A stretch of DNA of 52,221 nt, taken from an uncultured Candidatus Peribacteria bacterium. Its GTDB lineage: Bacteria > Patescibacteriota > Gracilibacteria > BD1-5 > UBA6164. A program made the position numbers and the translations under genes. The notes under the pieces are model-generated. The model worked only from the letters and a program-made list of their open reading frames with translations. It was not told the origin of the DNA and made no database searches. How positions within the stretch are numbered: the stretch's first letter is position 1; each line of letters starts with the position of its first letter. Below are positions 1 to 52,221 of this stretch, piece by piece. Where the stretch lies: NCBI GenBank assembly GCA_964344895.1, contig CAYFPB010000001.1, positions 16,069 through 68,289 on the forward strand. Reading direction: 5' to 3'.

Positions 1-1272
1 ATTTCAAGCAAGATCTTTAATAGTTATGTTTCAAGAAGTATTATCAGAGAAAGTTTTAGAGTAAGTTTTATTTGTAGTATTTTTAGTCCATCAGTCTATA
101 TTATACATATCACAACCTGAAGTTGTATCTGAACAAGTTATAGTAACAGTTACATCAGAGTTAGTCCATTCAGTGGTAGAATAAGTTACAGTTCAAGTAG
201 GATTGGTTTTATCAATATTATTAACTGAATAACTTACATCTTTTGTATTTCAAACATTATCTTTTATAGTAATTGTTCAGCTAGTATTACTAGAAAAAGT
301 TTTAGAGTAAGTTTTATTTGTTGAATTTTTACTCCATCATGATATAGAGTACATATCACATCAAGAATTATCATCAGAGCAAGTAATAGTTAATGTAACA
401 TTACTATTAGTCCAATTAATATCTTTTATACATCTAACAGATAATTTATAAGTTTTTAACCGTTTATCTCTATAAATATTATAGTTATTCCGGTAAACCC
501 GTCTTACATATGCTTTAGTTGAAGAATAAGTGGTACTACTCCATAATCAAGCTCCCCATCAACGATAATGATTAGTTCTACCTGATAAAGGAAGATTTAA
601 GGCTTTTATTAGATTATTTGTCTTAGTCTTTGATGTATGATTTTTCCATCCTACTCAGCTACATTGCCAGCTATTAGATGTTCTACAGTTTCCTCAATAT
701 AAATATTCTTCAAGTACTTCAAATTCACTACTACTTGGAACATGCCGATCAGAAGGGCAGGCATGGTTAATAGCTCATTGATAAGAATACATTTTTCACC
801 AAATATTGTCTTGTCAGTTACTAGAGTTATAACTAGATTCTTTTGTTTTATATCAATGACAACTAGTTCATCAAAGATTTGTTCATGAGTAGTTATAACA
901 TTTGTTTCAGCTATATTCATATATTCAATTAGAATCATTAGTTGTTCAAACTGTAGAATTACATCATGCCCAAGTTTGATCTCATACTATAGCATCTGAC
1001 TTATCACAGTTTGAATCTACAGCATTCCATTCATTAGATACTGTTGCAGTAGGAGCTACTGAATCTTCTCTTAAACAGTAAAAGGTTCATGAATTAGATG
1101 CTGAAGTAGTTGTATTTACTGTATCAGTAGTAGTAGATGCAATTTCTCAATCTGCACAGTTTGTTTTTCATGAATTCTGATTATAGGTTTGAGTAGAGTT
1201 TAATTCATATGTTGCAGAGCAAATATCAAAAAAACTAGTTAGAAAAATGATAAGAAGAATAATCCTTTTCAT
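1..1272 (-). CDS. Secreted surface protein with a FISUMP-type (Fibrobacter succinogenes major paralogous) domain followed by Ig-like repeats; C-terminus runs off the window
   Basis: Table-25 translation starts at the ATG (revcomp) at 1272-1270. It gives a signal-peptide-like MKRIILLIIFLTSFFDICSA. This is followed by GKMYSYQGAINHACPSDRHVPSSSEFEVLEEYL ... GAGLWSSTT ... YKLSVRCIKD, which fits the FISUMP pattern. Then come repeats INWTNSNVTLTITCSDDNSGCDMY and TEWTNSDVTVTITCSDTTSGCDMY. Frame hand-checked free of TAA/TAG down to position 1, with many in-frame TGA. Confidence 0.75.
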
Positions 1273-1404
1273 ATACAAAATATTAGTAAATTATTAATTA
1301 TAGAGTCATAATATCATATTTATTAAAAAAATACAAAAATTTGTATTGCAATAAAACAAATTATGGTTATATTTAATTAAATTATTAGTTAATTATTATT
1401 TTGT

Positions 1405-1947
1405 ATGGAAAAATTTTTAAAAGAAATTATTGAAGATAATGTTTTTGAGATATTAATTGATAAAGATATTTTTTCAAAAGATATTGTATTAAAAGCTTCA
1501 TATAATTTTTTAGATAGATGATACTTTTTTTTTAGATTAGATAAAGATTATAATATTATATTACAATTTACAAAAAAAGATGATTCTAATGAGAATCCGA
1601 AAAATATATTAGATGATTTTTCTGATGAAATGTTATCTGTATTACTAAGAGATAATTTGGAAAAAGAAAATAAAAATATAAGAGAAGCAATAGTTTGAGC
1701 AGCAATTTGAAATTGTTTGGACTCAAATAATTTTGTAGAGATAAATACAGATAAGCAAGAAAGTAATCAAATAGATTTTGATAAAGATATTGATGATATT
1801 TTGAAAGATATTGAGAATGATCCAGATTTAAAGATAGACGAAGAAGAAATAGAGAATATATTAAAAGAAATAGAAGAAGAAAGTAAAGTGGATATAAAAA
1901 TAGATCCTGAAGGATTAAAAAAAGCAAAAGAGAGTTTTAATAAGTAA
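1405..1947 (+). CDS. hxsD: HxsD-like protein (His-Xaa-Ser system accessory family) with an added acidic C-terminal tail
   Basis: 180-aa table-25 ORF, frame hand-checked. The N-terminal ~100 aa (FEILIDKDIFSKDIVLKASYNFLDRGYFFF ... DFSDEMLSVLLRDNLEKENKNIREAIV) fit what I recall of the TIGRFAMs HxsD model, which is named after an LLNDYxLRE motif. The tail reads DFDKDIDDILKDIENDPDLKIDEEEIENILKEIEEE. The gene lies two genes upstream of HxsB- and HxsA-like genes. Confidence 0.55.
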
Positions 1948-1950
1948 TAA

Positions 1951-2157
1951 ATGTTTATGAAAAATGTAATAGAATTAAATAATAAATTTTATACAGAGAA
2001 TTTGATAAATCATTGAATAGAAGATTTTAAAGAATATGCTGATATTAGTTATTATAACTGATTATTATCTATAGAGTGAGAGACTGAAACAGAGATAAAA
2101 GAAATATTTAATGAGTTTATGAATTATATAATATGACTTTATAATGAAACAATATAA
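1951..2157 (+). CDS. Small acidic protein (68 aa), paralog of 40513-40695; possibly a truncated HxsD-like module
   Basis: Sequence is MFMKNVIELNNKFYTENLINHGIEDFKEYADISYYNGLLSIEGETETEIKEIFNEFMNYIIGLYNETI, read codon by codon. It has the same position (immediately 5' of an HxsB-like gene) and the same layout as the 60-aa ORF at 40513. Confidence 0.5.
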
Positions 2158-2160
2158 TCT

Positions 2161-3639
2161 ATGATAGATACAAAAAATTTAGAGATAAATAAAAATACTG
2201 GTTTTTTTAGATTTAAAAAATTTGAAGATGATTATCTTATTACAAATGATATATGAAAATATAGTTTTTTAAATAAAGATGAATTTTGAGATTTTATTTC
2301 ATGAAAAATAGTTAGTTGAGAAAAATATAATGAATTATTAGAAAAAAGATTTATAAAAGATGAAAAATATGAAGAAAATATGGCAATCGGTTTTTCTAAG
2401 AAAAATAAATTCTTAGCTTATTGACCATCTTTACATATAATTGTAACCACTTTAAGATGTAATCATAAATGCAGGTATTGTCATGCTGCTGTAGCTCCAA
2501 TGACTGCAAGTGAAATGGATATGACAGAGCAAACTGCAAAAAAAGTTGTTGATGCTATATTTTTTACTTCTAGCCCAGATTTAACAATAGAATTTCAATG
2601 ATGAGAATCATTGGTTAATTGGGATATTGTAAAGTTTGTTATTGAATATTCTAAACAAAGGGCTTTTCATTTAAAGAAAAACTTACAATTAGCACTTGTA
2701 ACAAATTTAAGTTTAATGGATGATGAAAAGTTAACTTATTTATTAGATAATAAAGTCTGAATATCAACTAGTCTAGATTGAGATGAAGAAACTCATAATT
2801 TTAATAGAACATATAAAGAAGGAAATAGTTATAAAAAAGTAACTTATTGGATAAAAAGAATAAACTCTGAATATGAAAAAAGGTGAATAAAACAAAAAGT
2901 TTGAGCACTATTAACTGTTACAAAAAAAACTTTAACTAAGTATAAAGAAGTAATAGATACATATGTAGATTTATGATTAGATGGAATCTTTCTTAGACCT
3001 TTAAATCCATATGGTTTTGCTTTAGCAGAGCTAAAAGAGTTATGATATACTACAGAAGAATTTATAGAGTTTTATAATAAGTCAATGGACTATATAATAG
3101 AATTAAATAAAAAGTGAGTTAATTTTAAAGAAGCTCTTAGTTCAATTTATTTAACTAAAATGCTTACAGATTGAGATCCTAATTATTTAGATGAAAGAAG
3201 TCCTTGTTGAGCATGTATATGACAAGTTGCTTATAATTATGATTGAAGAATATATAGTTGTGATGAGGGAAGAATGTTTTCTAGAATGTGAGATGAAAAT
3301 TTCTTAATGACAGATATAAAAGAAACTTGAGAGGAAACATATAAAAGTATGATTGAATCAGAAACAACAAAAATAATGGTTCAAGCTTCAACTTTAGATT
3401 GATTACCTGGCTATAATGAAAGTGTTTATAAACCATATATTGGTGTATGTCCAATTCATAGTTATAAAACAAGTTGAAATATTATACCAAACTATTCAAA
3501 AGACCATAAAAAAATATTAGATTATGCTGTTTTAGATTATTTATTCTGAAAACTTAGGGATGAAAAAAATGAAAGAATATTTAAAAAGTGGTTATGAATG
3601 GAAACAAATACTGTTACAAGTCAATGTGAAACAATGTAG
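2161..3639 (+). CDS. hxsB: Radical SAM/SPASM-type maturase, HxsB-like
   Basis: 492-aa ORF, frame hand-checked. It has an FRFKKFEDDYLITNDIG N-terminus, a CX3CX2C motif (CNHKCRYCHA) and FQGGESLVNW. The C-terminal part is Cys-rich: SPCGACIGQVAYNYDGRIYSCDEGR ... YIGVCPIH. It is a full-length paralog of 40707-42212 and lies directly upstream of the HGS-repeat gene. Confidence 0.7.
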
Positions 3640-3664
3640 TTTTAATTTTTAATTTATATTTTTT

Positions 3665-4030
3665 ATGAGTACAAACAAAAAGAAAATTTTTCCAAAAATA
3701 AAAAAGAAATTAAGGTGATTTATAACTGAGGAGTCTTGAAAAATAAGTAAAAAAGATGCTTTATGATTAGCTGCTTGTTCTGCATTATTAAGTTGAATAT
3801 GAGAGGTTTGAGCAGGTCATTCTAGTTCTTATTCACCATCTTTTCCAGATACTGATGGTTCTGTTATTAAAGAATATAGTTCTGCATCTTGTAGTCATGC
3901 TAGTTGAGTTGTAAATGGTCACTATAGTTCAACTCCAACTGCTTCTGTTACAACAATAGATCATACACATGGTTCACATGGTTCACATGGCTCGCATGGT
4001 TCACATGGCTCTCATGGAAGTAGATGGTAA
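3665..4030 (+). CDS. hxsA: His-Xaa-Ser repeat protein (HxsA-like), candidate rSAM substrate/precursor
   Basis: 121 aa, read codon by codon. N-terminus is MSTNKKKIFPKIKKKLRGFITEESGKISKKDALGLAACSALLSGIGEVGAG, basic followed by a hydrophobic segment. The C-terminus is ...TTIDHT-HGSHGSHGSHGSHGSHGS-RW*. It is flanked by rSAM genes on both sides. Confidence 0.75.
3968..4021 (+). repeat. In-frame 9-nt tandem repeat (cat-ggN-tcN/agt) x6 encoding (His-Gly-Ser)6
   Basis: The sequence is catggttca catggttca catggctcg catggttca catggctct catggaagt. Synonymous third-position variation is visible. Confidence 0.95.
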
Positions 4031-4039
4031 TTAAAAAAT

Positions 4040-4978
4040 ATGCAAGATAAGGATTTTAAAGACATTAAATGATTGGAAATATCACTTTTATATCAATGTA
4101 ATGTTAAGTGTGAGTTTTGTCATTTATGAAATTTAAAATCTGAACATAGACAGAGTTTAACGAAAATTCAAGTTATTGACTTTTTAGAAAACTGATATAA
4201 AACATGAAAAAGATCTGTTGTATTTACATGATGAGAACCTACTCTTGATAATAATTTAGCTTTTTATATAGATTATTCAAAAAAGCTTTGATATAAATAT
4301 ATAAGAGTGCATTCAAATGGTTATTGATTTAGAGATTTTTCATATTTAGAAGATTTATATGATAAATGACTTACAGGTGTAACAATTTCTATACATGGAT
4401 ATTGACTAATACATGATTCAATTACAAAAGTAAAATGAAGTTTTGATCATATTTTTAGGAGTCTAGTAAATTTTGAAAAAATAATTTTAAAAGATAAAAG
4501 TTTTTCTGTTGATACAAATTCAATTATTTGCAGAAAAAATTATAAATACTTAAAACAATTATTAATATTTTTATTGAAATTTTCTATAAAAAGAAGGATG
4601 TTTACATATACATTTGATACTGTTTTATATCATGAATATGATAAATTAAAAAATATTATAGTATCTTATGAAGAGTTAAAGCAACCATTAGATGAATTAC
4701 TAGAATATTGTTATACTAAAAATGTTAAAGATTTTGTTTTAGATTCTGTTCCTTTTTGCCTTATAAATAAAAAGTATTGGAATTATATAGAAGAAAACTA
4801 TCTACCAGAAAAATTTTTTTATTTGTTAGATTATTATGAATGATATGAAAATACATATAATGATTGAAAAATAAAATATTTTGAATGTAAGAAATGTAGT
4901 AAAAATAATGTTTGTACTTGATTTTCAGAGGATAATAATTTACTTTATTGAAAAACTAAATTTAATATATTAATATAA
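4040..4978 (+). CDS. Radical SAM protein, candidate HxsC-type second maturase
   Basis: 312 aa, frame hand-checked. Motifs are CNVKCEFC, FTGGEPTL (tga tga gaa cct at 4229-4240) and a C-terminal ECKKCSKNNVC. Its position immediately 3' of the HxsA-like gene matches the paired-rSAM layout of Hxs systems. The HxsC assignment itself is not verified. Confidence 0.6.
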
Positions 4979-4984
4979 AAAAAT

Positions 4985-5800
4985 ATGAAAACTATAATTA
5001 TTACACTATTTTCTTTATTTTTGTTAGTTTCATGTTGAATATGAAATGATATAGAACAAACAATTGAGAATCAAAATAATTCTTCTAAAATAAAAACTCC
5101 AGTTGAGGATACTAAAAATGAAAATATAAATAAAAAAACTATAGAAAGTAAAGAAGTAATATTAAAAAAGATATCAGATAAAGATTTAAAGATAATTAAG
5201 CAAAAAGAAGAAAATATGAAAAAATATGGAAATACTGATGGAATTATTGAGCCTGAAAATAGTTTAACAGAAGAGAATAAGTTGGAATTAAAAAGGTTAT
5301 GAAATTGATTAGTTGATTTAGTTAATACTTATAAAGAAAAATGAGATACAGCTTTTAAATGACTAGCTTGACCAAGGTCATATATGTATTCTTTTTTAGT
5401 ATTTTGTAATAATTTAATTGAAGTAGATGATACTAATAAAGATTTATTTTTAAGCTTTTTATGATATGATACTAGAAAGTTATATGATTATGTAGTATCT
5501 AATAATATTACTACTCCTAAGGATATTGCTAAGGTAAAAGATTTAATAAATGAAAATGATCTAGATTTAGAAGAATTTTACTTAGTTTTGTATATTAATT
5601 GAAATATTTCAAAAAAGGAATTATTTCAATTATATGATTCATATATTTTGTGATTAGATCCTAAAGAAAAGCACTTCAATTTTAATCGGTTATATATGTG
5701 AGCTATTGAATCAAAAATTAATTGAAAACTTAATAAAAATATGTGTTATGATTTTGTATTAAATAGTAATGTTGATTTAGATAAAGTAATAAATAAATAA
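4985..5800 (+). CDS. Putative lipoprotein, no recognised domain
   Basis: 271 aa. The N-terminus MKTIIITLFSLFLLVSCG has a lipobox-like L-V-S-C. The rest is Lys/Glu/Asn-rich. Confidence 0.55.
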
Positions 5801-5803
5801 TAT

Positions 5804-6721
5804 ATGAAAATATTTTCTTCAAAAACAAATTACATAGAATTTTTTGTGAAAATTGGAAAAAAATGTCCTACTAGTTGTTCTAATTGTAGTTATGCTAACT
5901 CATCATTAGATTATTTTGATATAGAAAATATATTTAAAAGAGTAGATTATTGACAAAATCTTTTCCTAGGAAAAGATTTTGTCTATTTTTTATATTGAGT
6001 AGATTTCTTATCTCATCCTAAAATGTATGAAATCCTTGATTATATAAAAAATACATGAAGAAAATTTAAAATACAAATTTGATTATTAGACTTGGAAAAA
6101 AAAAGGGAAGTATTACTAGATTTATATAAAAGATATTGATTTTTTGAAGTAACTATAGCTAATGAAGTTAATGATAAAGATGATATAAAAAATATATTAA
6201 CAGCTCTATCTAGTTTTTCAAAAATAAATAATTTTAGGTTTAATTTTGACTTAATAATTGATGTAGCTAAAAACAAAGTTTTTATAAATAAATTAAAATC
6301 ATTATTTTGATCTTATAGAGTTGATAAAGTACATAAAAATTTAACTTTTGATGATGTCTGAAATATAAACCTTTGAATAACTGATAAGTTTTATTTAGAT
6401 TCAAGTAAAAAGAAAGTAAAAAATGTAGTTTATAGTCACTGTATAATGAATGATTTATTTGATATTGAAGATGATATAATATATTTTAATGATCATATAG
6501 AACTGGATTTTGATTGAAATATAATGCTACATACACCACTTTGTTTTTTAGCTTACATAAAAATAGCTCATATGGAAGATACACAACAAGTGATATTAAA
6601 AAAATTTAAAAAATTTAAGAAAGATATTTCTTGTATAGATTGAAATATGGAGGAAAAATGCTTTAAGTGTATTATTAATAATTATCCAAAATATAATGAA
6701 AGAAACAGTAAGAAAATTTAA
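5804..6721 (+). CDS. Radical SAM-like protein
   Basis: 305 aa. Has CPTSCSNC near the N-terminus and a C-terminal EEKCFKC. The 3' end overlaps the next gene by 26 nt. Confidence 0.55.
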
Positions 6722-7631
6722 TGATGTAGCCATAGTAGGGACTTATGAGTGTAATACTGATTGTGAGTACTGTTTTTCTACTAGGTATATAAAGCCTTAT
6801 AAAAACATATCTTTAACAAGGGACAAGTTTTATAATATTTTAGATAAGTTAATACTAAATTGAGTTACTTCAGTATCTTTTATATGATGAGAACCAGCAC
6901 TTTGGAAAGAAATAAATTTAGCTATATCCTATGCAAAGTCTAAATGATTAAGAACAACAGTTTTTTCCAATTGAATGATAGAGATAAAGAAAAAACCTGA
7001 TGTCTTTTATATTCATTTAAATGTATTATTTTTAACTCAAAATAAACAAATTTTAAAAAATTTATATGAATATTCAAAGAATTCAAAAATAGTTTTTATT
7101 TATAATGTATACAAACCAAATAAATTTTCTCTAAATTTATTATTAAAAGTGCTAGAAAGTTTTAGATTTGATTTTGCTGTTTCTTTTAATATTGTTTTTT
7201 GAGATAATATAGATGAATCATCTGGTGATTTTATATATAATTGATATAAGTATATTACCTGAAAAATGTGAAAAAATGTTATATCATCTTGACCATTACC
7301 TCATTGTATTTTTAATGATAAAGTATTTGATTATTTGAAAAATACTTGTATTATAGATGAAGTCAAATGATCAGCTAATTTTGAAAATACAGATGTTTTT
7401 TTTCCTGTAATTAATCCAGATTGAGATACATTAATGTCATGTGCACCAATTAATATAAAAATTAGTTCATCTTATATTTTTGAGAATGATTATAAATGAT
7501 ATACAGATAAATTTACAGAAATATTCTGAGAGATTTTATTAAAAGAAAATGATTTTTGTAAAGGCTGTACAAAGTTTAATAAACAATGCCAATATGGAGG
7601 TATTTTAAATCTGTATTCTTATGAGGAGTAA
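6696..7631 (+). CDS. Radical SAM protein
   Basis: 311 aa. Motifs are VGTYECNTDCEYCFS, FIGGEPALW and a C-terminal CKGCTKFNKQC. The track ORF 6975-7202 is an internal fragment in the same frame. Confidence 0.7.
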
Positions 7632-7645
7632 TAAATAGTATTATT

Positions 7646-8545
7646 ATGCACAACCTATTATTTGAAATTATTATGAGTAAAGATTGCAATAAGAGATGTC
7701 CTTATTGTAAACTTGATTTTTCTAAGAAAAATATAGATAATAAAAATTTAGATTTATTAATTAATCTATTAATTAATTCAAAAGAAAAAATAAATAGTTG
7801 TATTATAAATTTTTTTTGATGAGAACCTCTGTTAAATATAGTTTGAATAAAGTATTTTGTTGAAAAAACTAAACACTTAGGTTTTATTAAATATTCTATT
7901 TGAACTAATTGAATATTGTTAACTCAAGAAAAAATAAACTATTTTTTAGAAAATAATTTTAAAATATATTTATCTTTTGATTCTTCAAATACTGACTTTC
8001 TTGTAAATAAAGATTTTTTAAAAAAAGCAATTTGAAATATAGATGTTAACTATATAATTAATCCTAATACTATAGAAAAATCATATAATGATTTTGAAAA
8101 AATAGTAAAGTTTTGATATACAAATATAAATATAATGCCAGTATATTTTACAATAAAATGGGATAAAAACTCATTTATTAGTTTAAAAAGACTGTTAAGA
8201 GATAAAATAAATAAGTATTTATTAAATGATATTTTTAATATAAAATTTTATAGTTATTATAATTGAGTAAGTACAGATATACAATATATTTTAGAAACAG
8301 ATTGAACTCTATATTCTGACTTAGATAGTTTACTTTGGATTCAAAAACAATGATCTATTATATCAAAAGAATTAAGTCAACAAATAGAATATAAGACAAA
8401 AATTTGAAATATTTCTGATGTATCATTAAATAATATTATTAATGCTTATAATATTAAAGATATTATAAAATTGGTTCATGATATACCCAAAGAGCAGAAG
8501 TTTTTAAATGAATATACATTACTTAATAAAATATTAAATGGATAG
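7646..8545 (+). CDS. Radical SAM protein (paralog of 31473-32387)
   Basis: 299 aa. Motifs are CNKRCPYC, FFGGEPLLN and IMPVYFTIKW. The last matches LLPVYFTKTW in the 31473 gene. Confidence 0.7.
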
Positions 8546-9866
8546 TAAAAAGTTACTTAAATGGAAATATGCTACTTATATGAGGTTATATATGATGAAC
8601 TCATATTATTTTGCTTTAGAACCTTTTTTAAAGAAAAATGTTGAAGTTAATAAATGACTATTTAAAGATGTATTAATGATGAAAAATAAGGGCTTATATA
8701 TTCATATACCATTTTGTGTTACTGAGTGCTCTTATTGTGCTTGTACTAAAATGTCTCTAAAAGATAAGGCAGAATTAAGTAAGTATATAATATATATTAT
8801 AAGAGAGTTAGAGTTTTTTTATAAGTTAAATTGATCAAAGCTTTTAATATTTAATACTTTAACTTTTGGATGAGGTACTCCATCAATTTTCTCAGATAAA
8901 GATATTGAGAATATATTTGAATGAATTTATAAATATATTTCTAAAACTCATTTAACTCAAGTAAGTTTTGAATGTGCTCCTTATACAATTACAAAGTCAA
9001 AAATAGATACTTTAAAAAAAGTTTGAGTTGATAGAATATCTTTTTGAATACAATCTTTAGATAAATTAGTATTAGAAGCTAATAATAGACCTTATACATC
9101 AAAAGAAAAAATTTGAGAATTAATTGAGTATATTCATTCTAGAGGTATATTTATAGAATGAGATTTAATTGTTTGAATTAAATCTCAAACTATAAAAACA
9201 TTAGTATCAGATATAAAGTTTTTATTATCAAAGTGAGTAGATGATATTACATTTAATTACTTTTCTCCTCATATATTTTCAAAATATAGTGATACAAAAC
9301 AAACAATTGAGTTAAAAGAAAGATTTAAACTTATTGATAAAAAATTAGTTGAAAATTGACAAGTAATTTGATCATATCAAGTTCAAGAAAGATTTATACG
9401 GTCATCAAGAAGATACTCAATTATTGGATTAGGATATTGAGCAACTTCAAATCTTTGAAATTCTTTTGTTTATATTAAAGATTCTTTACAAGAGTATTAT
9501 GATTTAATTGATAAATGAAAATATCCTATTTCGTCTTGAATTTATTTAAACGAAAAATTTGAATATGTAAGATATATATATTTTGAACTAATTAAGTGAG
9601 AATTAGATATTGAAAAAGCTAAAGGTATTTTTGGATATTGTTTATTAGATTTTTTTGATAAAGAGTTTTCATTTTTAATAGAGGAGTGAATAATTGAAAC
9701 TGATTGAAAAATAGTAAAACTTATTGTTGATATTGATAAAGCTTTTGTCTATATGTCAGTTTTTATAGATGATATTATTGAGGAAAGTAATTTGAAAGTT
9801 CCAAAAAAATTACCAAAAAATATGGATATTATTTTGAGACAAATGATATATGATTATATTATATAA
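8538..9866 (+). CDS. HemN/HemW-like (class C type) radical SAM protein, copy 1
   Basis: 442 aa. Motifs are LYIHIPFCVTECSYCAC, FGGGTPS and GVDRISFGIQS. The start overlaps the previous stop (8538 vs 8545). Confidence 0.75.
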
Positions 9867-9875
9867 AAATAGAAT

Positions 9876-11195
9876 ATGAATGAAAAAAAATTAAATTTTT
9901 GGAAATATATGACATATAAAATGTTATCTATTAATTCTTCTTTTGTCTTTCCATTAGAGTTTTTTTTCAAGCATAATATTAAATTAGACAAGCAAAAAGT
10001 ATCAAAATATTTAGATATAAAAAATAAATGATTATATATTCATATCCCATTTTGTATAAAAATATGTGATTATTGTGGATGTTATAAACAAAAATTAACA
10101 AAAGATGATGATTTAAATAAGTATGTGGAATATTTAGTAAGAGAATTAGAATTATATTATGAATTAAATAATAATAAAAAGTTGGTATTTACTACAATTA
10201 TGTTTTGATGATGAACTGCATCAATACTTTCAGCTGAACAATTAGATTATTTATTTTCTTGAATATTTAAATATATTGATAAAAGTTATTTAAAGCAGCT
10301 TAGTTTTGAAGCATCAATTTTTACACTTAGTAATGATAAAATAAATGTACTAAAAAGCTATTGAGTTGATAGAATTTCAATTTGAATTCAGAGTTTTGAT
10401 AAAAATGTATTAGAAAAAAATAATAGAATTTATATAGAGTATAGAAAAATAAAACAAATAATTGATTATATAAAATTATCTTGAATATTAGTTCAAATTG
10501 ATTTAATGGTTTGAATAAAATGACAGGATGAAGTAAGTTGCATAAAAGATTTTAAAAAAATGCTTGATTTGTGAGTAGATAGTTATACAATGAATTATTA
10601 TATTCCACATAGTTTTGCTAATTTTTCAGATACTAAAAGATCAATTGATTTAAAGGAAACAATAAAGAAGCTTGATAAAAAATATAACTTTAAAACAAAA
10701 AATAATAATTCATATTTATTACAAGAGGAACTGGTATTTAATGATTTTAATTACTTTGTAATATGATTAGGAGTTTGAGCTACAACAAATATTGCTAATA
10801 GATTTATTTATAGGAAAACAGACTTTAATAATTATTATAATCACATTAAAAATAAATTGTTAATTGTTGATGAAGCAATAGAGATGTCTAATAAATTTGC
10901 AGCAATAAAATATATATTTGAAAAATATAAGGAAACTGAATTTGATTTAAAAGACTTTAAAAAACAATTTTGAGTAAAGCTAAAAGATTATTTCCCTTAT
11001 GAAATTGATTTTTTAATTAAGGAAAATATAATTAAATTAGAAAGTGATAAAGTAGTTTTTTTAAAAAATAAATATGAATCAAGAATTTATTTAAATATCT
11101 TTTTAGAAGATTTATTTGAGACAAAAAAAGATATAGATATACCAGTTTTAGATAAACAATTCCATATAGATTTAATGTGATTAATTTATGAATAG
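9876..11195 (+). CDS. HemN/HemW-like (class C type) radical SAM protein, copy 2
   Basis: 439 aa. Motifs are LYIHIPFCIKICDYCGC, FGGGTAS and GVDRISIGIQS. It is collinear with copy 1 from the N-terminus (KLNFWKYMTYKM vs KLLKWKYATYMR). Confidence 0.75.
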
Positions 11196-12090
11196 TAATT
11201 GTATGATAAGTAATGATAAAAATGTTTTTGAGTGTAGTGCAGTAACAAAGTGAATTGAAATAGAATTTACTAGTTATTGTGGATTAAAATGTATTGTATG
11301 TCCTAGGAAAAAACTAGATAGATATAATTTTTTAAAGTTTGATGACTTTAAAAAAATAGTAGCCTTAGTTAAACAAGGTAATTACACAGAAATAATGGTT
11401 TGTTGATTATGAGATGCTTTTTTACATGAAGAAATAAATCTATTTTTAGATTATTTATTTTGTGAAATCCCAGGAATAAATTTTTTTATAATGACTAAAT
11501 GACAAAGTATACAAGATAAGCACTTAGAAAAAATTAAAGAATTAAAAGATAGATGATTCAATGTTTCCTTAACTTTTTCAATTTTTTCACTTAATAAAAA
11601 AGTATATAATTATTTAACTTGATGAGAAAATTTTGATAGATTTATGAGTATTTTTAAAAAAGTAATTTCTATGAATTTAAATTATTCAATTGAGTTTTTA
11701 CTTTCTACTTTAACAATAAAAGAGTTGGAAAAATTTAAAGATTTTGCAAAATCTTTATGAAAAAATGACTATTGAGTTTCTTTGGTTCACAATTGGTGAT
11801 GAGAAATAAGTGATACTATACATAAAAAACTTTTTGATGAAGAAAAGTTAAAATGATTTTATGAAAAGAGGAAAAATAATGATTTGTGTGAAGCTATAAA
11901 ATATGATTATTTATATATTGATTCATATGGAGACGTGTTTCAATGCTCATTAAATGAGTTACATAGGAAATGATTTTTATGAAAAATATGAGAATATAGT
12001 TTGGAAGAATTTTTAGAAATGAAAAAAGATTTGAACTATAAAAAGACTTGTGAAAATTGTTTTTATTTGGATTATAAAACCTTTTGTTAA
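11188..12090 (+). CDS. Radical SAM protein with C-terminal Cys-rich (SPASM/twitch-like) region
   Basis: 300 aa. Has a CGLKCIVCPR motif. The C-terminus reads CEAIKYDYLYIDSYGDVFQC ... CENCFYLDYKTFC. Confidence 0.7.
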
Positions 12091-12092
12091 TC

Positions 12093-12857
12093 ATGAATAT
12101 ACTTATAATATGATTATGAAATCATTGAAAGAAATATGTAAATTTCTTTGAGGGAAGAAATTGGAATATATATTGAATATGTAAAACTCAAAAAACAAAG
12201 AATTATATAGAAGCTAATTATAATATAAAAGTATTTACTGATTATAGTAGCTTGATAAATGAAATAATTTTTGATTTTATAGTATTGGCTCTACCTTCAG
12301 ATATACAATGAAAAATTGCCATTGATATAGTTACTAAAGTTCCAAAAAAAACAAATATTTTGATAGAGTTGCCTGTTTCTGATTTTAAAGAGGATCGTAT
12401 AGAATTAGAAAAATATGATAATATAGGTTTCTTTGTAGAAGAGTATTATAGTTTGTTATCAAAATTTTTATCAAAAATTGATACTTCAAAGATAGAAAAA
12501 ATAAATGTAGTTATGAACATATCAGAAGAGGACTTTTGAGATAAAAAATCAGAAAATATTGATAAAATACATCTAATGAATAATTTTATTTTATCAGGAA
12601 TTAGTTATGATATTTTTGATATAAAAATAAATAAACACCAAGATTTAAATGTGTACTATAAAGTAACTTTTGATTATTTATGAAAATTTGTAGAATACAG
12701 TTTTTATAGAAATAAAACATTAAAAATTTGAACAAAGAGTTTTGATGATAGGTTTAATTTTGATGAAGTTGTGACTAGTATAATAAATGATTTTTCATAT
12801 GTATCTAAGTCAAAGCTTGATTTTAATAATTATTTTAAAAATATTATTAATAAATAA
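12093..12857 (+). CDS. Rossmann-fold (Gfo/Idh/MocA-like N-terminus) putative oxidoreductase
   Basis: 254 aa. MNILIIGLGNHGKKYVNFF is a dinucleotide-binding-type GxGxxG with Gly encoded by TGA. It shares GICKTQKTK with the minus-strand paralog at 24025-24990. Confidence 0.5.
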
Positions 12858-14960
12858 ATGAAATATATTTGAGCAAATTTTGTGACTACTATTAAGGATT
12901 GGAGTTGTATATTAATAGAAGATTGAAAATTAAGTTGAGCTTGTTTAGATAAGCTGGACTCTTTTAAGTTTTCTCCTTATTTGTCAGATTTAGTATTATA
13001 TTCTATTCAATCAAAAAGGGAATGAAAAAACTCAGAAGTATTTCCAAACTTGTATGAAAATGATTTATTAAATATAGTTTGAGAATCAAGAAATATTTTT
13101 AAAAAATATTTTTCATTAGATAAAAAATATAAAAGTGTAAACTTTGAGGAAAAAAGTATTTTTGATTATAAAAATAAGCATGCTTATTATCATGTTTTAT
13201 GAACGCATATGATATCTTGATTTGATAATTCAGTTTGATTATGTATTGATTACCTTTGATATAATGATAATTGAAATCACCAAGTTCAGACAATTTGGAA
13301 TTGTGTTTGAAATAAAATAGATTTAGTAGATGATTTTGATACAAGTTTAACAATAAATAGATGAATATGATTTACTTATTCTATATTTGCTGATATGTTT
13401 GATATATATAAATATGATGTGCCTTTTCTAGCTGTATATTGAAATAAAGATAGATTTAAGTGAGTTAATATTTATGAGTATAAAAATAATAATGTATATT
13501 TGAGGAAAGAATTTTTAGAATCTATAACACTGAATTCAGATTTATTACCAAAAACTTTTTATGCAAGTATTGAAGAGCTAAATTCAAATATGGATAATAT
13601 ATATTTTAATATAAAAAAGATTTTTAATATTTCAGATTTGGAAATAATAGAAGCTAAAAAAGATTTAAGGAAATGAGTAATTGCTGATTTGTTTGCATAT
13701 GTAGAAAATGAAACAAAAAAAGCAGTAGTATATTTGGCAAAAAAAGCATATAATACTGGTAAATCAAAAAAATTAACAGTCTCTGGTTGGTTGGCTTCAA
13801 ATCATCTATTATGTAAATCATTAATTGATGAAACAGAATTCAGAGATTTTTATTTTGAATTATCTCCAAACTATACAGGTATATCTATTTGAGCAGCTTT
13901 TGAATTATACTGAAAAAAAATACTATTAGAAAAAACCTGATATGGGAAAGAATATACAAATAATCAAATAAAAGCTGATTTAGATAATTATAATGATTAT
14001 ATAAGTTATTCTTTAGAAAAAAATACTAAAATACAAAATGATTTCATAATTGAAAAACTAATAGATAAGAAGATAATTTGATATTTTAAATGATGATCTG
14101 AACTGTGACCTAGGTCGTTATGAAATAGAAGTATTTTAACATCTTGTTTTTGTGAAGATTTATCAGATAGACTAAGAGTTATAAAAAAAAGACAAAATTG
14201 GAAAAGTTTTTCAGTATCAGTGTTAGAAGAGGATTTATGAAAATATTTTAAATCAAATTATAACTCTAGGTTTATGAGTGTTTCTTGAATTTTAAAAGAT
14301 AAGTTTAAAAAAGATTTTATATGAGTAAATCTAGATAATAATGTTATTAGATACCAAAGTGTTTGAGAAAAAAATAACTTAAGCTTATATAGTTTACTAA
14401 AACAATATAAGCAAAAAACAAATAATAGTTTTTTACTTAATACATCATTAAATTCATATAAACAACCAATTGTAGAAACACCCACTCAAGCTATAGAATT
14501 GTTTTTATCTTCAAGGATAGATTATTTAATATTATGAGATTTTATTGTTTCAAAGAATAAGTTATATAAAGAGTTTAGTTTTAATTATAAAAATTTAAAG
14601 AAACAAAAAAATATTCAATATTTTAGTATTAATCATAGTTCATATAAAAACTATTTAAATTTAAAAAATATTATTGAAAAAATAGTACTAAAGGATTATG
14701 ATATGAGTATAAATGATATAAAATATTTTGAAAGAGATATTGATATAGAATTTGCATGAAATAAGTTATTAATAGAAAAAGTTGATAATTGAAAAACATA
14801 TGATTTAAAAACAAAAAATATTTGAATTATGGTAAAACAACTTAATTCAAAAAAAGATTTAGCTATATTTTATAAAAAGCTACTATTGGTTGATAAAAAA
14901 ATAAAAGAAATATTTGATAATTGAGACTACTTTTTGAAGGATTTAATTAATTATTTATAG
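12858..14960 (+). CDS. Carbamoyltransferase family (NodU/CmcH/TobZ-like), divergent paralog 1
   Basis: 700 aa, frame hand-checked. Has YFKGGSELGPRSLGNRSIL (compare the family motif FGPRALGNRS) and LNTSLNSYKQPIVETP. Several positions conserved in paralogs 2 and 3 differ here. GGVALN is replaced by VSGWLASN, S/C-(E/D)-(D/E)-G by NYTG, and HID by NLD. Confidence 0.7.
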
Positions 14961-14965
14961 TTTGT

Positions 14966-16993
14966 ATGAAATACATTTGAGCAAATATATATTCAACAAC
15001 CCATTTGTGGAGCTTTTGTTATTTTGATGATAAAGAAAATAAATTAAAAGCTATTGAGCTTGAAAGATTGGATAGGTATAAAAACTCTCCAAATCTTTCA
15101 AGCTTTTCATTGATTCCAAAAGTAGAAGGTTACCATAAACAGAAATTAATTAATTATTTTAATATTTCTTGAAAATTTAAATCATTGAATTTTGATAGAA
15201 CAAATATCTTAAAAAAACATCATTACCTACATGCTTGTAGTGTATATTATTCAAATAATATAGATTCAGGAGCTATATTATGTATGGATAGAAATTGATA
15301 TGACTCTGATATGGGAAATCAGTTTCAAACTATTTGGTATTGAGATAAAATGGATATTAGTTTTAAATATTCTTCAAAAATTAAGTCACAAATAGATAGG
15401 GGAATAGGTTTTGCTTACTATATTATTTCAGAGTTTTTAAGGCTTTGAGAATGATCAGTAATGTGATTATCAGCTTATTGAAATAAGGATTATTATAAGG
15501 AAATAGAAATATATGAGTATAGAGATAATGGAGTATATTTTAACAAAAATTTTTTAAAAAATTGTGTAATTGAAAAGTCTAACAATATAGAGTTTGATAA
15601 GGAATATGATATTTTTGATGAAAAAAATGGTAATAGAGAAATTATATTGAAAAATATTAAAGATATTTTTAGAATAACTAAAGGTGATTTAATTAAAGCA
15701 AAAGAAGATATTATAAATTCAAAATATGCTCATATTGCAGCTTTACTACAGTATCAAACAGAAGAAGCTATATTATATCTAGCTAAAAAAGCTTATGAAA
15801 TAAGTAAATCAAAAAACCTATGTTTAGCAGGGGGGGTAGCTTTAAATATTTTAGCAAATACTAGAATACTTAAAGAGACAAAATTTGAAAATATATATAT
15901 CTCTCCAGTGTCAGAAGATATATGATTAGCTTTATGAGCTTTTTATCATTTATATCATATTCAGGAAGCTAATAAAAATAGAATATTTTTAGAAAAAACT
16001 TGATATTGAAGAAGTTATTCAAGGAAGGAAGTTTTAAAAGATTTAGAAGAATTTAAAGATGATATAAAAATCATAGAATATTGAGATAATAAAATATATG
16101 ATATAGTTACTGATAAATTGATTGAAGATAAGGTTTTATGATGGTTTCAATGATGAAGTGAATTTTGACCAAGAGCATTGGGGAATAGGAGTATTATAGC
16201 TTGACCAAATTCTATAGAATTAAAAAATAAAGTAAATAATATTAAATCAAGAGAACTATGGAGACCTATTGCCCCATCAATATTAGAGGAAGATATAGAT
16301 AAATATTTTGATATTTCATTTTTGTCTACTTTTATGAGTTTTTCTTGAAATATAAATAAATCAAAACTAGATGAAATAAAATGAGTTGTTCATATTGATA
16401 ATACATCTAGGTATCAAAGTGTTTCAGAAAAAAATAATTTAAATTATTATAAATTAATAAAATTATATAAAGAAAAAACAGGTATCCCAATTATTATTAA
16501 TACTTCAATGAATACAAAAAAAGAACCTATTGTAGAGAGTCCTAGAGATGCTATTGCGATGCTACTTTCCACACAGTTAGATTATTTAGTAATTGATAAT
16601 TTTTTTATATCAAAAAAATTAAATAATTATAAATACAAATTTAATTATGAAAATATTAGACTAAAAAGAAATTTGCTTTCCTATGAAAATAGGAAAAGTA
16701 TTATTAATAGGAAACTGTTAATAGATAAATTAAAAATTTTATTTTCTAGTTTTGATTTTAAGTTTGATAATTATTTTTATGATGAAAAAATTATATTTTT
16801 TATAGATTGAGATAAATATATTATTGAAAAATTTTCAAAAAATATTAATTATTTATTTCATAATAATAAAACTTGATTAATAAAAATTTGAAAGTACTCT
16901 ATTAGTGATGAAAAAATAATAGAATTAATATTTTATAAGCTGGATATTGATAGCTATATATATTCACAGAATTATATTTTAAATGATTATTAA
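14966..16993 (+). CDS. Carbamoyltransferase family (NodU/CmcH/TobZ-like), paralog 2
   Basis: 675 aa. Motifs are KKHHYLHACS, LCMDRNGYDS, LAGGVALNILAN and WFQGGSEFGPRALGNRSI (16142-16192, with Gly as TGA), plus HIDNTSRYQSV and INTSMNTKKEPIVESP. Confidence 0.8.
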
Positions 16994-18382
16994 ATGATAA
17001 CTCAAATATTTTATTCTCAGGTTCTTTTTCCTTCTATTACTTATGATAACTATATTGACTCAGATGTAATGCAGTTAAAACAAATAATTGAAGAAGATTT
17101 TTGATTAATTAAATGTATATTTAGGTGTATAGAGTGAAATTATTTTAATGTGTATTTTAAACATAAAGACTTTGTAGAGGATAAGACTTTACTTAATTCA
17201 AAGAATTGGTATATATATTGATGAGACTGAGAATGACTATTAAGTAGTGTAGTAAATACTATAAATCTATGAAAGAAAAAACAGACAGATTTTAATTTTT
17301 TTAAGGAAAAGGAGTTTTATGATAAAATTCCTTTTTGAACAGTATTATCTATTACAAGTAAATGTAATATATTTTGTAATTATTGTTTTAATGATTATGA
17401 TTATCCATTAAATACAAGAAATTCAAGAAAAACAATGAGTTTAGATCAGTATAAATATATAATTGATGAACTATATAAAGCTTGAACTAGAGATATAATA
17501 CTTACTTGATGAGAACCATTTGTATGTTCTTATTTATGGGATTTACTTGATTATTTGAAAGAAAAAAATATTTTTATAAGGATAAATACTAATTGAACCT
17601 TAATTAATGATAAGGTTTTAAAAAGACTGAATGATAATTATGTTGTTAATTTAATGGTATCTATTCATGAATTTAATAATAATGATTATTTTGAAGTTAA
17701 CAAAACTTGAGCAAAAAATATACAATGAATTAAATGATTAAACAATTTTGAAGAAAAGTTTGAAAAAAAGGTTATAGAATTAAGAAAAATAAAAAATTAT
17801 AAAAATATAAGCTTGGATGTTATGACTATTTTAAATCCAAAAAATATCTTTAATTTAGAAAAAATTTATGATTTTATATTAGGTAATTTTGAAATAGAGG
17901 ATTGGCATTTTTTTAGACTTTATTCTACTTGAACAACAAAGTGAATATCTAGATCTATGATATCTTTGGCAGTTGCTAAATTATATAAATTAAATAAGGT
18001 ATATAATAGAAGTTTTAAAATAGTTGATAGTATACCATTTTGTGCAACAAAAAATCCAGAAATAGCATGACAAGTAATTGATTGAGAATTATCACCACAT
18101 CATAATGTAAAGACAATTATAACTACTACTTGATGAGTACAAATAATGTCAGCTTTTGATACAACTTTATGAAGTATTTTTGAGGAAGGTATTGAAAAAA
18201 TATGGCAATGAGAGTTTGTACAAAAAATGCTGAATAATTGATATTTACCTGATGAATGTCATGATTGTAAATTTAAAGAAGAATGTAGGGGATGATCTAG
18301 GATGGATTGAAATATTTATAAATGAAGCTATAAGGCTTTTGATCCTCTTTGAGATATTAATAATAAAGTAATAAATGAATAA
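16994..18382 (+). CDS. Radical SAM/SPASM-type protein with ~115-aa N-terminal extension
   Basis: 462 aa. Motifs are CNIFCNYC and LTGGEPF. The C-terminus reads PFCATKNP ... ECHDCKFKEECRGGSRMD. The rSAM core starts only after about residue 115. Confidence 0.7.
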
Positions 18383-19664
18383 AAAAGAATTTCTAAATAA
18401 AATAAAACAAACAAAAAATCCTTACTTTGCTAAGGATATTTTATCATTGTTTTTGAAAAAAGAAGTTTTTATGAAAAAAATATATTCCCAAATAGAATAC
18501 TTATGAATAAAAAGATCAGATATTAATATAATTAGTGATATAACCAATAAAATTAAGAAAAATAAAGAAACTTTTATAGATGAAAAATCAAAAGATATTT
18601 ATTATAAAGCTAGATCTATTTGATGTACTTTATGTACTTTATGAAAAGGTGTTACAGTAGTACTTAGTTATAAGTGTCATAGAGATTGTTTTTTTTGCTA
18701 TGAAGAAACACCTCAAGACCCAAAGGTAAAAATTGATCCATATAGTAGTAATGATATGGAAAAAATTTATTCAATTATAGATACAGCATTTAAGGATTCT
18801 AGCAATAAGACTTTAGCAATAACTGGGGGAGAGCCTTTCTTATTTACTGATAAAGTTTATGAGATTTTAGATTATGTAAATAAAAATTATTCTTGAAAGC
18901 ATACAAGAATATACACTACTTGAGATATAATGAATCAAGATATATTATCAAATTTAAAAAAATTGAAATTAGATGAAATAAGATATAGTATAAAACCTTA
19001 TGAAGAACCAAAGTTAGATCTTTTTAAAATGACAAAAAAGTATATAAAAACAGTAATGATAGAAATGCCAGTACAACCAGATTCTAAGGAGTATATGTTA
19101 GATATTTTATCAAAAATAGATAAAGCTTGAGATATAGATGGAATTAATTTAAATGAATTGACATTTAATAATTTAAATAAATTTAAGTATAGGGAACATA
19201 ATTATACTTTAGATTTACCTGATTCAAAAGATCAAGTTTATCATAGATATTTTGATGTACCAAAAATAGAAATATGAGTGACTTGAAGTAAACAGTTATG
19301 TTTAGAATTAATAGAGTATTTTTCTTGAAAAAAAGCTAATTTTTTTATGCATTATTGTGATTTAGATACAGTATCTCATCACCATTATCTTCATAAAAAA
19401 AATGTGGCAAAGACATTAGGTAATTGATATGAAGAAATTACTAGGTATGGATTGAATAAAGTATTAAGAATTTATTCTAATTTACCTAAAGTAAAGGATT
19501 TATTAACAAGTAATAATATAACTAATTATAATGATTATTGAAATTATATTGAAACAGGTATAGCTAATTTAGCCCTTTTTAAAGATAAATGATTTTTACA
19601 AGCAATTATTTATAAAACTTATGATAATAGTTCACTAGTAGATTATGAATTAATTAATTTATAG
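18375..19664 (+). CDS. Radical SAM protein
   Basis: 429 aa. Motifs are LSYKCHRDCFFCYEE and ITGGEPFLF. The start overlaps the previous stop (18375 vs 18382). Confidence 0.7.
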
Positions 19665-19665
19665 T

Positions 19666-20001
19666 ATGAGTAGTTTTGATTATAAAAATAATGAGGTAAT
19701 AAAATGATTTAAGTTATTGGATAAACAAGAACTGTGGCCTGCTAAAGAGGTTATGACTCTTTTTTGATATAAAAATGAGGAAGAGAGTTTTCTTGATTTA
19801 CTTAAAAAAGCAAGAAATATATGTGAGATGAAAGGTGTTGATCCTAAAAAACATTTTTTGTGAGATATGGAAGATTTAAATAGTTTATCATTAACAAAAT
19901 ACTCATCTTTTTTAATATCTATTTTTGCTGATTTGAAAAAAAAAGAGGTAACTTATGCAAAAATGTTCTTTGAAATAGAAATAAAAAATATGTATGTCTA
20001 A
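19666..20001 (+). CDS. Small DinD-like (DNA-damage-inducible protein D family-like) protein
   Basis: 111 aa. The pattern LWPAKEVMTLFGYKNEEESFLDLLKKARNICEMKGVDPKKHF ... LTKYSSFLISIFADLKKKEVTYAKMFF resembles the DinD family as I recall it. The 3' end overlaps the next gene by 8 nt. Confidence 0.4.
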
Positions 20002-22657
20002 AAATAATATCTACATTTCCTGTAATGCTATAGTTTCTAATGACAATTGGTCAATTAGTTATTTATTTAAGTGAAAAATTTTTGCAATTTCTTTAGAAAG
20101 ACTAAATAGAATAAAAGAGTTTCCAGATACTTACTTTGCTAATAGATTACCATCTTATCAAAAAGAACTATTTAATGGTATTACAGATAAAACAAGAAAT
20201 TATAAAAAATTAATAAGTTTTAGAAATTATATATCAAAATTAATTAATGATACTTTGAAAAGAAAGATTGACTTTGATATAATAGATAAAATATATTTAA
20301 TGAATTTTCCATTTGATATCACAATTAATTGATATGAAGAAAAAGTAGTTTCTGAAAAGAAGAATTTTCATCATTTATTTCATGCTTGTAGTGCTTATTT
20401 TCCTTCAAACTTTAAAAAATCAGCTATATTGTGTATGGATCATGATTGATGTGATGAGGAATTATGATGAGTAAATCCTATGCATTCAATATGGTATGCT
20501 AAAGATAATAAACTTGATTTCTTATATTCTGATAATTTTGATACAAATAAAAATCAAGTTTGAATAGGTACAGTATATCACATACATTCAAAAATATGTT
20601 CTTTAAATGAGGGGACCTTTATGTGACTTTCATGATATGGGAATCCTAAATTTAATAATGTTGATATTTTTGATTATTCATCAGGAGGGCCCTTAATATC
20701 AAAACAGTTTTTTGAACAATCAAAAGTATATAAATGAAAGCTAGATTCATATGATATAGAGTATGATAAAGAATTGGAACTTGAAAAAGATTTAATTAAT
20801 AACTTTAAAAAATATTATTGAATAGAAAAATATGATACAGATGATTTAGTAAATTCAAAATATGCAGATATAGCTGATAATGTACAAAAACAGACAGAAA
20901 AAGCTATAATATTTTTAGCTAATAAAGCCTATGAATTAACAAAATCTAAGACATTATGTATTGCTGGTGGAGTCTGATTAAATATTTTAGCTAATACAAA
21001 AATCTTAGAGCAAACCCCTTTTGAGGAAATATTTGTTCAGCCTGCTTGTTCTGATGAATGATTATCTTTATGATGATTGTATTATTATTATCATATTATT
21101 AATAAAAATAATAAAAGAATAAGATTAGAGAATCCTTGATTAGGATTTGTTTATTCAAATGATTATATAAAAAACTGTTTAGAAAATTATTGTGATAAGC
21201 TAGATTTTAAGTTATTAGAGAATAAGAGTGAACAAGTAGCTGAATTATTAAATAATAATAAAGTAGTTTGATGGTTTCAGTGATGAAGTGAATTTTGACC
21301 AAGAGCTTTATGATATAGAAGTATTTTAGCTAATCCTAAATCAAAAAAAATAAGAGATAAAGTCAACAATATAAAGCTTAGGGAACTTTTTAGGCCTTTA
21401 GCTCCTGTAATATTAGAGGCAGACATTTGAACATATATGGAAACAGATAGAAAAAGTCCATATATGACACTAGTTGCTAAAGTAAAAAATAAATATAGAA
21501 AAAAATTAGAATGAATTACTCATATAGATTTCACAGCTAGATATCAAACAGTATCAATTAAAGAAAATACTGAACTATACAATTTACTAAAATCTTATAA
21601 AAATATTTCTTGAGTTTGAGTATTAATTAATACTTCTTTTAATGTAGCAAAAGAACCTATAGTTGAATCTCCAGTTGATGCTATAAAAATGTTTTTATCT
21701 ACTGATTTAGATTATTTAATTATATGAGATTTTATAGTAGAAAAGAAAACTAAATATGATAATTTAAAATTTAATTCTAAAAGAGTATTAAAAAACTATA
21801 GTACTAATTTAAAGGAAACTATAAGAGATTTAAGAATAGTAAATACTTGCTCCAATAATTGTATATATTGTTTAGAGCAATCATACAGAATAAAAGATAA
21901 ATTTATAAATAAAGTAAATATTTTTGATAAAATTAATAATTCAAATATATCTAATAGTATAAACTTTTATTGATGAAATCCATTACTTCATCCTGATTTA
22001 GAAGAAATTATTAAGTTTTCTAAAACAAAAATTGATAATATATGAATATTAACTAATACAAAATTTTTATCAAAAGATAAAATGGAAAAATTAACTGCTA
22101 GTTGATTAACTTCAATTTGATTTTATTTCAATTGTTTTGATAAAGATAAACATCTGCTTTTAAATGGATGATGAATAAGTCTAGGAGAGTTAATTAATAA
22201 TTTGGATATTATAATAAACTCAAAAATATTTTATAAAGCTATAATTCATATAAATAAACAAAATATTGATAGGCTATATAAAGATATTTTATTGTTAAGT
22301 ACAAGGTTTTGAGTAAAAAATATTGAGTTTGTAAATTATTTCCCTTTTGATAGACCTTATAAAAATAAAGAAATTTTAGAATATGATATATTAAAAAATA
22401 GAAAAAATATAGATAATTTGTTTAAAATTATAAAAAAGTTATGATTAAAAGTAGAGTTTATAAAATTTAGCAAAGATTTTTTTTGAGAGTACTTAGATTT
22501 TTATGATTTTAATAATTGAATTGTCTGACAAATATGAGAAGAAGATAAACAAAGATTAAGTTGAAAAGATAATCCTTTTTGTTATACTGAAAATAGATGT
22601 AAAACTTGTTTTATAAAAGATAGTTGTATTTTTTTACAAAAGAAAAATGTATGATAA
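19994..22657 (+). CDS. Fusion protein: carbamoyltransferase (NodU/CmcH/TobZ-like, paralog 3) with a C-terminal radical SAM domain
   Basis: 887 aa. Every codon was hand-checked and there is no TAA/TAG before 22655. The N-terminal ~590 aa carry NFHHLFHACS, LCMDHDGCDE, IAGGVGLNILAN, WFQGGSEFGPRALGYRSIL, HIDFTARYQTV and INTSFNVAKEPIVESP. The C-terminal ~290 aa carry RIVNTCSNNCIYCLEQ, FYGGNPLLHPD and CYTENRCKTCFIKDSC. Confidence 0.8.
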
Positions 22658-23222
22658 TTTATTAAAGATTTTTGATAAGAGGTTTTCTTGTCGTAATTTT
22701 GAGAAATGATATAAAATTCCAGAGGAGGATATAAAAAAAATGCTTTCTTGAGCATATTTATGACCTTCTTCTTATTCTTTGTGGCCTTTTGAGCTTATAG
22801 TTATTGATAATCCAAATTTAATAAAATTGATTGCAAATTCTATATGAGAGCATAGGTTTTGCCAAGATTGTTCAGTAATGATATTTGTTGCTCAGGAAAA
22901 ATTAAAATATGAAAATAAATCAGAATGATTAAGAAGGGAATTATTAGCCGCAAATGAAGCTCATATTGATGCATCAATTGCTTGAACCTACCTTGATTTA
23001 GTTGCTACTTCCCTTTGATATAGTACAGTATGGATGTGATATTATGAAAATATTATATGAAGAAAAATATTAAGAATCCCAAATCATCTAGAGTTATTAT
23101 ATTACATTGCTATATGAAAAAACTCAGATCCCAATAAGTTTAAAAAACATTATTATAACACAAAATATAAGCAAAAAATATATACTATGAGATATTGAAA
23201 TAAATATTATGATAACAAATAA
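22647..23222 (+). CDS. Nitroreductase-fold flavoprotein-like protein
   Basis: 191 aa. The pattern FSCRNFEKGYKIPEEDIKKMLSGAYLGPSSYSLWPFELIVIDNP matches the nitroreductase family pattern (R.F....I....i..il.aa..aPS..n.qPw.f.vv). Confidence 0.6.
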
Positions 23223-24015
23223 GCAAATAAAAAATATACTAAAAGATTTTATAATAGATAATATAAAATCTATAAAAAATGATAAATATCATTGTGTTTT
23301 TGAGTTAATTATTGATTGAGAGAAATATATTTTAAAAAAACAACAAAATTTTAGTGATTTATTAAAATTAAATATAGATAAGTTTCTTAGTGTAAAGTGG
23401 ATAAATAAAAATTATATTTTATATAAAAAAATTGAATGAACTTTACTTTCTTCTAAAAAATATAATAAGGAAGTTTATATTGATTTTATAGATTTTTTGA
23501 AATTATGGCATTGAAAATTAGAATGAAATAATAGTAATTTTTCAATAAAAAAACAGAACTATGATTTTAACTCTATAAAAAGAAACTCAAAACATTTATG
23601 AATAAATATAGGTGAATTAATAGAAAATATAAGAAGTATAGATTATAAAGATTATAGTTATGCAATTACGCATAATAATATAACTTTACATAATATCTTA
23701 TATAATAAACATAACTTTTATTTAATTGATTTTGATACATTTTGATTTTGATATTTAGAGGATGATATATTTTGATATTTATATTATTTATATCAAGAAA
23801 AAATTGAATTAGATATCATAGATTGAGTAGTAGATAGAATAAAAAAAATATATGGTTATACAGATGGACAAATAAATAAATTTTTATTAAATTTTATATA
23901 TAAAAATTTATGAGTTTTTTTATCAGAGAAAGATTATAGCTTTTTTCTGAAAGATAACTTATTTTTTGTAGTGTCTACATTAAAAATATTAAAAGATATA
24001 TATAATAGAAATTAA
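23209..24015 (+). CDS. Kinase-fold (APH/choline-kinase-like) protein, catalytic-loop Asp apparently replaced
   Basis: 268 aa. ITHNNITLHNILYNKHNFYLIDFDTFGFGY aligns to the HGDxHxxN ... IDFE/D pattern. It has N where the catalytic-loop D is expected. Confidence 0.45.
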
Positions 24016-24024
24016 ATATTTTTA

Positions 24025-24990
24025 CTATTTTTGGGACAGCTTTTTAAAAATAAGTTTTTTATTTAAGTCATTATTTAGTTTTCTAAAATATTTTAATCAG
24101 GCTATTTCTTTTTTTATCTTTACTTTATTTTGAAGTAAATCTATAATTTTTCATTTTAAAAAAAATACTGAACTATATTTTTTTTCTATACTTTGATCAT
24201 AATTATCAATATAATAATTAAGAATTTTTGATTTATTTGATGTATTATTAAATAAGCAAGACTTATTATTTTCTAATTTATATAGAATAGTATTATTAGT
24301 AAGGCTTTGTTGTTTAAGTTTTTTCATTATAATAATTACAGGAATTTTTCAATTTATATCAAGAAATATTTTATATCATGCTTTATAATTTCAACTAATA
24401 GAGTTATAATTTATGATTTCTGGTTTTAAAAAATATAAGTAATCTCAAATATAAGATAGAAGATAGACTTTTTTATTTATTATTTTTTCATATATATTAT
24501 TATTTAACTCTATTTTTATTACTAGTTTTTTTAAGTTATTTTTGGTAATAATATTTTTTTTGATTATTTCTTTAAAAAAATTTAGGTATAAGTTTTCATT
24601 TTTTACAATTGCATGAGGATAATTTTTATGTTTTAATAAATTAATAGTTTTTTTATCTTCTATAAAGGATTTTTCAATAAGTATTTTATTGTTTGAAAAA
24701 TCTTTAAGTATATTTATATATATTTCTTCTTGATTTTTTAATGGATTTACTCCAATAAAAATAAAAGCTATATTGTTTAGATTACTTTTTATTGTTTGAA
24801 TGTAGTTATTATCTACATTTATAGAGTATTGTTTTTCTATTTCTTTTTTTGTCTTTTGAGTTTTACAAACTCAAATTATATTATCTTTTACTCATTCTCA
24901 TATTAAAAAATCTATTAGTTTTAATCATTGACGTCATAGTCAAATAATAATAATTTTTTTAGATTTTACTAAGTTTTTAATTAATTTCAT
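24025..24990 (-). CDS. Rossmann-fold putative oxidoreductase, paralog of 12093-12857
   Basis: 321 aa, translated from the ATG (revcomp) at 24990. The N-terminus is MKLIKNLVKSKKIIIIGLGRQGLKLIDFLIGEGVKDNIIGVCKTQKTKKE. The stop (cta on the plus strand) is at 24025-24027, 9 nt from the convergent gene's end. Confidence 0.5.
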
Positions 24991-25061
24991 AATTTAATTG
25001 ATTTTTATTTTAATATAATTAAAATTTACTAAATTTTCAAACTTTTCTTAATAATATATTT

Positions 25062-25748
25062 ATGAAAAATAAAAAAGAAATTTTAGAATTTATTAAAAAT
25101 ATAGATTATTTATTAAAAATTACAAATTTATTATGAATTAATGATTATAAAAATTATATTTTTACTTCACCATTTGTATATAATAAAATTGAGTGATGTA
25201 AGGATACCAAGTCTATAATGGAAGAAATATTAAAACAAAAATTATGAAGTATTAATTTAATAGAACTAAATTTTCAAAATATTGATATAGATATTTTTAT
25301 AAAAATTCATAAATTACTTCCTAGTTATAAGGAAAATTTTCAGAAATGGATAAATTTGATGTATTATTCTACTATTAATTTAGAGAGTCAAAAAAATGGT
25401 AGAAAAATAAACAAAATATTTACAGATAACAATAAATTAATAAATATAAATACTTTAAGTGTTAAAGAAATAGTGTTTTGACTTGATTTAATGTTTTTAG
25501 AATGAAAAAAACTACTAGAAAGTAAAAATAATATTAATTGTCAAACAAATAATTTATTATTAATGCTTATAAGTGATTATAGAGATATATTGGAATGAAC
25601 AAGAGAAAAAAGATATAATTTTAATAAACATGAGATAGATAAAAATATGAAATATATTGAACAAGCTTTATGAAAAACAAGAATAGAGTTGTTTTCTTTA
25701 AATTTTATACAACTAATTAATAGTAATATATGAACTATAAAAGACTAG
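25062..25748 (+). CDS. Hypothetical protein
   Basis: 228-aa table-25 ORF (MKNKKEILEFIKNIDYLLKITNLLGINDYKNYIF...). No motif recognised. It is the first gene of the second plus-strand block. Confidence 0.5.
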
Positions 25749-25750
25749 AG

Positions 25751-26716
25751 ATGTATTTGTGATGGACTTGTAATAACAAATGTATTTTTTGTGTTGAAAT
25801 GAAAACAATGGAAAAAATGTGGAAAACTAAGGTTACAGAAGCTGAAATTTTTAAAAAATTAATTAAATATAAGCAGAAATGATATAACCATGTAACATAT
25901 CTTTGATGAGAACCATTTATACAACAAAATTTTTTATTTGCATTAAAAATATGAAAAAAGCTTTGATATACAATTATGGTAACAACTAATTGAAGTATGA
26001 TTCAATATGAAAAAATTGCAAAAAAATATTTGCCATATATAGATGAATTAATTATATCTATACCAATTATTGATAAAAATTTACAAGTTATAATTAATCA
26101 TACAAAAGCAATTGTTGATTTTGATAATGTATTTAAAAATATTGAAAAATATTGGGAAGGGAGATTTTTAAAGGTTAATACAGTATTAAATCCCTTAAAT
26201 ATAGATAATATTTTTCCAATTGTAGAATTTTTAAATAAATATAAGGTAAGAGAGCTATCTTTTACTTATCCTGATATAGATGTATATAAATACTCAAGAG
26301 AACATATTAAAAAATATTTAATAATGCCTTACTATGAAGTAATAAAAAAGATAAAAAAGTCAGTAGAATTTGCTATTGAGTCATGAATAAGGGTAAAAAT
26401 TACAGATATACCATTTTGTTTTCTACCAGATGAATCATGGATAAAATATACAGATGATTATGATTATGAGTGAAGAACTAAATTAATGTACCATTGATGA
26501 GAGTTTACTAGAAAATGAGCAGAAGAAAGAATTTGAGATTTAAAAGATGTACTTGATAAGAATAATGATGACCATCATTGAAAAGAACAAATAAATTCAA
26601 GAATGAGAAAATATGTAAAAGAGTGTGAAAATTGTAAGTATTTATGATTGTGTTGGTGAATAGCTGAATGCTATGATTATATTTATAAAGAACAAAAAAT
26701 TAATCCTATAATATAG
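25751..26716 (+). CDS. Radical SAM protein
   Basis: 321 aa. Motifs are MYLGWTCNNKCIFCVE, YLGGEPF and a C-terminal CENCKYLGLCWG. The track ORF 25997-26386 is an internal fragment in the same frame. Confidence 0.7.
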
Positions 26717-26718
26717 TT

Positions 26719-27720
26719 ATGAAAAAGAAAATAAAAAATGTTAAATTTGAATATTTTATTAATGAAATTATAAGAGTTAATTATAGATGTAATTGGAAAT
26801 GTATATTTTGTAATGTCTCAGAAGTTAATAATTATTGAGATAATGATATAGATTATAAAGAGGTTGTAAAAAAAATAATATTATTAGCAAAAAAATACAA
26901 TTTAAAAGAAAGAAAAAAATTGTTATTATCTTTTTCTTGATGAGAGCCGACTTTAAATAAAAACTTAATAAATTATATTAAATTAGCAAAAAAAATTTGA
27001 ATTTGAAGAATTCAAATTCAAACAAATGCAAGTTTGTTGTATAATGATCTATGACTAATAGATAACTATATACTTGCATGATTAGATGAAGTATTTATAG
27101 CACAACATTCTCATGATCCTTTTGTAAATAAGGATTTATGAGTATTTACAGAGTTTGATAAATTTTTAAATTGGTTTGAATATGTTAAAAATAAAAAAAG
27201 TATTTTATTAATTTTTAATATTGTTGTTACAAAACTTAACATATATAGTTTAATAGATTATTTAGATAAACTTAAAGAAAATGGAGTGTTTAATCATATA
27301 TATAACATATCTATATGATTTGTTCAACCAAATTGATATGCTTGGAAAAATAAAAATAAAGTATTATTAACATTTGATTGAAAAGAAAAAGAAGAGATTA
27401 ATAAAATAATTAATTATTCTAAACAAAATAATATTTTATTAGATTTTCATTATACATCTCCACCCCTTTGTATAGTTGAGAATATAGAGTATAATTTAGA
27501 ATATAAAAAATTAAAACTTTTAGAAGAACAAAGTAAAGAGAATAAACTTGATCCAAGTTTGGATAGTTTCTTTTTTATGAAATCTCAAAAAGTTAAAATT
27601 GATGAATGTAGAGGTTGTAAATATGACAAATATTGTTTTTGATTTTATAATAATTGGATAAACTTTATATGAAAAGAGCTTTTAGTAAAAAGAATCAATG
27701 AATTTAAGCAAAATTATTAA
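26719..27720 (+). CDS. Radical SAM protein
   Basis: 333 aa. Motifs are VNYRCNWKCIFCN, FSGGEPTLN and a C-terminal CRGCKYDKYCFG. Confidence 0.7.
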
Positions 27721-27771
27721 TTTTTTAATAGAATGGTAATTTTGCAGAAGTCCTTTAAGTAATAAAAATAT

Positions 27772-29397
27772 ATGTTAAATAAAATTAATAATTTTATAGA
27801 AAAATTATTATCATTAAATTTTCCAGATTCAATATATAAATATACTTTTTTGTATAATGAATTACTTATAAGTATTTTTATAAATAATACTTTTGTTTTA
27901 TTTTGAGTTAATTATAAAGTTAATTCTATATTAATTAATTACTATTCTTGAAATAAAACAATTTATTGAAAAAAGTTAATGCTACTTTTGTTAAAGTATG
28001 AGGAATTATTTTATAAAATATTAAAAAATTGAAATAAACAATTATCTAATTTAAGAGAAGAATCAGATTTTATAAATATTTTTGATAAAAATGAATATAA
28101 TTTGTTTGATATAGATTTAAGATTATCTTATACTTTTTTAGATGATTATGCTTGGAGAAGACAAATTCAAGAAGAGTTTTATTTTGATGAAAAGGTATTA
28201 AGTATCTATCACAGTGATTTTGAGTGCTCTAAGTGTTATTGACCAATAAAATCTTTTAATACTTTTACAAATCATCAAAAATTAATTGAAGAAAGTATTG
28301 AAGATGAGGATAATGGTTCTGATTTTTTATATACAAATATTAATGATTATGAATCAATTACAGTATGATGAAATGATAAGATTTCAGAAATTATTTCTGA
28401 TAAAAAATTATTAAATAATTATGATATAGTAAAACTGGATAAAACATGTATATCTGTTATAATGTGAGATGACTTAACTTCAATTATTAAGTATAATAAG
28501 TTAAATAAAAATAAAATGATATACATGGATCAAAATATAGATAGTCCATATAGGGCAGTTATAAATTATTTGAAAAATATTTTTATTAATGAAACTAAAA
28601 AAAATAATGAAACTATATTTTTTGGATTAAATAAAGAAAAAAATACATTTGAAATTATTGAATTTTTGTATGTAAATTTCTGAATAAAGGTTTGAAGTAT
28701 ATTATTACCTCATATTAATGTTAATGACTTGGAAAATATTTTAAATTATAAGTTGGCTGTATTTTTTACTTGAAGAGAGGTTAAGGCTCAGAGTGTTTTT
28801 AAGCTTTATCCAATAGATAATATTGAATTAACTATTCCATATGGCTTAACTAATATGTATAATTTTTATAAAAATGTTCTTAGGAAATACTGAAAAGATA
28901 ATGAAATAAGTATAGTCCAGGATTATATAAATAATCTAAAAAGTACAAATATATCATTATTTGAAAAATCAAAATGATTATGAATTGGATTTGTTATTTT
29001 TGATTTTCATATAAAATATTTTCTTGAGGATAACTTTAGGGGAGTTCCTATTTTATCCTTATTAGAGGATATGTGATTTAATATTAATTTTTTTATTTTT
29101 AAAAATTCAAATAAATATGCATTAGATATAGAAAAGTTTAGAAATATGTGATTTAATATATTATTTTCACAAGATAAAAAAAAGTTAGATAACTTTATTT
29201 CTTCAGAAAATACTCAATTATTTTATTCTGAAATTTCCAATGATTTAAGAATTTTATCTAAACACAAACAACAGTTTTCAATATGAGATTTAGAGTATTG
29301 AATAGAAGGTTTTTTTAGAACATTTAAATTGTTAATTAATAAGTGTGAAAAGGTAAAATATATTGAAAAAAATTTTGTTTATTATTTAAATAAGTAA
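27772..29397 (+). CDS. Nitrogenase component-1-type oxidoreductase family protein (NifD/K/E/N, BchN/B, CfbD-like), long form with ~190-aa N-terminal extension
   Basis: 541 aa, every codon hand-checked. ESITVGGNDKISEII and KLDKTCISVIMGDDLTSII match the family pattern (E.d.VfGG..kl...I; v..tC..e.iGDDi). It is directly followed by a shorter paralog and a NifH-like gene. Confidence 0.55.
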
Positions 29398-29398
29398 T

Positions 29399-30607
29399 AT
29401 GGATTTAGTTGAAAAATATTCTCAAGTTTATGGTAGCCCTTTCTTGACAGGTGTATTTATGTGAGTGAATGCTATTAGAGATGTAGCTTTATATGTTGAT
29501 TGACCTGATTGTATATTTTATAAATCTGATTTGTTGTATAAAACTCATGATATTTTTTCAGATTTAAAAAGTATTAATACTGATACAAAACTATATTTTT
29601 CATGAAAAATGCCAAATAAAATGGTAAGAGCTTATGATGATAAAATAAAATCTAAGTTAAAATATATAGATGCTAATAAAAAATTTAATTTATGAGTTAT
29701 CACTTGTATGCCTGTTACTTGATTACTTGCAACACAATATAATAATATATTTTCTGATTTAAAAAAAGACTTTATTTTTGTTCCATCATATACAGATAAA
29801 TTTCGGATTGATTGATATTCTATTTTCTTGAGAGAATTAGCTAAAAATATGGACTTTAATTTAAATAAAGAAAAAAAGAAGTTAAATATTTCAATAATTT
29901 GATATTTATATGATAGAAACGAATGAGATTGTATTTGAAATATTGAGGAAATAAGAAGAATTTTATGATTAATTTGAGTAAAAATTAATTCTATATGGTT
30001 AGATTGATGAAAATTAGATGATTTAAAAAATATTAAAGAATCAGAGTTATTAGTATCTTTACCAAATTGACTTTATGCTTCAAAAATATTATCAAAGAAA
30101 TTATGAGTCCCTTATATAGATTTAAATATACCATTTTGATTAAAATCTACAATTGATTTTATTAATAATATATGAAAGAAATTATCAATAGATGATTCTA
30201 TTTTATTTAAGGTTATACAAACAGAGTTAAAAATTATTAAAAAGTCAACAGATTTTATAGATGATAGAGTATTTTCAGGAATAAATTATATATATTGATG
30301 AAATCCTGATTTAAAAGAAGGTATTGTTGATATATGAAATTATTTATGAATGAATATTTTGAAATCTTATTCATATACATGAGATAAGTTACCAAATAAA
30401 TTAGATATTGATTCAAATAAATTAAATTTGCTTATATGAAATTCAGATTTTTTTATTGATTGATTAGACTATAAAAAGATAGAGTTTTGATTTCCTTCAT
30501 ATAATACACATTATTTATTAAATAGACCATATATGTGATTTAAGGGATTTTTGATTTTTATTGAAAATCTATATAATGAGTTAAAAAAGGAAAATCCTTT
30601 ATACTAA
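29399..30607 (+). CDS. Nitrogenase component-1-type oxidoreductase family protein, short form
   Basis: 402 aa, every codon hand-checked. FMGVNAIRDVALYVDGPDCIFY matches the family pattern Ga..a...i.da..l.HGp.gC. It also has LGVITCMPVTGLL and a C-terminal IEFGFPSYNTHYLLNRPYMGFKGFLIFIENL. Confidence 0.65.
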
Positions 30608-30642
30608 AAAATAGTTGTTTTTTTATAATTTAATTTATATAT

Positions 30643-31461
30643 ATGAAAAAAATTGTTATATACTGAAAATGATGAATTTGAAAATCAACTACTTCAACTC
30701 ATTTATCTGTTGCATTTGCAAAAACTTGATTAAAAGTATTACAAGTTTGATGTGATCCAAAACATGATTCTTGTAAAAGAATTTTAGACTGAGTAAGAGA
30801 TATTCCAACTGTTATTGAGTTATCAAAAAATAGAGATATTTTTGATTTTACAAAAGATTTAATAGTTCATGAGTGAAGGTTTTGAATTGATTGTATAGAA
30901 GCTTGAGGGCCAATAGCTTGATTATGATGTGCTTGAAGGTGAATATCTCTCATGTTTGAAATATTTGAGGAGATTTGATTATTAGATGAAAAAAATTATG
31001 ATGTAGTCATCTTTGATGTACTTTGAGATGTTGTTTGCTGATGATTTGCATCACCCTTAAAAATATGATTTGCTGATCAAGTATATATAGTGTTATCTGA
31101 AGAAATAATGAGTATGTATGCAGCTAATAATATATCAAAAGCAATTGTTAATTATAAAAATAATTGAATATGACTATCTTGAGTTATTTTAAATTTGAGA
31201 AGTAATGATAGTGATATATCTGTTGTTAAAGATTTTTGTAGAACTATATGAACAGATATTGTGTGAATAATTAAAAGGTCTTCTTGAATTCTGAAAGCTG
31301 AAAAAAAGAATATGACTCTTTATGAATTTGATGAATTAGATACAGATTTAGAAGAGTATGATAATTTAAGAGATTTTATATTTAATAATTCAATAAAAAT
31401 AATTCCAAAACCTTTTACAGATAAAGATTTTGATGATTTTATTTATGATAGATTTTATTAA
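30643..31461 (+). CDS. NifH/BchL/CfbC-family ATPase ([4Fe-4S] Fe-protein-like)
   Basis: 272 aa, every codon hand-checked. Motifs are IYGKGGIGKSTTS (Walker A), LQVGCDPKHDS, CIEAGGPIAGLGCAGRGI and FDVLGDVVCGGFASP. Both canonical cluster Cys are present, plus YIVLSEEIMSMYAANNI. Confidence 0.85.
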
Positions 31462-31472
31462 TAAAAAAAAGA

Positions 31473-32387
31473 ATGAAATATAGTATAATAAATCATATTA
31501 CAAGCTCATGTAATTACAATTGTACTTATTGTGATGTTATTAAGGATGGAAAAAAACTGGATGTTGAAAAAATAGATGAAATTATTGAGTTTATAAAAAT
31601 AAATTATAAGAACATTTGAGATTTTAAATTCTTTTGATGAGAACCATTATTAGTTTTTAGGCAAATAGAAAAGATAATAGTAAATACAAAAAAATATATT
31701 GAAAATGATTTTTTTGAGATTGTAACTAATACCTCATTGTTAAGTGATAAACATTTAGATTTTTTTTCAAATAATTTTAAAACTATCTATTTAAGTATAG
31801 ACAATGAAAATAATTTTAATAAAGATTTATTTAATAAAATTATTAATGATTATAATACAATAGAAAAAAAAATATATATAAATCTTGTAATAGATCCAGC
31901 TAAAATAAAACAAGCAAGAGAATTATTTTTTGAACTTTATAATTTATGATTTAAGTGATACAATTTATTACCTGTATATTTTACTAAAACTTGGACGAAA
32001 CATCAACTTTTAGATTTATCAAATTTTATTAGAGAAGTTTTAGATATTAGTTTAAATGATAAATGATTAAGAATGTATTGATTTATAAAAGAAAAATGAG
32101 ATGATTCAAAATTATCATATAATTCATTATTTTTAGATACTGATCTTAAAGTTTATTATTCAGATATTGTTTCAACATATATGTGAAAAAAATATAAAAA
32201 ATGATTATTTATATGAAATACATATGAATTATTGTTAAATAAATTATCTGATGAAATAATTAAAGACAAAAAGAAATTATTTGAAGCTATAGAAAATAGT
32301 ATAATAAATAATAAAATATGACAATTTCAATTGCATAAAATAATGGATTATTTTTCTGAATATTTAAATAAAAAAACTAACTTATAG
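31473..32387 (+). CDS. Radical SAM protein (paralog of 7646-8545)
   Basis: 304 aa. Motifs are SSCNYNCTYCD, FFGGEPLLV and LLPVYFTKTW. The track ORF 31737-31949 is an internal fragment in the same frame. Confidence 0.7.
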
Positions 32388-32398
32388 TTAGTTTTTTT
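32370..32398. terminator. Hairpin shared by convergent genes (bidirectional terminator candidate)
   Basis: The stem aaaaaaactaac / gttagttttttt is 12 bp with a ttata loop, flanked by A and T runs. The two convergent CDS ends (32387 plus, 32377 minus) lie inside it. Confidence 0.5.
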
Positions 32399-33678
32399 AT
32401 TATTTCTAATAAGTAATTTGAAATATATAATATTACTTTATTGTCTAAAAAGTAAGTAACTAAAAATCAAATAAAAATATAAGGAGCAAAAGCAAATACT
32501 TTAAGAATTCTTATATTATTTAAAGCTTTAATATTATGTTTTATATGACTATCTGATACTATTTTATATATTTTTTGCAGTTTTTTTACATCTTTTTTTT
32601 CTAAAGGTAGTTCTATATTATAAAAATAGTGTGTAGGGGTACTTTCAAAAAGATTTTTATTTTGAATTAATATATCTTGTTTTCAAAAAGTTTGAATTAA
32701 GTGATTTTTATCAATTATATCTCATATTTTTAGATTTTTTATATTAATATAGATCATCTCTGAGATTCAGAAAGTTAATTTATAACTATAAACTAGTACT
32801 TTAAAAGTAATATAAATTAGTATATATAATGTAAAAATAATGACTAGAGAATTAATAATTTCTTCAGGATTTATTAAGTATTGTTTAAATATAAAAATTC
32901 ATAATAAGATAGATAATAATAGTACAAAAAATCATTGTATAATACTTGTTTTAATTCATGATATTTTTTTAAAATATTCTTTAAATATATTTAATACTTT
33001 TATCACTAAGAAAAGTCAAGCTAAAAATATTAGAATAAATCAAAATATTAGATAGAAGTGATATTCCTGTATTAAAGTATTTATAAAATTAAATCAGTTT
33101 TGGTTTTCTGTTATTAACTCATTGAATAAGTATATTCTAGATAATCTTATACATGTAAAAATTATTAAAAAAATAAGTAATCAATTTAATATTATTGAAA
33201 AATTATTTCATCATTTATTTTTTTTATAATTAATCCACTTTTCTTTTAAGTCAAGTTTTATATTATATATTATATTTTTGATATGTCATTTATAAAAAAA
33301 ACATTTACCAAGATAAAACCAAAAGAAATAAGCTATTAAATAAGCTAAAGTAATAAGTGCTATATTTCATATAAATGGTACTATTCCTATTTGAGGAATA
33401 TATAAGCTTAATACAAGTAAGTATTTAGCATCTCAAGCAGCCCATAATCAAAAATAAAATAATAGAAAAGAAACTAAGAAAGCAAGAAATGTTTGAATAA
33501 AAAAAGAAGCTAGATTTATATCATAACTAACAAAAGTAAAAATATATGAAAATGGTAATAAAACTAACAAATATATTAAATATTTGTTAGGTATTTTTTT
33601 TGTTTTTATATCTGAATATACTATTTTAAAATTTATGTATAAAAATAAAATAATTATTATGTAAAAAATATATCCCAT
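32377..33678 (-). CDS. Polytopic membrane protein with an N-terminal A24 (prepilin/preflagellin peptidase)-like domain and a long C-terminal extension
   Basis: 433 aa, translated in 60-nt blocks. IVYSDIKTKKIPN and GLWAAGDAKYLLVL are two Asp motifs typical of family A24, and the G before the second D is TGA. Several further hydrophobic segments follow, then a ~130-aa hydrophilic tail. Confidence 0.6.
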
Positions 33679-33802
33679 TAATTATGTATAAAAAATATTA
33701 ATATAATTATATTAATATAATTATATTATGCAAAAAATACTAACAATATTTGTAATATATTTAAAAATATTAGATAATAATTAAAAAAATAAAAATAATT
33801 TT

Positions 33803-33843
33803 AAAATATTACTATTTTAGTTATACTAAAATAGTAATATTTT
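33803..33843. promoter_or_regulatory. Perfect 18-bp inverted repeat (5-nt spacer) 16 nt upstream of the 33859 start codon
   Basis: The arms are aaaatattactattttag and ctaaaatagtaatatttt, separated by ttata. It lies in the divergent intergenic region between 33678 (minus-strand start) and 33859 (plus-strand start). Confidence 0.4.
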
Positions 33844-33858
33844 TTGTATAGTAGAAAA

Positions 33859-35133
33859 ATGGAAAATAAACAAAATTTGTTAAATAAAGAAAAAACAATA
33901 AAACAAAATCGTATTTGGGTACGTATAGCCAGTTCATGTAATAATAAATGTGTATTTTGTTTGGACTCAAATGCTCATGATGGTACATTTGTAAGTGAGG
34001 ATAAAGTAAAAAAACAAATAAAAGAATGATATAAAGCCTGATATGAAAATAGAGTAATTATATCTTGATGAGAAGCTTCTATAGATCCAAAGTTTGCAGA
34101 ATATATAAGTTATGCTAAAGAGTTAGGTTATGATAGAGTTCAAACAGTTACAAATGGTAATATGTTTGCTATTGAGTCTTTTTGTAAAAAAGTATTTGAT
34201 GCATGACTAGAGGAAGTAACATTTTCTTTTCATGGCCATACACCTAAACTTCATGATTATCTAGTAGATACTCCATGAGCATTTAAAAAATCATTAAAAT
34301 GATTAATTTATATAAAGAAAAATTATCCTAATGTGATAATAAATATAGATATAGTAGTAAATAAAATAAATGTTGCTTACTTACCTGATATTGTTAAGTT
34401 TTTTATGAAATTATGAGTGTATGAGTATGATATATTACAGATAATACCATTTTGAAGATGATTTCAAGAAAATAAGGAAAAATTATTTTATAATCTAGAA
34501 GAATATTCAGAAAAACTAACTCAAACATGGAAACTATCAAAAGTTCCAGGAATGTATATGTGGACAAATCGTTTTCCAGCTGAAGCCTTTGAATGATATG
34601 AAGATTTGATTCAAGATCCTAGAAAAATAAAATCAGAAGTATTTTGAGAATCAAAACATCAATTTGAACCATTTATTAAAACATGATGAAAACTAAAACC
34701 TGACTGTTATTGACAAGCTTGTGATGTTTGTTTTCTAAAACAATATTGTCATGACTTTATTAATAATAGTGAAACAAAAAAGATAAAAGAAAATGAGAAT
34801 AATTATATTCTTAGATGAGAAGAATTTCCAAGTGAAGTATATAAAAAATATTGAGAAAATTCTAAAGAATTTTTAGATTTTTTAAAAAATAAAGCGAAAG
34901 AAAAAGAGTTAATAAATGTAGCAAAATGTTTATGATGAACATGAGTATTTGAAACATATAATGATATAAAGGAAGAAAATACTCTAGAGGATTATACATT
35001 TAAATATATAAAAAATCTTTATAGAAAAAAATCACTTAGATGTAAAAACTGTAAGTACTATAAAGATTGTGAATGACTTCATATAAATTTTATTAGGAGT
35101 TATTGATTTAAAATTTTAAAACCAGTAGAATAA
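33859..35133 (+). CDS. Radical SAM protein
   Basis: 424 aa. Motifs are RIASSCNNKCVFCLD, ISGGEASIDP and FSFHGHTPKLHD. The C-terminal Cys-rich region reads CYGQACDVCFLKQYC ... CKNCKYYKDCEG. Confidence 0.75.
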
Positions 35134-36071
35134 TGGCAAATATATGATACATACAAGTAAATAGATACTGTAATAATCAGTGTCATTTTTGTAGTAATCC
35201 AAGTAACTGAAAAAATATAAGTTTTGAAAGGTGAATTGAACTACTAGATGATTTTAAAAAGAAAAATTATGCTTGAATAATTTTTACATGATGAGAACCT
35301 ACTTTATCACCAGATTTAGCTAAATGGATAGCATATTCTAAAAAATTGTGATTATGAAATAGAATAATATCAAATGGTATGAAATGTAGTGATTATGAAT
35401 ATACAAAAACTTTAAGAGACTCATGACTTGAGCTTGTTCATTTTTCTGTATATAGTTGTTATCCAAAAATTCATGATTTCTTAACAGATACACCTTGAAG
35501 TTGGGAAAAATTAATGAAGTCTATTTCAAATGCTTTGAAGCTTTGAATAAGGGTACAAATAAATACAGTACTTAATCATTATAATGAAAATCATCTTGAT
35601 AAAACTGTTAAATTTTTAACTAAATATTTTCCAGGTATAAGACATTTTATATGGAATAATCTTGATCCAGAGATGATGAGATCAACAAAAATAGCTAGAT
35701 CAACTTTACCTGATTATGATTGATTTAAAGATTCTTTGAATAGAGCAATGCAATATTTAGATTCAACTTGAAGGACTTTTAGAGCAGAAAAAATGCCTCT
35801 TTGTTATATTAGGTGATTTGAGTGGAGTTCAACTGAAACAAGAAAAATAGTAAAAGATGAAGAAAGAATAGTTCATTTTTTGGATTTTAGAGAAAAAATA
35901 CATGAAACAGATTTTGAGCATGAAAAGCTGCCTGAGTGTAGTAAGTGTGATTTAAATAGCATATGTTCTTGAATATATGAACATACAGAGTTTTATAGTT
36001 ATGTTAAAGCATATCCTCAAAAGTTATCTAAGGAGGAAAAACAAAAAATAATTGATAAAATAAAATTATAA
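35133..36071 (+). CDS. Radical SAM protein (same subfamily as 4040-4978 by eye)
   Basis: 312 aa. Motifs are VNRYCNNQCHFCSN and FTGGEPTLSPDLAKWIAYSKKLG (compare FTGGEPTLDNNLAFYIDYSKKLG at 4040), plus ECSKCDLNSICSG. The ATG overlaps the preceding TAA (taatg). Confidence 0.75.
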
Positions 36072-36090
36072 TTTTTATTTGTACTTATTT

Positions 36091-36131
36091 AAAAAATAAA
36101 TATATTATATAGTATAATATATTTATTTTTT
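36091..36131. other. 19-bp all-A/T perfect hairpin between an rSAM gene and the hxsD-like gene
   Basis: The arms aaaaaataaatatattata and tataatatatttatttttt were checked pair by pair and are separated by a 3-nt loop. The stem would be weak because it has no G/C pairs. Confidence 0.3.
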
Positions 36132-36145
36132 TACATTAAGACATA

Positions 36146-36742
36146 ATGGAACAATTTATAAAAAAAGAAGTAGGAGCAAATAATTTTGAACTACTTATTG
36201 ATACTAATCTTTTTACAAAAGAAATAGTATTTAAATCAGCTTTTATATTTCTAGAAAAATGATATTTTTTCTTTAAATTGGATGCTGATAACAATATTAT
36301 TATGCAATTTAGATTAAAAGAATGAGTAAAAGAAAATCCTGAAACTGTAATATGAGATTTTTCTGATGAGTTATTAAATAATACACTTAGAGAAAAGGTT
36401 TTTGAAGAGAATAAAGAAGTAAGGACTGAAATAATAACAAGTTCTTTAAAAAATAGTTTAAGAGAAGCTGAATTACCTAATAACTGGAAAGGTTATGAGT
36501 ATTCAGGTGATTCATATTTTGAAGAATGATGACATACAGATAATAATGAAGTAGTAGATTTTGATAAAGATATAGATGATATATTAAAAGAAATAGAAAA
36601 TGATCCTGAATTAAAGGTAGATGAAGAAGAAATAGATAAGATTTTAAAGGAGATTGAAGAAGAAGAAAAAAATGAAAATACTTGAGTTAGTTTAGATGTA
36701 GATGCTGTAGAAAAAGTAAAAAAAGATTTTAATAACAAATAA
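36146..36742 (+). CDS. hxsD: HxsD-like protein with acidic C-terminal tail, paralog of 1405-1947
   Basis: 198 aa, frame hand-checked. Contains FELLIDTNLFTKEIVFKSAFIFLEKGYFFFKL ... DFSDELLNNTLREKVFEENKEVRTEII, where LLNNTLRE compares with the LLNDYxLRE model name. The tail reads DFDKDIDDILKEIENDPELKVDEEEIDKILKEIEEEE. Confidence 0.6.
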
Positions 36743-36776
36743 AAATATCCTAGTTACTAGGATATTTTTATTTGTT
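36734..36776. terminator. 20-bp-stem palindrome spanning both stop codons of convergent genes
   Basis: The sequence is taacaaataaaaatatcctag tta ctaggatatttttatttgtta, with pairs checked out to 36734/36776. Both convergent ORFs end ...aac aaa taa (N-K-stop) inside the two arms. Confidence 0.6.
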
Positions 36777-39700
36777 AAAGAATGGTGGAGTTATAGTTTT
36801 TATTAATGGGTTATATTCTATAACTATATTGTAAATATAATATGAATCAGAAGTAGGATTATCTATAGTTCAAGGATCAGTTATGTATCTAGCATATTTA
36901 GAGTCACTATTACATATAATTTGATTAGTTGCATTCTCTCTACAAGTTCATCATCAAATTACTTTTCAAGTTAAATTAGGTAATCATGATTTAATAAAAT
37001 ATCTTCTTAGATAATTTAGATCATATTTTTGGGCTATTTTTGGATCACTACAATCAGTTACATAATAAGGACATTCTACAGTATTTTTCTTAGATCCTCA
37101 TAGTGTATTAAATGAGAATACAGATCAATATATATGTAATTGATTAGTAAATTTTGTTATACTACTATATCAATCTAGTTCATTATTTCAATCATATGCT
37201 ATCAATGATTTTTCTACAAAAATATTTCATACCAAATTTGTAATACTTGGATCTATATAAAGGTTTCATCAATTACCATTTTCATCTTTTAGCACTACTA
37301 TTCAAAGAATATCATTACTTTTATTATTATAATACATATCTTTTGTAATATATAAGTTTCCTCCTTCTACAATAATTGTTTTTTGTCATTTTATTAATAT
37401 ATCATCAACACTTCATAATTCTACATCTTTTCATTTATAATATACTACATTATTATTATTAAATAAATAAGCTTGTCATGTATTAAATTCAAATCAAGTT
37501 TTGTTTTTTATATCAGTAGTATTGGTTGTTGAATTTAAAGTAGTTGTATTTATATTATTATATATATTTTTTTTCAAATCTTTAATAATACTTGATTTGT
37601 TTATTATTCAGCTAATACTATTTATATCTCAATCAGAATTATTACTACTTATAAATTTAACTCATTCTTGAGAATATGTTGCTCATGATATTTTTAATGA
37701 CATATGTGAAAAATCAGAGGTATAAGTTGAATCATGATAATTAGCTTTTCATATTATATCTTGATTAATAATAACTCTTTTTCATAAAATATAGTAAGAA
37801 AGGTGAGAGGAAAGATAGACTTCTTCTAAATCATCTATATATGCTCATGGACTTATCTCAAGATTTGTAAAAATATTTTTATTAATATCACTACTTGTCT
37901 TTCCTAAATTTGTAATAGAATTAATATCATCATTAGTTCAATTATTTTTTACAAAATCTTGATTTGTAGAATTATCTATAGTACTATATTTTAAATTTAA
38001 TTTTTCTAAACTTTCTTGTTCTCATCAAAATTCTAAATAAATCTGTGTTTGAGTTGATGTAGTTTTATTTTGCTTGATATTTAAAGAAGAGTCTTGTTTT
38101 ATTCACTCAATGATTCAAGAATCTTCCAAACTTCAAGCTATATCTAACTTATATAGTGGTTTGAATTGAAAATCAATTTTATTATTATTTAAAGTTAAAA
38201 TTTTTTTCCCTGTAATGTCTGATAATCAGACCTCTATATTATTAATATCAAAATTTCCATCTACATATTCTCTTCCATCACTTGCTCAAGCTTCATATGT
38301 TGGTGCATATATTTTAAATTTTGCTGTATATTTTCAATTAGTATTACCAATATTAATTGTTTTATTAGATTTTATATGAGTTCAAATTTGTTCAGTATAA
38401 TCAAGTGACTTATCAATTAAATAATCATCTATTAGACTAGTTAATAAAATACCACTAGATCATTCATTAGTATATTGATTTAGATATAAATCATTATTAT
38501 ATCTATAATCTAAAGTAATTTCTCTAAGAACTGTATAATCAGATCTTAAAACTGGAATTACTGCATTTCAATATTTATCTTTTAAGGTAATTTTTAATTT
38601 TTTTTCTGTTCAATCAGCTACAGAATTAGGATTTGTTAAGTCATCTGAATCAATTGTAGATTCAATATTATTACCACTTGCATAAACATGATATGTAAAC
38701 TCAGCAATATTATTTGTACAGTTATCAGCTTCATCACATACTTTTGTTATTTTATATGTATAGTCTCTGTAGTTATTATTATGTCTATCATCTACACCAT
38801 CAACTATACTTATATCAAAATTACTTGTTAATTTTTCATTACTTGAAGTATGTGGATTAAAACTTGTTTTATCAGTTGTTTTTTCAAATTCAGATCTTAT
38901 TTCAATTATAGGAGATCAATTGTTCTGGCGTACACCAATAGAGAAATCTTCTTGATTATATGCATGTATATAATCATCATTTTTACTTACTCAAGTTCAA
39001 TAAATATCATTAACATTAGGTGGTGTTTTATCAATTTTTACAATTGAAACATCAGAGTAAACATATCAGTTTCAAGCTCTATCTTTTGCTCTAAAACAAA
39101 TATAATAAGTTCAGTTGGTATCAAAAGTTTTAGATGTTCAATTAGTCCAATCTCAAGAACTATCACAATTAAAATTACTACTTTCAACTCTATACTTTTT
39201 AGAAGTACATCATGAGTCAGAGTCACTACAGTTAATAGAAACAGTTACATTATTTTTTGTCCAAATATCATGTTTTAAATTAGTATAGCTTACAGTTGGA
39301 TTAGTTTTATCAATTTTTACAATTGAAACATCAGAGTAAACATATCAGTTTCAAGCTCTATCTTTTGCTCTAAAACAAATATAATAAGTTCAGTTGGTAT
39401 CAAAAGTTTTAGATGTTCAATTAGTCCAATCTCAAGAACTATCACAATTAAAATTACTACTTTCAACTCTATACTTTTTAGAAGTACATCATGAGTCAGA
39501 GTCACTACAGTTAATAGAAACAGTTACTTCATCTTTTGTCCAAGTATCATGTTTTGAATTAATATAATCTACGGTAGGAGGAGTTGTGTCTATATTAGTA
39601 ACACTATAGTTAATAGGAGTTTGGTTTCAAGCAGTATCTTTTAGAGTGATAATTCAAGATTCATTTACAGAAACAGTTTTATAATATGTGTAGTTACCAC

Positions 39701-40370
39701 TTGTAGTAGTAGTAGACCAACCAGGAATATTGTACATATTACAGTTACTTCTTCATGAATCTTCACATTTGATAGTAATATCTACAGTACCATTAGTCCA
39801 ATTAGTATTTGAGTAAGTTACAGTTCAAGTAGGAGCTATTTTGTCAATAAAATTAACATTGTAATCAATAACACTTATATTTCAAGCACCATCTTTTAGA
39901 GCAATACTAGAATCTTCATTGCTAGATAAAGTTTTTGAGTAACTATTACCTGAAATAGTCCAGTTAGCCATATTATACATAAGACAATTACTACCTCAAT
40001 TATCTGAACAAGTAATAGTAACAGTAACATCTTGATTAGTCCAGTTAGTTGTAGAATAGCTTACAGCTCAAGTAGGAGCTGATGCATCCCATGATTGACA
40101 AGAAGTTGTTCAAGAAGGAGTTGCATTATTATTAATAGTAACTCTTCACTTTACTTCACCAGAACTACCATTATCATATTCATTATCTCATCTACATAGA
40201 GTAGTTTTTGGTGAAGAAGAAGTACAGTAACTACCACTTGTACCACAATCTGATCAATTTGTTGATTCAGTCCAAGAGTTATTTATATCTGTATACCGAG
40301 CAGCATTTGCACTACAAACAGATATTAGGAAGAAAATAATTGAAATTAAAATTCTTTTTGTTGTGTTCAT
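36768..40370 (-). CDS. Large secreted surface protein (1200 aa) with N-terminal Ig-like repeats
   Basis: All 1201 codons were hand-checked, and no tta/cta occurs in frame on the plus strand except the terminal 36768-36770. The N-terminus MNTTKRILISIIFFLISVCSANA is signal-like. Repeats are of the type SYSTTNWTNQDVTVTITCSDNGGSNC, the same type as in gene 1-1272. The C-terminal ~800 aa are unassigned. Confidence 0.8.
39025..39527 (-). repeat. Tandem duplication with 279-bp period and a 224-bp block of perfect identity inside the surface-protein gene
   Basis: 39025-39248 equals 39304-39527 base for base, and flanking bases differ at both ends. The track shows two identical 62-aa out-of-frame ORFs at 39038-39226 and 39317-39505. 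Each unit encodes one Ig-like repeat: KHD.WTK..VTVSINCSDSDSGCTSKKYRVESSNFNCDSSGDWTNGTSKTFDTNGTYYICFRAKDRAGN. Confidence 0.9.
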
Positions 40371-40512
40371 ATTTTCATATTTAAATATAATATATATTAA
40401 TTTAATCATATTTTTTAAATAAATGCAAAAATAGCTTAATTTTTATTTGTTTATAATGAAAAAATGATTATATTATATTAGAAAAATTTATATATTTTTA
40501 AGTAACGAATTA

Positions 40513-40695
40513 TGAAAAAAAATTTTGAATTATCTTCTGAACTTTATAGTAAGGGGAATGTAATGAAAGCTATTGAAGATTTTAAAGATATTGCAACTAT
40601 AGAATTTGATAATTATAAATTAATTATTAGTTGAGAAGATGATGATGATATTGAGGAAACTTTTGCTGAATTATTAAACTATATTATTTCTTTAG
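40513..40695 (+). CDS. Small acidic protein (60 aa), paralog of 1951-2157
   Basis: Sequence is MKKNFELSSELYSKGNVMKAIEDFKDIATIEFDNYKLIISGEDDDDIEETFAELLNILFL, read codon by codon. It lies immediately 5' of the second HxsB-like gene. Confidence 0.5.
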
Positions 40696-40706
40696 AGTGT
40701 TAAAAA

Positions 40707-42212
40707 ATGACTAATTTACTATCAAAACAAATAATTGAAAAATTAGATACAAAAAAACTATGATTTTTTAGATTTAAAAAGCTAGATAATGATACTATGC
40801 TTATCACAAACGATATATGAGCATTTAGTTATCTAACAAATATAGAATTTAAAGATTTTATAACATGAGGTTCTAATTTAACAGAAGAGAAAACAAAAGA
40901 GTTAAACTTTAAAAAGTTTTTTAAAGATACTTCTTATTATGAATCAGATTTTAAATATGAGTATGGTACAAAAAATAATTTTTTAGCATTTTGACCAATA
41001 CTTCATATTTTGATTGTTACACTTAGATGTAATCATAAATGTAAATATTGTCATGCTGCTGCTGCTCCTATGACAGCTAAACAGTTTGATATGACTACTG
41101 ATTTAGCACAAAAAACAATAGATACTATGTTTTATTCTACATCACCAGAAATAACTATTGAGTTTCAGTGATGAGAGCCTTTAGTTAATTGGAATGTAGT
41201 TAAATATAGTATTGAATATGCTAAGAAAAAAAGTAAGGAGTTATGAAAAAAAGTAAATTTTTGTATAGTTACAAACATGAGTTTGATGACAGAAGAGATA
41301 ATGGATTATTTAATAGAAAACAAAGTAGATATATCAACAAGCTTTGACTGACCAGAGGAAGTACATAATTATAATAGGACTTTTATAGAAGGTAACTCAT
41401 ATGAAAATGTTGTAAGATGGATAAATAAAATAAATAAAGCTTATAGTGATAGAGAAATTTGAATTAACAAGAAAATATGAGCAATGATTACTGTTACAAA
41501 AAAGACTTTAGCAAAGTATAAACAAGTAATTGATACTTATATAGAAAATTGAATGGATGGAATATTTATTAGACCTTTAAATCCATACTGATTTGCTGCT
41601 TCAGAGTTAAAAGAATTGTGATATTCTACAAGTGAATTTCTAGATTATTATAAGAAATCTTTAGATTATTTAATAGAAATAAATAAATCAGGAAAGCTCA
41701 TAAGAGAACACTTTTCAAGTATATATCTCTCAAAAATCTTAAATGCAAGAGATCCAAACTTTTTAGATGATAGATCTCCATGTTGAGCAAGTATTTGACA
41801 AGTTGCATATAATTATGATTGAAAAATATATAGTTGTGATGAGGGAAGAATGCTATGAAGAATGTGAATTGATGATTTTCAAATTTGAGAAGTATGAGAT
41901 AACCCAGAATATGCTTATGAAAATATGATAAAGTCAAATAGTACAAATGTAATGGTACAGTCATCGACTCTTGATGGAATGCCATGATATACTGATAGTG
42001 TATATAAGCCATACATTTGAGTTTGTCCTATACATAATTATAAAGAGAGATGATCTGTTTATCCAAATTACTCTCTTGATCCTAAAAAACAAATATCGTA
42101 TTGAGTAATTGATTACTTATTTCAAAAAATGAAGGATCCAGAAGTAAAAAGTATATTTAAACAGTGGGTAAGAGAGTCTGATAGAGCGGTAGGTAAATGT
42201 GATGTTTTATAG
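40707..42212 (+). CDS. hxsB: Radical SAM/SPASM-type maturase, HxsB-like, copy 2
   Basis: 501 aa, every codon hand-checked. Motifs are GFFRFKKLDNDTMLITNDIG, CNHKCKYCHA, FQGGEPLVNW and SPCGASIGQVAYNYDGKIYSCDEGR ... YIGVCPIH. It is collinear with 2161-3639. Confidence 0.7.
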
Positions 42213-42259
42213 TGGGAGGACTATAGTTGTTATTATTTTTATTTACTAAATATATTATT

Positions 42260-43207
42260 ATGAAAAAAATCGTATTATTAACATTTTGTTGTTTATTAGT
42301 AGTTTCTTGTTGAAAAACTGAAACAAATATAGAGAAAACTGAAAATAATAAATCTCAAACAACAAATATTGTAGAAAAAGAAGAAAAAACTTTAACTGAA
42401 AAACCAGTTGAAATATCAAAAGTTACAAAAAACTGGGTAGATATGTTTTATACTTCTGAATATCAAAAACTAATAGATAATTCAAAGAAAGTACCAGAAG
42501 AAGATTTAACTTCAAAAGATTTATTATTTATTTGAGAATCTTATAAGTTTTTATGAAACTTTAAACAAGCAATAGTTTATTATAAGAAAGTATTAGAAAA
42601 AGAGCCAGAAAATACAAGAGCTATTTATAATATAGCTTCAATTAATTATGATACTTTTAGAAATTTTGAGGAATGATTAAAATATATGTTAAAGTATGAT
42701 AAACTACGCCCAAATAATTTTACTACTTTAAGTAAAATATGAAGAATATATTCTGATATGAAAAATTTTAAACAAGCAGAAGTATATTTTAAAAGATCAC
42801 TTGAGATTCAACAAAATCAAGCAATATTAAAACAACTTGCTATGTTATATAGTTTTAATTGAGAGTACTTAAAATCTATTACTTATTATGAAAAAATGAA
42901 TAATTTATCATGAAATGATTTTATGAACTATATAATAACTTTATTTTTGGATAAGCAATATACTAAATTAGTATCAGAGTATGATAAATATAAGAAAGAA
43001 TGATTATTAAATAATACTAGAATTGATAGAAATATTGCAAGGTATTATGTATATTCAAGTGTAATATTATGAAATAAGCAAGAAGCTATAAATTTACTTA
43101 AAGAATTACAAAAAAATAATCCATCAGATCCAAATATATTAATGGATTTATATATGTTGGATTCAGCTAATAAAAATACATATTTAAATAAATTAAAAGA
43201 AAAATAA
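42260..43207 (+). CDS. Lipoprotein with TPR-like repeats
   Basis: 315 aa. MKKIVLLTFCCLLVVSCG is lipobox-like. TPR-like helices include FKQAIVYYKKVLEKEPENTRAIYNIASINY and FKQAEVYFKRSLEIQQNQ. Confidence 0.6.
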
Positions 43208-44229
43208 TGATTTTAGTTATACAATGGCATATAACAGAATTATGTAATTGGAGATGTAAACATTGTTATCATGATAAATACTTAGAATATTGACCAAGCT
43301 TAGAGCAATTAAAAGATATTTACAAACAAATAACAACAATTCAAAATTCTTATTTTTGAAAGATAGATACTTTTGTTATCAATTTTATATGATGAGAACC
43401 TTTTATAAGGAATGATTTTTTAGATTTATTAGAGTATATTAATAATAATACAAAGTATTTACAAATATGAATTTTAACAAATGGTTCACTTTTAACAAAA
43501 GAAATTTTAGATAAATTAAAGACTTTTTCAAATTTGAATATATGGTTTCAAATAAGTATAGAATGAACTCAAGAGGTAAATGATAATATTAGATGAAAAG
43601 GTAGTTTTAAAAAAATTTTTGATTCTATAAAACTTATTAAGGATAATGATTTTTATGTAGAACTTTCTTTAACATTAACTAATAATAATAAAAAGCATAT
43701 AATTGCTTTAATGCCTTTTTTAAAAAAAAGTGATGTATTATTAAAAATAAGAAGGCTTGTTGCTATGGGGCAATCTGATAACTCAAAACAACTAATTTTA
43801 GATAAAAAGGAAATGTATGCTTTATCTAAAAAATTAACAATATTATCAAATAGGTATTTTAAGTGAGTAAAAAATGCTAGAATATCTTTTGATGGATGTT
43901 CTGAAATGCTTTCCTATAACTACAATTGAATATGATGTTGAATAAATGATCATAGAATATTAATTATTTTAGAAAATCTAGATGTAATGGCATGTAGAAA
44001 ATTAGATGTAGTTTTATGAAACCTAAAAGATAAAAAGTTAAAAGATTTATACTTTGATAATAAATATATTGATTTAATCAATTCTTATAAAAATATTAAA
44101 GAATGTAGAGATTGTAGTATATATAATAAATGTAAGTGATGAGCTAAATGTATTACTCATTCACTAACAAGAGATATTTATAAACCAGATCCAGGCTGTA
44201 TAATTATAGATAAAATAAATAAAAAATAA
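43207..44229 (+). CDS. Radical SAM/SPASM-type protein
   Basis: 340 aa, every codon hand-checked. Motifs are ITELCNWRCKHCYH and FIGGEPF (tga tga gaa cct at 43390-43401). The C-terminus reads DGCSEM ... GCGIND ... CRDCSIYNKCKGGAKC. The ATG overlaps the preceding TAA. Confidence 0.75.
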
Positions 44230-44231
44230 AT

Positions 44232-45050
44232 ATGGATAATTGATTATATATTAAAAAAATAATAGAACATAAAGAGATTATTTCTTTAAAAGAGCAAATT
44301 TGTAGTCATGAAGTTTTTAAAAATATTAAAACACAAGGAGACTTAAATGTATATATGGAACATCATGTTTTTCAAGTATGGGATTTTATGATTATATTAA
44401 AATCTATTCAATTTTGAATGAATAATATTTTTAAACAATGATATAATAATTTTACTTGTTGGCATCCAAGAGTTCCAGGCCAATATACAAGATTAATAAA
44501 TGAAATATGCTTAGATGAAGAAACTGATGGTGAATTAAATAATTTATCACACTTTGAATATTATGTAAAAGCTATGAAACAATCAAGAGCTGATGCTTTT
44601 TTGGTAGAAAAAACTCTATCATATATAAAATATCACTATGAAGATGATCAAGAATTATCATGATTGGAGTATTTTCCTTCAAAATGAGTAGAAAATCATT
44701 TTAGATATATGAGAAAAATAGCTAATATTACATCAGACCCTGAGAAGTCTATATATAGACCATTATCTAGTTTTACAATATGTAGAGAAGGCTTGATTCC
44801 AGAATTTTTTTCTTCAATTGTAAAAAATATACAAAATGATTTTTGAGGTACAAATGAGTATTTAATAAAATATTTAGATAGACATATTGAGCTTGATGGG
44901 GAAGAACATTATATTAAATGAAATGAGTTATTATGATATTATATTGATTTTAGTAATGTTGATGATGCAATTGAAGTTATTATTAAAAGTCTTGAATTAA
45001 GACTACAAGTATTAAATGAGGTTAATGAAAAAATATTATCAAATAAATAA
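44232..45050 (+). CDS. DUF3050-like protein (heme-oxygenase-like fold family)
   Basis: 272 aa. HEVFKNIKTQGDLNVYMEHHVFQVWDFMIILKSIQ ... RLINEICLDEETDG ... SHFEYYVKAM matches the DUF3050 pattern I recall (FMEHHVFAVWDFMSLLK ... INEIVL.EE.D ... SHFE.Y..AM). Confidence 0.6.
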
Positions 45051-45057
45051 TTAAGAT

Positions 45058-45768
45058 ATGGAAAAAAAAATATGAGTAATAGATTCAAAAAAAATTAATG
45101 AAGTAATAGAATCAGAAAATATTGATAAATTTAAAGATTTTATTAATAGTTTAACATCTCTAAATGTTTATACTACAAATGGTGCTACTTTGTTAATTCA
45201 TATTATTATTAAATGAAATATAGAACAATTAAAATATTTAATAGAAAAATGAATAGATTTAGATTTTGCTAATGAATCAAATAAGATTCCAATAAATATT
45301 GCAATTCATTTTAATAATAAGGAAGTTGTTAAAATATTGTTAGATAATAATGTTAAGTTAGATAGTGTAGATCATTTTTGATTTACAGCTTTGGATTGAG
45401 CAATAAATATGTGAAATAATGAAATAATTAGTATGATATGTGAAAAACAAAAGCTTAATTCAAAAGATATTGATGAAAAAAATATAATAAATAAGTTAAA
45501 TGCAGCAATAAATACTGATAATGTACCTTTAGTTGAAGAATTATTAAAAAAATGTAGTAATATTGATTCAAAAACTAATTCTTGATATACATTATTAAGA
45601 CATGCAATATATAAGGATAATTTTGAGATAATAAAAATGCTTGTTGAGGCATGAGCTGATTTAAATAAAAAGGATGAAAAAGGTAATACATACTTGTATT
45701 ATGCTAGATGAAAATGAAATATGGAAGTAATAAAATATTTAAGAGAAAAGTGAGCTTTTTATATATAA
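45058..45768 (+). CDS. Ankyrin-repeat protein
   Basis: 236 aa. Repeats are of the type NGATLLIHIIIKGNIEQLKYLIEKGIDLDFANE, GFTALDGAINMGNNEIISMI and SGYTLLRHAIYKDNFEIIKMLVEAGADLNKKDEKGNTYLYYA. Confidence 0.7.
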
Positions 45769-45777
45769 TAAAAAAAA

Positions 45778-46821
45778 ATGAGATTTTGAAAAAAATTAGA
45801 TAAACCATATACAATACTTGATATATGAAATTCTTGTAATTTAAGGTGTAGCTTTTGTTATCATGATTATATTAGGGAGAAAAAAGATTTTTTTAAACCA
45901 TACTCTGAAATAAAAAAATGGATAGAAGATATATCAAAAAGGTCAAATTTTGTAATAATTTTATGATGAGAAACTTTATTACATCCAAATATATGGGATA
46001 TAATGAATGATTTTAAAAACAATTGAGTAGCTGTTTCAATTACTACATCAGGTTATTTTTTTACTGATAAAAGTTTATTAAAAAAATTATTAAAGTATGA
46101 AAACTTAACCAATCTAACTGTTTCAATACATACTATTTTTCCAGAAGATTGAGTGTGAATATATTGAGATGAATCAGTTGTTCCAAGAATTAATTCATGA
46201 ATTGATAATTTAATGGAAGCAGTAGAAAAATATAATAAATATATTTTTCTTGTTAACTCTATAACATGGAATAAATATAACTATAAAAACTTATGAAAAA
46301 CTATAAGATTTTTACATGAAAAATGATTTAATATTATACAATTATCAACAATTCATGCCTATGATTGATATGGTTTTAGTAAAAAAAATTATGATTCTTT
46401 AGTACCCTACATTTATTTAAAAAAAGTTTTTGAAGAAATTGAAGATTTGTTAGATAATGGATTTGTTTTTATAGTAAAAAGTATGCCTCTTTGTCTTCAT
46501 AGATTTTTTATAAAATATAATTATTGAATAAAAGAGTTTGTTCACTGAGATACTCATGATTCAAGAGTTGATTCAAGTGGTAGAAGTGTATGGGAAAATC
46601 AAAATAAATATAAACTTGAATTAGAAAAGTGTAAAAATTGTTATGCATATAAAAAGTACTGTTTTTGATCATATAAACATTATGATAAAAAATACTCTGA
46701 TAGAGAATTTAAATCTTTATCAAAAGAAGAAGTTATGGAATTGAAGCATAAAAAGTTTGACACTTTAAAAAATCATAATAGAAAAAAAGCTATAGAAAAA
46801 AGGAGAGATCAACTTATATAA
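45778..46821 (+). CDS. Radical SAM protein (paralog of 48866-49921)
   Basis: 347 aa. Motifs are LDIGNSCNLRCSFCYHD, ILGGETLLHP, MPLCLHRFF and CKNCYAYKKYCFG. Confidence 0.7.
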
Positions 46822-46833
46822 TAAAAAATTACA

Positions 46834-47658
46834 ATGAATGAATTAATAATTTTTTTAAAAAAATTTTTAGAGAAAGATAATTATAAATATGATAGGCTAA
46901 AATCTTATACATTAGCATTAAATCCACGGTATGACTTAAATAATAGAAGATTATATTTATCATATAAATATGCAATAAAATTTTTTGTTAAAAATTTTAA
47001 TGTATTATTAAAAAAGTATTTATTTTTTTTAAAATTATTAGACTACAAAGATGATTTATTAATTGAATATTGAGAATATAATTGATTTTATTATATTGTA
47101 GAAAATAAACTGCAAAATATATCATTTCCTCCTGTACAAGAAAATATTTTAGATTGTATGCTTAACTTTTCTTCAAAAAAAATAAAAATTTCTGATTTTC
47201 AAGATAAATGATTTTTATACTTAACTGATAGAAGTAATTATGAAGTAGTTGAAATATTAAAAACAAAAGTAGTTGAAAATTTATATGATATATTGTATAT
47301 TGAATATGAAATAATGAAGATAAAAAATAGTATTTATTCAATTGAAGAAACTAACTTATTTTTTGAAAAATTAACTTTGGCAAAAGAAAGTTTATCTGAA
47401 ATTAAATATTTATATTTAACTTCTTGAGATTTACATAATAGTAACTTTAAAAGAACTAATAATAATAAATATATTTATATAGATATTGATGAGATAGGTT
47501 TTTTAAGTTATTATTATGATATAGTAGGTTTAATTAGATATTTATGAGAAGATAATAAAGAATATATTTTTAATAGATATGAAGAAGTGTTTTGAAAAAT
47601 AGATAAAAATATTTTAGATATTTTTGTTTATTATAGGAAATTACATCATTCAGAGTAG
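46834..47658 (+). CDS. Kinase-fold (APH-like) protein
   Basis: 274 aa. YLTSGDLHNSNFKRTNNNKYIYIDIDEIGF fits hGDlHxxN ... iDfe, and the catalytic-loop Asp is present. The track ORF 46834-47073 is its 5' fragment. Confidence 0.5.
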
Positions 47659-47680
47659 ACTTATTTATAAATTATTTATA

Positions 47681-48859
47681 ATGAATAAAAGATTTTGTAT
47701 TGAGCCATTTTTAGGTTTTCTATGACATATAAATTGAAATTATGCTATTTGTTGTCTTGATAAAATAAATAGGGAGAAATGACTATTATGAAATATAAAA
47801 AATAAAGATAGTTTTAATAAGTTATGGAATTCAGAAGAATTAAAAGAAATAAGAGCAAAAATGTTAAAGTGAGAAAAAATTAAAAACTGTGAGTACTGTT
47901 ATAATGTTGAAAAAAAGTGATGAATTAGTAGAAGATTAAAATTATTAGAATTAAGAAAAGATAAGGTTAAATATATATTACAAAATACTCTTACAAATTG
48001 ATATGTTAATTATTGAATAAAAAGATTGGATTTAAGACTAAGTAATACATGTAATTTTTCATGTAGGTTTTGTGATTCATTTTTTAGTAGTAATAGAGCT
48101 AAGTTAGATAATTATTTATGATTATCTAGTAATAATAATATAAATAATTGGAATAGTCATATACTTAATAATGAAATAAGAAATATATATATTGAATTAG
48201 AAGAAGTTAGATTTGCATGATGAGAACCTTTATTAGAACAAAATCATTATGATATATTATATAACTTGATTGATTTAGGTGTTTCAAAAAATATAAATTT
48301 AATATACTCAACAAACTTATCTATTTTACCATGATTAACAAAAGGTTATGATCATTTTTTAAAAAAATGAACTAATAATATATTTGATTTATGGGATAAG
48401 TTTAAACATATAGAGCTGTGAATAAGTGTAGATTGATATAAATCTTTTTATGATTATATTAGATTATGATGAAAATGGGAAAATTTTATATATAATGTGG
48501 ATAAGGTTTTTGAAAAAAAAGAGTATCATAAGGTTTTTAAGATAACTGTTTGAAGAGAAAATATTTATAATATACCTTATCTATATATATTTTTATCTCA
48601 GTATAAAACATGAATATTTTTTATATATATTTTATCTCCACAGTATTATAAAATAACAAATATATCTAAAGAAGAAAAACTAATAATAACTAATCATTAT
48701 AAGAGATTTATAGAAAAATATTGAGAAAATACATATAATTTAAAAAAGCATTTTTTAAGAATACTTAAATTTTTAAATTCACAAGAAACTAATATTGATT
48801 TTCAAAAACAGTATAAGAGTGTTACAGAAAAAATTAATAAATTTTATAAATATATATAA
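47681..48859 (+). CDS. Radical SAM protein with an N-terminal Cys-rich (twitch/SPASM-like) domain
   Basis: 392 aa. The N-terminal FCIEPFLGFLGHINGNYAICC ... NCEYCYNVE precedes the core LSNTCNFSCRFCDS and FAGGEPLLE. Confidence 0.65.
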
Positions 48860-48865
48860 ACTATT

Positions 48866-49921
48866 ATGGACAAAATAAGTTGAAAAAAGTATGGTTTTTG
48901 AAAAAAATATGATAAACCATTTACACAGTTAGATTTATGAAATTCATGTAATTTGAGATGTAGCTTTTGTTATTATGATAGTGAAAGAAAACAAAATGAT
49001 TATTTTAAAGATCTAGATTTAATAAAAAATCAAATAAATGAAATTTGAAAAAAATCAAACTATGTATCAATTTTATGATGAGAAACATTACTTCATCCAG
49101 ATTTTTGGGAAATAATGGATATTTTAAATAATAAATGATTAATTGTAGGAGTAGTTTCTTCATGATATTTCTTTTGAGATAAGAAAATTATGAAAAAATT
49201 ATTATCATATGATAATTTAGATGTAATAACTATTTCTATTCATACAATTTTTGAAAATGAATGAGAAAAAATATATTGAGAAAAAAATATTGTAAGTAAA
49301 CTATTAAGTTGATTAGATTGATTACTTGATTGAGTTAAAAAATACAATTCTAATATAAATGTGATTAATTATATCACATGGAATAAGTATAATTATAAAA
49401 ATACACATAAAGTTATAGATTATGTTAATAATAAATGAATAAAAATTATTCAAATATCTTGAATACATGCTTATAGTTCTTTTGGATTTTCAATAAATAA
49501 TTATAACTCTTTAGTACCTTATATATTTTTAAAAAATACTTTTGAAAATATAAAACCATTATTAAATAAAGGATTGATTATAATGGTAAAAGGTTTTCCT
49601 CTGTGTGTACATAGGTTTTTCATAGATTATAATTATTGAATAAAAGAATTTATGTTTTGAGAAACATATGACTCAAAGCTTGATTCTGTTTGAGAAAAAG
49701 TATGGGATAATCAAATGGATTATAAAATTACATTAGATAAGTGTAAAAAATGTTATGCATACAAAAAATATTGTTTTTGAGTATATAAGTTTTATTATAA
49801 AAAGTATAAAGATAAAGAGTTAAAATCATTATCTAAAAGAGAAGTAGAATTATTAAAAAATAAAAAATTTGATAATTTACAGAATTATTATTCACAAAAA
49901 AATAAAAAATTATATGAGTAA
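48866..49921 (+). CDS. Radical SAM protein (paralog of 45778-46821)
   Basis: 351 aa. Motifs are LDLGNSCNLRCSFCYYD, ILGGETLLHP, FPLCVHRFF and CKKCYAYKKYCFG. Confidence 0.7.
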
Positions 49922-51779
49922 GAATCTTTACATAACATTAGTATGATGATTACCTTGGTTATATAAATCAAGTTTTTTTAGGGTTGATTGAATAGATCAT
50001 TTAAATTTATCTAGTTTATTTTGGAAAACTGTTTTTAGGCCAGACTTTTTTTTAAATGAAATAAAATGTAACAATAATAGTTTTGATAAAGAAGAACTTT
50101 TGTATATTGCAAAGAATTCACAAAAAGTTTATAAAAACCTTATTGACTTAAAGGACAAAGACATATGAATTGAAAAAATAGTTTTTTCTTTCGTTTTAAT
50201 ATATAAATTAACAAATTTGTTATCAAATAATTTTTTATCTATTAAATTTTTTGATCAATTTAAAATAAAAGAAAAACAGTTTTTTGAAAATTTAAATAAT
50301 AATATTATTTTTAGATTTTTAGAAGAAATAGAAAAATGTAATCATATAAAAAATTATGATAATATAATATTTAGAATAGATACATTAGAGCAACTATATC
50401 AAATAAAAATGATTGATAATGTTTTTTTTCAAAATAATTTAAAAGAAAAAAAGATATTCTTTTTTATTTGAGATATTATAGAGTTTGAATCAAAATCATA
50501 TTTTTTAAAATTTATAAAAAAATATGATTTTACAAAACAATATGATAAGGTATTTTTTACAAGACAAGAATTATTTAATTTTTTTAATGTTATACCAAAT
50601 AGTAAAAAATCAAAAGAAATAGCAAATGTTTGTTTGTTATGAAAAACTAGATCAGCTAAATTTTTGTTTAGCTGAGAGTGTGATTGGTGAAAATGTTATT
50701 TTTGTAATTTTTGGTATAATGAAGCAAAAAGTAAAAGTATATGAGATAAGAAAAATATTATTAATAATTTTTTAAATGATATAGAGAGAAATAGATATGA
50801 TTATATGTTAATAAGAGATCCTTCTATAACTATGGATCAGATGCTTTTACTTGCTGATGAGGTTATAAAAAGGGGAATGAAGGTAAAATTCCAAGTAAAA
50901 ACTAGATTTTCTGAAAAATATACTAAGAGTAATTGTAAAAAATTAAAAAATGCATGAATAGAATTTTTAGGAGTTTGACTTGAATCAGCTTCTACAAGAG
51001 TAAACAATTTAATGAATAAATATGATAAAGATTATGATATATCTAATTTTGATGAAATGTTAAATAATTGTAATGAGGCATGATTAAAATTACATCATTA
51101 TGTAATTTTTTGATTTCCTTCTGAAACAAAAGAAGAAGCAAACTTAACTTATAAATATTTAGAAAAAAATATTGCAAGACAAGATTTGTCTTTTTATTCA
51201 TATACAGTTTGAACTTTCTGAGTAGCTAAGTGAACTTATGTATATAATAATCCTGAAGAGTTTTGAATAAAAACTAATAAAGAAAAATTAGATATACTTG
51301 ATTATGATTTTGAAGATAGTAATTTAAATTGATACTCAAAACAAGATTATTATCATATATTAAGAGAATTAGATTTTCTTCAGTTTTTTGATTTTTCAAA
51401 TTATAAAAATTTATCAAAAGAATTCTGGTATTTTGTAGAAAAATCATGGATATTTCATTTTCAAAAATTTGAATATAAAAATAATCCTTACTTAGAATTT
51501 TCTAGAAAGAATTCTAATATAAATTTAATAAATTTATTTGATTATGATTATAAAATTGCTGAAAATATACAAATAATAAAAACAGATAAATTATTAGCTA
51601 AAAATTGGTTATCATGATATGAACTAGAAATAGATGAAAGTGTGGAAAAATTTCTTTCTAATTATAATTCAAAAATTAGTTTTATAAAAAATTGTGAGTT
51701 GCTATTATATAATTATGATAAAAAATATAAAAACCTATTATATTGATTAATAAAAATGTATTTTTTTATAAAAAAATAA
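49914..51779 (+). CDS. Large radical SAM-like protein with atypical CX4CX2C motif and ~250-aa N-terminal domain
   Basis: 621 aa. FSGECDWGKCYFCNF is encoded tgt gat tgg tga aaa tgt tat ttt tgt (50679-50705). Downstream are GIEFLGVGLESAS and HHYVIFGFPSETKEE, which resemble the layout of B12-binding-type (class B) rSAM enzymes. The class assignment is unverified. Confidence 0.55.
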
Positions 51780-51868
51780 TATAATATAATAATTTGATTT
51801 TTATAAAAAAATAAATATATTATAGACTGAAAAATAATGGAATTGTAATAAATATAATTATATATAAT

Positions 51869-52221
51869 ATGGCAAAAAAATTTCCAAAAATAAAATCCGG
51901 TTTAAATAAGTTTTTACTTGAAGAAGAAGTATCTATTTCAAAAAAAGATGCTTTACTTATGTGAGCTTGAGCATTGGTAGCTTGAGCTGTAGTTTGAGAA
52001 ACGGAGGTTGATACAAGTTCTTGAATAAACAATGTAGAAGCTTGAAATGATTGTAATTCTAATAGAGTATCTACATTGTGATGACACTGTAGTGCATTAT
52101 ATAATGAATGAAATATAGGTAAACATAGTAGCCATGGTTCACATGGAAGTCATGGATCACATGGAAGTCATGGATCACATGGAAGTCACGGTTCACATGG
52201 AAGCCATGGTTCACATGGAAG
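51869..52221 (+). CDS. hxsA: His-Xaa-Ser repeat protein (HxsA-like), copy 2; 3' end runs off the window
   Basis: Read codon by codon. The N-terminus is MAKKFPKIKSGLNKFLLEEEVSISKKDALLMGAGALVAGAVVGE, which compares with KKIFPKIKKKLRGFITEESGKISKKDALGLAACSALL at 3665. It is followed by ...GKHSS and at least 9 consecutive HGS units up to the last base. Confidence 0.75.
52133..52221 (+). repeat. In-frame 9-nt tandem repeat encoding (His-Gly-Ser), at least 9 full units, truncated by the window end
   Basis: The units are catggttca catggaagt catggatca catggaagt catggatca catggaagt cacggttca catggaagc catggttca catggaag. Confidence 0.95.

Follow-up and report, generated by a model that had tools for sequence, protein, structure and literature searches.

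In Escherichia coli, the four-gene HXS system was shown experimentally in 2026 to be an antiphage system that blocks phage DNA entry. Maturation and export of its HxsA need HxsB, HxsC and HxsD, through which HxsA is processed at its N-terminus and gains a modification of +8 Da on SHRSS (PMC13128918). The statement in an earlier note on the present DNA that Hxs is defined only bioinformatically is thus superseded. In Gracilibacteria, Nif-like/rSAM (radical-SAM) loci were noted in 2020, the HxsB label from NCBI is already on many MAGs, and NCBIfam already models the variant (HxsA4, HxsC4 and HxsD_rel). Compared with the simple four-gene form of E. coli, the Gracilibacteria array is expanded and triplicated. 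The earlier note did not recognise such a version as described; the variant itself is already modelled, but no description was found of the cluster scale or of the Hxs-to-nitrogenase-like link.

The window (the whole stretch analysed, 52,221 nucleotides of a Gracilibacteria chromosome; BD1-5, genetic code 25) holds about five-sixths of a ~61-kb array in which almost all genes are co-directional, with three minus-strand genes (Table 1). Identical contigs from other samples extend the array ~10 kb beyond the window and bring six further rSAMs, together with one more HxsB and one more HGS-repeat protein, the third of each. The supercluster proposed earlier is real, but its size was understated: 28 rSAMs over ~61 kb instead of 22 over ~50 kb. 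Tight packing was also seen, with 34 of the 46 junctions between window genes at 15 nt or less or overlapping. A tiny-genome bacterium thus commits ~61 kb to an expanded, triplicated His-Xaa-Ser system.

Table 1. Features of the array within the window, with the supporting match or observation (PF04055, radical-SAM domain).
Coordinates	Strand	Feature	Evidence
1405..1947	+	HxsD #1	TIGR03976 62.1 bits (cut-off 50)
1951..2157	+	Small HxsD-related protein #1 (68 aa)	NF038315 HxsD_rel 32.8 bits (below cut-off 41)
2161..3639	+	HxsB #1, radical-SAM/SPASM maturase	TIGR03978 497.6 bits (cut-off 370); PF04055 54.2 bits
3665..4030	+	HxsA-like precursor #1 (121 aa)	Sequence
4040..4978	+	HxsC-like rSAM	PF04055 57.1 bits
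4985..5800	+	Lipoprotein, lipobox LVSC	Sequence
5804..6721	+	Divergent rSAM-like protein, CPTSCSNC motif	hhalign
6696..7631	+	rSAM	PF04055 40.5 bits
7646..8545	+	rSAM	PF04055 48.1 bits
8538..9866	+	HemN/HutW-like (class C-like) rSAM	PF04055 66.6 bits
9876..11195	+	HemN/HutW-like rSAM	PF04055 59.1 bits; NCBIfam; 42% to paralogue 8538
11188..12090	+	rSAM, SPASM-like C-terminus	PF04055 56.5 bits; SPASM 19.4 bits
12093..12857	+	GFO/IDH/MocA-type Rossmann oxidoreductase	PF01408 34 bits
12858..14960	+	Carbamoyltransferase (NodU/TobZ type) #1	Carbam_trans_C 143, Carbam_trans_N 34.6 bits
14966..16993	+	Carbamoyltransferase #2	Carbam_trans_C 201.5, Carbam_trans_N 90.3 bits
16994..18382	+	rSAM/SPASM (NirJ2/AhbD-like)	PF04055 75 bits; SPASM 22.1 bits
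18375..19664	+	rSAM	PF04055 46.9 bits
19666..20001	+	Small Bro-N-like protein	Bro-N 20 bits (below cut-off); PADLOC candidate PDC-S13 46.9 bits
19994..22657	+	Carbamoyltransferase-rSAM fusion	Carbam_trans_N and _C; PF04055 50.1 bits
22647..23222	+	Nitroreductase-fold protein	PF00881 62 bits
23209..24015	+	Possible kinase-fold protein	APH 16.4 bits (below cut-off)
24025..24990	-	Rossmann-fold protein	Weak NAD(P)-binding matches
25730..26716	+	HxsC4-like rSAM, Nif-associated	PF04055 56.6 bits; HxsC4 66.6 bits
26719..27720	+	HxsC4-like rSAM, Nif-associated	PF04055 63.8 bits; HxsC4 77.3 bits; synteny
27772..29397	+	NifD/K-like subunit 1	PF00148 35.7 bits
29399..30607	+	NifD/K-like subunit 2	PF00148 94.2 bits
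30643..31461	+	NifH-like ATP-dependent reductase	PF00142 273.5 bits
31473..32387	+	rSAM	PF04055 52.9 bits
32377..33678	-	Prepilin-peptidase-like membrane protein	Peptidase_A24 30.7 bits
33859..35133	+	HxsC4-like rSAM	PF04055 66.7 bits; HxsC4 129.4 bits (cut-off 500)
35133..36071	+	HxsC-like rSAM	PF04055 86.1 bits; HxsC 99.5 bits (cut-off 267.9)
36146..36742	+	HxsD #2	TIGR03976 43.8 bits (cut-off 50, narrowly missed)
36768..40409	-	Secreted surface protein, 1213 aa	Big_3_4 match
40512..40703	+	Small HxsD-related protein #2	NF038315 44.6 bits (cut-off 41)
40707..42212	+	HxsB #2	TIGR03978 499.4 bits (equivalog cut-off 370)
42260..43207	+	TPR lipoprotein, lipobox VVSC	TPR families
43207..44229	+	rSAM/SPASM (SbtM/MftC-like)	PF04055 69.6 bits; SPASM 23.3 bits
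44232..45050	+	DUF3050 protein	PF11251 149.4 bits; PDB 9vwb, E = 2e-22
45058..45768	+	Ankyrin-repeat protein	Ank_2 107.5 bits
45778..46821	+	rSAM	PF04055 69.2 bits; 59% to paralogue 48866
46834..47658	+	Unknown protein	
47681..48859	+	N-terminal twitch-domain rSAM	NF033640 269.1 bits (cut-off 170); PF04055 32.3 bits
48866..49921	+	rSAM	PF04055 64.6 bits
49914..51779	+	621-aa rSAM, CX4CX2C motif, long unknown N-terminal region	PF04055 38.9 bits
51869..52221 (cut by window end)	+	HxsA4-type precursor #2 (full length 158 aa)	HxsA4

Since long open reading frames were obtained only with TGA as a sense codon, and TGA stands at invariant glycines (all four in the NifH-like P-loop GKGGIGKS), the code is table 25 (TGA to Gly), as first read. 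TGA also encodes GG in the rSAM 'GGEP' motifs and makes up 749 of the 937 Gly codons, while TGG (n = 105) has a separate use. A chimeric assembly, a concern raised earlier, was ruled out: independent assemblies from at least five samples are 100% identical to the window over 1-13639, 24829-39088 and 47694-52221, and the contigs break nowhere except within a 263-bp repeat that lies inside the surface-protein gene (~39.1 kb).

The assignment as an Hxs-type locus was borne out by HxsB (twice), HxsD, HxsA4 and HxsD_rel matches above their cut-offs. Both HxsD-like proteins, likewise proposed before, carry a precomputed PF27806 (HxsD) match, found for #1 on an identical gene, and share 41% identity. 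The small HxsD-related proteins are paralogues (43% identity), and in most related loci HxsD and HxsB are separated by such a gene. The closest solved relatives of HxsB are the peptide-modifying SPASM enzymes CteB and anSME, CteB (5wgg) being the nearest structure for HxsB #2 (E = 4.7e-21). HxsC or HxsC4 were the top NCBIfam matches for five window rSAMs (4040, 25730, 26719, 33859 and 35133), with the canonical cut-offs widely missed (99.5 vs 268 and 129 vs 500 bits); the gene at 4040 scored 72.2 bits for HxsC4 and 69.4 for HxsC, both far below. Two further paralogues of HxsC-like rSAMs, on the contig carrying the extension (L002), were assigned by BLAST similarity only.

HxsB and the HxsA-type genes each number three across window and extension. 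The Hxs copies differ in arrangement, and only the first is contiguous. Paralogue pairs in the cluster show 41-75% identity, in line with the diverged pairs described earlier. The in-situ expansion deduced from them fits HxsB copies 2 and 3, which are sisters, but not the copy-1 type, which branched off before species divergence.

Both HGS-repeat proteins of the earlier note were recovered. Proteins of this type are 121-180 aa long and end in a run of 6-26 His-Gly-Ser repeats; conserved across the HxsA family are a Lys-rich leader at the N-terminus, a hydrophobic signal-peptide-like segment after it and an 'HASGxVNGHYS' motif in the middle. The Lys-rich N-terminus and signal-peptide-like segment fit the secreted or membrane-anchored product that had been suggested. 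Precursor #1 (conserved leader, six tandem HGS, HGSRW at the end) gave weak scores for HxsA3 (23.9 bits) and HxsA4 (21.9 bits), below the cut-offs; its N-terminal and mid motifs are common to ~30 Gracilibacteria homologues. Precursor #2, complete on the identical contig L002, matched HxsA4 (NF038313) with 70.9 bits (cut-off 55). A minus-strand reading frame over it (51869..52221) was discarded as spurious.

All but one of the 22 rSAM genes first listed (21/22) exceeded the PF04055 gathering cut-off of 29.5 bits in Pfam; the one listed at 25751 starts at 25730 according to the gene caller. The exception, at 5804, had no match in Pfam or NCBIfam. A KCPTxCSxC motif is conserved in this protein, whose family aligned with the 6696-type rSAM family (hhalign probability 94.7%) and the HxsC-like family (95.6%), which supports a divergent rSAM-like protein and the original count of 22. 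The rSAM at 7646 (public gene call; alternative start, 7586) is a paralogue of that at 31473 (34% identity). Scores were below the cut-offs for 8538 against the STM4012, HemN and HutW models (113-129 bits), for 16994 against NirJ2 (94 bits) and for 43207 against SbtM (132 bits). The rSAM at 49914 had no PDB relative; a 30%-identical paralogue is on L002.

Related loci were covered to 10 kb on either side, and GCA_028689205.1 and GCA_054046585.1 were tiled end to end. The core order HxsD, small HxsD-like, HxsB, HxsA, HxsC-like rSAM was found in ~30 Gracilibacteria species representatives, with the HxsC-like rSAM after HxsA (the position of 4040) kept and the same accessory rSAM families following the core. 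The cluster is thus a lineage-wide Gracilibacteria feature and is not confined to the present genome. On average, 5.2 of 10.6 open reading frames 3' of HxsB were rSAM-like (17 related loci) vs 0 of 12.1 upstream (19 related loci); therefore, rSAM clustering with HxsB is beyond chance.

The nitrogenase-like trio of the earlier note was confirmed by two Oxidored_nitro matches and one to NifH. Cys152 and Cys226 of subunit 1 are invariant in six homologues; Cys38 of subunit 2 is also invariant. The NifH-like protein retains the P-loop and both cluster Cys and falls below the cut-offs of NifH, CfbC, BchL and BchX. The Hxs core, rSAM suite and trio are physically linked: in both tiled genomes HxsD, the rSAM suite and the trio follow in a single co-directional array (in one, with a carbamoyltransferase between NifD/K and NifH), and in related locus L007 NifD/K lies within 10 kb of HxsB. 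The window and GCA_028689205.1 share the order 25730-type, 26719-type, NifDK, NifDK, NifH and, further on, 33859-type, 35133-type, PilD-like (minus strand) and surface protein. In that genome, 25730 orthologues are directly upstream of the trio and a 72%-identical 33859 orthologue comes after it.

Since close NifH-like relatives number ~31 vs >120 for HxsB, the trio is not universal among Hxs clusters. In addition, since it is found without HxsB/HxsA-like neighbours, the trio with its HxsC4-like rSAMs may be a module separable from Hxs. Candidatus Absconditicoccus praedator and a divergent Gracilibacteria contig have both, with no HxsB/HxsA-like gene within 10 kb on either side, and in Elusimicrobiota the gene calls beside the trio show neither gene. 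The A. praedator cluster contains a 41%-identical homologue of 18375 and a 34%-identical homologue of 25730, the latter within a block of rSAM genes that precedes the trio.

For the array as a whole, we lean towards an expanded, lineage-specific Hxs/HXS rSAM maturation system with secreted HGS-repeat substrates. With the aid of HxsD and HxsD_rel, the cytoplasmic steps on His and Ser of the repeats would be carried out by HxsB together with the HxsC-like rSAMs, possibly through radical cross-links or C1 additions, by analogy with the +8 Da change of E. coli HxsA. The same substrates would be tailored by the 20-plus rSAMs, HemN-like ones included, and further by the ATP-driven NifH/D/K-like reductase with four HxsC4-like rSAM companions, the O-carbamoyltransferases, the nitroreductase-fold protein, DUF3050 and the Rossmann enzymes; all array enzymes would presumably act on HxsA. 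The product would then be exported, N-terminally processed and active at the cell envelope, either as a barrier or defence or in host interaction. No dedicated protease or exporter was found in the array. Nitrogenase-like enzymes of an uncharacterised class now adjoin a candidate peptide substrate.

Among the remaining genes, the three carbamoyltransferases, the nitroreductase, DUF3050 and ankyrin proteins, two Rossmann proteins and two lipobox lipoproteins named before were recovered by Pfam or sequence. The kinase-fold call was weakly supported for one candidate (23209), whereas family searches gave no match for the other (46834); the lipoprotein at 4985 had no family match in Pfam or NCBIfam. 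In the fusion at 19994 the rSAM domain is C-terminal (residues 615-760), and six related loci carry this part as a gene of its own. Pathway membership of the Bro-N-like protein is uncertain, as is the role in the Hxs system of the surface protein at 36768, a conserved neighbour with paralogues both at the start of the window (1-1272) and on L002 and with relatives flanking the Hxs clusters of L018, L022, L026, L036 and L039. The Rossmann protein at 24025 has a homologue after the HxsC-like gene in related loci, and in L002, L039 and L018 the end of the cluster is marked by an opposite-strand paralogue or orthologue of the prepilin-peptidase-like protein.

All family searches were run on table-25 translations. 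In the window (G+C 21.3%), long ORFs were seen only with TGA as a sense codon, and 46 genes were called, plus one truncated by the window end. TGA codes all four glycines of the P-loop GKGGIGKS in the NifH-like protein, and the GG of the radical-SAM (rSAM) 'GGEP' motifs is also written with it. This codon accounts for 749 of the 937 Gly codons, with TGG (105) in separate use. The assumption of code 25 was correct, TGA being Gly at invariant glycines, and table 4 (TGA = Trp) was rejected because TGA occupies these positions. In the public protein collection the window proteins belong to an 87,429-bp contig and were translated with TGA = Trp, hence their 'self' identities of 95% and 91%. A minus-strand ORF at 51820-52221 was discarded as the reverse frame of an HGS-repeat gene. 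Tight packing was confirmed, since 34 of the 46 junctions are of 15 nt or less or overlap. The tRNA and Rfam scans gave no match.

It was considered extremely improbable that the cluster is an artefact of mis-assembly or mis-translation. Contigs from several samples do end within a surface-protein gene, at about 39.1-39.4 kb and nowhere else, and the join of the window's two halves is carried by a single 87-kb contig. However, the break point coincides with a 263-bp internal direct repeat (97.7% identity) in this gene, and independent assemblies from at least five samples are 100% identical to the window over 1-13639, 24829-39088 and 47694-52221. In addition, code 25, composition and Hxs content are common to both halves, and syntenic clusters are present in other genomes. 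No sign was found of the chimera that the earlier note had envisaged, and this option was rejected since the assemblies from several samples agree.

The same note had counted 22 rSAM proteins, and most of them have profile support: PF04055 scored above the gathering threshold in 21. The remaining one, 5804, had no Pfam or NCBIfam match, its support coming from hhalign. It keeps the conserved KCPTxCSxC motif, and its five-member family aligns to two rSAM families of the cluster with hhalign probabilities of 94.7% and 95.6%; on this basis we call it a divergent rSAM-like protein. Superfamily membership was judged by PF04055 together with a CX3CX2C-type motif, from which 49914 differs in having CX4CX2C. 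The latter spacing was observed in two paralogues, of 621 aa (49914) and 696 aa, both with an N-terminal region of about 250-320 aa without detectable family or solved relative; a PDB sequence search with the 621-aa protein gave no match. Like the SPASM maturases (CteB/SCIFF, anSME, PqqE, MftC, SbtM), HxsB, 43207, 16994 and 11188 combine an rSAM core with a SPASM-like C-terminus, and CteB is the closest solved structure to the window's HxsB (E = 4.7e-21), but no characterised family's cut-off was reached except HxsB's own.

Among the other array members, three carbamoyltransferases were present as reported, one of them fused to an rSAM domain, a fusion found only in the window's genome among the loci examined. 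The three paralogues carry Carbam_trans_N and Carbam_trans_C, as do O-carbamoyltransferases of the NodU/CmcH/TobZ type, but score about 138 bits against the NodU cut-off of 1000. The nitrogenase-like trio (two Oxidored_nitro proteins and a NifH-like protein), the nitroreductase, DUF3050, ankyrin and two Rossmann proteins, the TPR lipoprotein and a second lipoprotein were all found, and the kinase-fold calls proved weak. Inside the array lies also a 111-aa Bro-N-like protein, which matches the PADLOC candidate families PDC-S13 and PDC-S05 and may be a mobile or defence-related insertion.

Positions of array features in the window and in compared contigs (family scores in bits, cut-offs in brackets)
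Feature	Sequence	Position (strand)	Match or remark
Surface protein, 1783 aa	window	1-1272	3' part of gene
HxsD, first copy	window	1405-1947	TIGR03976 62.1 (50)
Small protein	window	1951-2157	HxsD_rel NF038315 32.8 (41)
HxsB, first copy	window	2161-3639	TIGR03978 497.6 (370)
HGS-repeat protein, first	window	3665-4030	HxsA4 NF038313 21.9 (55); Gly codons counted
Divergent rSAM-like protein	window	5804-6721	
Bro-N-like protein	window	19666-20001	
NifD/K-like pair	window	27772-30607 (+)	PF00148 in both subunits
NifH-like protein	window	30643-31461 (+)	PF00142 273.5
Prepilin-peptidase-like protein	window	32377-33678 (-)	array-edge type
Best HxsC match	window	35133-36071	TIGR03977 99.5 (267.9)
HxsD, second copy	window	36146-36742	TIGR03976 43.8 (50)
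Surface protein, 1213 aa	window	36768-40409 (-)	array-edge type
Direct repeat, 263 bp	window	~39025-39566	within the 1213-aa gene
Small protein, 63 aa	window	40512-40703	HxsD_rel NF038315 44.6 (41)
HxsB, second copy	window	40707-42212	TIGR03978 499.4 (370)
rSAM, 621 aa	window	49914-51779	
HGS-repeat protein, second (5' part)	window	51869-52221	Gly codons counted
HGS-repeat protein, second (complete)	L002	4176-4652	HxsA4 NF038313 70.9 (55); Gly codons counted
Continuation of array	L002	4529-14660	~52222-62353 in window coordinates
HGS-repeat protein, third	L002	5790-6332	HxsA4 NF038313 92.9 (55); Gly codons counted
rSAM paralogue, 696 aa	L002	11531-13621	
Prepilin-peptidase-like and surface protein	L002	14826-18278	array edge
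Prepilin-peptidase-like and surface protein	L039	15983-19220	array edge
Prepilin-peptidase-like and surface protein	L018		array edge
ATP-synthase operon	L047	1-9112	upstream of the window
ATP-synthase operon	L004		directly upstream of HxsD
ATP-synthase operon	L056		directly upstream of HxsD
Carbamoyltransferase gene between NifD/K-like and NifH-like genes	L055	7917-10001	GCA_054046585.1
Trio with eight rSAMs	L040	860067-880894	Ca. Absconditicoccus praedator, CP054059.1

The core of the array is an Hxs system of a variant type already modelled by NCBI curators. Two window proteins match HxsB, and a third copy lies just past the window end. The first HxsD passed its cut-off, the second fell slightly under it, and both carry the precomputed PF27806 HxsD. 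With respect to NCBIfam type 4, the second HGS-repeat protein (completed from L002, an identical contig obtained from a further sample of this project) and the third one pass HxsA4, and the 40512 protein passes HxsD_rel, while the first HGS-repeat protein and the first small protein scored under these cut-offs. The top NCBIfam match was HxsC or HxsC4 for five window rSAMs; neither the HxsC cut-off nor that of HxsC4 (NF038332, 500 bits; best 129.4) was reached, so relatives are present in the window, but not family members. The canonical HxsA model was not returned, the NCBIfam matches of the repeat proteins being HxsA3/HxsA4 and collagen-like adhesin models. In many Gracilibacteria MAGs HxsB is already so named by NCBI, and literature searches found no published description of the HxsA4/HxsC4/HxsD_rel variant or of its extended neighbourhood.

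The canonical reference was HxsD-HxsB-HxsC-HxsA of Pseudomonadota (TIGR03976-03979; Haft & Basu 2011; Li et al. 2026). The window shares with it an equivalog-level HxsB, HxsD, a second, HxsC-like rSAM, and an effector with tandem His-Xaa-Ser repeats and a predicted N-terminal export signal; maturation in the cytoplasm followed by export would also be common to both. The core fails, however, the canonical tests for HxsC (at most 99.5 bits against a cut-off of 268), gene order and HxsA architecture. In the window and about 30 related loci the order is HxsD, HxsD_rel, HxsB, HxsA, HxsC-like, with the additional small HxsD-related gene, whereas 99.6% of described HXS systems have the order D-B-C-A (PMC13128918). 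The repeats are uninterrupted H-x-S units, mostly HGS (6, 18 and 26 in the three precursors; His-Gly-Ser in 6 to at least 26 copies), with Gly and not a basic residue at the X position, while E. coli HxsA has five basic repeats. No peptidoglycan-binding domain, as present in E. coli HxsA, was found in the HGS-repeat proteins. Moreover, the window system is triplicated, adds 20-plus rSAMs, the nitrogenase-like trio and carbamoyltransferases, and belongs to a code-25 CPR bacterium, whereas 99.7% of described HXS systems are found in Pseudomonadota (PMC13128918).

The supercluster reported in the earlier note was confirmed and, if anything, understated. Contig L002 is 100% identical to the window from 47694 to its end and goes on for about 17 kb beyond it. 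The genes gained there are, in this order, the remainder of the second HxsA, an rSAM/SPASM protein, the third HxsA-type protein, two HxsC4-like rSAMs, a lipoprotein, a small protein without a known family, the third HxsB, the paralogue of the 621-aa rSAM and another SPASM rSAM; at the far end of the array follow a minus-strand prepilin-peptidase-like gene and then a surface protein. The six additional rSAM genes of this ~10-kb continuation all have PF04055 support (five tested here, the sixth by precomputed match). Since an identical contig continues the array past the window, it extends from window 1405 to about 62.3 kb, that is, about 61 kb with 28 rSAM-type genes, far above typical RiPP clusters. 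Upstream of the array lie a 1783-aa surface protein and then the ATP-synthase operon. Three divergent Gracilibacteria genomes have this operon directly upstream of HxsD; in the window genome, the surface-protein gene is inserted between the two.

Related arrays were found throughout the lineage. Among the scored candidates, 2694 HxsB relatives were obtained at E <=1e-20, and the named ones among the best 120 of these are almost all 'Candidatus Gracilibacteria', labelled HxsB by NCBI. A one-genome-per-species scan gave 34 loci, nearly all from Gracilibacteria; the complete genomes HOT-871 and 28_42_T64 are among them. When ORFs were called with table 25 and compared by BLAST with the window proteins, the pattern conserved in these loci was HxsD, a small protein, HxsB, HxsA and an HxsC-like gene, followed by a run of the window's rSAM families. 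On average, 5.2 of 10.6 ORFs downstream of HxsB were rSAM-like (17 loci) and 0 of 12.1 upstream (19 loci); therefore, the array starts at HxsD. GCA_028689205.1, tiled whole, has HxsD, small protein, HxsB, HxsA, HxsC-like, then at least nine rSAMs, a methyltransferase, NifDK, NifDK and NifH, with the same order around the trio as the window, and ends with four rSAMs, a minus-strand PilD-like gene and a surface protein. In GCA_054046585.1, also tiled whole, ATP synthase, HxsD, small protein, HxsB and HxsA are followed by eight rSAMs and a trio region with NifDK, NifDK, a 269-aa protein, a carbamoyltransferase, NifH and two rSAMs. With its gene located between the NifD/K-like and NifH-like genes, this carbamoyltransferase is tightly associated with the Nif-like module. 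In a Gracilibacteria contig of greater divergence, a carbamoyltransferase, at least seven rSAMs and the trio again occur together. Thus, the window is a large, triplicated example of a lineage-wide supercluster.

The diverged paralogue pairs, which had been taken as a sign of in-situ expansion, are real. In a rough tree, HxsB copies two and three were recent sisters and the first-copy type predates species splits, so that recent duplicates exist together with older ones and a purely recent expansion was rejected. Multiplication of the maturase appears to recur outside the window's lineage: HOT-871 (L018, a human oral taxon, CP017714.1) and L026 each have three HxsB-type ORFs within 10 kb by BLAST labels, of which two per genome (only ORFs >430 aa) entered the tree, the second very divergent in each.

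From the observed gene content and linkage we hold, with moderate confidence, that the array forms one system for maturing secreted HGS-repeat proteins; its chemistry, and an action of every enzyme on HxsA, we infer. In E. coli, HxsB, HxsC and HxsD are necessary for N-terminal processing and periplasmic export of HxsA and for a +8 Da change (+C, -4H) on its SHRSS motif, and HxsC binds HxsD (PMC13128918). By homology, the founding modification would be made by HxsB, the HxsC-like rSAMs, HxsD and HxsD_rel, with HemN-like rSAMs as plausible C1 donors. Further tailoring could be performed by the ATP-driven NifH/D/K-like reductase, the carbamoyltransferases, the nitroreductase-fold protein, DUF3050 and the Rossmann enzymes, and the last step would be export via the signal-like segment. 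The multi-step maturation pathway for a His/Ser-rich, membrane-anchored or secreted peptide proposed earlier was supported in part. With regard to RiPP-cluster criteria, a conserved leader, a repeat 'core' and SPASM maturases are present, and no dedicated protease or ABC exporter was found in the window; the signal-like segment suggests Sec export rather than an ABC exporter.

About 30 HxsA-type proteins of Gracilibacteria have a common N-terminus 'KKKIFPKIKKKLKGFLTDESGKITKKDALGL', a hydrophobic stretch of 12-18 residues, often with an AxA-like site at its end, the motif 'C.HASGIVNGHYSxTP' in the middle, and (HGS)n at the C-terminus, closed by HGSRW or HGQW. Their N-terminus is probably a leader plus a signal peptide. 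The first HxsA-like protein of the window ends in HGSRW, unlike the two Cys-tailed HxsA4-type proteins, in which the HGS run is followed by (SG)n and then by Cys-rich tails (…SGSGSCC; …SCSCSCSCSSC). The third protein has 24 HGS units in a 26-unit HxS run before its Cys-rich tail. Inside the repeats, TGA accounts for 0 of 6, 3 of 16 and 14 of 24 Gly codons, most being GGN, whereas TGA makes up 80% in the window as a whole. Successive units alternate between synonymous codons, which resembles the synonymous variation in the PTD tripeptide repeat of another Gracilibacterium (Sieber et al. 2019). In three related genomes, proteins of about 305 aa (L020 ORF 13, L021 ORF 13 and L028 ORF 8) carry a pretoxin-HINT domain (PF07591, 34.0 bits vs 27.7) on the C-terminal side of an HxsA-type leader and HxS-rich region, a fusion that suggests autoproteolytic release or transfer of the C-terminus of the HxS peptide.

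With up to 26-32 identical tripeptide units in one precursor, the repeats would also suit a multi-core precursor, whose HGS units are cross-linked, reduced or carbamoylated and then excised to give a small PQQ- or mycofactocin-like cofactor or metallophore. The SPASM rSAMs are related to PqqE, MftC and SbtM, and reductases, nitroreductase-fold proteins and carbamoyltransferases are typical of small-molecule pathways. We regard such a product as improbable, since the window was found to contain no unit-excising peptidase and the related arrays have no conserved one: the sole peptidase-family gene of the window is the minus-strand prepilin-peptidase-like one, and Peptidase_U32 occurs in two related clusters. 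In addition, HxsA works as a protein in E. coli, and the signal-like segment together with the conserved endings (HGSRW, HGQW) suggests an exported polypeptide.

The NifH-like protein of the trio has the P-loop and the Cys of CAGRG and VVCGGF, and it scored below every equivalog cut-off (NifH 279.5/394, CfbC 271.5/402, BchL 207.4/345, BchX 162.6/331 bits); a true nitrogenase, DPOR or CfbCD was therefore rejected. The NifD/K-like pair appears to lack the FeMo-co ligand pattern. Only three Cys stay invariant over six homologue pairs, Cys152 and Cys226 in the first subunit and Cys38 in the second; a simple Fe-S cluster between the subunits, whose fourth ligand is not Cys, may be hinted at by this. 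A rough NJ tree without curated references placed the window NifH-like protein in a tight clade of Gracilibacteria and Absconditicoccus, and an rSAM-linked Elusimicrobiota homologue (46% identity) in a heterogeneous neighbouring group. Since Meheust et al. found group VI NifH in Gracilibacteria, the window trio is probably a group VI NFL. In Elusimicrobia, group VI paralogues have been described beside 'an extensive suite' of rSAM proteins, with homologues in two Gracilibacteria genomes, and tetrapyrrole reduction was proposed (Meheust et al. 2020); the group has no characterised member, its context has been of little help and its hosts are uncultured (Chem Rev 2026, PMC13474568). In common with that group, the window shows the P-loop and both [4Fe-4S] Cys in its NifH-like protein, few conserved Cys in its two highly divergent NifD/K-like subunits, and many neighbouring rSAMs, HemN-like included. 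It differs in that its trio, like that of two further Gracilibacteria genomes, lies inside an Hxs array with flanking HxsC4-like rSAMs, whereas the published reading is synthesis of a tetrapyrrole or unknown cofactor, without a reported Hxs link.

The trio and the rSAM suite were found together in the window and in L039, L040, L053 and L055. In the SR1 bacterium Ca. Absconditicoccus praedator (L040), whose NifH-like protein is 64% identical to that of the window, the rSAMs near the trio include four HxsC4-like, one HemN-like and one 18375-type protein, and neither HxsB nor an HxS-repeat ORF was found within 10 kb on either side. The Elusimicrobiota locus has the trio with two rSAMs only, and close NifH-like relatives (about 31) are far rarer than HxsB relatives. 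For these three reasons, the Nif-like block is an accessory and perhaps separable module.

The same observations would fit a composite locus, in which Hxs modules lie beside a separate group VI-type Nif-like/rSAM pathway for a small molecule, e.g. a tetrapyrrole-like cofactor (Meheust et al. 2020). Cofactor synthesis is the published interpretation of such loci, and the HemN-like, NirJ/AhbD-like and CfbC-like similarities recall tetrapyrrole enzymes. However, all these matches are far under the family cut-offs, tetrapyrrole precursor genes are absent from the locus, and the rSAMs flanking the trio are nearest to HxsC/HxsC4. Moreover, in the window and the two tiled genomes the trio lies within one co-directional, tightly packed array starting from HxsD, and a composite locus was considered unlikely.

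Under the single-maturation-system reading, the position of the trio inside a peptide-maturation array makes HxsA a candidate substrate for group VI enzymes, which are without a characterised member. We put forward only tentatively that the nitrogenase-like reductase and the HxsC4-like rSAMs act on a ribosomal His-Gly-Ser repeat protein and not on a tetrapyrrole. If so, no enzyme of the nitrogenase family would have been linked to the maturation of peptides or proteins before this one, and the supercluster would lead to an envelope polymer or cofactor derived from histidine, heavily cross-linked, reduced and carbamoylated, with a central part in the life of these epibiotic or predatory bacteria. 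Since A. praedator is grown in co-culture, it is an experimentally accessible host in which the substrate question is testable.

The earlier statement that Hxs has no known product and is defined by bioinformatics only is outdated, since the four-gene HXS system stops phage DNA entry in E. coli (Li et al., Nat Commun 2026, PMC13128918). An analogous barrier against phages or mobile elements, compatible with a single maturation system, is conceivable though doubtful for the window: three diversified modules with tailoring enzymes would reflect an arms race, and HGS proteins in the envelope would block DNA entry. The antiphage function shown for the homologous core, the multiple diverged copies of effector and maturases, the export signals of the HxsA-type proteins and the Bro-N-like gene inside the array, which matches PADLOC candidate systems, all agree with it. 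Nevertheless, three divergent genomes keep the position beside the ATP-synthase operon, and with its presence in at least 30 species representatives the system looks more like a core lineage trait than a patchy defence island. The cost is also large (about 5% of a ~1.2-1.5 Mb genome), and the peptidoglycan-binding domain and basic repeat residues invoked in the E. coli model are both missing. PADLOC-DB v2 searches with ten representative proteins gave only generic similarity to the viperin-type rSAM core (40-70 bits) and the Bro-N-type candidate (19666); this database predates the HXS paper and has no Hxs model, so the result is uninformative for or against defence.

As to whether the gene set is a known, characterised pathway, the component families and the catalogued Hxs variant core are already known. 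No description was found, in the literature searched, of the supercluster, its scale, its Gracilibacteria-wide conservation or a nitrogenase-like reductase embedded in a peptide-maturation array. An Hxs link to nitrogenase-like genes, or the supercluster, is absent from Li 2026, Meheust 2020, the Chem Rev review and the Gracilibacteria/Absconditabacteria genome papers checked. The cluster goes unmentioned in the Vampirococcus, closed-Gracilibacterium and Gracilibacteria metaproteomics papers, and searches for PRJEB17505, Gracilibacteria or Absconditabacteria with radical SAM returned Meheust 2020 only. In code-25 CPR bacteria HXS has a conserved relative that is far larger, which widens its chemistry and the roles it may have. 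Its 28 rSAMs in about 61 kb take up about 4-5% of a 1.2-1.5 Mb genome, which contradicts the minimal-biosynthesis picture of such lineages, and the scale suggests strong selection on a cell-envelope trait. Scale, conservation and the embedded reductase together provide a concrete substrate hypothesis.

Finally, the downstream edge of Hxs arrays in several genomes has, on the opposite strand, a gene for a prepilin-peptidase-like membrane protein, and after it one for a giant secreted protein whose C-terminal domain is shared.

What the first reader, a model, noticed from the sequence alone, without database searches (positions are those of the whole stretch)
1405..5800. Compact Hxs-like core module: hxsD-like, small acidic ORF, hxsB-like, (HGS)6 protein, second rSAM, lipoprotein
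The gene order is HxsD-like (1405), a 68-aa acidic protein (1951), an HxsB-like SPASM-type rSAM (2161), the 121-aa repeat protein (3665), a second rSAM (4040) and a lipoprotein (4985). Spacers are 3-25 nt.

The repeat protein has a basic N-terminus plus one hydrophobic segment, which looks like a signal anchor rather than a cleavable RiPP leader. It also has a Ser/Thr/Cys-rich middle and ends HT-(HGS)6-RW. The repeat shows only synonymous variation (ggt/ggc/gga; tca/tcg/tct/agt), consistent with selection on the peptide rather than on the DNA repeat.

Which residue the rSAMs attack (His C-H, Ser, or Gly C-alpha) is unknown. Note that the Gly codons inside the repeat are GGN, not TGA.
Basis: partly seen in the sequence, partly recalled or inferred. 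Interest (0 to 1): 0.78.

Follow-up and report, generated by a model that had tools for sequence, protein, structure and literature searches.

The report
Variant His-Xaa-Ser peptide-maturation module, Gracilibacteria type
This is a real but non-canonical His-Xaa-Ser (Hxs) radical-SAM peptide-maturation module from a Gracilibacteria-type bacterium that reads TGA as glycine, and it is not a compact unit: it heads a long run of further radical-SAM genes, and a second such module lies in the same window.

Summary
All six ORFs, the spacers and the HT-(HGS)6-RW tail are as described.

Curated models identify HxsD (62 bits, cutoff 50) and HxsB (498, cutoff 370). The 68-aa ORF is an 'HxsD-like' protein, just under its cutoff. 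The repeat protein belongs to a large HxsA3/HxsA4-like family of about 1,000 cluster representatives.

The order HxsD, small HxsD-like, HxsB, HxsA-like recurs in 31 of 36 Gracilibacteria loci.

Four parts of the interpretation do not hold:
- **The module is not compact.** It heads co-directional radical-SAM arrays: 0 such ORFs upstream against 108 downstream across 29 loci. The window holds 22 radical-SAM genes, a second Hxs set and a second HxsA-like gene.
- **ORF 4040 is not HxsC.**
- **The lipoprotein is lineage-specific.**
- **The N-terminus looks like a cleavable signal.** It is a conserved leader followed by a short signal peptide, not a membrane anchor.

The canonical HXS system was shown in 2026 to be an anti-phage defence. 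This version differs from it in substrate architecture, enzyme set, HxsB iron-sulfur ligands and host envelope.

TGA is strongly avoided inside the repeats family-wide (6% against 55%), and I could not explain this.

Verdict: new variant of a known kind, of moderate to high interest.

The parts
1273..1404 (.). AT-rich divergent intergenic region, presumed start of the transcription unit
   Evidence: It is the only sizeable non-coding gap. A minus-strand secreted-protein gene starts at 1272 and HxsD starts at 1405. The promoter scan was uninformative, with 84 sites found against 78 expected.
1405..1947 (+). HxsD (180 aa): HxsD domain at residues 18-105, plus an acidic C-terminal tail (net charge -15)
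   Evidence: TIGR03976 scores 62.1 bits against a cutoff of 50. Gracilibacteria orthologs are 52-69% identical, and NCBI names several of them HxsD. The AF2 N-domain has pLDDT of about 88. Charge.
1951..2157 (+). HxsD-like small acidic protein 'd' (68 aa)
   Evidence: NF038315 scores 36.6 bits, just under its cutoff of 41. The module-2 paralog at 40512 is 43% identical and scores 44.6, above the cutoff. It lies between HxsD and HxsB in 31 of 36 loci.
2161..3639 (+). HxsB radical-SAM maturase (492 aa) with a degenerate SPASM-type C-terminal region
   Evidence: TIGR03978 scores 497.6 bits against a cutoff of 370. It is 35% identical to Aeromonas HxsB, E=1e-101. CxxxCxxC lies at residues 100-107. 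The CxxCx5C auxiliary motif is lost.
3665..4030 (+). HxsA-like substrate (121 aa). Conserved basic leader motif at 3689-3754, h-region at 3758-3802, c-region EVGA at 3803-3814, CSHASGVVNGHYS core at 3890-3928, and (HGS)6 at 3968-4021, then RW and stop.
   Evidence: Its only NCBIfam hits are HxsA3 (25.9 bits, cutoff 65) and HxsA4 (22.6, cutoff 55). Family evidence. Coordinates. AF2 model.
4040..4978 (+). Accessory radical-SAM enzyme (312 aa), remotely HxsC/HxsC4-like but not HxsC
   Evidence: HxsC4 scores 72 bits (cutoff 500), HxsC 69 (cutoff 268) and MoaA 64. The L008 ortholog is 73% identical at the same position. Relatives occur in 13 of 36 loci. It is 28.5% identical to w35133. It carries CxxxCxxC at residues 20-27 and a C-terminal CxxCx5C.
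4985..5800 (+). Lipoprotein (271 aa, lipobox LVSC); a lineage-specific neighbour, membership unproven
   Evidence: It has no Pfam, NCBIfam or PADLOC hit. The only homologs are in L008/L031, at about 29% identity.
5804..24015 (+). Co-directional downstream array. Eight more radical-SAM ORFs (5804, 6696, 7586, 8538, 9876, 11188, 16994, 18375), a carbamoyltransferase-radical-SAM fusion (19994), two carbamoyltransferases (12858, 14966), a GFO/IDH/MocA-type oxidoreductase (12084), a nitroreductase (22647) and unknowns.
   Evidence: Pfam hits. CxxxCxxC motifs. Gaps are 25 nt or less. The stretch 5804-12857 is collinear with L008 at 58-78% identity.
32377..33678 (-). A24-family (type IV leader peptidase-like) membrane protein, 433 aa; a recurrent neighbour
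   Evidence: PF01478 scores 30.7 bits against a cutoff of 26.5. Homologs at 25-41% identity lie near HxsA-like genes in L003, L007, L013, L025, L029 and L038.
33844..36071 (+). Two HxsC/HxsC4-like radical-SAM genes of module 2 (33844-35133 and 35133-36071)
   Evidence: w33844 scores 129 bits on HxsC4 (cutoff 500). w35133 scores 99.5 on HxsC (cutoff 268). The L003 ortholog of w35133 is 73% identical.
36146..36742 (+). Second HxsD (198 aa)
   Evidence: TIGR03976 scores 43.8 bits against a cutoff of 50. It is 41% identical to w1405.
40512..42212 (+). Second HxsD-like (40512-40703, 63 aa) and second HxsB (40707-42212, 501 aa)
   Evidence: NF038315 scores 44.6 against a cutoff of 41. TIGR03978 scores 499.4 against 370. 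HxsB2 is 57% identical to HxsB1.
51869..52221 (+). Second HxsA-like gene, truncated by the window end (at least 117 aa, at least 10 HxS units)
   Evidence: Sequence. HxsA4 NF038313 scores 60.5 bits against a cutoff of 55 although the gene is incomplete.

Best explanation
**What it is.** Region 1405-4030 is a variant His-Xaa-Ser (Hxs) peptide-maturation module of a Gracilibacteria-type bacterium that uses genetic code 25. Its conserved core is four genes: HxsD, a small HxsD-like protein, the radical-SAM enzyme HxsB, and an HxsA3/HxsA4-like substrate.

**Proposed mechanism.**
1. The 121-aa substrate is made with a long, basic, highly conserved N-terminal segment (FPKxKKKxKxF-[LI]-x-x-E-x-G-x-I-x-K). 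This acts as the recognition handle while the protein is still in the cytoplasm. (Inferred.)
2. HxsB modifies one or more H-x-S motifs, aided by the acidic HxsD and 'd' proteins. Candidate sites are the conserved S-H-A-S / G-H-Y-S core and the C-terminal (HGS)6 run. (Inferred by analogy with the E. coli system, where a +8 Da change maps to S-H-R-S-S.)
3. ORF 4040 and further radical-SAM enzymes of the same co-directional array may add lineage-specific modifications. (Inferred from synteny only.)
4. The short hydrophobic segment and the V-G-A|G-H site direct Sec export and cleavage. This releases a mature peptide of about 70 aa, rich in His and Ser and largely disordered, at the cell surface. 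(Predicted from sequence.)

**Role.** The physiological role is not shown. By analogy it would be an envelope-level barrier to phage DNA entry. Several differences make that transfer uncertain: the substrate has no peptidoglycan-binding domain, the repeats have no basic residues, there is no HxsC, and the host probably has no periplasm.

**Confidence.** The figure given applies to the identity and the maturation-and-export outline. For an anti-phage role specifically I put the confidence at about 0.3.
For: - **Curated model hits.** HxsD and HxsB score above their cutoffs. The best or only hits of the other two core genes are Hxs variants.
- **Direct comparison.** HxsB is orthologous to an annotated canonical locus, at 35% identity and E=1e-101.
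- **Conserved order.** HxsD, HxsD-like, HxsB, HxsA-like occurs in 31 of 36 species-representative Gracilibacteria loci. It also occurs in the standard-code relatives L005, L009, L048 and L049; L050 lacks the small ORF.
- **Leader conservation.** F19 and E23 are invariant. P10, K14, G25, I27 and K29 are at least 90% conserved across 39 diverse members.
- **Signal-like region.** The hydrophobic run has a median of 14 residues (58 of 105 are exactly 14). The n-region has a median of 30 residues, followed by a V-x-A-[GA]-H site. AF2 predicts a 17-residue helix there and a disordered tail.
- **Charge complementarity.** HxsA residues 1-18 carry +8, the HxsD tail carries -15, and 'd' carries -9.
- **Experimental precedent.** In E. 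coli, HxsB, HxsC and HxsD are all needed for N-terminal processing, a +8 Da modification and export of HxsA (PMC13128918).
- **Downstream arrays.** Radical-SAM ORFs number 0 in 179 kb upstream and 108 in 243 kb downstream, 105 of them on the same strand. Window 1405-12857 is collinear with L008.
Against: - No experiment bears on this variant. Every chemical step is inferred by analogy.
- The canonical HxsA model does not hit the substrate. HxsA copy 1 is below both variant cutoffs.
- There is no HxsC ortholog, yet HxsC-HxsD is the proposed catalytic core in E. coli.
- Gracilibacteria HxsB proteins have lost most auxiliary-cluster cysteines, so the chemistry may differ.
- HxsD does not resemble a known peptide-binding RRE fold.
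- The repeats are H-G-S with no basic residues. The predicted mature region has net charge -2 with His taken as uncharged. That weakens the electrostatic DNA-binding model.
- The broad, syntenic distribution in Gracilibacteria differs from the patchy, plasmid-borne distribution of canonical HXS.
- Signal-peptide cleavage is a heuristic call, not a predictor output.
Confidence: 0.72

Rival explanations
1. The four-gene core is only the entry point of one large biosynthetic pathway. The HxsA-like peptide would be a scaffold that many of the radical-SAM enzymes, the carbamoyltransferases and perhaps the nitrogenase-like reductase tailor heavily. The product would be a secreted modified peptide, a metal-binding compound or a peptide-derived cofactor, rather than a phage barrier.
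For: - Gaps are 25 nt or less from 1405 to 24015.
- The window holds 22 radical-SAM ORFs among 47, bracketed by two HxsA-like genes.
- Radical-SAM ORFs number 0 upstream and 108 downstream across 29 loci.
- The accessory enzymes are better conserved with L008 (58-78%) than HxsD, HxsB or HxsA (49-59%).
- The HxsA4-type and standard-code loci also carry 2-10 extra radical-SAM genes.
- Nitrogenase-like genes join the array in the window, L020 and L037.
- Such radical-SAM plus nitrogenase-paralog clusters were previously proposed to make a novel cofactor (bioRxiv 10.1101/765248).
- 81% of family members end in W, C or Y. From general knowledge, the PqqA and MftA precursors are also processed by SPASM-type enzymes, and MftA is modified at its C-terminal Tyr.
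Against: - The content of the array varies greatly between species, so there is no fixed pathway.
- The Falkowbacteria locus L005 has the core but no extra radical-SAM gene nearby.
- An export signal on the substrate is unusual for a cofactor precursor.
- Adjacency alone does not prove a shared substrate.
- The published tetrapyrrole hypothesis for these clusters does not need a peptide.
Confidence: 0.3
2. The region is a compact, self-contained six-gene Hxs unit. ORF 4040 plays the HxsC role, the lipoprotein is a component, and the substrate is a membrane-anchored protein with an uncleaved signal anchor.
For: - The two best NCBIfam hits of ORF 4040 are HxsC4 and HxsC.
- Its closest paralog in the window is the HxsC-like w35133.
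- A 4040-like gene directly follows HxsA-like in about 7 loci.
- L008 keeps both 4040 and a lipoprotein at the same positions.
- Both modules in the window are followed by a lipoprotein gene.
Against: - The HxsC scores are far below the cutoffs and close to the MoaA score.
- ORF 4040 lacks the N-terminal domain of about 110 aa that real HxsC has, and is 19% identical to it.
- A 4040-like gene is absent from 23 of 36 loci.
- The two lipoproteins in the window are unrelated to each other and to envelope proteins at other loci.
- A 14-residue hydrophobic run is too short for a membrane anchor.
- The unit continues without a break well beyond 5800.
Confidence: 0.12
3. The N-terminal segment is a class III (type IV pilin-like) signal. 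The co-located A24-family peptidase would cut it just before the invariant Phe, so the product would be a pilin-like or pseudopilin-like surface protein.
For: - The only two invariant N-terminal residues, F19 and E23, are spaced like Phe+1 and Glu+5 of type IV pilins. They are usually preceded by a basic residue. The pilin motif is from general knowledge.
- An A24-family gene lies beside module 2. Homologs recur near HxsA-like genes in L003, L007, L013, L025, L029 and L038.
Against: - The residue before the Phe is Gly (or TGA) in only 45 of 105 members. The rest are S, N, D, A, K and others.
- About 12 polar or charged residues separate the Phe from the hydrophobic run, unlike pilins.
- Most loci have no A24 gene within 10 kb.
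- I could not establish the genomic background frequency of A24 genes.
Confidence: 0.08

Closest known systems
Canonical HXS anti-phage system, HxsD-HxsB-HxsC-HxsA (TIGR03976-03979; Li et al., Nat Commun 2026, PMC13128918). Compared here with the Aeromonas salmonicida A449 plasmid locus NC_009349.1.
   Same: - HxsB is an ortholog: 35% identity, and 498 bits on the curated model.
- HxsD is above its curated cutoff.
- The substrate carries tandem H-x-S repeats and an export-type hydrophobic segment.
- The genes are adjacent and co-directional.
- An S-H-x-S motif (SHAS) is conserved, resembling the SHRSS site that is modified in E. coli.
   Different: - The gene order is HxsD, 'd', HxsB, HxsA-like rather than D-B-C-A.
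- There is an extra small HxsD-like protein.
- There is no HxsC ortholog.
- HxsD carries an acidic tail of about 75 aa.
- HxsB has lost the CxxCx5C auxiliary-cluster motif.
- The substrate is 121 aa, not about 190-214 aa, and the canonical HxsA model does not hit it.
- The repeats lie at the C-terminus, not near the N-terminus, and are H-G-S rather than H-R-S or H-S-S.
- The substrate has a conserved n-region of about 30 aa and no peptidoglycan-binding domain.
- The module is followed by many further radical-SAM genes, whereas 99.8% of canonical systems have just four genes.
- The host is a code-25 Patescibacteria lineage. 99.7% of canonical systems are in Pseudomonadota.
NCBIfam variant Hxs models: HxsA3 (NF038309), HxsA4 (NF038313), HxsD-like (NF038315), HxsC4 (NF038332). 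These are curated annotation models; I found no published description of them.
   Same: - The N-terminal motif of the window's HxsA-like proteins aligns to the HxsA3 and HxsA4 profiles.
- HxsA-like copy 2 (60.5 bits, cutoff 55) and the 'd' of module 2 (44.6, cutoff 41) pass their cutoffs.
- A locus whose substrate NCBI names HxsA4 (L009) has the same HxsD, small ORF, HxsB arrangement and also four extra radical-SAM genes.
   Different: - HxsA-like copy 1 fails both cutoffs (25.9 against 65; 22.6 against 55).
- 'd' of module 1 is just below its cutoff (36.6 against 41).
- No protein comes near the HxsC4 cutoff (best 129 against 500).
- The Gracilibacteria proteins add a conserved C[SN]HASG[IV]VNGHYS core that the short HxsA4-type members lack.
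Group VI nitrogenase-paralog and radical-SAM clusters (Méheust et al., bioRxiv 10.1101/765248)
   Same: The window contains a NifH-like gene (273 bits) and two NifD/K-like genes set among many radical-SAM genes, including HemN-like ones. That paper reported this pattern for Elusimicrobia, two Gracilibacteria genomes and Myxococcales.
   Different: The passages I read do not mention Hxs genes or a peptide substrate. Here the cluster lies between two Hxs modules. In L020 and L037 the nitrogenase-like genes lie within the array that follows an HxsA-like gene.
Peptide maturation by a SPASM-type radical-SAM enzyme plus a small partner protein, as in PqqA/PqqD/PqqE and MftA/MftB/MftC (comparison from general knowledge)
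   Same: Both involve a small precursor peptide, a SPASM-family radical-SAM enzyme and a small accessory protein encoded next to it. In both the precursor has a conserved aromatic residue at or near its C-terminus.
   Different: - HxsD does not resemble the PqqD/RRE fold.
- The substrate carries an export signal.
- The SPASM cysteines are degenerate.
- No sequence model for these families scored near its cutoff.

Membership tests
Canonical HXS system (TIGRFAMs; PMC13128918) | HxsB radical-SAM maturase (TIGR03978) | tested here: met
   w2161 scores 497.6 bits and w40707 scores 499.4, against a cutoff of 370. Both are 35% identical to Aeromonas HxsB.
Canonical HXS system (TIGRFAMs; PMC13128918) | HxsD small protein (TIGR03976) | tested here: met
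   w1405 scores 62.1 bits against a cutoff of 50. The second copy, w36146, scores 43.8, just below. NCBI names the Gracilibacteria orthologs HxsD.
Canonical HXS system (TIGRFAMs; PMC13128918) | HxsC, the second radical-SAM maturase (TIGR03977) | tested here: not met
   The best window scores are 69 (w4040), 83 (w33844) and 99.5 (w35133), against a cutoff of 268. Aeromonas HxsC matches the window only at generic level; its best hit is w43207 at E=1e-8. None of the w4040 homologs is named HxsC.
Canonical HXS system (TIGRFAMs; PMC13128918) | HxsA (TIGR03979) with a signal peptide, HxS repeats and a peptidoglycan-binding domain | tested here: not met
   HxS repeats are present. However, the canonical HxsA model gives no hit at E<=0.01, there is no Pfam domain, and the length and layout differ.
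Canonical HXS system (TIGRFAMs; PMC13128918) | Four-gene unit in the order D-B-C-A | tested here: not met
   The order here is HxsD, 'd', HxsB, HxsA-like, followed by a radical-SAM array. The paper reports D-B-C-A in 99.6% of systems.
Canonical HXS system (TIGRFAMs; PMC13128918) | Radical-SAM-dependent N-terminal processing, a +8 Da modification and anti-phage activity | not testable with these tools
   This needs expression, mass spectrometry and phage assays.
NCBIfam variant Hxs types (HxsA3, HxsA4, HxsD-like, HxsC4) | HxsA3 or HxsA4 substrate model at its curated cutoff | tested here: inconclusive
   Copy 1 (w3665) scores 25.9 on HxsA3 (cutoff 65) and 22.6 on HxsA4 (cutoff 55), so it is not met. 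Copy 2 (w51869, truncated) scores 60.5 on HxsA4 (cutoff 55), so it is met.
NCBIfam variant Hxs types (HxsA3, HxsA4, HxsD-like, HxsC4) | HxsD-like small protein (NF038315) | tested here: inconclusive
   w1951 scores 36.6, below the cutoff of 41. w40512 scores 44.6, above it. The two are 43% identical. The profile comparison with HxsD is collinear but not significant: probability 2.5%, E=0.019.
NCBIfam variant Hxs types (HxsA3, HxsA4, HxsD-like, HxsC4) | HxsC4 radical-SAM protein (NF038332) | tested here: not met
   The best score is 129 bits (w33844) against a cutoff of 500; w4040 scores 72.
SPASM-domain radical-SAM peptide maturases | C-terminal seven-cysteine SPASM motif, including CxxCx5CxxxC, binding two auxiliary clusters | tested here: not met
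   Canonical HxsB, L005 and L009 keep CxxCx5C. The window's HxsB1 and HxsB2 have Y, S and I at those columns. They keep only C349, C352 (HxsB1 only), C367, C430 and one C-terminal Cys. Another Gracilibacteria subgroup has lost nearly all of them. Pfam SPASM did not hit w2161.
Type IV pilin-like (class III signal) proteins | Gly at -1, Phe at +1, Glu at +5, with the hydrophobic helix starting right after the cleavage site | tested here: not met
   The F and E spacing is conserved. However, the -1 residue is Gly or TGA in only 45 of 105 members, and a polar stretch of about 12 residues precedes the hydrophobic run.

The most novel reading that the evidence does not exclude
In Gracilibacteria, the HxsD / 'd' / HxsB / HxsA-like set is the conserved head of variable arrays of up to a dozen or more radical-SAM enzymes. 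In some genomes these arrays also include carbamoyltransferases and the 'group VI' nitrogenase paralog.

Under this reading, the exported HxsA-like peptide is the common scaffold for that chemistry. The enigmatic radical-SAM and nitrogenase-paralog clusters, previously proposed to make a novel tetrapyrrole cofactor, would then be peptide-tailoring pathways.

The near-absence of TGA-encoded glycine inside the H-G-S repeats (6% against 55-58%) would reflect selection on how these repeats are decoded in a code-25 organism.
Probability: 0.2. Interest if true: 0.85.

Novelty: new variant of a known kind. Interest (0 to 1): 0.6.

Why it matters
**Test of the published model.** The Hxs system gained an experimental function only in 2026: a radical-SAM-matured periplasmic protein that blocks phage DNA entry in Enterobacteria. 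The chemistry of its +8 Da modification and the roles of HxsB, HxsC and HxsD remain unsolved. The variant here is a natural dissection of that system:
- it has no HxsC;
- it has an extra HxsD-like protein;
- its HxsB has lost most auxiliary-cluster ligands;
- its substrate has no peptidoglycan anchor and no basic residues in the repeats;
- its host probably has no periplasm.

If it still matures and exports its substrate, that constrains which enzyme does what. It also tests whether electrostatic DNA binding in a periplasm is really the general mechanism.

**Unexplored enzymology.** In an organism expected to have a small genome of roughly 1-1.5 Mb (going by the complete relatives' genomes found here), 22 of the 47 genes in this 52-kb window are radical-SAM enzymes lined up behind or between Hxs modules. 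That points to a large, unexplored block of peptide or cofactor chemistry in the Candidate Phyla Radiation.

**Codon-level signal.** The codon bias in the repeats is a rare, quantifiable sign of selection at the codon level in a TGA=Gly organism.

Tried and rejected
**Genetic code**
- Table-11 ORF calling gives 2.6% coverage, so all proteins had to be translated by script and pasted in as plain letters.
- Code 4 (TGA=Trp) is rejected: 0 of 136 aligned positions are Trp and 92 are Gly.

**Family and system assignments**
- PADLOC (2023) has no Hxs model. The only hits are generic similarity to viperin-type radical-SAM proteins.
- No HxsC ortholog was found by the curated model, by direct BLAST against Aeromonas HxsC, or by homolog names.
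- The lipoprotein is not a conserved component. Envelope-associated proteins beside HxsA-like genes at nine loci show no detectable mutual homology.
- A prepilin-peptidase cleavage site is unlikely because the -1 Gly is not conserved.
- HxsD as a PqqD/RRE-type peptide-binding domain: Foldseek against the PDB gave nothing at E<=1e-3. The weak top hits were Rpb11/RpoL-type subunits and, faintly, type III secretion chaperones.
- 'd' as a short paralog of HxsD: the hhalign match is collinear but not significant.

**Explanations tested for TGA avoidance in the repeats**
- His-Gly context: 53% TGA.
- Gly-Ser context: 64% TGA, and 62-66% before TCA or TCT.
- The following nucleotide has no effect.
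- GATC avoidance: 82 observed against 86 expected from composition.
- None of these accounts for the 6% seen in the repeats.

**Uninformative scans**
- The promoter scan found 84 sites against 78 expected.
- A 14-bp terminator-like palindrome at 5952-5983 lies inside ORF 5804 and is not conserved in L008.
- No tRNA genes and no Rfam families were found.

- The first genome scan, with a broad alignment, failed for lack of a conserved stretch and was rerun with a narrower alignment.
- AF2 on the HxsA-like family gave only low confidence, pLDDT 60.

Full report
**1. Genetic code and the observation**

Under the standard bacterial code the region breaks into short ORFs. With TGA read as sense, ORFs of 100 aa or more rise from 2.6% to about 100% of the window.

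TGA falls in the radical-SAM 'GGE' motifs. At the 48 in-frame TGAs of the two HxsB copies, standard-code orthologs carry Gly in 92 of 136 ungapped positions and never Trp. The window therefore uses code 25 (TGA=Gly). GC is about 20-25%.

The 121-aa protein ends DHT-(HGS)6-RW, with only synonymous differences between repeat units.

**2. What the genes are**

NCBIfam scores:

| ORF | Best model | Bits | Cutoff |
|---|---|---|---|
| 1405 | HxsD (TIGR03976) | 62.1 | 50 |
| 2161 | HxsB (TIGR03978) | 497.6 | 370 |
| 1951 (68 aa) | 'HxsD-like' NF038315 (its only hit) | 36.6 | 41 |
| 3665 (repeat protein) | HxsA3 / HxsA4 (its only hits) | 25.9 / 22.6 | 65 / 55 |
| 4040 | HxsC4 / HxsC | 72 / 69 | 500 / 268 |

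- The two HxsC-type scores for ORF 4040 barely exceed its MoaA score of 64.
- The lipoprotein hits nothing in NCBIfam, Pfam or PADLOC.

I compared the proteins directly with an annotated canonical locus, Aeromonas salmonicida plasmid NC_009349.1, which has hxsD-hxsB-hxsC-hxsA. The results:
- HxsB is orthologous: 35% identity, E=1e-101.
- HxsD is weakly similar: 27% identity, E=1e-5.
- HxsA has no match.
- HxsC matches nothing beyond generic radical-SAM similarity. Its best hit is w43207; w4040 is 19% identical at E=1e-5.

Real HxsC has a domain of about 110 residues before its CxxxCxxC motif. ORF 4040 has that motif at residues 20-27. None of the 21 database homologs of ORF 4040 is named HxsC.

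**3. The substrate family**

The 121-aa protein has 106 homologs in the word-indexed search. A full profile search found 1,036 cluster representatives at E<=1e-3 and 244 at E<=1e-10.

The shared architecture is:
- a basic, strongly conserved N-terminal motif, ...FPKxKKKxKxF[LI]xxExGxIxK...;
- a short hydrophobic run;
- a V-x-A-[GA]-H site;
- a variable middle that, in the Gracilibacteria members, holds a conserved C[SN]HASG[IV]VNGHYS core containing two isolated HxS motifs;
- a C-terminal (HxS)n run;
- a final residue that is W, C or Y in 81% of members.

In the N-terminal motif F19 and E23 are invariant, and P10, K14, G25, I27 and K29 are at least 90% conserved.

The hydrophobic run has a median of 14 residues (58 of 105 are exactly 14; range 9-21). 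It follows an n-region with a median of 30 residues. AF2 gives a 17-residue helix there, a small hairpin over the conserved core and a disordered tail, at low confidence (pLDDT 60).

This fits a cleavable Sec-type signal with an unusually long conserved n-region better than it fits a signal anchor. I could not run a dedicated predictor.

The predicted mature peptide, from G51, has 71 residues, with 10 His, 20 Ser and net charge -2 when His is taken as uncharged.

**4. Genomic context elsewhere**

A scan of species-representative genomes with the family alignment returned 36 loci. All come from Gracilibacteria or from MAGs labelled Peribacteria or Patescibacteria. Two are complete genomes, CP042461 and CP017714. 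All 36 read TGA as sense, with GC of 0.18-0.34.

- The order HxsD, 'd', HxsB, HxsA-like holds in 31 of 36 loci. The exceptions are contig ends or paralog sites.
- The same core occurs in standard-code relatives: Falkowbacteria L005, the NCBI-named HxsA4 locus L009, and L048-L050 (L050 lacks the small ORF).
- Tandem HxsA-like pairs are common: L005, L007, L008, L020, L026 and L031.
- A 4040-like gene is present in 13 of 36 loci and directly follows HxsA-like in about 7.
- The 4985 lipoprotein has a homolog only in the L008/L031 lineage, at about 29% identity.
- Most loci have some membrane-anchored or secreted protein next to HxsA-like, but these are not detectably homologous to one another.

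**5. The module is not compact**

- Along the + strand from 1405 to 24015 no gap exceeds 25 nt.
- L008 (GC 0.22) is collinear with the window from 1405 to 12857. Its accessory genes are better conserved (4040 at 73%, 5804 at 68%, 11188 at 78%) than HxsD (52%), HxsB (59%) or HxsA-like (49%).
- Across 29 loci with the full core, 179 kb of upstream flank holds 0 radical-SAM-like ORFs. The 243 kb of downstream flank holds 108, of which 105 are on the same strand.
- The window itself has 22 radical-SAM ORFs among 47. It also has three carbamoyltransferases, one of them fused to a radical-SAM domain, and a NifH plus NifD/K-like trio.
- A second Hxs set is present:

| Position | Gene | Score against cutoff |
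|---|---|---|
| 33844, 35133 | two HxsC-like radical-SAM genes | 129 vs 500 (HxsC4); 99.5 vs 268 (HxsC) |
| 36146 | HxsD | 43.8 vs 50 |
| 40512 | 'd' | 44.6 vs 41 |
| 40707 | HxsB | 499 vs 370 |
| 51869 | truncated second HxsA-like | 60.5 vs 55 (HxsA4) |

- The paralog pairs are 41% (HxsD), 43% ('d'), 57% (HxsB) and 28.5% (4040 against 35133) identical.

**6. Differences from the canonical enzyme**

In a MAFFT alignment, canonical HxsB and the standard-code relatives L005 and L009 keep the SPASM-type cysteines, including CxxCx5C. The window's two HxsB copies and L024 have lost that motif and keep only 4-5 C-terminal cysteines. Another Gracilibacteria subgroup (L001, L007, L008, L016, L038) has lost nearly all of them. 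So 'SPASM-type' is only partly right.

HxsD here carries a conserved acidic tail of about 75 residues (net charge -15), and 'd' has net charge -9. The substrate's first 18 residues carry +8. This suggests an electrostatic leader-chaperone contact, but that is inference only.

The HxsD N-domain model is confident, with pLDDT of about 88. It has no significant structural neighbour and does not resemble a PqqD-type RRE.

**7. What is known, and how far it transfers**

Li et al. (Nat Commun 2026, PMC13128918) showed the following for E. coli HXS:
- it blocks phage DNA entry;
- HxsB, HxsC and HxsD are all needed for N-terminal processing and periplasmic accumulation;
- a +8 Da modification maps to SHRSS;
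- HxsC binds HxsD;
- 99.7% of systems are in Pseudomonadota, and 99.6% have the order D-B-C-A.

The outline of cytoplasmic radical-SAM maturation followed by export plausibly transfers to the variant. The effector model transfers less well, for three reasons. The repeats here are H-G-S with no basic residues. There is no peptidoglycan anchor. From general knowledge, Patescibacteria lack an outer membrane, so there is no periplasm in the Gram-negative sense.

NCBI already annotates Gracilibacteria HxsD by name, and NCBIfam holds models for the HxsA3, HxsA4, HxsD-like and HxsC4 variants. The variant is therefore known at annotation level. I found no literature on it.

Méheust et al. (bioRxiv 10.1101/765248) described radical-SAM-rich clusters around a 'group VI' nitrogenase paralog, including in two Gracilibacteria genomes, and proposed a tetrapyrrole-derived cofactor. 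The passages I read do not mention Hxs. Here such a cluster sits between two Hxs modules. In L020 and L037 the nitrogenase-like genes lie within the array that follows an HxsA-like gene.

**8. An unexplained codon signal**

TGA makes up 80% of Gly codons in the window: 726 TGA against 184 GGN. Yet all six repeat glycines of ORF 3665, and all those in the repeat of the second copy, are GGN.

Across 45 distinct HxsA-like genes:

| Location of Gly codon | TGA | Total | TGA share |
|---|---|---|---|
| Inside HxS runs | 13 | 212 | 6% |
| Elsewhere in the same genes | 421 | 760 | 55% |
| Adjacent HxsD, 'd' and HxsB genes | 802 | 1382 | 58% |

Fisher's exact test gives p of about 1e-43 and 1e-51 for the two comparisons with the repeat runs.

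Context effects do not explain this. Outside HxsA-like genes, Gly after His is TGA 53% of the time and Gly before Ser 64%. The following nucleotide has no effect. GATC is not avoided (82 observed, 86 expected from composition).

The avoidance is also not a general rule for critical glycines, because the HxsB GGE motif uses TGA twice. Some metagenomic homologs do show HWS units, meaning TGA called as Trp under code 4, so the avoidance is strong but not absolute.

**9. Verdict**

The Hxs identity is right. The reading as a compact six-gene unit, with an HxsC equivalent, a lipoprotein component and a signal-anchored substrate, is not supported.

The best description is a Gracilibacteria-type Hxs variant whose four-gene core heads variable multi-radical-SAM arrays. 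Its function is inferred by analogy only. It is a new variant of a known kind, with interest of about 0.6.

Noticed in passing
window 3968-4021 and 52124-52213; 45 HxsA-like genes in L001-L046: TGA-encoded glycine is strongly avoided inside HxS repeats: 13 of 212 (6%), against 55% elsewhere in the same genes and 58% in the adjacent HxsD, 'd' and HxsB genes (Fisher p of about 1e-43). Dipeptide context, the following nucleotide and GATC avoidance do not explain it.
   Followed up: yes
window 51869-52221 (+), and 33844-42212: A second HxsA-like gene, truncated by the window end, passes the HxsA4 cutoff. A second set of HxsC-like (two genes), HxsD, HxsD-like and HxsB genes lies about 32-48 kb from the first module.
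   Followed up: yes
whole window, 2161-51779: 22 of the 47 ORFs are radical-SAM enzymes, and 44 of 47 ORFs are on the + strand. The set includes a HemN-like pair (8538, 9876; 42% identical), a twitch-domain enzyme (47624; NF033640, 269 bits) and a near-duplicate pair (45778 and 48866; 59% identical).
   Followed up: partly
window 27772-31461 (+): A nitrogenase-like trio: two NifD/K-like proteins (PF00148) and a NifH-like protein (PF00142, 273 bits). It probably corresponds to the 'group VI' paralog that Méheust et al. reported with radical-SAM suites in two Gracilibacteria genomes. Here it lies between two Hxs modules. L037 has homologs (53-62% identical) downstream of its Hxs core.
   Followed up: partly
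window 12858-14960, 14966-16993, 19994-22657 (+): Three paralogous carbamoyltransferases (NodU/CmcH type; 32-41% identical to each other). The third, of 887 aa, is fused to a C-terminal radical-SAM domain. A 700-aa ortholog follows the array in L008.
   Followed up: no
window 32377-33678 (-); L003 3826-5112 and 14590-15816; L007 16960-18333; L013, L025, L029, L038: A 433-aa membrane protein with an N-terminal Peptidase_A24 (type IV leader peptidase) domain recurs near HxsA-like genes. The family's two invariant N-terminal residues, F19 and E23, are spaced like Phe+1 and Glu+5 of pilins, but the -1 Gly is not conserved. I did not determine the background frequency of A24 genes.
   Followed up: partly
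window 1-1272 (-) and 36768-40409 (-); L008 4838-7108; L003 5250-7868; L013; L017; L031: Large secreted proteins with repeated Ig-like units (...DVTVTITCSD..SGC.MY...) flank both Hxs modules. One interrupts module 2 between HxsD and 'd'. Homologs at about 31% identity recur beside Hxs cores or HxsA-like paralogs in other genomes.
   Followed up: no
HxsB alignment: window 2161-3639 and 40707-42212; L001, L007, L008, L016, L024, L038: Gracilibacteria HxsB proteins fall into two groups by auxiliary-cluster cysteines. One keeps 4-5 Cys and has a C-terminal 'SQCE' extension (the window's two copies and L024). The other has lost nearly all of them. Standard-code relatives keep the full SPASM set.
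   Followed up: partly
window 5952-5983 (+): A perfect 14-bp inverted repeat followed by a T-run (terminator-like) lies inside ORF 5804, about 150 nt from its start. It is not conserved in the L008 ortholog, so it is probably incidental.
   Followed up: yes
window 45058-45768 (+) and 44232-45050 (+): An ankyrin-repeat protein (236 aa) and a DUF3050 protein sit among the radical-SAM genes of the second half of the window.
   Followed up: no

What the first reader, a model, noticed from the sequence alone, without database searches (positions are those of the whole stretch)
19994..22657. Carbamoyltransferase fused in frame to a radical SAM domain
This is a single 887-aa ORF, and I checked every codon. 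It joins a complete NodU/CmcH/TobZ-type carbamoyltransferase to an rSAM domain.
- The carbamoyltransferase part carries HHLFHACS, CMDHDGCDE, GGVGLNILAN, GGSEFGPRALGYRSIL and NTSFNVAKEPIVESP.
- The ~290-aa rSAM part carries NTCSNNCIYC, FYGGNPLLHPD and a C-terminal CYTENRCKTCFIKDSC.

The junction (DYLIIGDFIVEKKTKYDNLKFNSKRVLKNYSTNLKETIRDLRIVNTCSNNC) has no stop. The two unfused paralogs upstream (12858, 14966) end with unrelated ~100-aa tails at the equivalent point. I do not recognise this domain architecture. It implies physically coupled carbamoylation (or carbamoyl-adenylate chemistry) and radical chemistry on the same substrate.
Basis: seen in the sequence. Interest (0 to 1): 0.75.

Follow-up and report, generated by a model that had tools for sequence, protein, structure and literature searches.

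The report
Carbamoyltransferase fused to radical SAM enzyme
A candidate-phylum (Gracilibacteria) bacterium that reads UGA as glycine has welded a carbamoyl-transfer enzyme onto a radical SAM enzyme; the fusion is real, conserved in a second lineage, and ties carbamoyl chemistry to a huge uncharacterised gene cluster that appears to modify His-Gly-Ser repeat peptides.

Summary
It holds only under genetic code 25 (UGA=Gly), because the ORF contains 40 in-frame TGA codons. Window 19994-22657(+) encodes one 887-aa protein with three domains: Carbam_trans_N (Kae1-like), Carbam_trans_C (YrdC-like) and Radical_SAM, all above Pfam thresholds.

The fusion is not an assembly artefact. The gene is base-identical in four independent assemblies. 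A diverged copy (L047) has the same junction, with 61% identity across it.

Both halves come from families that are normally separate genes in a conserved Gracilibacteria cluster. The radical SAM half matches a ~274-aa protein that is free-standing in about 50 other loci, and it keeps 70 of that family's 71 conserved positions. The only loss is the start Met. The carbamoyltransferase half is the type that normally sits beside nitrogenase-like genes. Its ~85-aa C-terminal tail has been replaced by the radical SAM protein.

A second, independent fusion (P0014, P0249) joins a carbamoyltransferase to a different radical SAM protein at the same breakpoint.

The surrounding cluster has about 21 radical SAM genes, HxsD/B/A/C, a NifH/NifDK-like trio and (His-Gly-Ser)n precursor peptides. 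The fusion is most likely a bifunctional tailoring enzyme for those peptides. The substrate is inferred, not shown. One caveat is that the catalytic-base His is Asp17 here.

It is a new variant of known kinds and moderately to highly interesting.

The parts
19994..22657 (+). Fusion ORF, 887 aa under code 25 (40 in-frame TGA=Gly), carbamoyltransferase::radical SAM
   Evidence: DNA identical in 4 assemblies
20111..21073 (+). Kae1-like carbamoyl-transfer domain (Carbam_trans_N, res 40-360). Metal ligands H126, H130, D149, D354. Asp17 sits at the catalytic-base His column (nt 20042-20044, just upstream of the Pfam match)
   Evidence: GdmN paper PMC9633730
21239..21745 (+). YrdC-like carbamoyl-AMP-forming domain (Carbam_trans_C, res 416-584), with GGSEFGPRALG and NTSFN motifs intact
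21746..21823 (+). Linker (res 585-610). It is the retained first ~25 residues of the family's C-terminal tail; the rest of the tail (~85 aa) is absent
   Evidence: alignment; same breakpoint in P0014 and L047
21824..22654 (+). Radical SAM domain (res 611-887), equal to a complete copy of a normally free-standing ~274-aa protein. R611 sits where the orthologs have their start Met
21848..21871 (+). CxxxCxxC radical SAM cluster motif (C619, C623, C626)
22580..22627 (+). C-terminal CX5CX2CX5C motif (C863, C869, C872, C878), conserved in the whole family. Candidate auxiliary Fe-S site
19666..20001 (+). 111-aa Bro-N-like protein. Its stop overlaps the fusion's start. It is conserved at the same position in the closest relative, L027
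22647..23222 (+). Nitroreductase-family protein. Its start overlaps the fusion's stop by 11 nt
12858..14960 (+). Paralog CT700: carbamoyltransferase with tail. Kae1-like site is degenerate (metal ligand D354 column is Tyr)
14966..16993 (+). Paralog CT675: intact carbamoyltransferase with ~100-aa tail
16994..19664 (+). Two radical SAM genes (462 aa, 429 aa) that precede the ~274-aa radical SAM gene in relatives
7586..8545 (+). Free-standing radical SAM (319 aa), orthologous to the radical SAM half of the other fusion type (P0014)
   Evidence: 41% over 300 aa, E=2e-65
1405..4978 (+). HxsD (1405-1947), small HxsD-like ORF (1951-2157), HxsB (2161-3639), HxsA-like precursor (3665-4030), HxsC-like radical SAM (4040-4978)
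3665..4030 (+). Candidate substrate: 121-aa precursor with Lys-rich leader and C-terminal (His-Gly-Ser)6-Arg-Trp
27772..31461 (+). Nitrogenase-like trio: NifD/K-like (541 aa; 402 aa) and NifH-like (272 aa)
   Evidence: Meheust et al. 10.1101/765248
51869..52221 (+). Second HxsA-like precursor with (His-Gly-Ser)n; runs off the window end

Best explanation
The ORF is a real, selectively maintained bifunctional enzyme. It arose when a tail-less copy of the cluster's nitrogenase-associated carbamoyltransferase (the 'CT695' type) was placed in frame directly in front of a conserved ~274-aa radical SAM gene. It works as a tailoring enzyme in the Gracilibacteria expanded His-Xaa-Ser (Hxs) maturation pathway. 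Proposed mechanism, with every step inferred from family chemistry: (1) the YrdC-like domain makes carbamoyl-AMP from carbamoyl phosphate and ATP; (2) the Fe-containing Kae1-like domain transfers the carbamoyl group to a hydroxyl, most plausibly the Ser of the (His-Gly/Ala-Ser)n repeats of the HxsA-like precursor; (3) the fused radical SAM domain (CxxxCxxC cluster plus a probable auxiliary cluster on four C-terminal Cys) reductively cleaves SAM and abstracts a hydrogen atom from the same repeat, to cross-link or otherwise transform it. Fusion keeps the two active sites on one substrate and replaces the auxiliary tail domain that the free carbamoyltransferases carry. What is shown: the fusion is real, both parent families are identified, the catalytic motifs are retained, the junction is conserved, an independent analogous fusion exists, and the cluster context is established. 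What is inferred: the substrate, the order of steps and the product.
For: Reality of the fusion: three Pfam domains above threshold, DNA identical in 4 assemblies, and a diverged second copy, L047, with a continuous alignment across the junction (61% over 318 aa, one 1-residue gap; 74% nt). Origin: 96 free-standing orthologs align from fusion residue 611 to about 883, and the fusion keeps 70 of 71 columns that are >=90% conserved, losing only their start Met. The closest syntenic relative, L027, has CT700-CT675-rS462-rS429a-Bro111-free rSAM283, and the window differs by a ~1.8-kb insertion that equals the carbamoyltransferase module. The carbamoyltransferase half is 47-58% identical to the CT695 type that sits next to NifDK/NifH-like genes in L008, L015 and L019. 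It keeps 85% of that family's invariant columns, against 61% and 41% for the window paralogs. Catalytic competence: the metal ligands H126, H130, D149, D354 and the YrdC-like motif residues are retained (ligand set documented for class III enzymes in PMC9633730). Functional coupling: an independent fusion of a carbamoyltransferase to a non-orthologous radical SAM (P0014/L001 and fragment P0249) has the same breakpoint, and L020 shows the unfused adjacent gene pair. Peptide context: HxsB and HxsD score above the NCBIfam cutoffs. HxsA-like precursors with 4 to more than 40 H-G/A-S repeats ending in HGSRW occur across these clusters, including L001. The genes form a near-gapless same-strand array. 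Carbamoyltransferases (PF02543) are described as having precedent in RiPP biosynthesis, and RRE-fused forms were retrieved by RRE-Finder (PMC12710340); P0049 is a CT+PqqD fusion. All structurally characterised relatives found here (TobZ, GdmN, NovN, VtdB) are O-carbamoyltransferases.
Against: No direct evidence identifies the substrate. The position that is the catalytic-base His in class III enzymes (TobZ H14, GdmN H27; invariant His in the CT695 family) is Asp17 in the fusion, and the GdmN H27N variant is reported inactive. The tail that was lost may correspond to GdmN's dimerization domain, which GdmN needs for activity. Carbamoyltransferases are accessory to the cluster: many loci, including A. 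praedator, have the HGS precursor and the ~274-aa radical SAM but no carbamoyltransferase within 10 kb, so carbamoylation is not part of the core chemistry. The free CT695 type is physically tied to the NifDK-like genes rather than to the Hxs genes. The ~274-aa radical SAM has no RRE-like peptide-binding domain, and its closest folds include small-molecule enzymes such as viperin, MoaA and BlsE as well as the peptide maturases SuiB and SkfB.
Confidence: 0.5

Rival explanations
1. Same real bifunctional enzyme, but the substrate is not the HGS peptide. It acts together with the nitrogenase-like NifH/NifDK proteins on a small molecule or cofactor precursor. That could be the tetrapyrrole-type substrate proposed by Meheust et al. 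Alternatively, carbamoyl-derived chemistry might feed a metallocofactor, loosely analogous to HypF/HypE with the HydG/HydE-type radical SAM maturases.
For: The free-standing form of this carbamoyltransferase type is embedded among, and translationally coupled to, NifDK-like genes (L008: NifDK574-CT695-rSAM430-NifDK416; L015 and L019 are similar). The window has a NifDK/NifDK/NifH-like trio 5 kb downstream. HemN-like radical SAM genes are present. The radical SAM fold is closest to the small-molecule enzymes viperin and MoaA, and NifB and HydE are also among the hits. Published prediction for this nitrogenase paralog plus radical SAM suite: 10.1101/765248.
Against: No tetrapyrrole biosynthesis genes were seen in the window. 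HemN-like proteins also include methyltransferases (ChuW/HutW among the hits). The Nif-like genes lie in the same array as HxsD/B/A/C and the precursor peptides. The HypF-specific acylphosphatase and zinc-finger domains are absent. All close structural relatives are O-carbamoyltransferases of organic hydroxyls.
Confidence: 0.25
2. The fusion is real, but the carbamoyltransferase half no longer transfers carbamoyl groups because of Asp17 and the lost auxiliary tail. It then serves only as a nucleotide-binding, adenylate-forming or docking module for the radical SAM domain, so only radical chemistry is performed.
For: His to Asp at the catalytic-base column. GdmN H27N is inactive, and GdmN lacking its C-terminal domain is non-functional. 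Retention of family-invariant positions is 85%, against 97% for bona fide members. The window also has a degenerate paralog, CT700, which shows that such decay occurs in this cluster.
Against: All four metal ligands and the YrdC-like motifs are intact. Asp can act as a general base, and other natural family members also lack the His. TobZ is active as a tail-less monomer. The fusion has been kept through divergence down to 61% identity. The second fusion type, P0014, keeps the His.
Confidence: 0.15
3. Artefact: an assembly or sequencing indel, or use of the wrong genetic code, joins two separate genes.
For: Under table 11 the ORF is broken 40 times. Raw reads were not inspected.
Against: The TGA codons sit at conserved Gly positions and are the main Gly codon in the window. 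The DNA is identical in four assemblies from four runs and two pipelines. There is no start Met at the radical SAM boundary (R611), nor any Met between residue 611 and the CxxxCxxC motif. The same junction occurs in diverged L047.
Confidence: 0.02

Closest known systems
Class III ATP-dependent O-carbamoyltransferases (TobZ, NodU, CmcH, GdmN, NovN, VtdB)
   Same: N-terminal Kae1-like domain plus YrdC-like domain. The 2 His + 2 Asp metal site and the carbamoyl-AMP motifs are conserved. Sequence E-values to PDB entries are 1e-46 to 1e-63, and a tailed relative's model superposes on TobZ, GdmN, NovN and VtdB.
   Different: It carries a whole radical SAM enzyme where GdmN, NovN and the Gracilibacteria relatives carry a ~100-aa auxiliary tail. 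The catalytic-base His is Asp17. It sits in a peptide/radical SAM cluster rather than an aminoglycoside or polyketide pathway. The acceptor is unknown.
His-Xaa-Ser (HXS) system HxsABCD (Haft's TIGR03976-03979; antiphage role in E. coli, PMC13128918)
   Same: The window has HxsD and HxsB above the equivalog cutoffs, an HxsC-like radical SAM and HxsA-like His-Xaa-Ser repeat proteins. Radical SAM-dependent maturation of the repeat protein is established for E. coli.
   Different: The published system has four genes and is 99.7% Pseudomonadota. Here it is expanded to about 21 radical SAM genes, three carbamoyltransferases and a nitrogenase-like trio. The repeats are uniform HGS ending in SRW. The fused radical SAM domain is not HxsC (22.9 bits against a cutoff of 267.9).
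Group VI nitrogenase paralog plus radical SAM suite (Meheust et al. 2020, 10.1101/765248)
   Same: NifH-like and divergent NifD/K-like genes surrounded by many radical SAM genes. The paper reports this in Elusimicrobia and in two Gracilibacteria genomes.
   Different: The paper does not mention carbamoyltransferases, Hxs genes or repeat peptides, and it predicts tetrapyrrole reduction. Phylogenetic membership of the window's NifH-like protein in group VI was not tested here.
Compact MoaA/viperin/SuiB-like radical SAM enzymes with an auxiliary cluster (twitch/SPASM-type)
   Same: Partial TIM-barrel radical SAM core (TM 0.60-0.66 to viperin, SuiB, SkfB and others; 0.52-0.54 to MoaA) and a C-terminal Cys-rich motif.
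   Different: No curated subfamily model is met. The Pfam SPASM domain is not detected. The CX5CX2CX5C motif has only four Cys. The family appears restricted to Gracilibacteria/Absconditabacteria.
Other C-terminal fusions of PF02543 carbamoyltransferases (RRE/PqqD fusions, methyltransferase fusions)
   Same: Same position of fusion, after the YrdC-like domain: P0049 (PqqD), P0355 (class I methyltransferase). RRE-fused carbamoyltransferases are noted in PMC12710340.
   Different: The partner here is a radical SAM enzyme. No description of that pairing was found in the literature searched.

Membership tests
Class III (TobZ/NodU/CmcH-type) carbamoyltransferase | Kae1-like N-terminal domain (PF02543) above gathering score | tested here: met
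   104.7 bits vs cutoff 24, res 40-360
Class III (TobZ/NodU/CmcH-type) carbamoyltransferase | YrdC-like carbamoyl-AMP-forming domain (PF16861) above gathering score | tested here: met
   217 bits vs cutoff 27, res 416-584, full profile 1-170
Class III (TobZ/NodU/CmcH-type) carbamoyltransferase | Metal site of two His and two Asp in the Kae1-like domain (GdmN H133/H137/D156/D333; PMC9633730) | tested here: met
   H126, H130, D149, D354 align to the TobZ ligand positions and are invariant in relatives
Class III (TobZ/NodU/CmcH-type) carbamoyltransferase | N-terminal catalytic-base His (TobZ H14, GdmN H27) | tested here: not met
   Asp17 at that column. His in the CT695 family, P0014, CT675 and canonical members
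Class III (TobZ/NodU/CmcH-type) carbamoyltransferase | ATP- and carbamoyl phosphate-dependent carbamoyl transfer activity | not testable with these tools
   Needs an enzyme assay
Radical SAM superfamily | PF04055 above gathering score and CxxxCxxC motif | tested here: met
   50.1 bits vs 29.5; C619, C623, C626
Radical SAM superfamily | Partial TIM-barrel fold | tested here: met
   AF2 model of ortholog P0128 has pLDDT 94.5. Foldseek to viperin, SuiB, MoaA, BlsE and SkfB gives E about 1e-9 to 1e-8, with TM 0.59-0.66 for most and 0.52-0.54 for MoaA. The model is of the family, not of the fusion itself
SPASM/twitch auxiliary-cluster radical SAM enzymes | C-terminal Cys motif binding one or more auxiliary [4Fe-4S] clusters | tested here: inconclusive
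   Four family-invariant Cys (C863, C869, C872, C878; CX5CX2CX5C), but PF13186 was not detected. Needs Fe-S analysis
HxsC (His-Xaa-Ser system radical SAM maturase) | TIGR03977/NF038332 score above cutoff | tested here: not met
   22.9 bits vs 267.9 and 32.7 vs 500 for the fused domain
His-Xaa-Ser system (cluster level) | HxsB and HxsD equivalogs plus an HxS-repeat protein in one locus | tested here: met
   HxsB 497.6 bits (cutoff 370) and HxsD 62.1 bits (cutoff 50). The HxsA-like protein has (HGS)6 but scores below the HxsA3/A4 cutoffs
HypF-type (class II) carbamoyltransferase | Acylphosphatase and zinc-finger domains N-terminal to the YrdC/Kae1-like domains | tested here: not met
   No such Pfam domains. 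HypF is only a distant structural hit (TM 0.28)
Prokaryotic viperin (pVip) defence enzymes | Specific match to pVip models over full length | tested here: not met
   Only generic N-terminal core hits (about 40-60 bits), equally for four unrelated radical SAM proteins of the window
Group VI nitrogenase paralog cluster (Meheust 2020) | NifH-like plus divergent NifD/K-like genes next to many radical SAM genes; NifH in the group VI clade | tested here: inconclusive
   Gene content is met (PF00142; PF00148 at 94.2 and 35.7 bits). Phylogenetic placement was not done

The most novel reading that the evidence does not exclude
The two independent carbamoyltransferase-radical SAM fusions act as Rosetta stones. 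They link the nitrogenase-associated carbamoyltransferase to the core radical SAM array. That would imply that Gracilibacteria turn ribosomal (His-Gly-Ser)n repeat peptides into a carbamoyl-derived, radical-crosslinked product that a nitrogenase-family reductase then processes. This would be a peptide-derived cofactor or effector made by chemistry with no described precedent, and the first peptide-derived substrate for a nitrogenase homolog, in place of the proposed tetrapyrrole.
Probability: 0.15. Interest if true: 0.9.

Novelty: new variant of a known kind. Interest (0 to 1): 0.62.

Why it matters
Gene fusions are among the strongest sequence-only indicators that two enzymes act on the same substrate. 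Here a fusion, and a second independent one, tie ATP-dependent carbamoyl transfer to radical SAM chemistry. They do so inside a cluster that takes up a large share of very small Gracilibacteria genomes and whose product is unknown.

The fusion also bridges two observations published separately: the His-Xaa-Ser radical SAM system, and the 'group VI' nitrogenase paralog with its radical SAM suite. It suggests an alternative to the tetrapyrrole hypothesis for the latter.

In practice it nominates a small testable set: one precursor peptide and one bifunctional enzyme, with a simple mass-spectrometric readout (+43 Da per carbamoyl, or derived shifts). That gives an entry point into a pathway of about 21 radical SAM enzymes.

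It is also a reminder that code-25 genomes hide such architectures from standard gene callers.

Tried and rejected
1. Table-11 translation gives 41 stops. Code 4 (UGA=Trp) keeps the ORF open but puts Trp at invariant Gly positions, so it was rejected in favour of code 25. The public protein collection stores these proteins in the Trp form (P0001).
2. NCBIfam found no curated radical SAM subfamily for the fused domain. The best hits (tungsten-cofactor maturase, TIGR04133, MoaA, HxsC4) are all far below their cutoffs.
3. PADLOC gave only generic viperin-core hits, shared by unrelated radical SAM proteins of the window. No defence-family assignment was made.
4. Treating P0014 as the same fusion was rejected. 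Its radical SAM half is orthologous to window gene 7586-8545, not to the fused domain.
5. P0254, which appeared to span the junction, is a tailed carbamoyltransferase fragment. P0252, P0282 and P0284 have other tails without CxxxCxxC, and P0355 is a methyltransferase fusion.
6. A genome scan with P0001 failed because the Trp-for-Gly patterns do not occur in DNA. It was repeated with the Gly-free conserved blocks of the radical SAM family.
The stored form of the junction stretch was accepted.
8. The test of the tail as a GdmN-like dimerization domain was only suggestive. Some superpositions include it, but with rmsd about 10 A.
9. No paper was found for BioProject PRJEB17505, and none describes a carbamoyltransferase-radical SAM fusion.
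10. A full-length model of the fusion was not made, because the tool returns no inter-domain geometry and accepts only the Trp-substituted sequence.
Full report
OBSERVATION. With the standard bacterial code, window 19994-22657(+) contains 41 stops. Forty are TGA and one is the terminal TAA. The window is 21% G+C. Its genes use TGA 727 times and GGN 195 times at Gly positions. Close relatives are deposited as Candidatus Gracilibacteria. This is therefore genetic code 25, and under it the ORF is an intact 887-aa protein. Pfam finds Carbam_trans_N (res 40-360, 104.7 bits), Carbam_trans_C (416-584, 217 bits) and Radical_SAM (615-760, 50.1 bits; cutoff 29.5) in the one polypeptide. With this base composition, an 887-codon frame free of TAA and TAG has a chance probability of about 7e-35. 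The two upstream paralogs (700 and 675 aa) are carbamoyltransferases without a radical SAM domain and with ~100-aa tails.

IS THE FUSION REAL? I could not see reads, but three lines of evidence replace them. (i) The identical product is called on 7 contigs. In four loci from four sequencing runs (ERR2281802-05), assembled by two pipelines, the whole gene is base-for-base identical to the window. (ii) The boundary has no start codon. The residue that aligns with the orthologs' initiator Met is Arg611, and no Met lies between residue 611 and the CxxxCxxC motif. The radical SAM domain therefore cannot be made on its own. (iii) A short JGI contig (L047) from a diverged relative carries the same junction in an ORF that is open to the contig edge: end of Carbam_trans_C, a homologous linker, then the radical SAM start. 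It aligns continuously with fusion residues 561-878, at 61% identity over 318 aa with a single 1-residue gap, and at 74% at the DNA level. The fusion has thus been maintained through substantial divergence.

WHERE THE TWO HALVES COME FROM. A search with the radical SAM part alone found 116 homologs, all free-standing. The full-length ones are mostly ~262-310 aa and 37-63% identical. They come from Gracilibacteria/Absconditabacteria, including Ca. Absconditicoccus praedator. In an alignment with 96 of them, their N-termini map to fusion residue 611 and their C-termini to about 883. The fusion keeps 70 of the 71 columns that are >=90% conserved, and the single loss is the start Met. The conserved residues include C619/C623/C626 and a C-terminal CX5CX2CX5C (C863, C869, C872, C878).

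The carbamoyltransferase half is closest (47-58% identity) to a ~695-aa Gracilibacteria family, called 'CT695' here. It keeps 85% of that family's invariant body columns. For comparison, leave-one-out retention for true members averages 97%, P0014 retains 79%, and the window paralogs retain 61% and 41%. The alignment shows that the fusion retains the first ~25 residues after Carbam_trans_C and then replaces the remaining ~85-aa tail with the complete radical SAM protein.

I re-called genes under code 25 in 26 species-representative genomes, about 24 metagenome loci and four other loci. In every case except L047, the ~274-aa radical SAM gene is free-standing within a conserved array: rS319-rS300-[CT]-rS462-...-rSAM274-rS304-rS328-rS333-[NifDK-NifDK-NifH]-rS429b-rS312. 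That array is often preceded by HxsD-HxsB-HxsA-HxsC.

The closest syntenic relative, L027, has CT700-CT675-rS462-rS429a-Bro111-rSAM283. At the DNA level the window is colinear with it, except for a ~1.8-kb insertion (about 20002-21825) that is the carbamoyltransferase module, and a second insertion at 22635-25706. In other genomes the CT695 type lies among the nitrogenase-like genes. In L008 the order is NifH-like, methyltransferase, NifDK-like, CT695 (start overlapping the upstream gene), radical SAM, NifDK-like. L015 and L019 are similar.

A SECOND, INDEPENDENT FUSION. P0014 (892 aa, locus L001) has the same three Pfam domains. Its radical SAM half is orthologous to the window's free-standing gene 7586-8545 (41% over 300 aa, E=2e-65). 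It has no detectable match to the radical SAM domain fused in the window. Its breakpoint is the same, with the linker retained and the tail replaced. L020 shows the unfused adjacent pair CT593-rS319. An exhaustive search of 1.84 billion representatives with a junction-spanning query found one more fragment of this second type (P0249) and no other carbamoyltransferase-radical SAM fusion among the best 150. Other C-terminal partners do exist in the family: PqqD/RRE in P0049 and a methyltransferase in P0355.

CATALYTIC COMPETENCE. The closest solved structures to the carbamoyltransferase half are VtdB (7xb6), TobZ, NovN and GdmN. The GdmN paper documents the class III scheme. The YrdC-like domain makes carbamoyl-AMP. 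The Kae1-like domain holds Fe on two His and two Asp that are highly conserved across the class and transfers the carbamoyl group to the acceptor. His27 acts as the base, and H27N is inactive. GdmN also has a ~100-residue C-terminal dimerization domain that it needs for function (PMC9633730).

In the fusion the four ligand positions are H126, H130, D149 and D354, and the YrdC-like motif residues are intact. The base-His column, however, is Asp17, whereas it is His in the CT695 family, P0014, CT675 and canonical members. A few natural members also lack that His. The window's CT700 paralog is clearly degenerate, with the D354 column changed to Tyr.

An AF2 model of a correctly translated tailed relative (P0020, pLDDT 86.5) shows the tail as a small beta-sheet-plus-helices domain. 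Some GdmN chains align across it, but in a different orientation. Equivalence to GdmN's auxiliary domain is therefore plausible but unproven.

An AF2 model of the radical SAM family (P0128, pLDDT 94.5) is a compact partial TIM barrel. Its closest folds are viperin-like enzymes, SuiB, MoaA, BlsE and SkfB, with TM 0.59-0.66 for most and 0.52-0.54 for MoaA. No curated subfamily model is met.

CONTEXT. The window is 97.6% coding and holds 21 proteins with a CxxxCxxC motif. Annotated features are:
- HxsD (62 bits, cutoff 50), HxsB (497.6 bits, cutoff 370), an HxsA-like repeat protein and an HxsC-like radical SAM at 1405-4978.
- A second HxsD/HxsB set at 36146 and 40707, and a second precursor at 51869.
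- Two HemN-like radical SAM genes.
- Two nitrogenase component-1-like proteins (94.2 and 35.7 bits) and a NifH-like protein at 27772-31461.
- A nitroreductase-family gene whose start overlaps the fusion's stop, plus Rossmann oxidoreductases.

HxsA-like precursors across these genomes share a Lys-rich leader, a conserved ASG(I/V)VNGHYSSTP block, and 4 to more than 40 His-Gly/Ala-Ser repeats ending in HGSRW.

Two papers bear on this. In E. coli, HxsB, HxsC and HxsD mature HxsA, including a +8 Da '+C/-4H-type' change inside an S-H-x-S-S repeat whose chemistry is unresolved. That published system has four genes and is 99.7% Pseudomonadota (PMC13128918). Meheust et al. described a new nitrogenase paralog surrounded by radical SAM genes in Elusimicrobia and in two Gracilibacteria, and predicted tetrapyrrole reduction. 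They do not mention carbamoyltransferases (10.1101/765248). Carbamoyltransferases (PF02543) are described as having precedent in RiPP biosynthesis, and RRE-fused forms were newly retrieved by RRE-Finder (PMC12710340).

INTERPRETATION. The best-supported reading is a real, maintained bifunctional tailoring enzyme. It was created by moving a tail-less CT695 module in frame in front of the cluster's ~274-aa radical SAM gene. By family chemistry it should make carbamoyl-AMP, carbamoylate a hydroxyl, and perform SAM-dependent hydrogen abstraction. The abundant Ser hydroxyls of the (HGS)n precursors are the most economical acceptor, but this is an inference.

The main rival keeps the enzyme but assigns it, together with the nitrogenase-like proteins, to a non-peptide cofactor-type substrate. 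The tight linkage of free CT695 to the NifDK-like genes supports that view. A second rival is that Asp17 and the loss of the tail have inactivated transfer, leaving the carbamoyltransferase half as an accessory module. An artefact is effectively excluded.

Carbamoyltransferases are accessory to the cluster and are absent from many loci, including A. praedator. Whatever they add therefore decorates a conserved core pathway rather than forming part of it.

NOVELTY AND SCORE. Both domain families and the Hxs system are known. The combination in one protein is not described in the literature I could search. It is very rare in the sequence collections: two lineages for this fusion and two for the analogous one. 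I rate it a new variant of a known kind. Its value lies less in the fusion itself than in what it links together: carbamoyl chemistry, the core radical SAM array, the nitrogenase-like module and the repeat peptides, within a very large uncharacterised pathway of a candidate phylum. Interest is 0.62.

Noticed in passing
whole window: The genome uses genetic code 25. TGA encodes 727 Gly against 195 for GGN in the called genes, and the window is 21% G+C and 97.6% coding. Public protein collections store these proteins with Trp at the UGA positions, which weakens Pfam hits (for example, the NifDK-like proteins are only 'faint' or absent in the precomputed annotation but pass the threshold when translated correctly).
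   Followed up: yes
window 3665-4030 and 51869-52221: In both HxsA-like precursors the Gly of the (His-Gly-Ser)n repeats is encoded only by GGN codons, never by TGA, although TGA is the dominant Gly codon elsewhere (the same two genes use TGA 7 and 9 times outside the repeats). This is unexplained.
   Followed up: partly
window 1405-32387; loci L008, L011, L015, L019, L025: Hxs genes, (HGS)n precursors and the NifH/NifDK-like trio lie in one near-gapless, same-strand gene array. This suggests that the 'group VI' nitrogenase paralog of Meheust et al. may act in a peptide-maturation pathway rather than on a tetrapyrrole.
   Followed up: partly
loci L001, L006, L007, L012, L014, L021, L022, L024, L031-L034 and window: HxsA-like precursors share a conserved leader (KKIFPKIKKKLxGFLTDESGKITKKDALG), an ASG(I/V)VNGHYSSTP block, 4 to more than 40 H-G/A-S repeats, and a near-invariant C-terminus HGSRW (one copy ends in HGSRR).
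   Followed up: partly
window 12858-14960: Paralog CT700 has a degenerate Kae1-like site (the metal-ligand column D354 is Tyr, the base-His column is Lys, and GGVGLN has become SGWLASN) but keeps most YrdC-like motif residues. It may be a carbamoyl-AMP synthase-only or a regulatory subunit. It is conserved in L027 at 65% identity.
   Followed up: partly
window 1951-2157 and 40512-40703: Small ORFs (68 and 63 aa) with an HxsD-like C-terminal motif sit between each HxsD and HxsB. An equivalent 64-aa ORF occurs in the same neighbourhood in A. praedator (there upstream of HxsD) and in several other loci.
   Followed up: no
window 22635-25706; locus L048: A module of nitroreductase, a 302-aa unknown protein, a minus-strand Rossmann protein and a 228-aa unknown protein is inserted in the window relative to L027. 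The first three recur downstream of the rSAM274-rS328 pair in L048, so the module looks mobile within the cluster.
   Followed up: partly
window 1-1278(-) and 36768-40409(-): Two large minus-strand secreted proteins with repeated ~90-aa Cys-containing modules (one with a FISUMP domain) flank and interrupt the radical SAM arrays. Any relation to the cluster is unknown.
   Followed up: no
window 19994-20020 vs L027 9974-10003: The fusion's N-terminus (MSKNNIYIS) resembles the N-terminus of the free radical SAM gene in L027 (MIKNNNILS). This could be chance in AT-rich sequence, or microhomology at the insertion site.
   Followed up: no
window 32377-33678(-): A 433-aa membrane protein with a type IV prepilin peptidase (A24) domain is conserved on the opposite strand next to rS429b-rS312 in many loci. 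It is a candidate leader peptidase for the precursors.
   Followed up: no

What the first reader, a model, noticed from the sequence alone, without database searches (positions are those of the whole stretch)
27772..31461. Nitrogenase-like trio (two NifD/K-type subunits plus a NifH-type ATPase) embedded among rSAM genes in a table-25 genome
Three adjacent genes make up the trio.
- 30643-31461 encodes a NifH/BchL/CfbC-type protein. It has an intact Walker A (YGKGGIGKST), LQVGCDPKHDS, and both [4Fe-4S]-ligand Cys contexts (CAGRGI, VCGGFA).
- 29399-30607 and 27772-29397 encode two diverged paralogs of the nitrogenase component-1-type fold. Their motifs are VDGPDC, VITCMPVTG and EFGFPSY..H....P.MGF.GF in one, and VGGNDKISEII and DKTCISVIMGDDL in the other. 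The latter also has an extra ~190-aa N-terminal region containing a CSKCYGP motif.

Characterised members of this superfamily are Mo/V/Fe nitrogenase with NifEN, DPOR/COR of (bacterio)chlorophyll synthesis, CfbCD of F430 synthesis, and the methylthio-alkane reductase. I know of no reason to expect any of those pathways in a Gracilibacteria/SR1-type organism. Here the trio sits in the same co-oriented block as rSAM genes on both sides (26719 and 31473).

Inference: an ATP-driven low-potential reductase has been recruited into this maturation pathway, or it represents an uncharacterised nitrogenase-like (Nfl) clade.
Basis: partly seen in the sequence, partly recalled or inferred. Interest (0 to 1): 0.9.

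Follow-up and report, generated by a model that had tools for sequence, protein, structure and literature searches.

The report
Group VI nitrogenase-like reductase in Gracilibacteria
Three adjacent genes in this TGA=Gly (Gracilibacteria-type) genome encode an ATP-driven nitrogenase-like reductase of the already named but still uncharacterised "Group VI" clade, and its neighbours suggest it may act on a His-Xaa-Ser repeat peptide rather than on a tetrapyrrole.

Summary
With TGA read as Gly, 30643-31461 encodes an intact NifH-type ATPase (PF00142, 273 bits). 29399-30607 and 27772-29397 encode two diverged nitrogenase component-1 paralogs (PF00148 at 94 and 36 bits; fold confirmed with AlphaFold2 and Foldseek). 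They lie in a co-oriented run of radical-SAM (rSAM) genes, 21 in 52 kb.

It is not a new kind. It matches "Group VI" nitrogenase-like (NFL) systems, defined by Méheust et al. 2020 in Elusimicrobia, Myxococcales and two Gracilibacteria genomes as co-located with many rSAM genes. A 2026 review says no member has been characterised. The window's subunits align full length with those of Elusimicrobiota and Myxococcota loci.

Only three interface Cys are universal (four in Gracilibacteria), and there is no FeMo-co Cys. This implies a simple [4Fe-4S] relay.

The new angle is context. The window holds bona fide HxsB, HxsD and (HGS)n HxsA genes. The same trio is embedded with or next to Hxs genes in other lineages, including a 62%-GC Deltaproteobacteria/Myxococcota MAG. 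This suggests a peptide substrate instead of the published tetrapyrrole guess.

Verdict: a new member of a known, uncharacterised kind, of moderate interest.

The parts
30643..31461 (+). NflH: NifH-type ATPase / [4Fe-4S] electron donor (272 aa)
   Evidence: PF00142 at 273.5 bits. Walker A, switch I and II, and Cys96/Cys132 align with Av NifH Cys97/Cys132. Below the trusted cutoff of every NCBIfam subfamily: nifH 279/394, CfbC 271/402, BchL 207/345, BchX 163/331.
29399..30607 (+). Short component-1 subunit (402 aa, NflD-like)
   Evidence: PF00148 at 94 bits, full length. Orthologue model pLDDT 80 / pTM 0.84, with TM 0.7-0.8 to NifD/K, NifE/N, BchB and MarD/K. 27.5% identity, E = 3e-58, full length, to the Elusimicrobiota short subunit. 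Family signatures DGPDC38, DRNExD 172-177 and His371 are conserved across phyla.
27772..29397 (+). Long component-1 subunit (541 aa, NflK-like) with an extra N-terminal domain
   Evidence: PF00148 at 35.7 bits. Orthologue model pLDDT 78; Foldseek E = 8e-12 to NifK, NifEN and ChlB. E = 2e-16 to the Elusimicrobiota 589-aa subunit. Cys152 and Cys226 are universal; Cys155 is lineage-specific.
25730..27720 (+). Two rSAM genes (25730-26716, 26719-27720) immediately upstream; conserved pair
   Evidence: PF04055. Orthologues at 230-313 bits sit directly upstream of long-short in L004, L022, L026, L033 and L034, and are present in Absconditicoccus L002.
31473..32387 (+). rSAM gene immediately downstream of NflH
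   Evidence: PF04055 at 52.9 bits. Orthologues at 200-293 bits in L004, L022, L033 and L034.
33859..36071 (+). Two HxsC-family rSAM genes (33859-35133, 35133-36071); the 33859 type is the most widely conserved rSAM partner
   Evidence: NCBIfam HxsC4 at 129 bits and HxsC at 99 bits, both below cutoff. The 33859 type has orthologues of at least 230 bits in L012 (62% GC), L036 (61% GC), L055 (35% GC) and Gracilibacteria.
1405..4978 (+). Hxs unit 1: HxsD (1405-1947), HxsB (2161-3639), HxsA (HGS)n peptide (3665-4030), HxsC-like rSAM (4040-4978)
   Evidence: HxsB 497.6 bits (cutoff 370) and HxsD 62.1 bits (cutoff 50) both pass. The peptide ends HGSHGSHGSHGSHGSHGSRW.
36146..36742 (+). HxsD-like paralog (Hxs unit 2)
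   Evidence: Visibly homologous to 1405-1947 over the HxsD region (sequences). No Pfam hit in the copy used.
40707..42212 (+). Second HxsB-type rSAM (Hxs unit 2)
   Evidence: PF04055. 385-387 bits to the HxsB regions of L012 and L026.
51869..52221 (+). Second HxsA-type (HGS)n peptide, cut off by the window end
   Evidence: Repeat and leader detected.
8538..11195 (+). Two HemN-family rSAM genes (8538-9866, 9876-11195)
   Evidence: hemN 128 bits and STM4012-family 129 bits, below cutoffs. Homologues lie next to the trio in L002, L004, L026 and L055.
12858..22657 (+). Block holding three NodU/CmcH-type carbamoyltransferase paralogs (12858-14960, 14966-16993, 19994-22657; the last is fused to an rSAM domain), two rSAM genes (16994-18382, 18375-19664) and a small weak BRO-N-like ORF (19666-20001)
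   Evidence: PF02543 and PF16861, plus PF04055 in the fusion. In L004, L033 and L034 a carbamoyltransferase lies between the short subunit and NflH; one is also present in L062.

Best explanation
The trio is a Group VI nitrogenase-like (NFL) system: NflH plus a long (K-like) and a short (D-like) component-1 subunit.

Proposed mechanism, by homology with nitrogenase, DPOR and CfbCD:
1. An NflH dimer carries a [4Fe-4S] cluster bridged by Cys96 and Cys132, binds MgATP and docks onto a (long.short)2 heterotetramer.
2. ATP hydrolysis drives a low-potential electron into a simple [4Fe-4S]-type cluster at the long/short interface. Its ligands are long Cys152, long Cys226 and short Cys38, plus short Cys103 in Gracilibacteria.
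3. The electron passes to a substrate bound in the short subunit's cavity, which is lined by the family-invariant residues His50-Asp51, DRNExD 172-177 and His371. There is no FeMo-co, L-cluster or P-cluster.

The enzyme is one reductive step in a multi-enzyme radical-SAM pathway encoded by the same co-oriented gene block.

My preferred substrate is a radical-SAM-modified intermediate of the co-encoded HxsA-type (His-Gly-Ser)n peptide. That would make this an expanded "type 4" Hxs maturation system, rather than the tetrapyrrole proposed in the literature.

Shown: domain identity, fold, motif conservation, orthology to Group VI loci, gene neighbourhood. Inferred: complex stoichiometry, cluster type, direction of electron flow, and above all the substrate.
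For: Identity:
- PF00142 and PF00148 hits. No curated subfamily cutoff is passed.
- Both component-1 folds are confirmed.
- Full-length orthology to the H / long / short genes of an Elusimicrobiota locus and of Myxococcota loci with the same long/short size pattern.
- In an NJ tree, canonical NifH plus a group-IV-like Nfl form a 95% clade that excludes the window's H. The window's H lies on the same side as the H proteins of Elusimicrobia, Myxococcota and a Spirochaete that are defined by synteny.
- Méheust et al. report group VI nifH in two Gracilibacteria genomes, with up to 13 rSAM neighbours in Elusimicrobia loci.

Cluster type:
- Only 3 universal Cys, 4 in Gracilibacteria, at canonical interface positions.
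- The position aligned with NifD Cys275 is not Cys.
- This agrees with the review's conclusion that the clusters are [4Fe-4S] or similar.

Operon: gaps of 1-51 bp; a conserved rSAM-rSAM-long-short(-H) micro-synteny in Gracilibacteria and Absconditicoccus.

Hxs link:
- The window has HxsB (498 bits, cutoff 370), HxsD (62, cutoff 50) and two (HGS)n peptides.
- L012 (62% GC) has HxsA4 (63, cutoff 55) and HxsB (516, cutoff 370) flanking five rSAM genes (three or four HxsC-like) and H-long-short, all within 15 kb.
- L026, L048, L055 and L063 also carry HxsB, HxsD or HxsA-leader genes within 10 kb.
- That is about 6 of 31 H-containing loci. HXS is a rare four-gene system.
Against: - No biochemical data exist for any Group VI member.
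- The Hxs association is seen in a minority of loci. Most Myxococcota and Elusimicrobia loci show only generic HxsC-like rSAMs, scoring far below the HxsC cutoff.
- In the window the Hxs units lie about 23 kb upstream and 5-20 kb downstream of the trio. They could be independent four-gene antiphage modules sitting in the same region.
- Canonical HXS (E. coli) needs no nitrogenase-like enzyme.
- About half of the Myxococcota/Bdellovibrionota-type loci lack NflH within 10 kb and have few rSAMs. The long/short pair may therefore work differently there.
- The deep branches of my NJ tree are poorly supported, and Group VI is recovered only as one side of a 69% split.
- His371 aligns with the FeMo-co His442 position, so a more complex active-site cluster is not excluded. 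That point is described as debated.
- Models are of 54-62% identical orthologues as monomers. The tool would not accept the table-25 translation.
Confidence: 0.55

Rival explanations
1. Published hypothesis (Méheust et al. 2020): Group VI NFL reduces a C=C bond of a tetrapyrrole to make a novel cofactor, by analogy with DPOR/COR and CfbCD. The rSAM enzymes tailor the macrocycle.
For: - The characterised relatives placed nearest in published trees (groups IV-B and V) act on tetrapyrroles.
- Two HemN-family rSAM genes lie in the window (hemN 128 bits). HemN-like genes also lie next to the trio in L002, L004, L026 and L055.
- Some Elusimicrobia loci have B12-binding and HemN_C rSAM fusions, and five Elusimicrobia genomes can make uroporphyrinogen III.
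- The Cys pattern of 3 Cys plus another ligand resembles the DPOR NB-cluster.
Against: - No tetrapyrrole biosynthesis gene was found among the ~45 genes of the window.
- The HemN-like proteins score far below the HemN, HemW and HemZ cutoffs. From general knowledge, the HemN family also includes class C rSAM methyltransferases that act on peptides and other non-tetrapyrrole substrates.
- The short subunit's signature residues (DRNExD, His371) have no counterpart in BchN/BchB.
- From general knowledge, Gracilibacteria and Absconditabacteria have reduced genomes with no known tetrapyrrole pathway. Scavenging cannot be excluded.
Confidence: 0.15
2. Scaffold/maturase hypothesis: the long/short pair is a NifEN-like assembly scaffold and NflH a maturase. 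With NifB-like rSAM enzymes, carbamoyltransferases (HypF-like chemistry) and His-rich HxsA peptides acting as metal carriers, they would build or insert an unusual metallocluster.
For: - Foldseek ranks NifEN structures among the top hits for both subunits.
- His371 is invariant and aligns with the M-cluster His ligand position of NifD and VnfD.
- Carbamoyltransferase genes are inserted within the Nfl operon in L004, L033 and L034, and one is present in L062 with a weak HypF_C hit.
- (HGS)n peptides look like metal binders (this reading is an inference).
- Whether Group VI binds an active-site cluster is described as debated.
Against: - No NifB-type protein was identified (NCBIfam).
- The Cys275-equivalent is absent.
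- NifEN similarity is no higher than similarity to NifDK, BchNB or MarDK.
- No candidate client enzyme for such a cluster is present in the window.
Confidence: 0.1
3. Electron-supply hypothesis: the trio is a dedicated ATP-driven source of low-potential electrons that re-reduces the [4Fe-4S] clusters of the many co-encoded rSAM enzymes, in organisms with few ferredoxin/flavodoxin systems. It would not modify a substrate itself.
For: - rSAM density is extreme (21 in 52 kb), and H-containing loci are the rSAM-rich ones.
- ATP-driven low-potential activation by nitrogenase-related machinery has a precedent in the MCR activation complex.
Against: - The conserved, family-specific polar residues in the short subunit (DRNExD, His50-Asp51, His371) suggest a specific substrate or cofactor site.
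- Loci with long/short but no H and almost no rSAM exist.
- No known rSAM system uses such a donor (general knowledge).
Confidence: 0.1
4. Coincidental neighbourhood: the trio is a Group VI NFL with an unrelated function, and the Hxs units in the window are independent antiphage HXS-type modules that happen to lie in the same variable, rSAM-rich region.
For: - HXS works as a self-contained four-gene antiphage system in E. coli.
- The window's unit 1 is a compact D-B-A-C block 23 kb from the trio.
- Most Group VI loci show no HxsA or HxsB within 10 kb.
Against: - Co-location recurs in at least five other loci from lineages of very different GC content and genetic code: L012, L026, L048, L055 and L063.
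- In L012 the trio is physically interleaved between the Hxs-family rSAM genes and HxsA4/HxsB.
- The trio has no match to PADLOC defence models. This neither supports nor excludes a defence role.
Confidence: 0.1

Closest known systems
Group VI nitrogenase-like (NFL) systems, NflH/NflD/NflK (Méheust et al. 2020, ISME J 14:2907; reviewed in Chem Rev 2026, PMC13474568 section 7)
   Same: - The NifH-type protein has Walker A and both cluster Cys.
- Two highly divergent NifD/K-like partners carry at most four of the six P-cluster Cys and lack the FeMo-co Cys.
- There is no NifB.
- It is embedded among many rSAM genes.
- It occurs in Elusimicrobia, Myxococcales and Gracilibacteria.
- The window's subunits align full length with the Elusimicrobiota and Myxococcota proteins.
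   Different: - Gene order is long-short-H here, against H-long-short in Elusimicrobia, Myxococcota and Absconditicoccus.
- Gracilibacteria have extra Cys (short Cys103 and Cys178; long Cys155; Cys178 and Cys155 are shared with Absconditicoccus).
- Hxs genes, carbamoyltransferases and 21 rSAMs are co-located, which the 2020 paper does not describe.
- The genetic code is table 25.
DPOR (BchL/ChlL + BchN/B) and COR (BchX/Y/Z), Group V
   Same: - ATP-driven Fe-protein plus a heterotetramer with a single inter-subunit [4Fe-4S] cluster that has fewer than six ligands.
- No complex cofactor.
- Similar fold (TM about 0.7-0.75 to 3aer and 3aeu chains).
   Different: - BchL and BchX NCBIfam scores are far below cutoff (207/345 and 163/331).
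- The ligand distribution differs: two Cys from the long subunit plus one or two from the short, against three Cys from BchN plus one Asp from BchB (plus established DPOR knowledge).
- No chlorophyll pathway genes are present.
CfbC/CfbD (Ni-sirohydrochlorin a,c-diamide reductive cyclase, Group IV-B)
   Same: - The NifH-like protein scores almost as well on the CfbC model (271 bits) as on NifH (279 bits).
- A simple [4Fe-4S] relay.
   Different: - Below the CfbC cutoff of 402.
- CfbD is a homodimer of one subunit type, whereas here there are two very different paralogs, one with an N-terminal extension of about 140 aa.
- The CfbD model gives only an 18.7-bit hit.
Canonical HXS antiphage system (HxsD-HxsB-HxsC-HxsA; Li et al., Nat Commun 2026, PMC13128918)
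   Same: - HxsB and HxsD in the window pass the NCBIfam equivalog cutoffs.
- His-Xaa-Ser repeat peptides are present.
- There are multiple HxsC-family rSAM enzymes.
   Different: - The canonical system has four genes and no nitrogenase-like component.
- Its HxsA has five HxS repeats plus a peptidoglycan-binding domain. Here HxsA is a ~120-aa peptide with a conserved leader and 5-10 tandem HGS repeats ending in Trp, and the L012 counterpart passes the rare 'HxsA4' model.
- Gene order here is D-B-A-C.
- Many extra rSAM paralogs are present.
Methylthio-alkane reductase (MarBHDK) and isethionate reductase, Group IV-C/F
   Same: - A nitrogenase-like ATP-dependent reductase acting on a non-N2 substrate.
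- Similar fold (9d9u and 9fmg among the Foldseek hits).
   Different: - MAR uses a P-cluster and an L-cluster-type cofactor made by MarB/NifB.
- Here the Cys set is incomplete, there is no NifB, and there is no sulfur-metabolism or ABC-transporter context.
- The H protein lies outside the 95% clade that holds canonical NifH and the Treponema Nfl.

Membership tests
Group VI NFL (Méheust et al. 2020) | NifH-like protein with a nucleotide-binding motif and the two Cys equivalent to Av Cys97/Cys132 | tested here: met
   GKGGIGKST 8-16, Cys96 and Cys132; alignment to solved NifH.
Group VI NFL (Méheust et al. 2020) | NifH-like protein branches outside groups I-V, together with the Elusimicrobia/Myxococcales/Gracilibacteria sequences | tested here: met
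   NJ tree, 110 sequences, 200 bootstraps. The NifH + Treponema Nfl + Methanobacterium clade (95%) excludes the window. With BchL added the split has 69% support. The window lies on the same side as the Elusimicrobia, Myxococcota and Spirochaete H proteins defined by synteny. Caveats: NJ only; few labelled references; no BchX, confirmed CfbC or MarH; deep nodes are weak.
Group VI NFL (Méheust et al. 2020) | Adjacent, highly divergent NifD- and NifK-like genes lacking part of the P-cluster Cys set and the FeMo-co ligands | tested here: met
   PF00148 at 94 and 36 bits. 13-18% identity to solved D/K/E/N/B chains. 3 universal Cys, 4 in Gracilibacteria. No Cys at the Cys275 position. Deviation: a His (His371) is present at the position aligned with His442.
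Group VI NFL (Méheust et al. 2020) | D/K-like proteins homologous to those of genomes listed as Group VI carriers | tested here: met
   Short subunit E = 3e-58 to the Elusimicrobiota L001 protein. E = 2e-52 to L025, a Deltaproteobacteria '66_101' SR-2 MAG that matches by name the bin SR2-17_..._Deltaproteobacteria_66_101 in Table S2.
Group VI NFL (Méheust et al. 2020) | Co-location with multiple radical-SAM genes | tested here: met
   21 rSAM genes in the window, 5 of them within 5 kb of the trio.
Group VI NFL (Méheust et al. 2020) | Genome lacks NifB/NifEN-type cofactor assembly genes | tested here: inconclusive
   None was found among the window's genes. The rest of the genome is not available.
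Mo/V/Fe nitrogenase (groups I-III) | Six P-cluster Cys (three in D, three in K) and the FeMo-co ligands Cys275 and His442; NifH/D/K equivalog scores | tested here: not met
   Only 3-4 Cys. No Cys275 equivalent. nifH 279 against a cutoff of 394; nifD 26 against 654; nifK 23 against 427.
DPOR / COR (group V) | BchL/BchX, BchN/Y and BchB/Z equivalog membership; three Cys from N plus one Asp from B as ligands | tested here: not met
   BchL 207/345, BchX 163/331, BchB 46/490, BchZ 43/529. The ligand distribution differs.
CfbCD (group IV-B) | CfbC and CfbD equivalog membership; a single homodimeric catalytic subunit | tested here: not met
   CfbC 271/402; CfbD (methan_mark_13) 18.7/268. Two distinct paralogous subunits are present.
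   PF00142 at 273 bits, against CbiA 56, ParA 27.6 and MipZ 26.8. MinD TIGR01968 scores 31.5 against a cutoff of 213.
HXS / His-Xaa-Ser system (context genes, not the trio) | HxsB, HxsC and HxsD equivalogs plus a His-Xaa-Ser repeat protein, in the order D-B-C-A | tested here: inconclusive
   HxsB 498/370 and HxsD 62/50 pass. The repeat peptide is present, but HxsA3 scores only 26/65. The best HxsC score is 99/268 (fails). Order is D-B-A-C. In L012, HxsA4 (63/55) and HxsB (516/370) pass.

The most novel reading that the evidence does not exclude
Group VI nitrogenase-like enzymes are the reductase component of an expanded His-Xaa-Ser ("type 4" Hxs) maturation machinery. Together with a battery of HxsB/HxsC-family radical-SAM enzymes they would remodel a ribosomal (His-Gly-Ser)n peptide. 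This would be the first nitrogenase-superfamily enzyme acting on a peptide-derived substrate. Its product could be an exported effector used in phage defence or in the predatory or episymbiotic lifestyle of its hosts (Gracilibacteria, Absconditicoccus praedator, Myxococcota, Bdellovibrionota).
Probability: 0.25. Interest if true: 0.85.

Novelty: new member of a known kind. Interest (0 to 1): 0.5.

Why it matters
Group VI is the only major branch of the nitrogenase superfamily with no characterised member. The 2026 review names finding its function as a central open problem and notes the lack of cultivable hosts.

This window adds no new kind, but it sharpens the problem in three ways:
1. The system is widespread and conserved in TGA=Gly lineages. 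There are about 40 short-subunit relatives, including one in the co-cultured predator Ca. Absconditicoccus praedator. That gives an experimental handle.
2. Only three interface Cys, plus a DRNExD/His371 signature, are universal. This narrows the cofactor question.
3. The repeated linkage to HxsA/HxsB/HxsD genes, whose canonical four-gene form was shown in 2026 to mature an antiphage effector, offers a concrete alternative to the tetrapyrrole guess that can be tested by mass spectrometry.

If the peptide hypothesis holds, it would extend nitrogenase-type ATP-driven reduction to RiPP-like chemistry.

Tried and rejected
- **MinD/ParA/Mrp identity for the H protein:** rejected by scores.
- **Foreign or contaminant origin:** rejected. 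GC is a uniform 20% and all three genes carry 18-26 in-frame TGA=Gly codons.
- **True nitrogenase, DPOR/COR, CfbCD or MAR membership:** rejected by NCBIfam cutoffs, the Cys pattern and the tree.
- **Known or candidate antiphage system containing the trio:** no PADLOC hit for H, long or short. The rSAMs give only generic viperin-like matches.
- **Structure prediction of the window's own proteins:** I modelled correctly translated orthologues instead: P0004 (62% identical) and P0166 (54% identical). No complex prediction was possible, so the interface cluster geometry is inferred from alignment only.
- **Sequence-profile mapping of the N-terminal ligands onto solved structures:** HMMER aligned only the C-terminal two-thirds. 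I used MAFFT with BchN/BchB and Treponema Nfl references instead. Local register around Cys103 is uncertain by 1-2 residues.
- **First Biopython bootstrap tree:** timed out and was replaced by a numpy NJ implementation. No ML program was available.
- **ISME J version of the Méheust paper:** not held. The bioRxiv version and its supplements were used.
- **HxS repeats in L048 and L063:** looked for near the HxsB-like genes; none found within the stretch held.
- **Literature searches:** Absconditabacteria + radical SAM, and His-Xaa-Ser + nitrogenase, both returned nothing.

Full report

Yes. The window has 20% GC and is almost ORF-free under table 11. ORF coverage is 5.5 kb with TGA as stop and 62 kb with TGA as sense. 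In the NifH-like gene the Walker A motif reads Y-G-K-G-G-I-G-K-S-T, and every invariant glycine is a TGA codon. TGA therefore means Gly, not Trp, which is table 25, the Gracilibacteria/Absconditabacteria code.

With that code the three genes are intact ORFs at exactly the stated coordinates, and all the quoted motifs are present. Pfam gives the following:
- PF00142 at 273.5 bits for 30643-31461. MinD/ParA/Mrp-type models score only 16-56 bits.
- PF00148 at 94.2 bits over the full length of 29399-30607.
- PF00148 at 35.7 bits for 27772-29397, above the 28.6 gathering score.

The flanking genes 25730, 26719, 31473, 33859 and 35133 are all radical-SAM (rSAM) enzymes. Intergenic gaps within the block are 51, 1, 35 and 11 bp. 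The three genes carry 18, 26 and 25 in-frame TGA codons and share the window's composition, so they are native to this genome.

One detail needs correcting. The long protein's N-terminal extension is about 140 residues, not about 190. The "CSKCYGP" motif is part of HSDFEC152, which aligns with the canonical first cluster-ligand position of the fold and is conserved in all phyla. The first ~90 residues are predicted with confidence as a separate helix / four-strand / two-helix domain.

**2. What is it?**

*The NifH-like protein.* It aligns end to end with solved NifH structures. Walker A, switch I, switch II and both cluster cysteines (Cys96 and Cys132, matching Av Cys97 and Cys132) are intact. 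It misses the trusted cutoff of every curated subfamily: nifH 279/394, CfbC 271/402, BchL 207/345, BchX 163/331.

*The two PF00148 proteins.* They are very diverged, with best NCBIfam hits of about 50 bits against cutoffs near 500. The prediction tool would not accept table-25 translations, so I modelled correctly translated orthologues:
- Short subunit orthologue: pLDDT 80, pTM 0.84.
- Long subunit orthologue: pLDDT 78.
- Foldseek matches both to the whole nitrogenase component-1 superfamily (NifD/K, NifE/N, Anf, Vnf, BchN/B, MarD/K) at 11-18% identity, with no preferred branch.

*Relatives of the subunits.*
- The short subunit has about 40 relatives, and every one that carries an organism name is from Gracilibacteria or Absconditabacteria, including Ca. 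Absconditicoccus praedator.
- The long subunit has 29 relatives, all of the Gracilibacteria type.
- A profile search of 1.84 billion representatives finds 253 family members at E ≤ 1e-30.
- Scans of GTDB genomes and of metagenomes place more distant members in Myxococcota/Polyangiales (many), Oligoflexales and Bdellovibrio, a Spirochaete, and Elusimicrobia.

*Direct comparison with an Elusimicrobiota locus.* That locus reads rSAM, rSAM-SPASM, H (273 aa), 589 aa, 424 aa. It shows the same long/short architecture and full-length homology. Short against short is 27.5% identical with E = 3e-58, and long against long gives E = 2e-16.

**3. Comparison with the literature**

This is the "Group VI" nitrogenase paralog of Méheust et al. 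2020. They described a NifH clade outside groups I-V with very divergent NifD/K-like partners that lack part of the P-cluster cysteines. It lies next to up to 13 rSAM genes in groundwater Elusimicrobia, and they found it by HMM in 14 Myxococcales and two Gracilibacteria genomes. One of my loci (L025, Deltaproteobacteria "66_101", SR-2) matches by name a bin in their Table S2.

A 2026 Chem Rev review states the following:
- Group VI NflD/K have at most four of the six P-cluster Cys.
- They lack NifB and the FeMo-co ligands.
- They probably use [4Fe-4S]-type clusters.
- They are proposed to act on a tetrapyrrole.

My NJ tree used 110 sequences and 200 bootstraps. Labelled NifH, BchL and a Treponema Nfl were taken from annotated plasmids. 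The tree puts canonical NifH and the group-IV-like sequences in a 95% clade that excludes the window. The window's H is in a 100% Gracilibacteria+Absconditicoccus clade. That clade lies on the same side of the split as the Elusimicrobia, Myxococcota and Spirochaete H proteins defined by synteny. Deep nodes are weak. On this evidence I file the trio as a member of Group VI.

**4. Anatomy relevant to mechanism**

Cross-phylum alignment shows:
- In the short subunit only Cys38 (in DGPDC) is universal.
- In the long subunit Cys152 (in HSDxEC) and Cys226 (in TC…G[DE]D) are universal.
- Cys103 is specific to Gracilibacteria. Cys178 (short) and Cys155 (long) are found only in Gracilibacteria and Absconditicoccus.
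- That gives three universal cysteines at canonical inter-subunit cluster positions, four in Gracilibacteria. This fits a single [4Fe-4S] relay of the DPOR/NifEN/CfbD kind rather than a P-cluster.

The short subunit also carries signatures absent from BchN/B and the Treponema Nfl: His50-Asp51, DRNExD (172-177) and EFGFPSxxxH371. These are invariant from Gracilibacteria to Elusimicrobia.

In the HMMER alignments His371 falls at the position of the FeMo-co/FeV-co histidine of alpha chains. The position aligned with Cys275 is not cysteine. Whether Group VI has an active-site cluster is described as debated, and the invariant His is relevant to that question.

Gene order also varies:
- long-short-H in Gracilibacteria and the Spirochaete;
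- H-long-short in Absconditicoccus, Myxococcota and Elusimicrobia.

Two locus types exist:
- H-containing, rSAM-rich loci;
- loci with only long+short, no H within 10 kb and zero or one rSAM (Oligoflexales/Bdellovibrio-like).

**5. Context and the new angle**

The window contains 21 rSAM genes in 52 kb. It also contains:
- three NodU/CmcH-type carbamoyltransferases, one fused to an rSAM domain;
- two HemN-family rSAMs;
- two Hxs units.

Hxs unit 1 is HxsD (62 bits, cutoff 50), HxsB (498 bits, cutoff 370), an HxsA peptide ending HGSHGSHGSHGSHGSHGSRW, and an HxsC-like rSAM. Unit 2 is an HxsD paralog at 36146, HxsB at 40707 and a second (HGS)n peptide at 51869.

The rSAMs that flank the trio are HxsC-family paralogs below the HxsC cutoff. 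The pair 25730/26719 sits directly upstream of long-short in all Gracilibacteria loci examined. Homologues of the pair, together with 35133-, 18375-, 4040- and HemN-type rSAMs, precede H-long-short in Absconditicoccus.

The Hxs linkage is not confined to this lineage:
- **L012** is a 62%-GC Deltaproteobacteria/Myxococcota MAG. Its HxsA4 (63 bits, cutoff 55) and HxsB (516 bits, cutoff 370) flank five rSAMs (three or four HxsC-like) and H-long-short within about 15 kb.
- **L026, L048, L055 and L063** carry HxsB-like, HxsD or HxsA-leader genes within 10 kb.

In total about 6 of 31 H-containing loci show the link, and many of the others are truncated by contig ends.

The canonical four-gene HXS system was shown in March 2026 to be an antiphage system. 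[quoted passage not shown] No held paper mentions His-Xaa-Ser and nitrogenase together. The trio has no PADLOC match.

**6. Most likely mechanism and rivals**

*Best supported.* A Group VI NFL reductase, in which an NflH dimer uses ATP to push low-potential electrons through an interface [4Fe-4S] cluster of a (long.short)2 core to a substrate produced by the co-encoded rSAM enzymes. I favour an rSAM-modified HxsA-type peptide as substrate, at about 0.25-0.3. The published tetrapyrrole hypothesis is at about 0.15. It rests mainly on analogy and on HemN/B12-type rSAM neighbours, and no tetrapyrrole pathway gene is seen in this window.

*Other rivals:*
- a NifEN-like scaffold for an unusual metallocluster (invariant His371, carbamoyltransferases, His-rich peptides);
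- a dedicated electron supply for the rSAM battery;
- coincidental co-location of independent HXS defence modules.

Nothing about the substrate is shown. All of it is inference from gene neighbourhood.

**7. Verdict**

The entity is a new member of a known but uncharacterised kind, not a categorically new system, so the original 0.9 is too high.

It remains of moderate interest for three reasons:
- Group VI function is an acknowledged open question.
- A co-cultured carrier exists (Absconditicoccus).
- The Hxs linkage gives a specific, testable alternative hypothesis.

Noticed in passing
window 1-52221: Extreme radical-SAM density. 20 genes have PF04055 above its gathering score, and one more rSAM/SPASM gene (43207-44229, SbtM-like) is identified by NCBIfam. 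That is 21 of about 45 genes, nearly all on the + strand.
   Followed up: partly
window 1405-4978; 36146-36742; 40707-42212; 51869-52221: Two Hxs units (HxsD, HxsB, an (HGS)n HxsA peptide, HxsC-like). Gene order is D-B-A-C, not the D-B-C-A order seen in 99.6% of canonical HXS antiphage systems. The HxsA peptides share a conserved leader (FPKIKKKLxGF[IL]TEE...SKKDAL) and end in Trp.
   Followed up: partly
window 12858-14960, 14966-16993, 19994-22657; L004 11184-13268; L033; L034; L062 1-237: Three NodU/CmcH-type carbamoyltransferase paralogs, one fused to a C-terminal rSAM domain (887 aa). In other Gracilibacteria loci a carbamoyltransferase gene sits between the short subunit and NflH, so it appears to belong to the same operon.
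   Followed up: partly
window 32377-33678 (-): A 433-aa polytopic membrane protein whose N-terminus matches the type IV prepilin peptidase family A24 (PF01478, 30.7 bits), directly after the trio on the opposite strand. The HxsA leaders contain G|F[IL]TEE, which loosely resembles a prepilin cleavage motif (Gly at -1, Phe at +1, Glu at +5). The Gly is not conserved in all copies, so this is speculative.
   Followed up: no
window 36768-40409 (-): A 1213-aa predicted secreted or surface protein, rich in Cys, Ser, Thr and Asn, with a long near-exact internal direct repeat (...SKHDTWTK..VTVSINCSDSDSGCTSKKYRVESSNFNCDSSGDWTNGTSKTFDTNGTYYICFRAKDRAGNGYVYSDVSIVKIDKT...). It is the only large gene on the minus strand within the cluster.
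   Followed up: no
public database entries P0001, P0005-P0041, P0164-P0190: Most public translations of these Gracilibacteria proteins read TGA as Trp (6-7% Trp, about 1% Gly) instead of Gly. Only five of the 43 short-subunit entries (four named NCBI records plus JGI entry P0043) are translated correctly. Most long-subunit entries therefore have no precomputed PF00148 hit, which probably hides the family from routine surveys.
   Followed up: yes
L005, L009, L011, L013, L037-L042, L047: A second locus type (Oligoflexales/Bdellovibrio-like, 35-51% GC) has the long+short pair, but no NifH-like gene within 10 kb and zero or one rSAM gene. Either the Fe-protein is encoded elsewhere or the pair works differently there.
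   Followed up: partly
taxon list: Carriers are enriched in predatory or episymbiotic lineages: Ca. Absconditicoccus praedator, Gracilibacteria, Myxococcota/Polyangiales, Bdellovibrio and Oligoflexales. Elusimicrobia and one Spirochaete are exceptions. No statistical test was done.
   Followed up: no
L028 3551-11272 (Elusimicrobia): Two tandem copies of the system. In each, the NifH-like region lies in one long ORF (822 and 874 aa) directly upstream of a short subunit. This could be an H-long fusion or an over-extended ORF call in 69%-GC DNA.
   Followed up: no
L032 4944-8117 (Treponema saccharophilum plasmid pTS1): A different, uncharacterised Nfl trio (H 252 aa plus two 'nitrogenase component 1' proteins), flanked by ABC-transporter substrate-binding and iron-permease genes. 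It was used here only as a group-IV-like reference.
   Followed up: no
window 44232-45050; 45058-45768; 22647-23222; 19666-20001: Other cluster members: a DUF3050 protein (149 bits), an ankyrin-repeat protein, a nitroreductase-family protein, and a small ORF with a weak BRO-N (phage-associated) domain hit below the gathering score.
   Followed up: no
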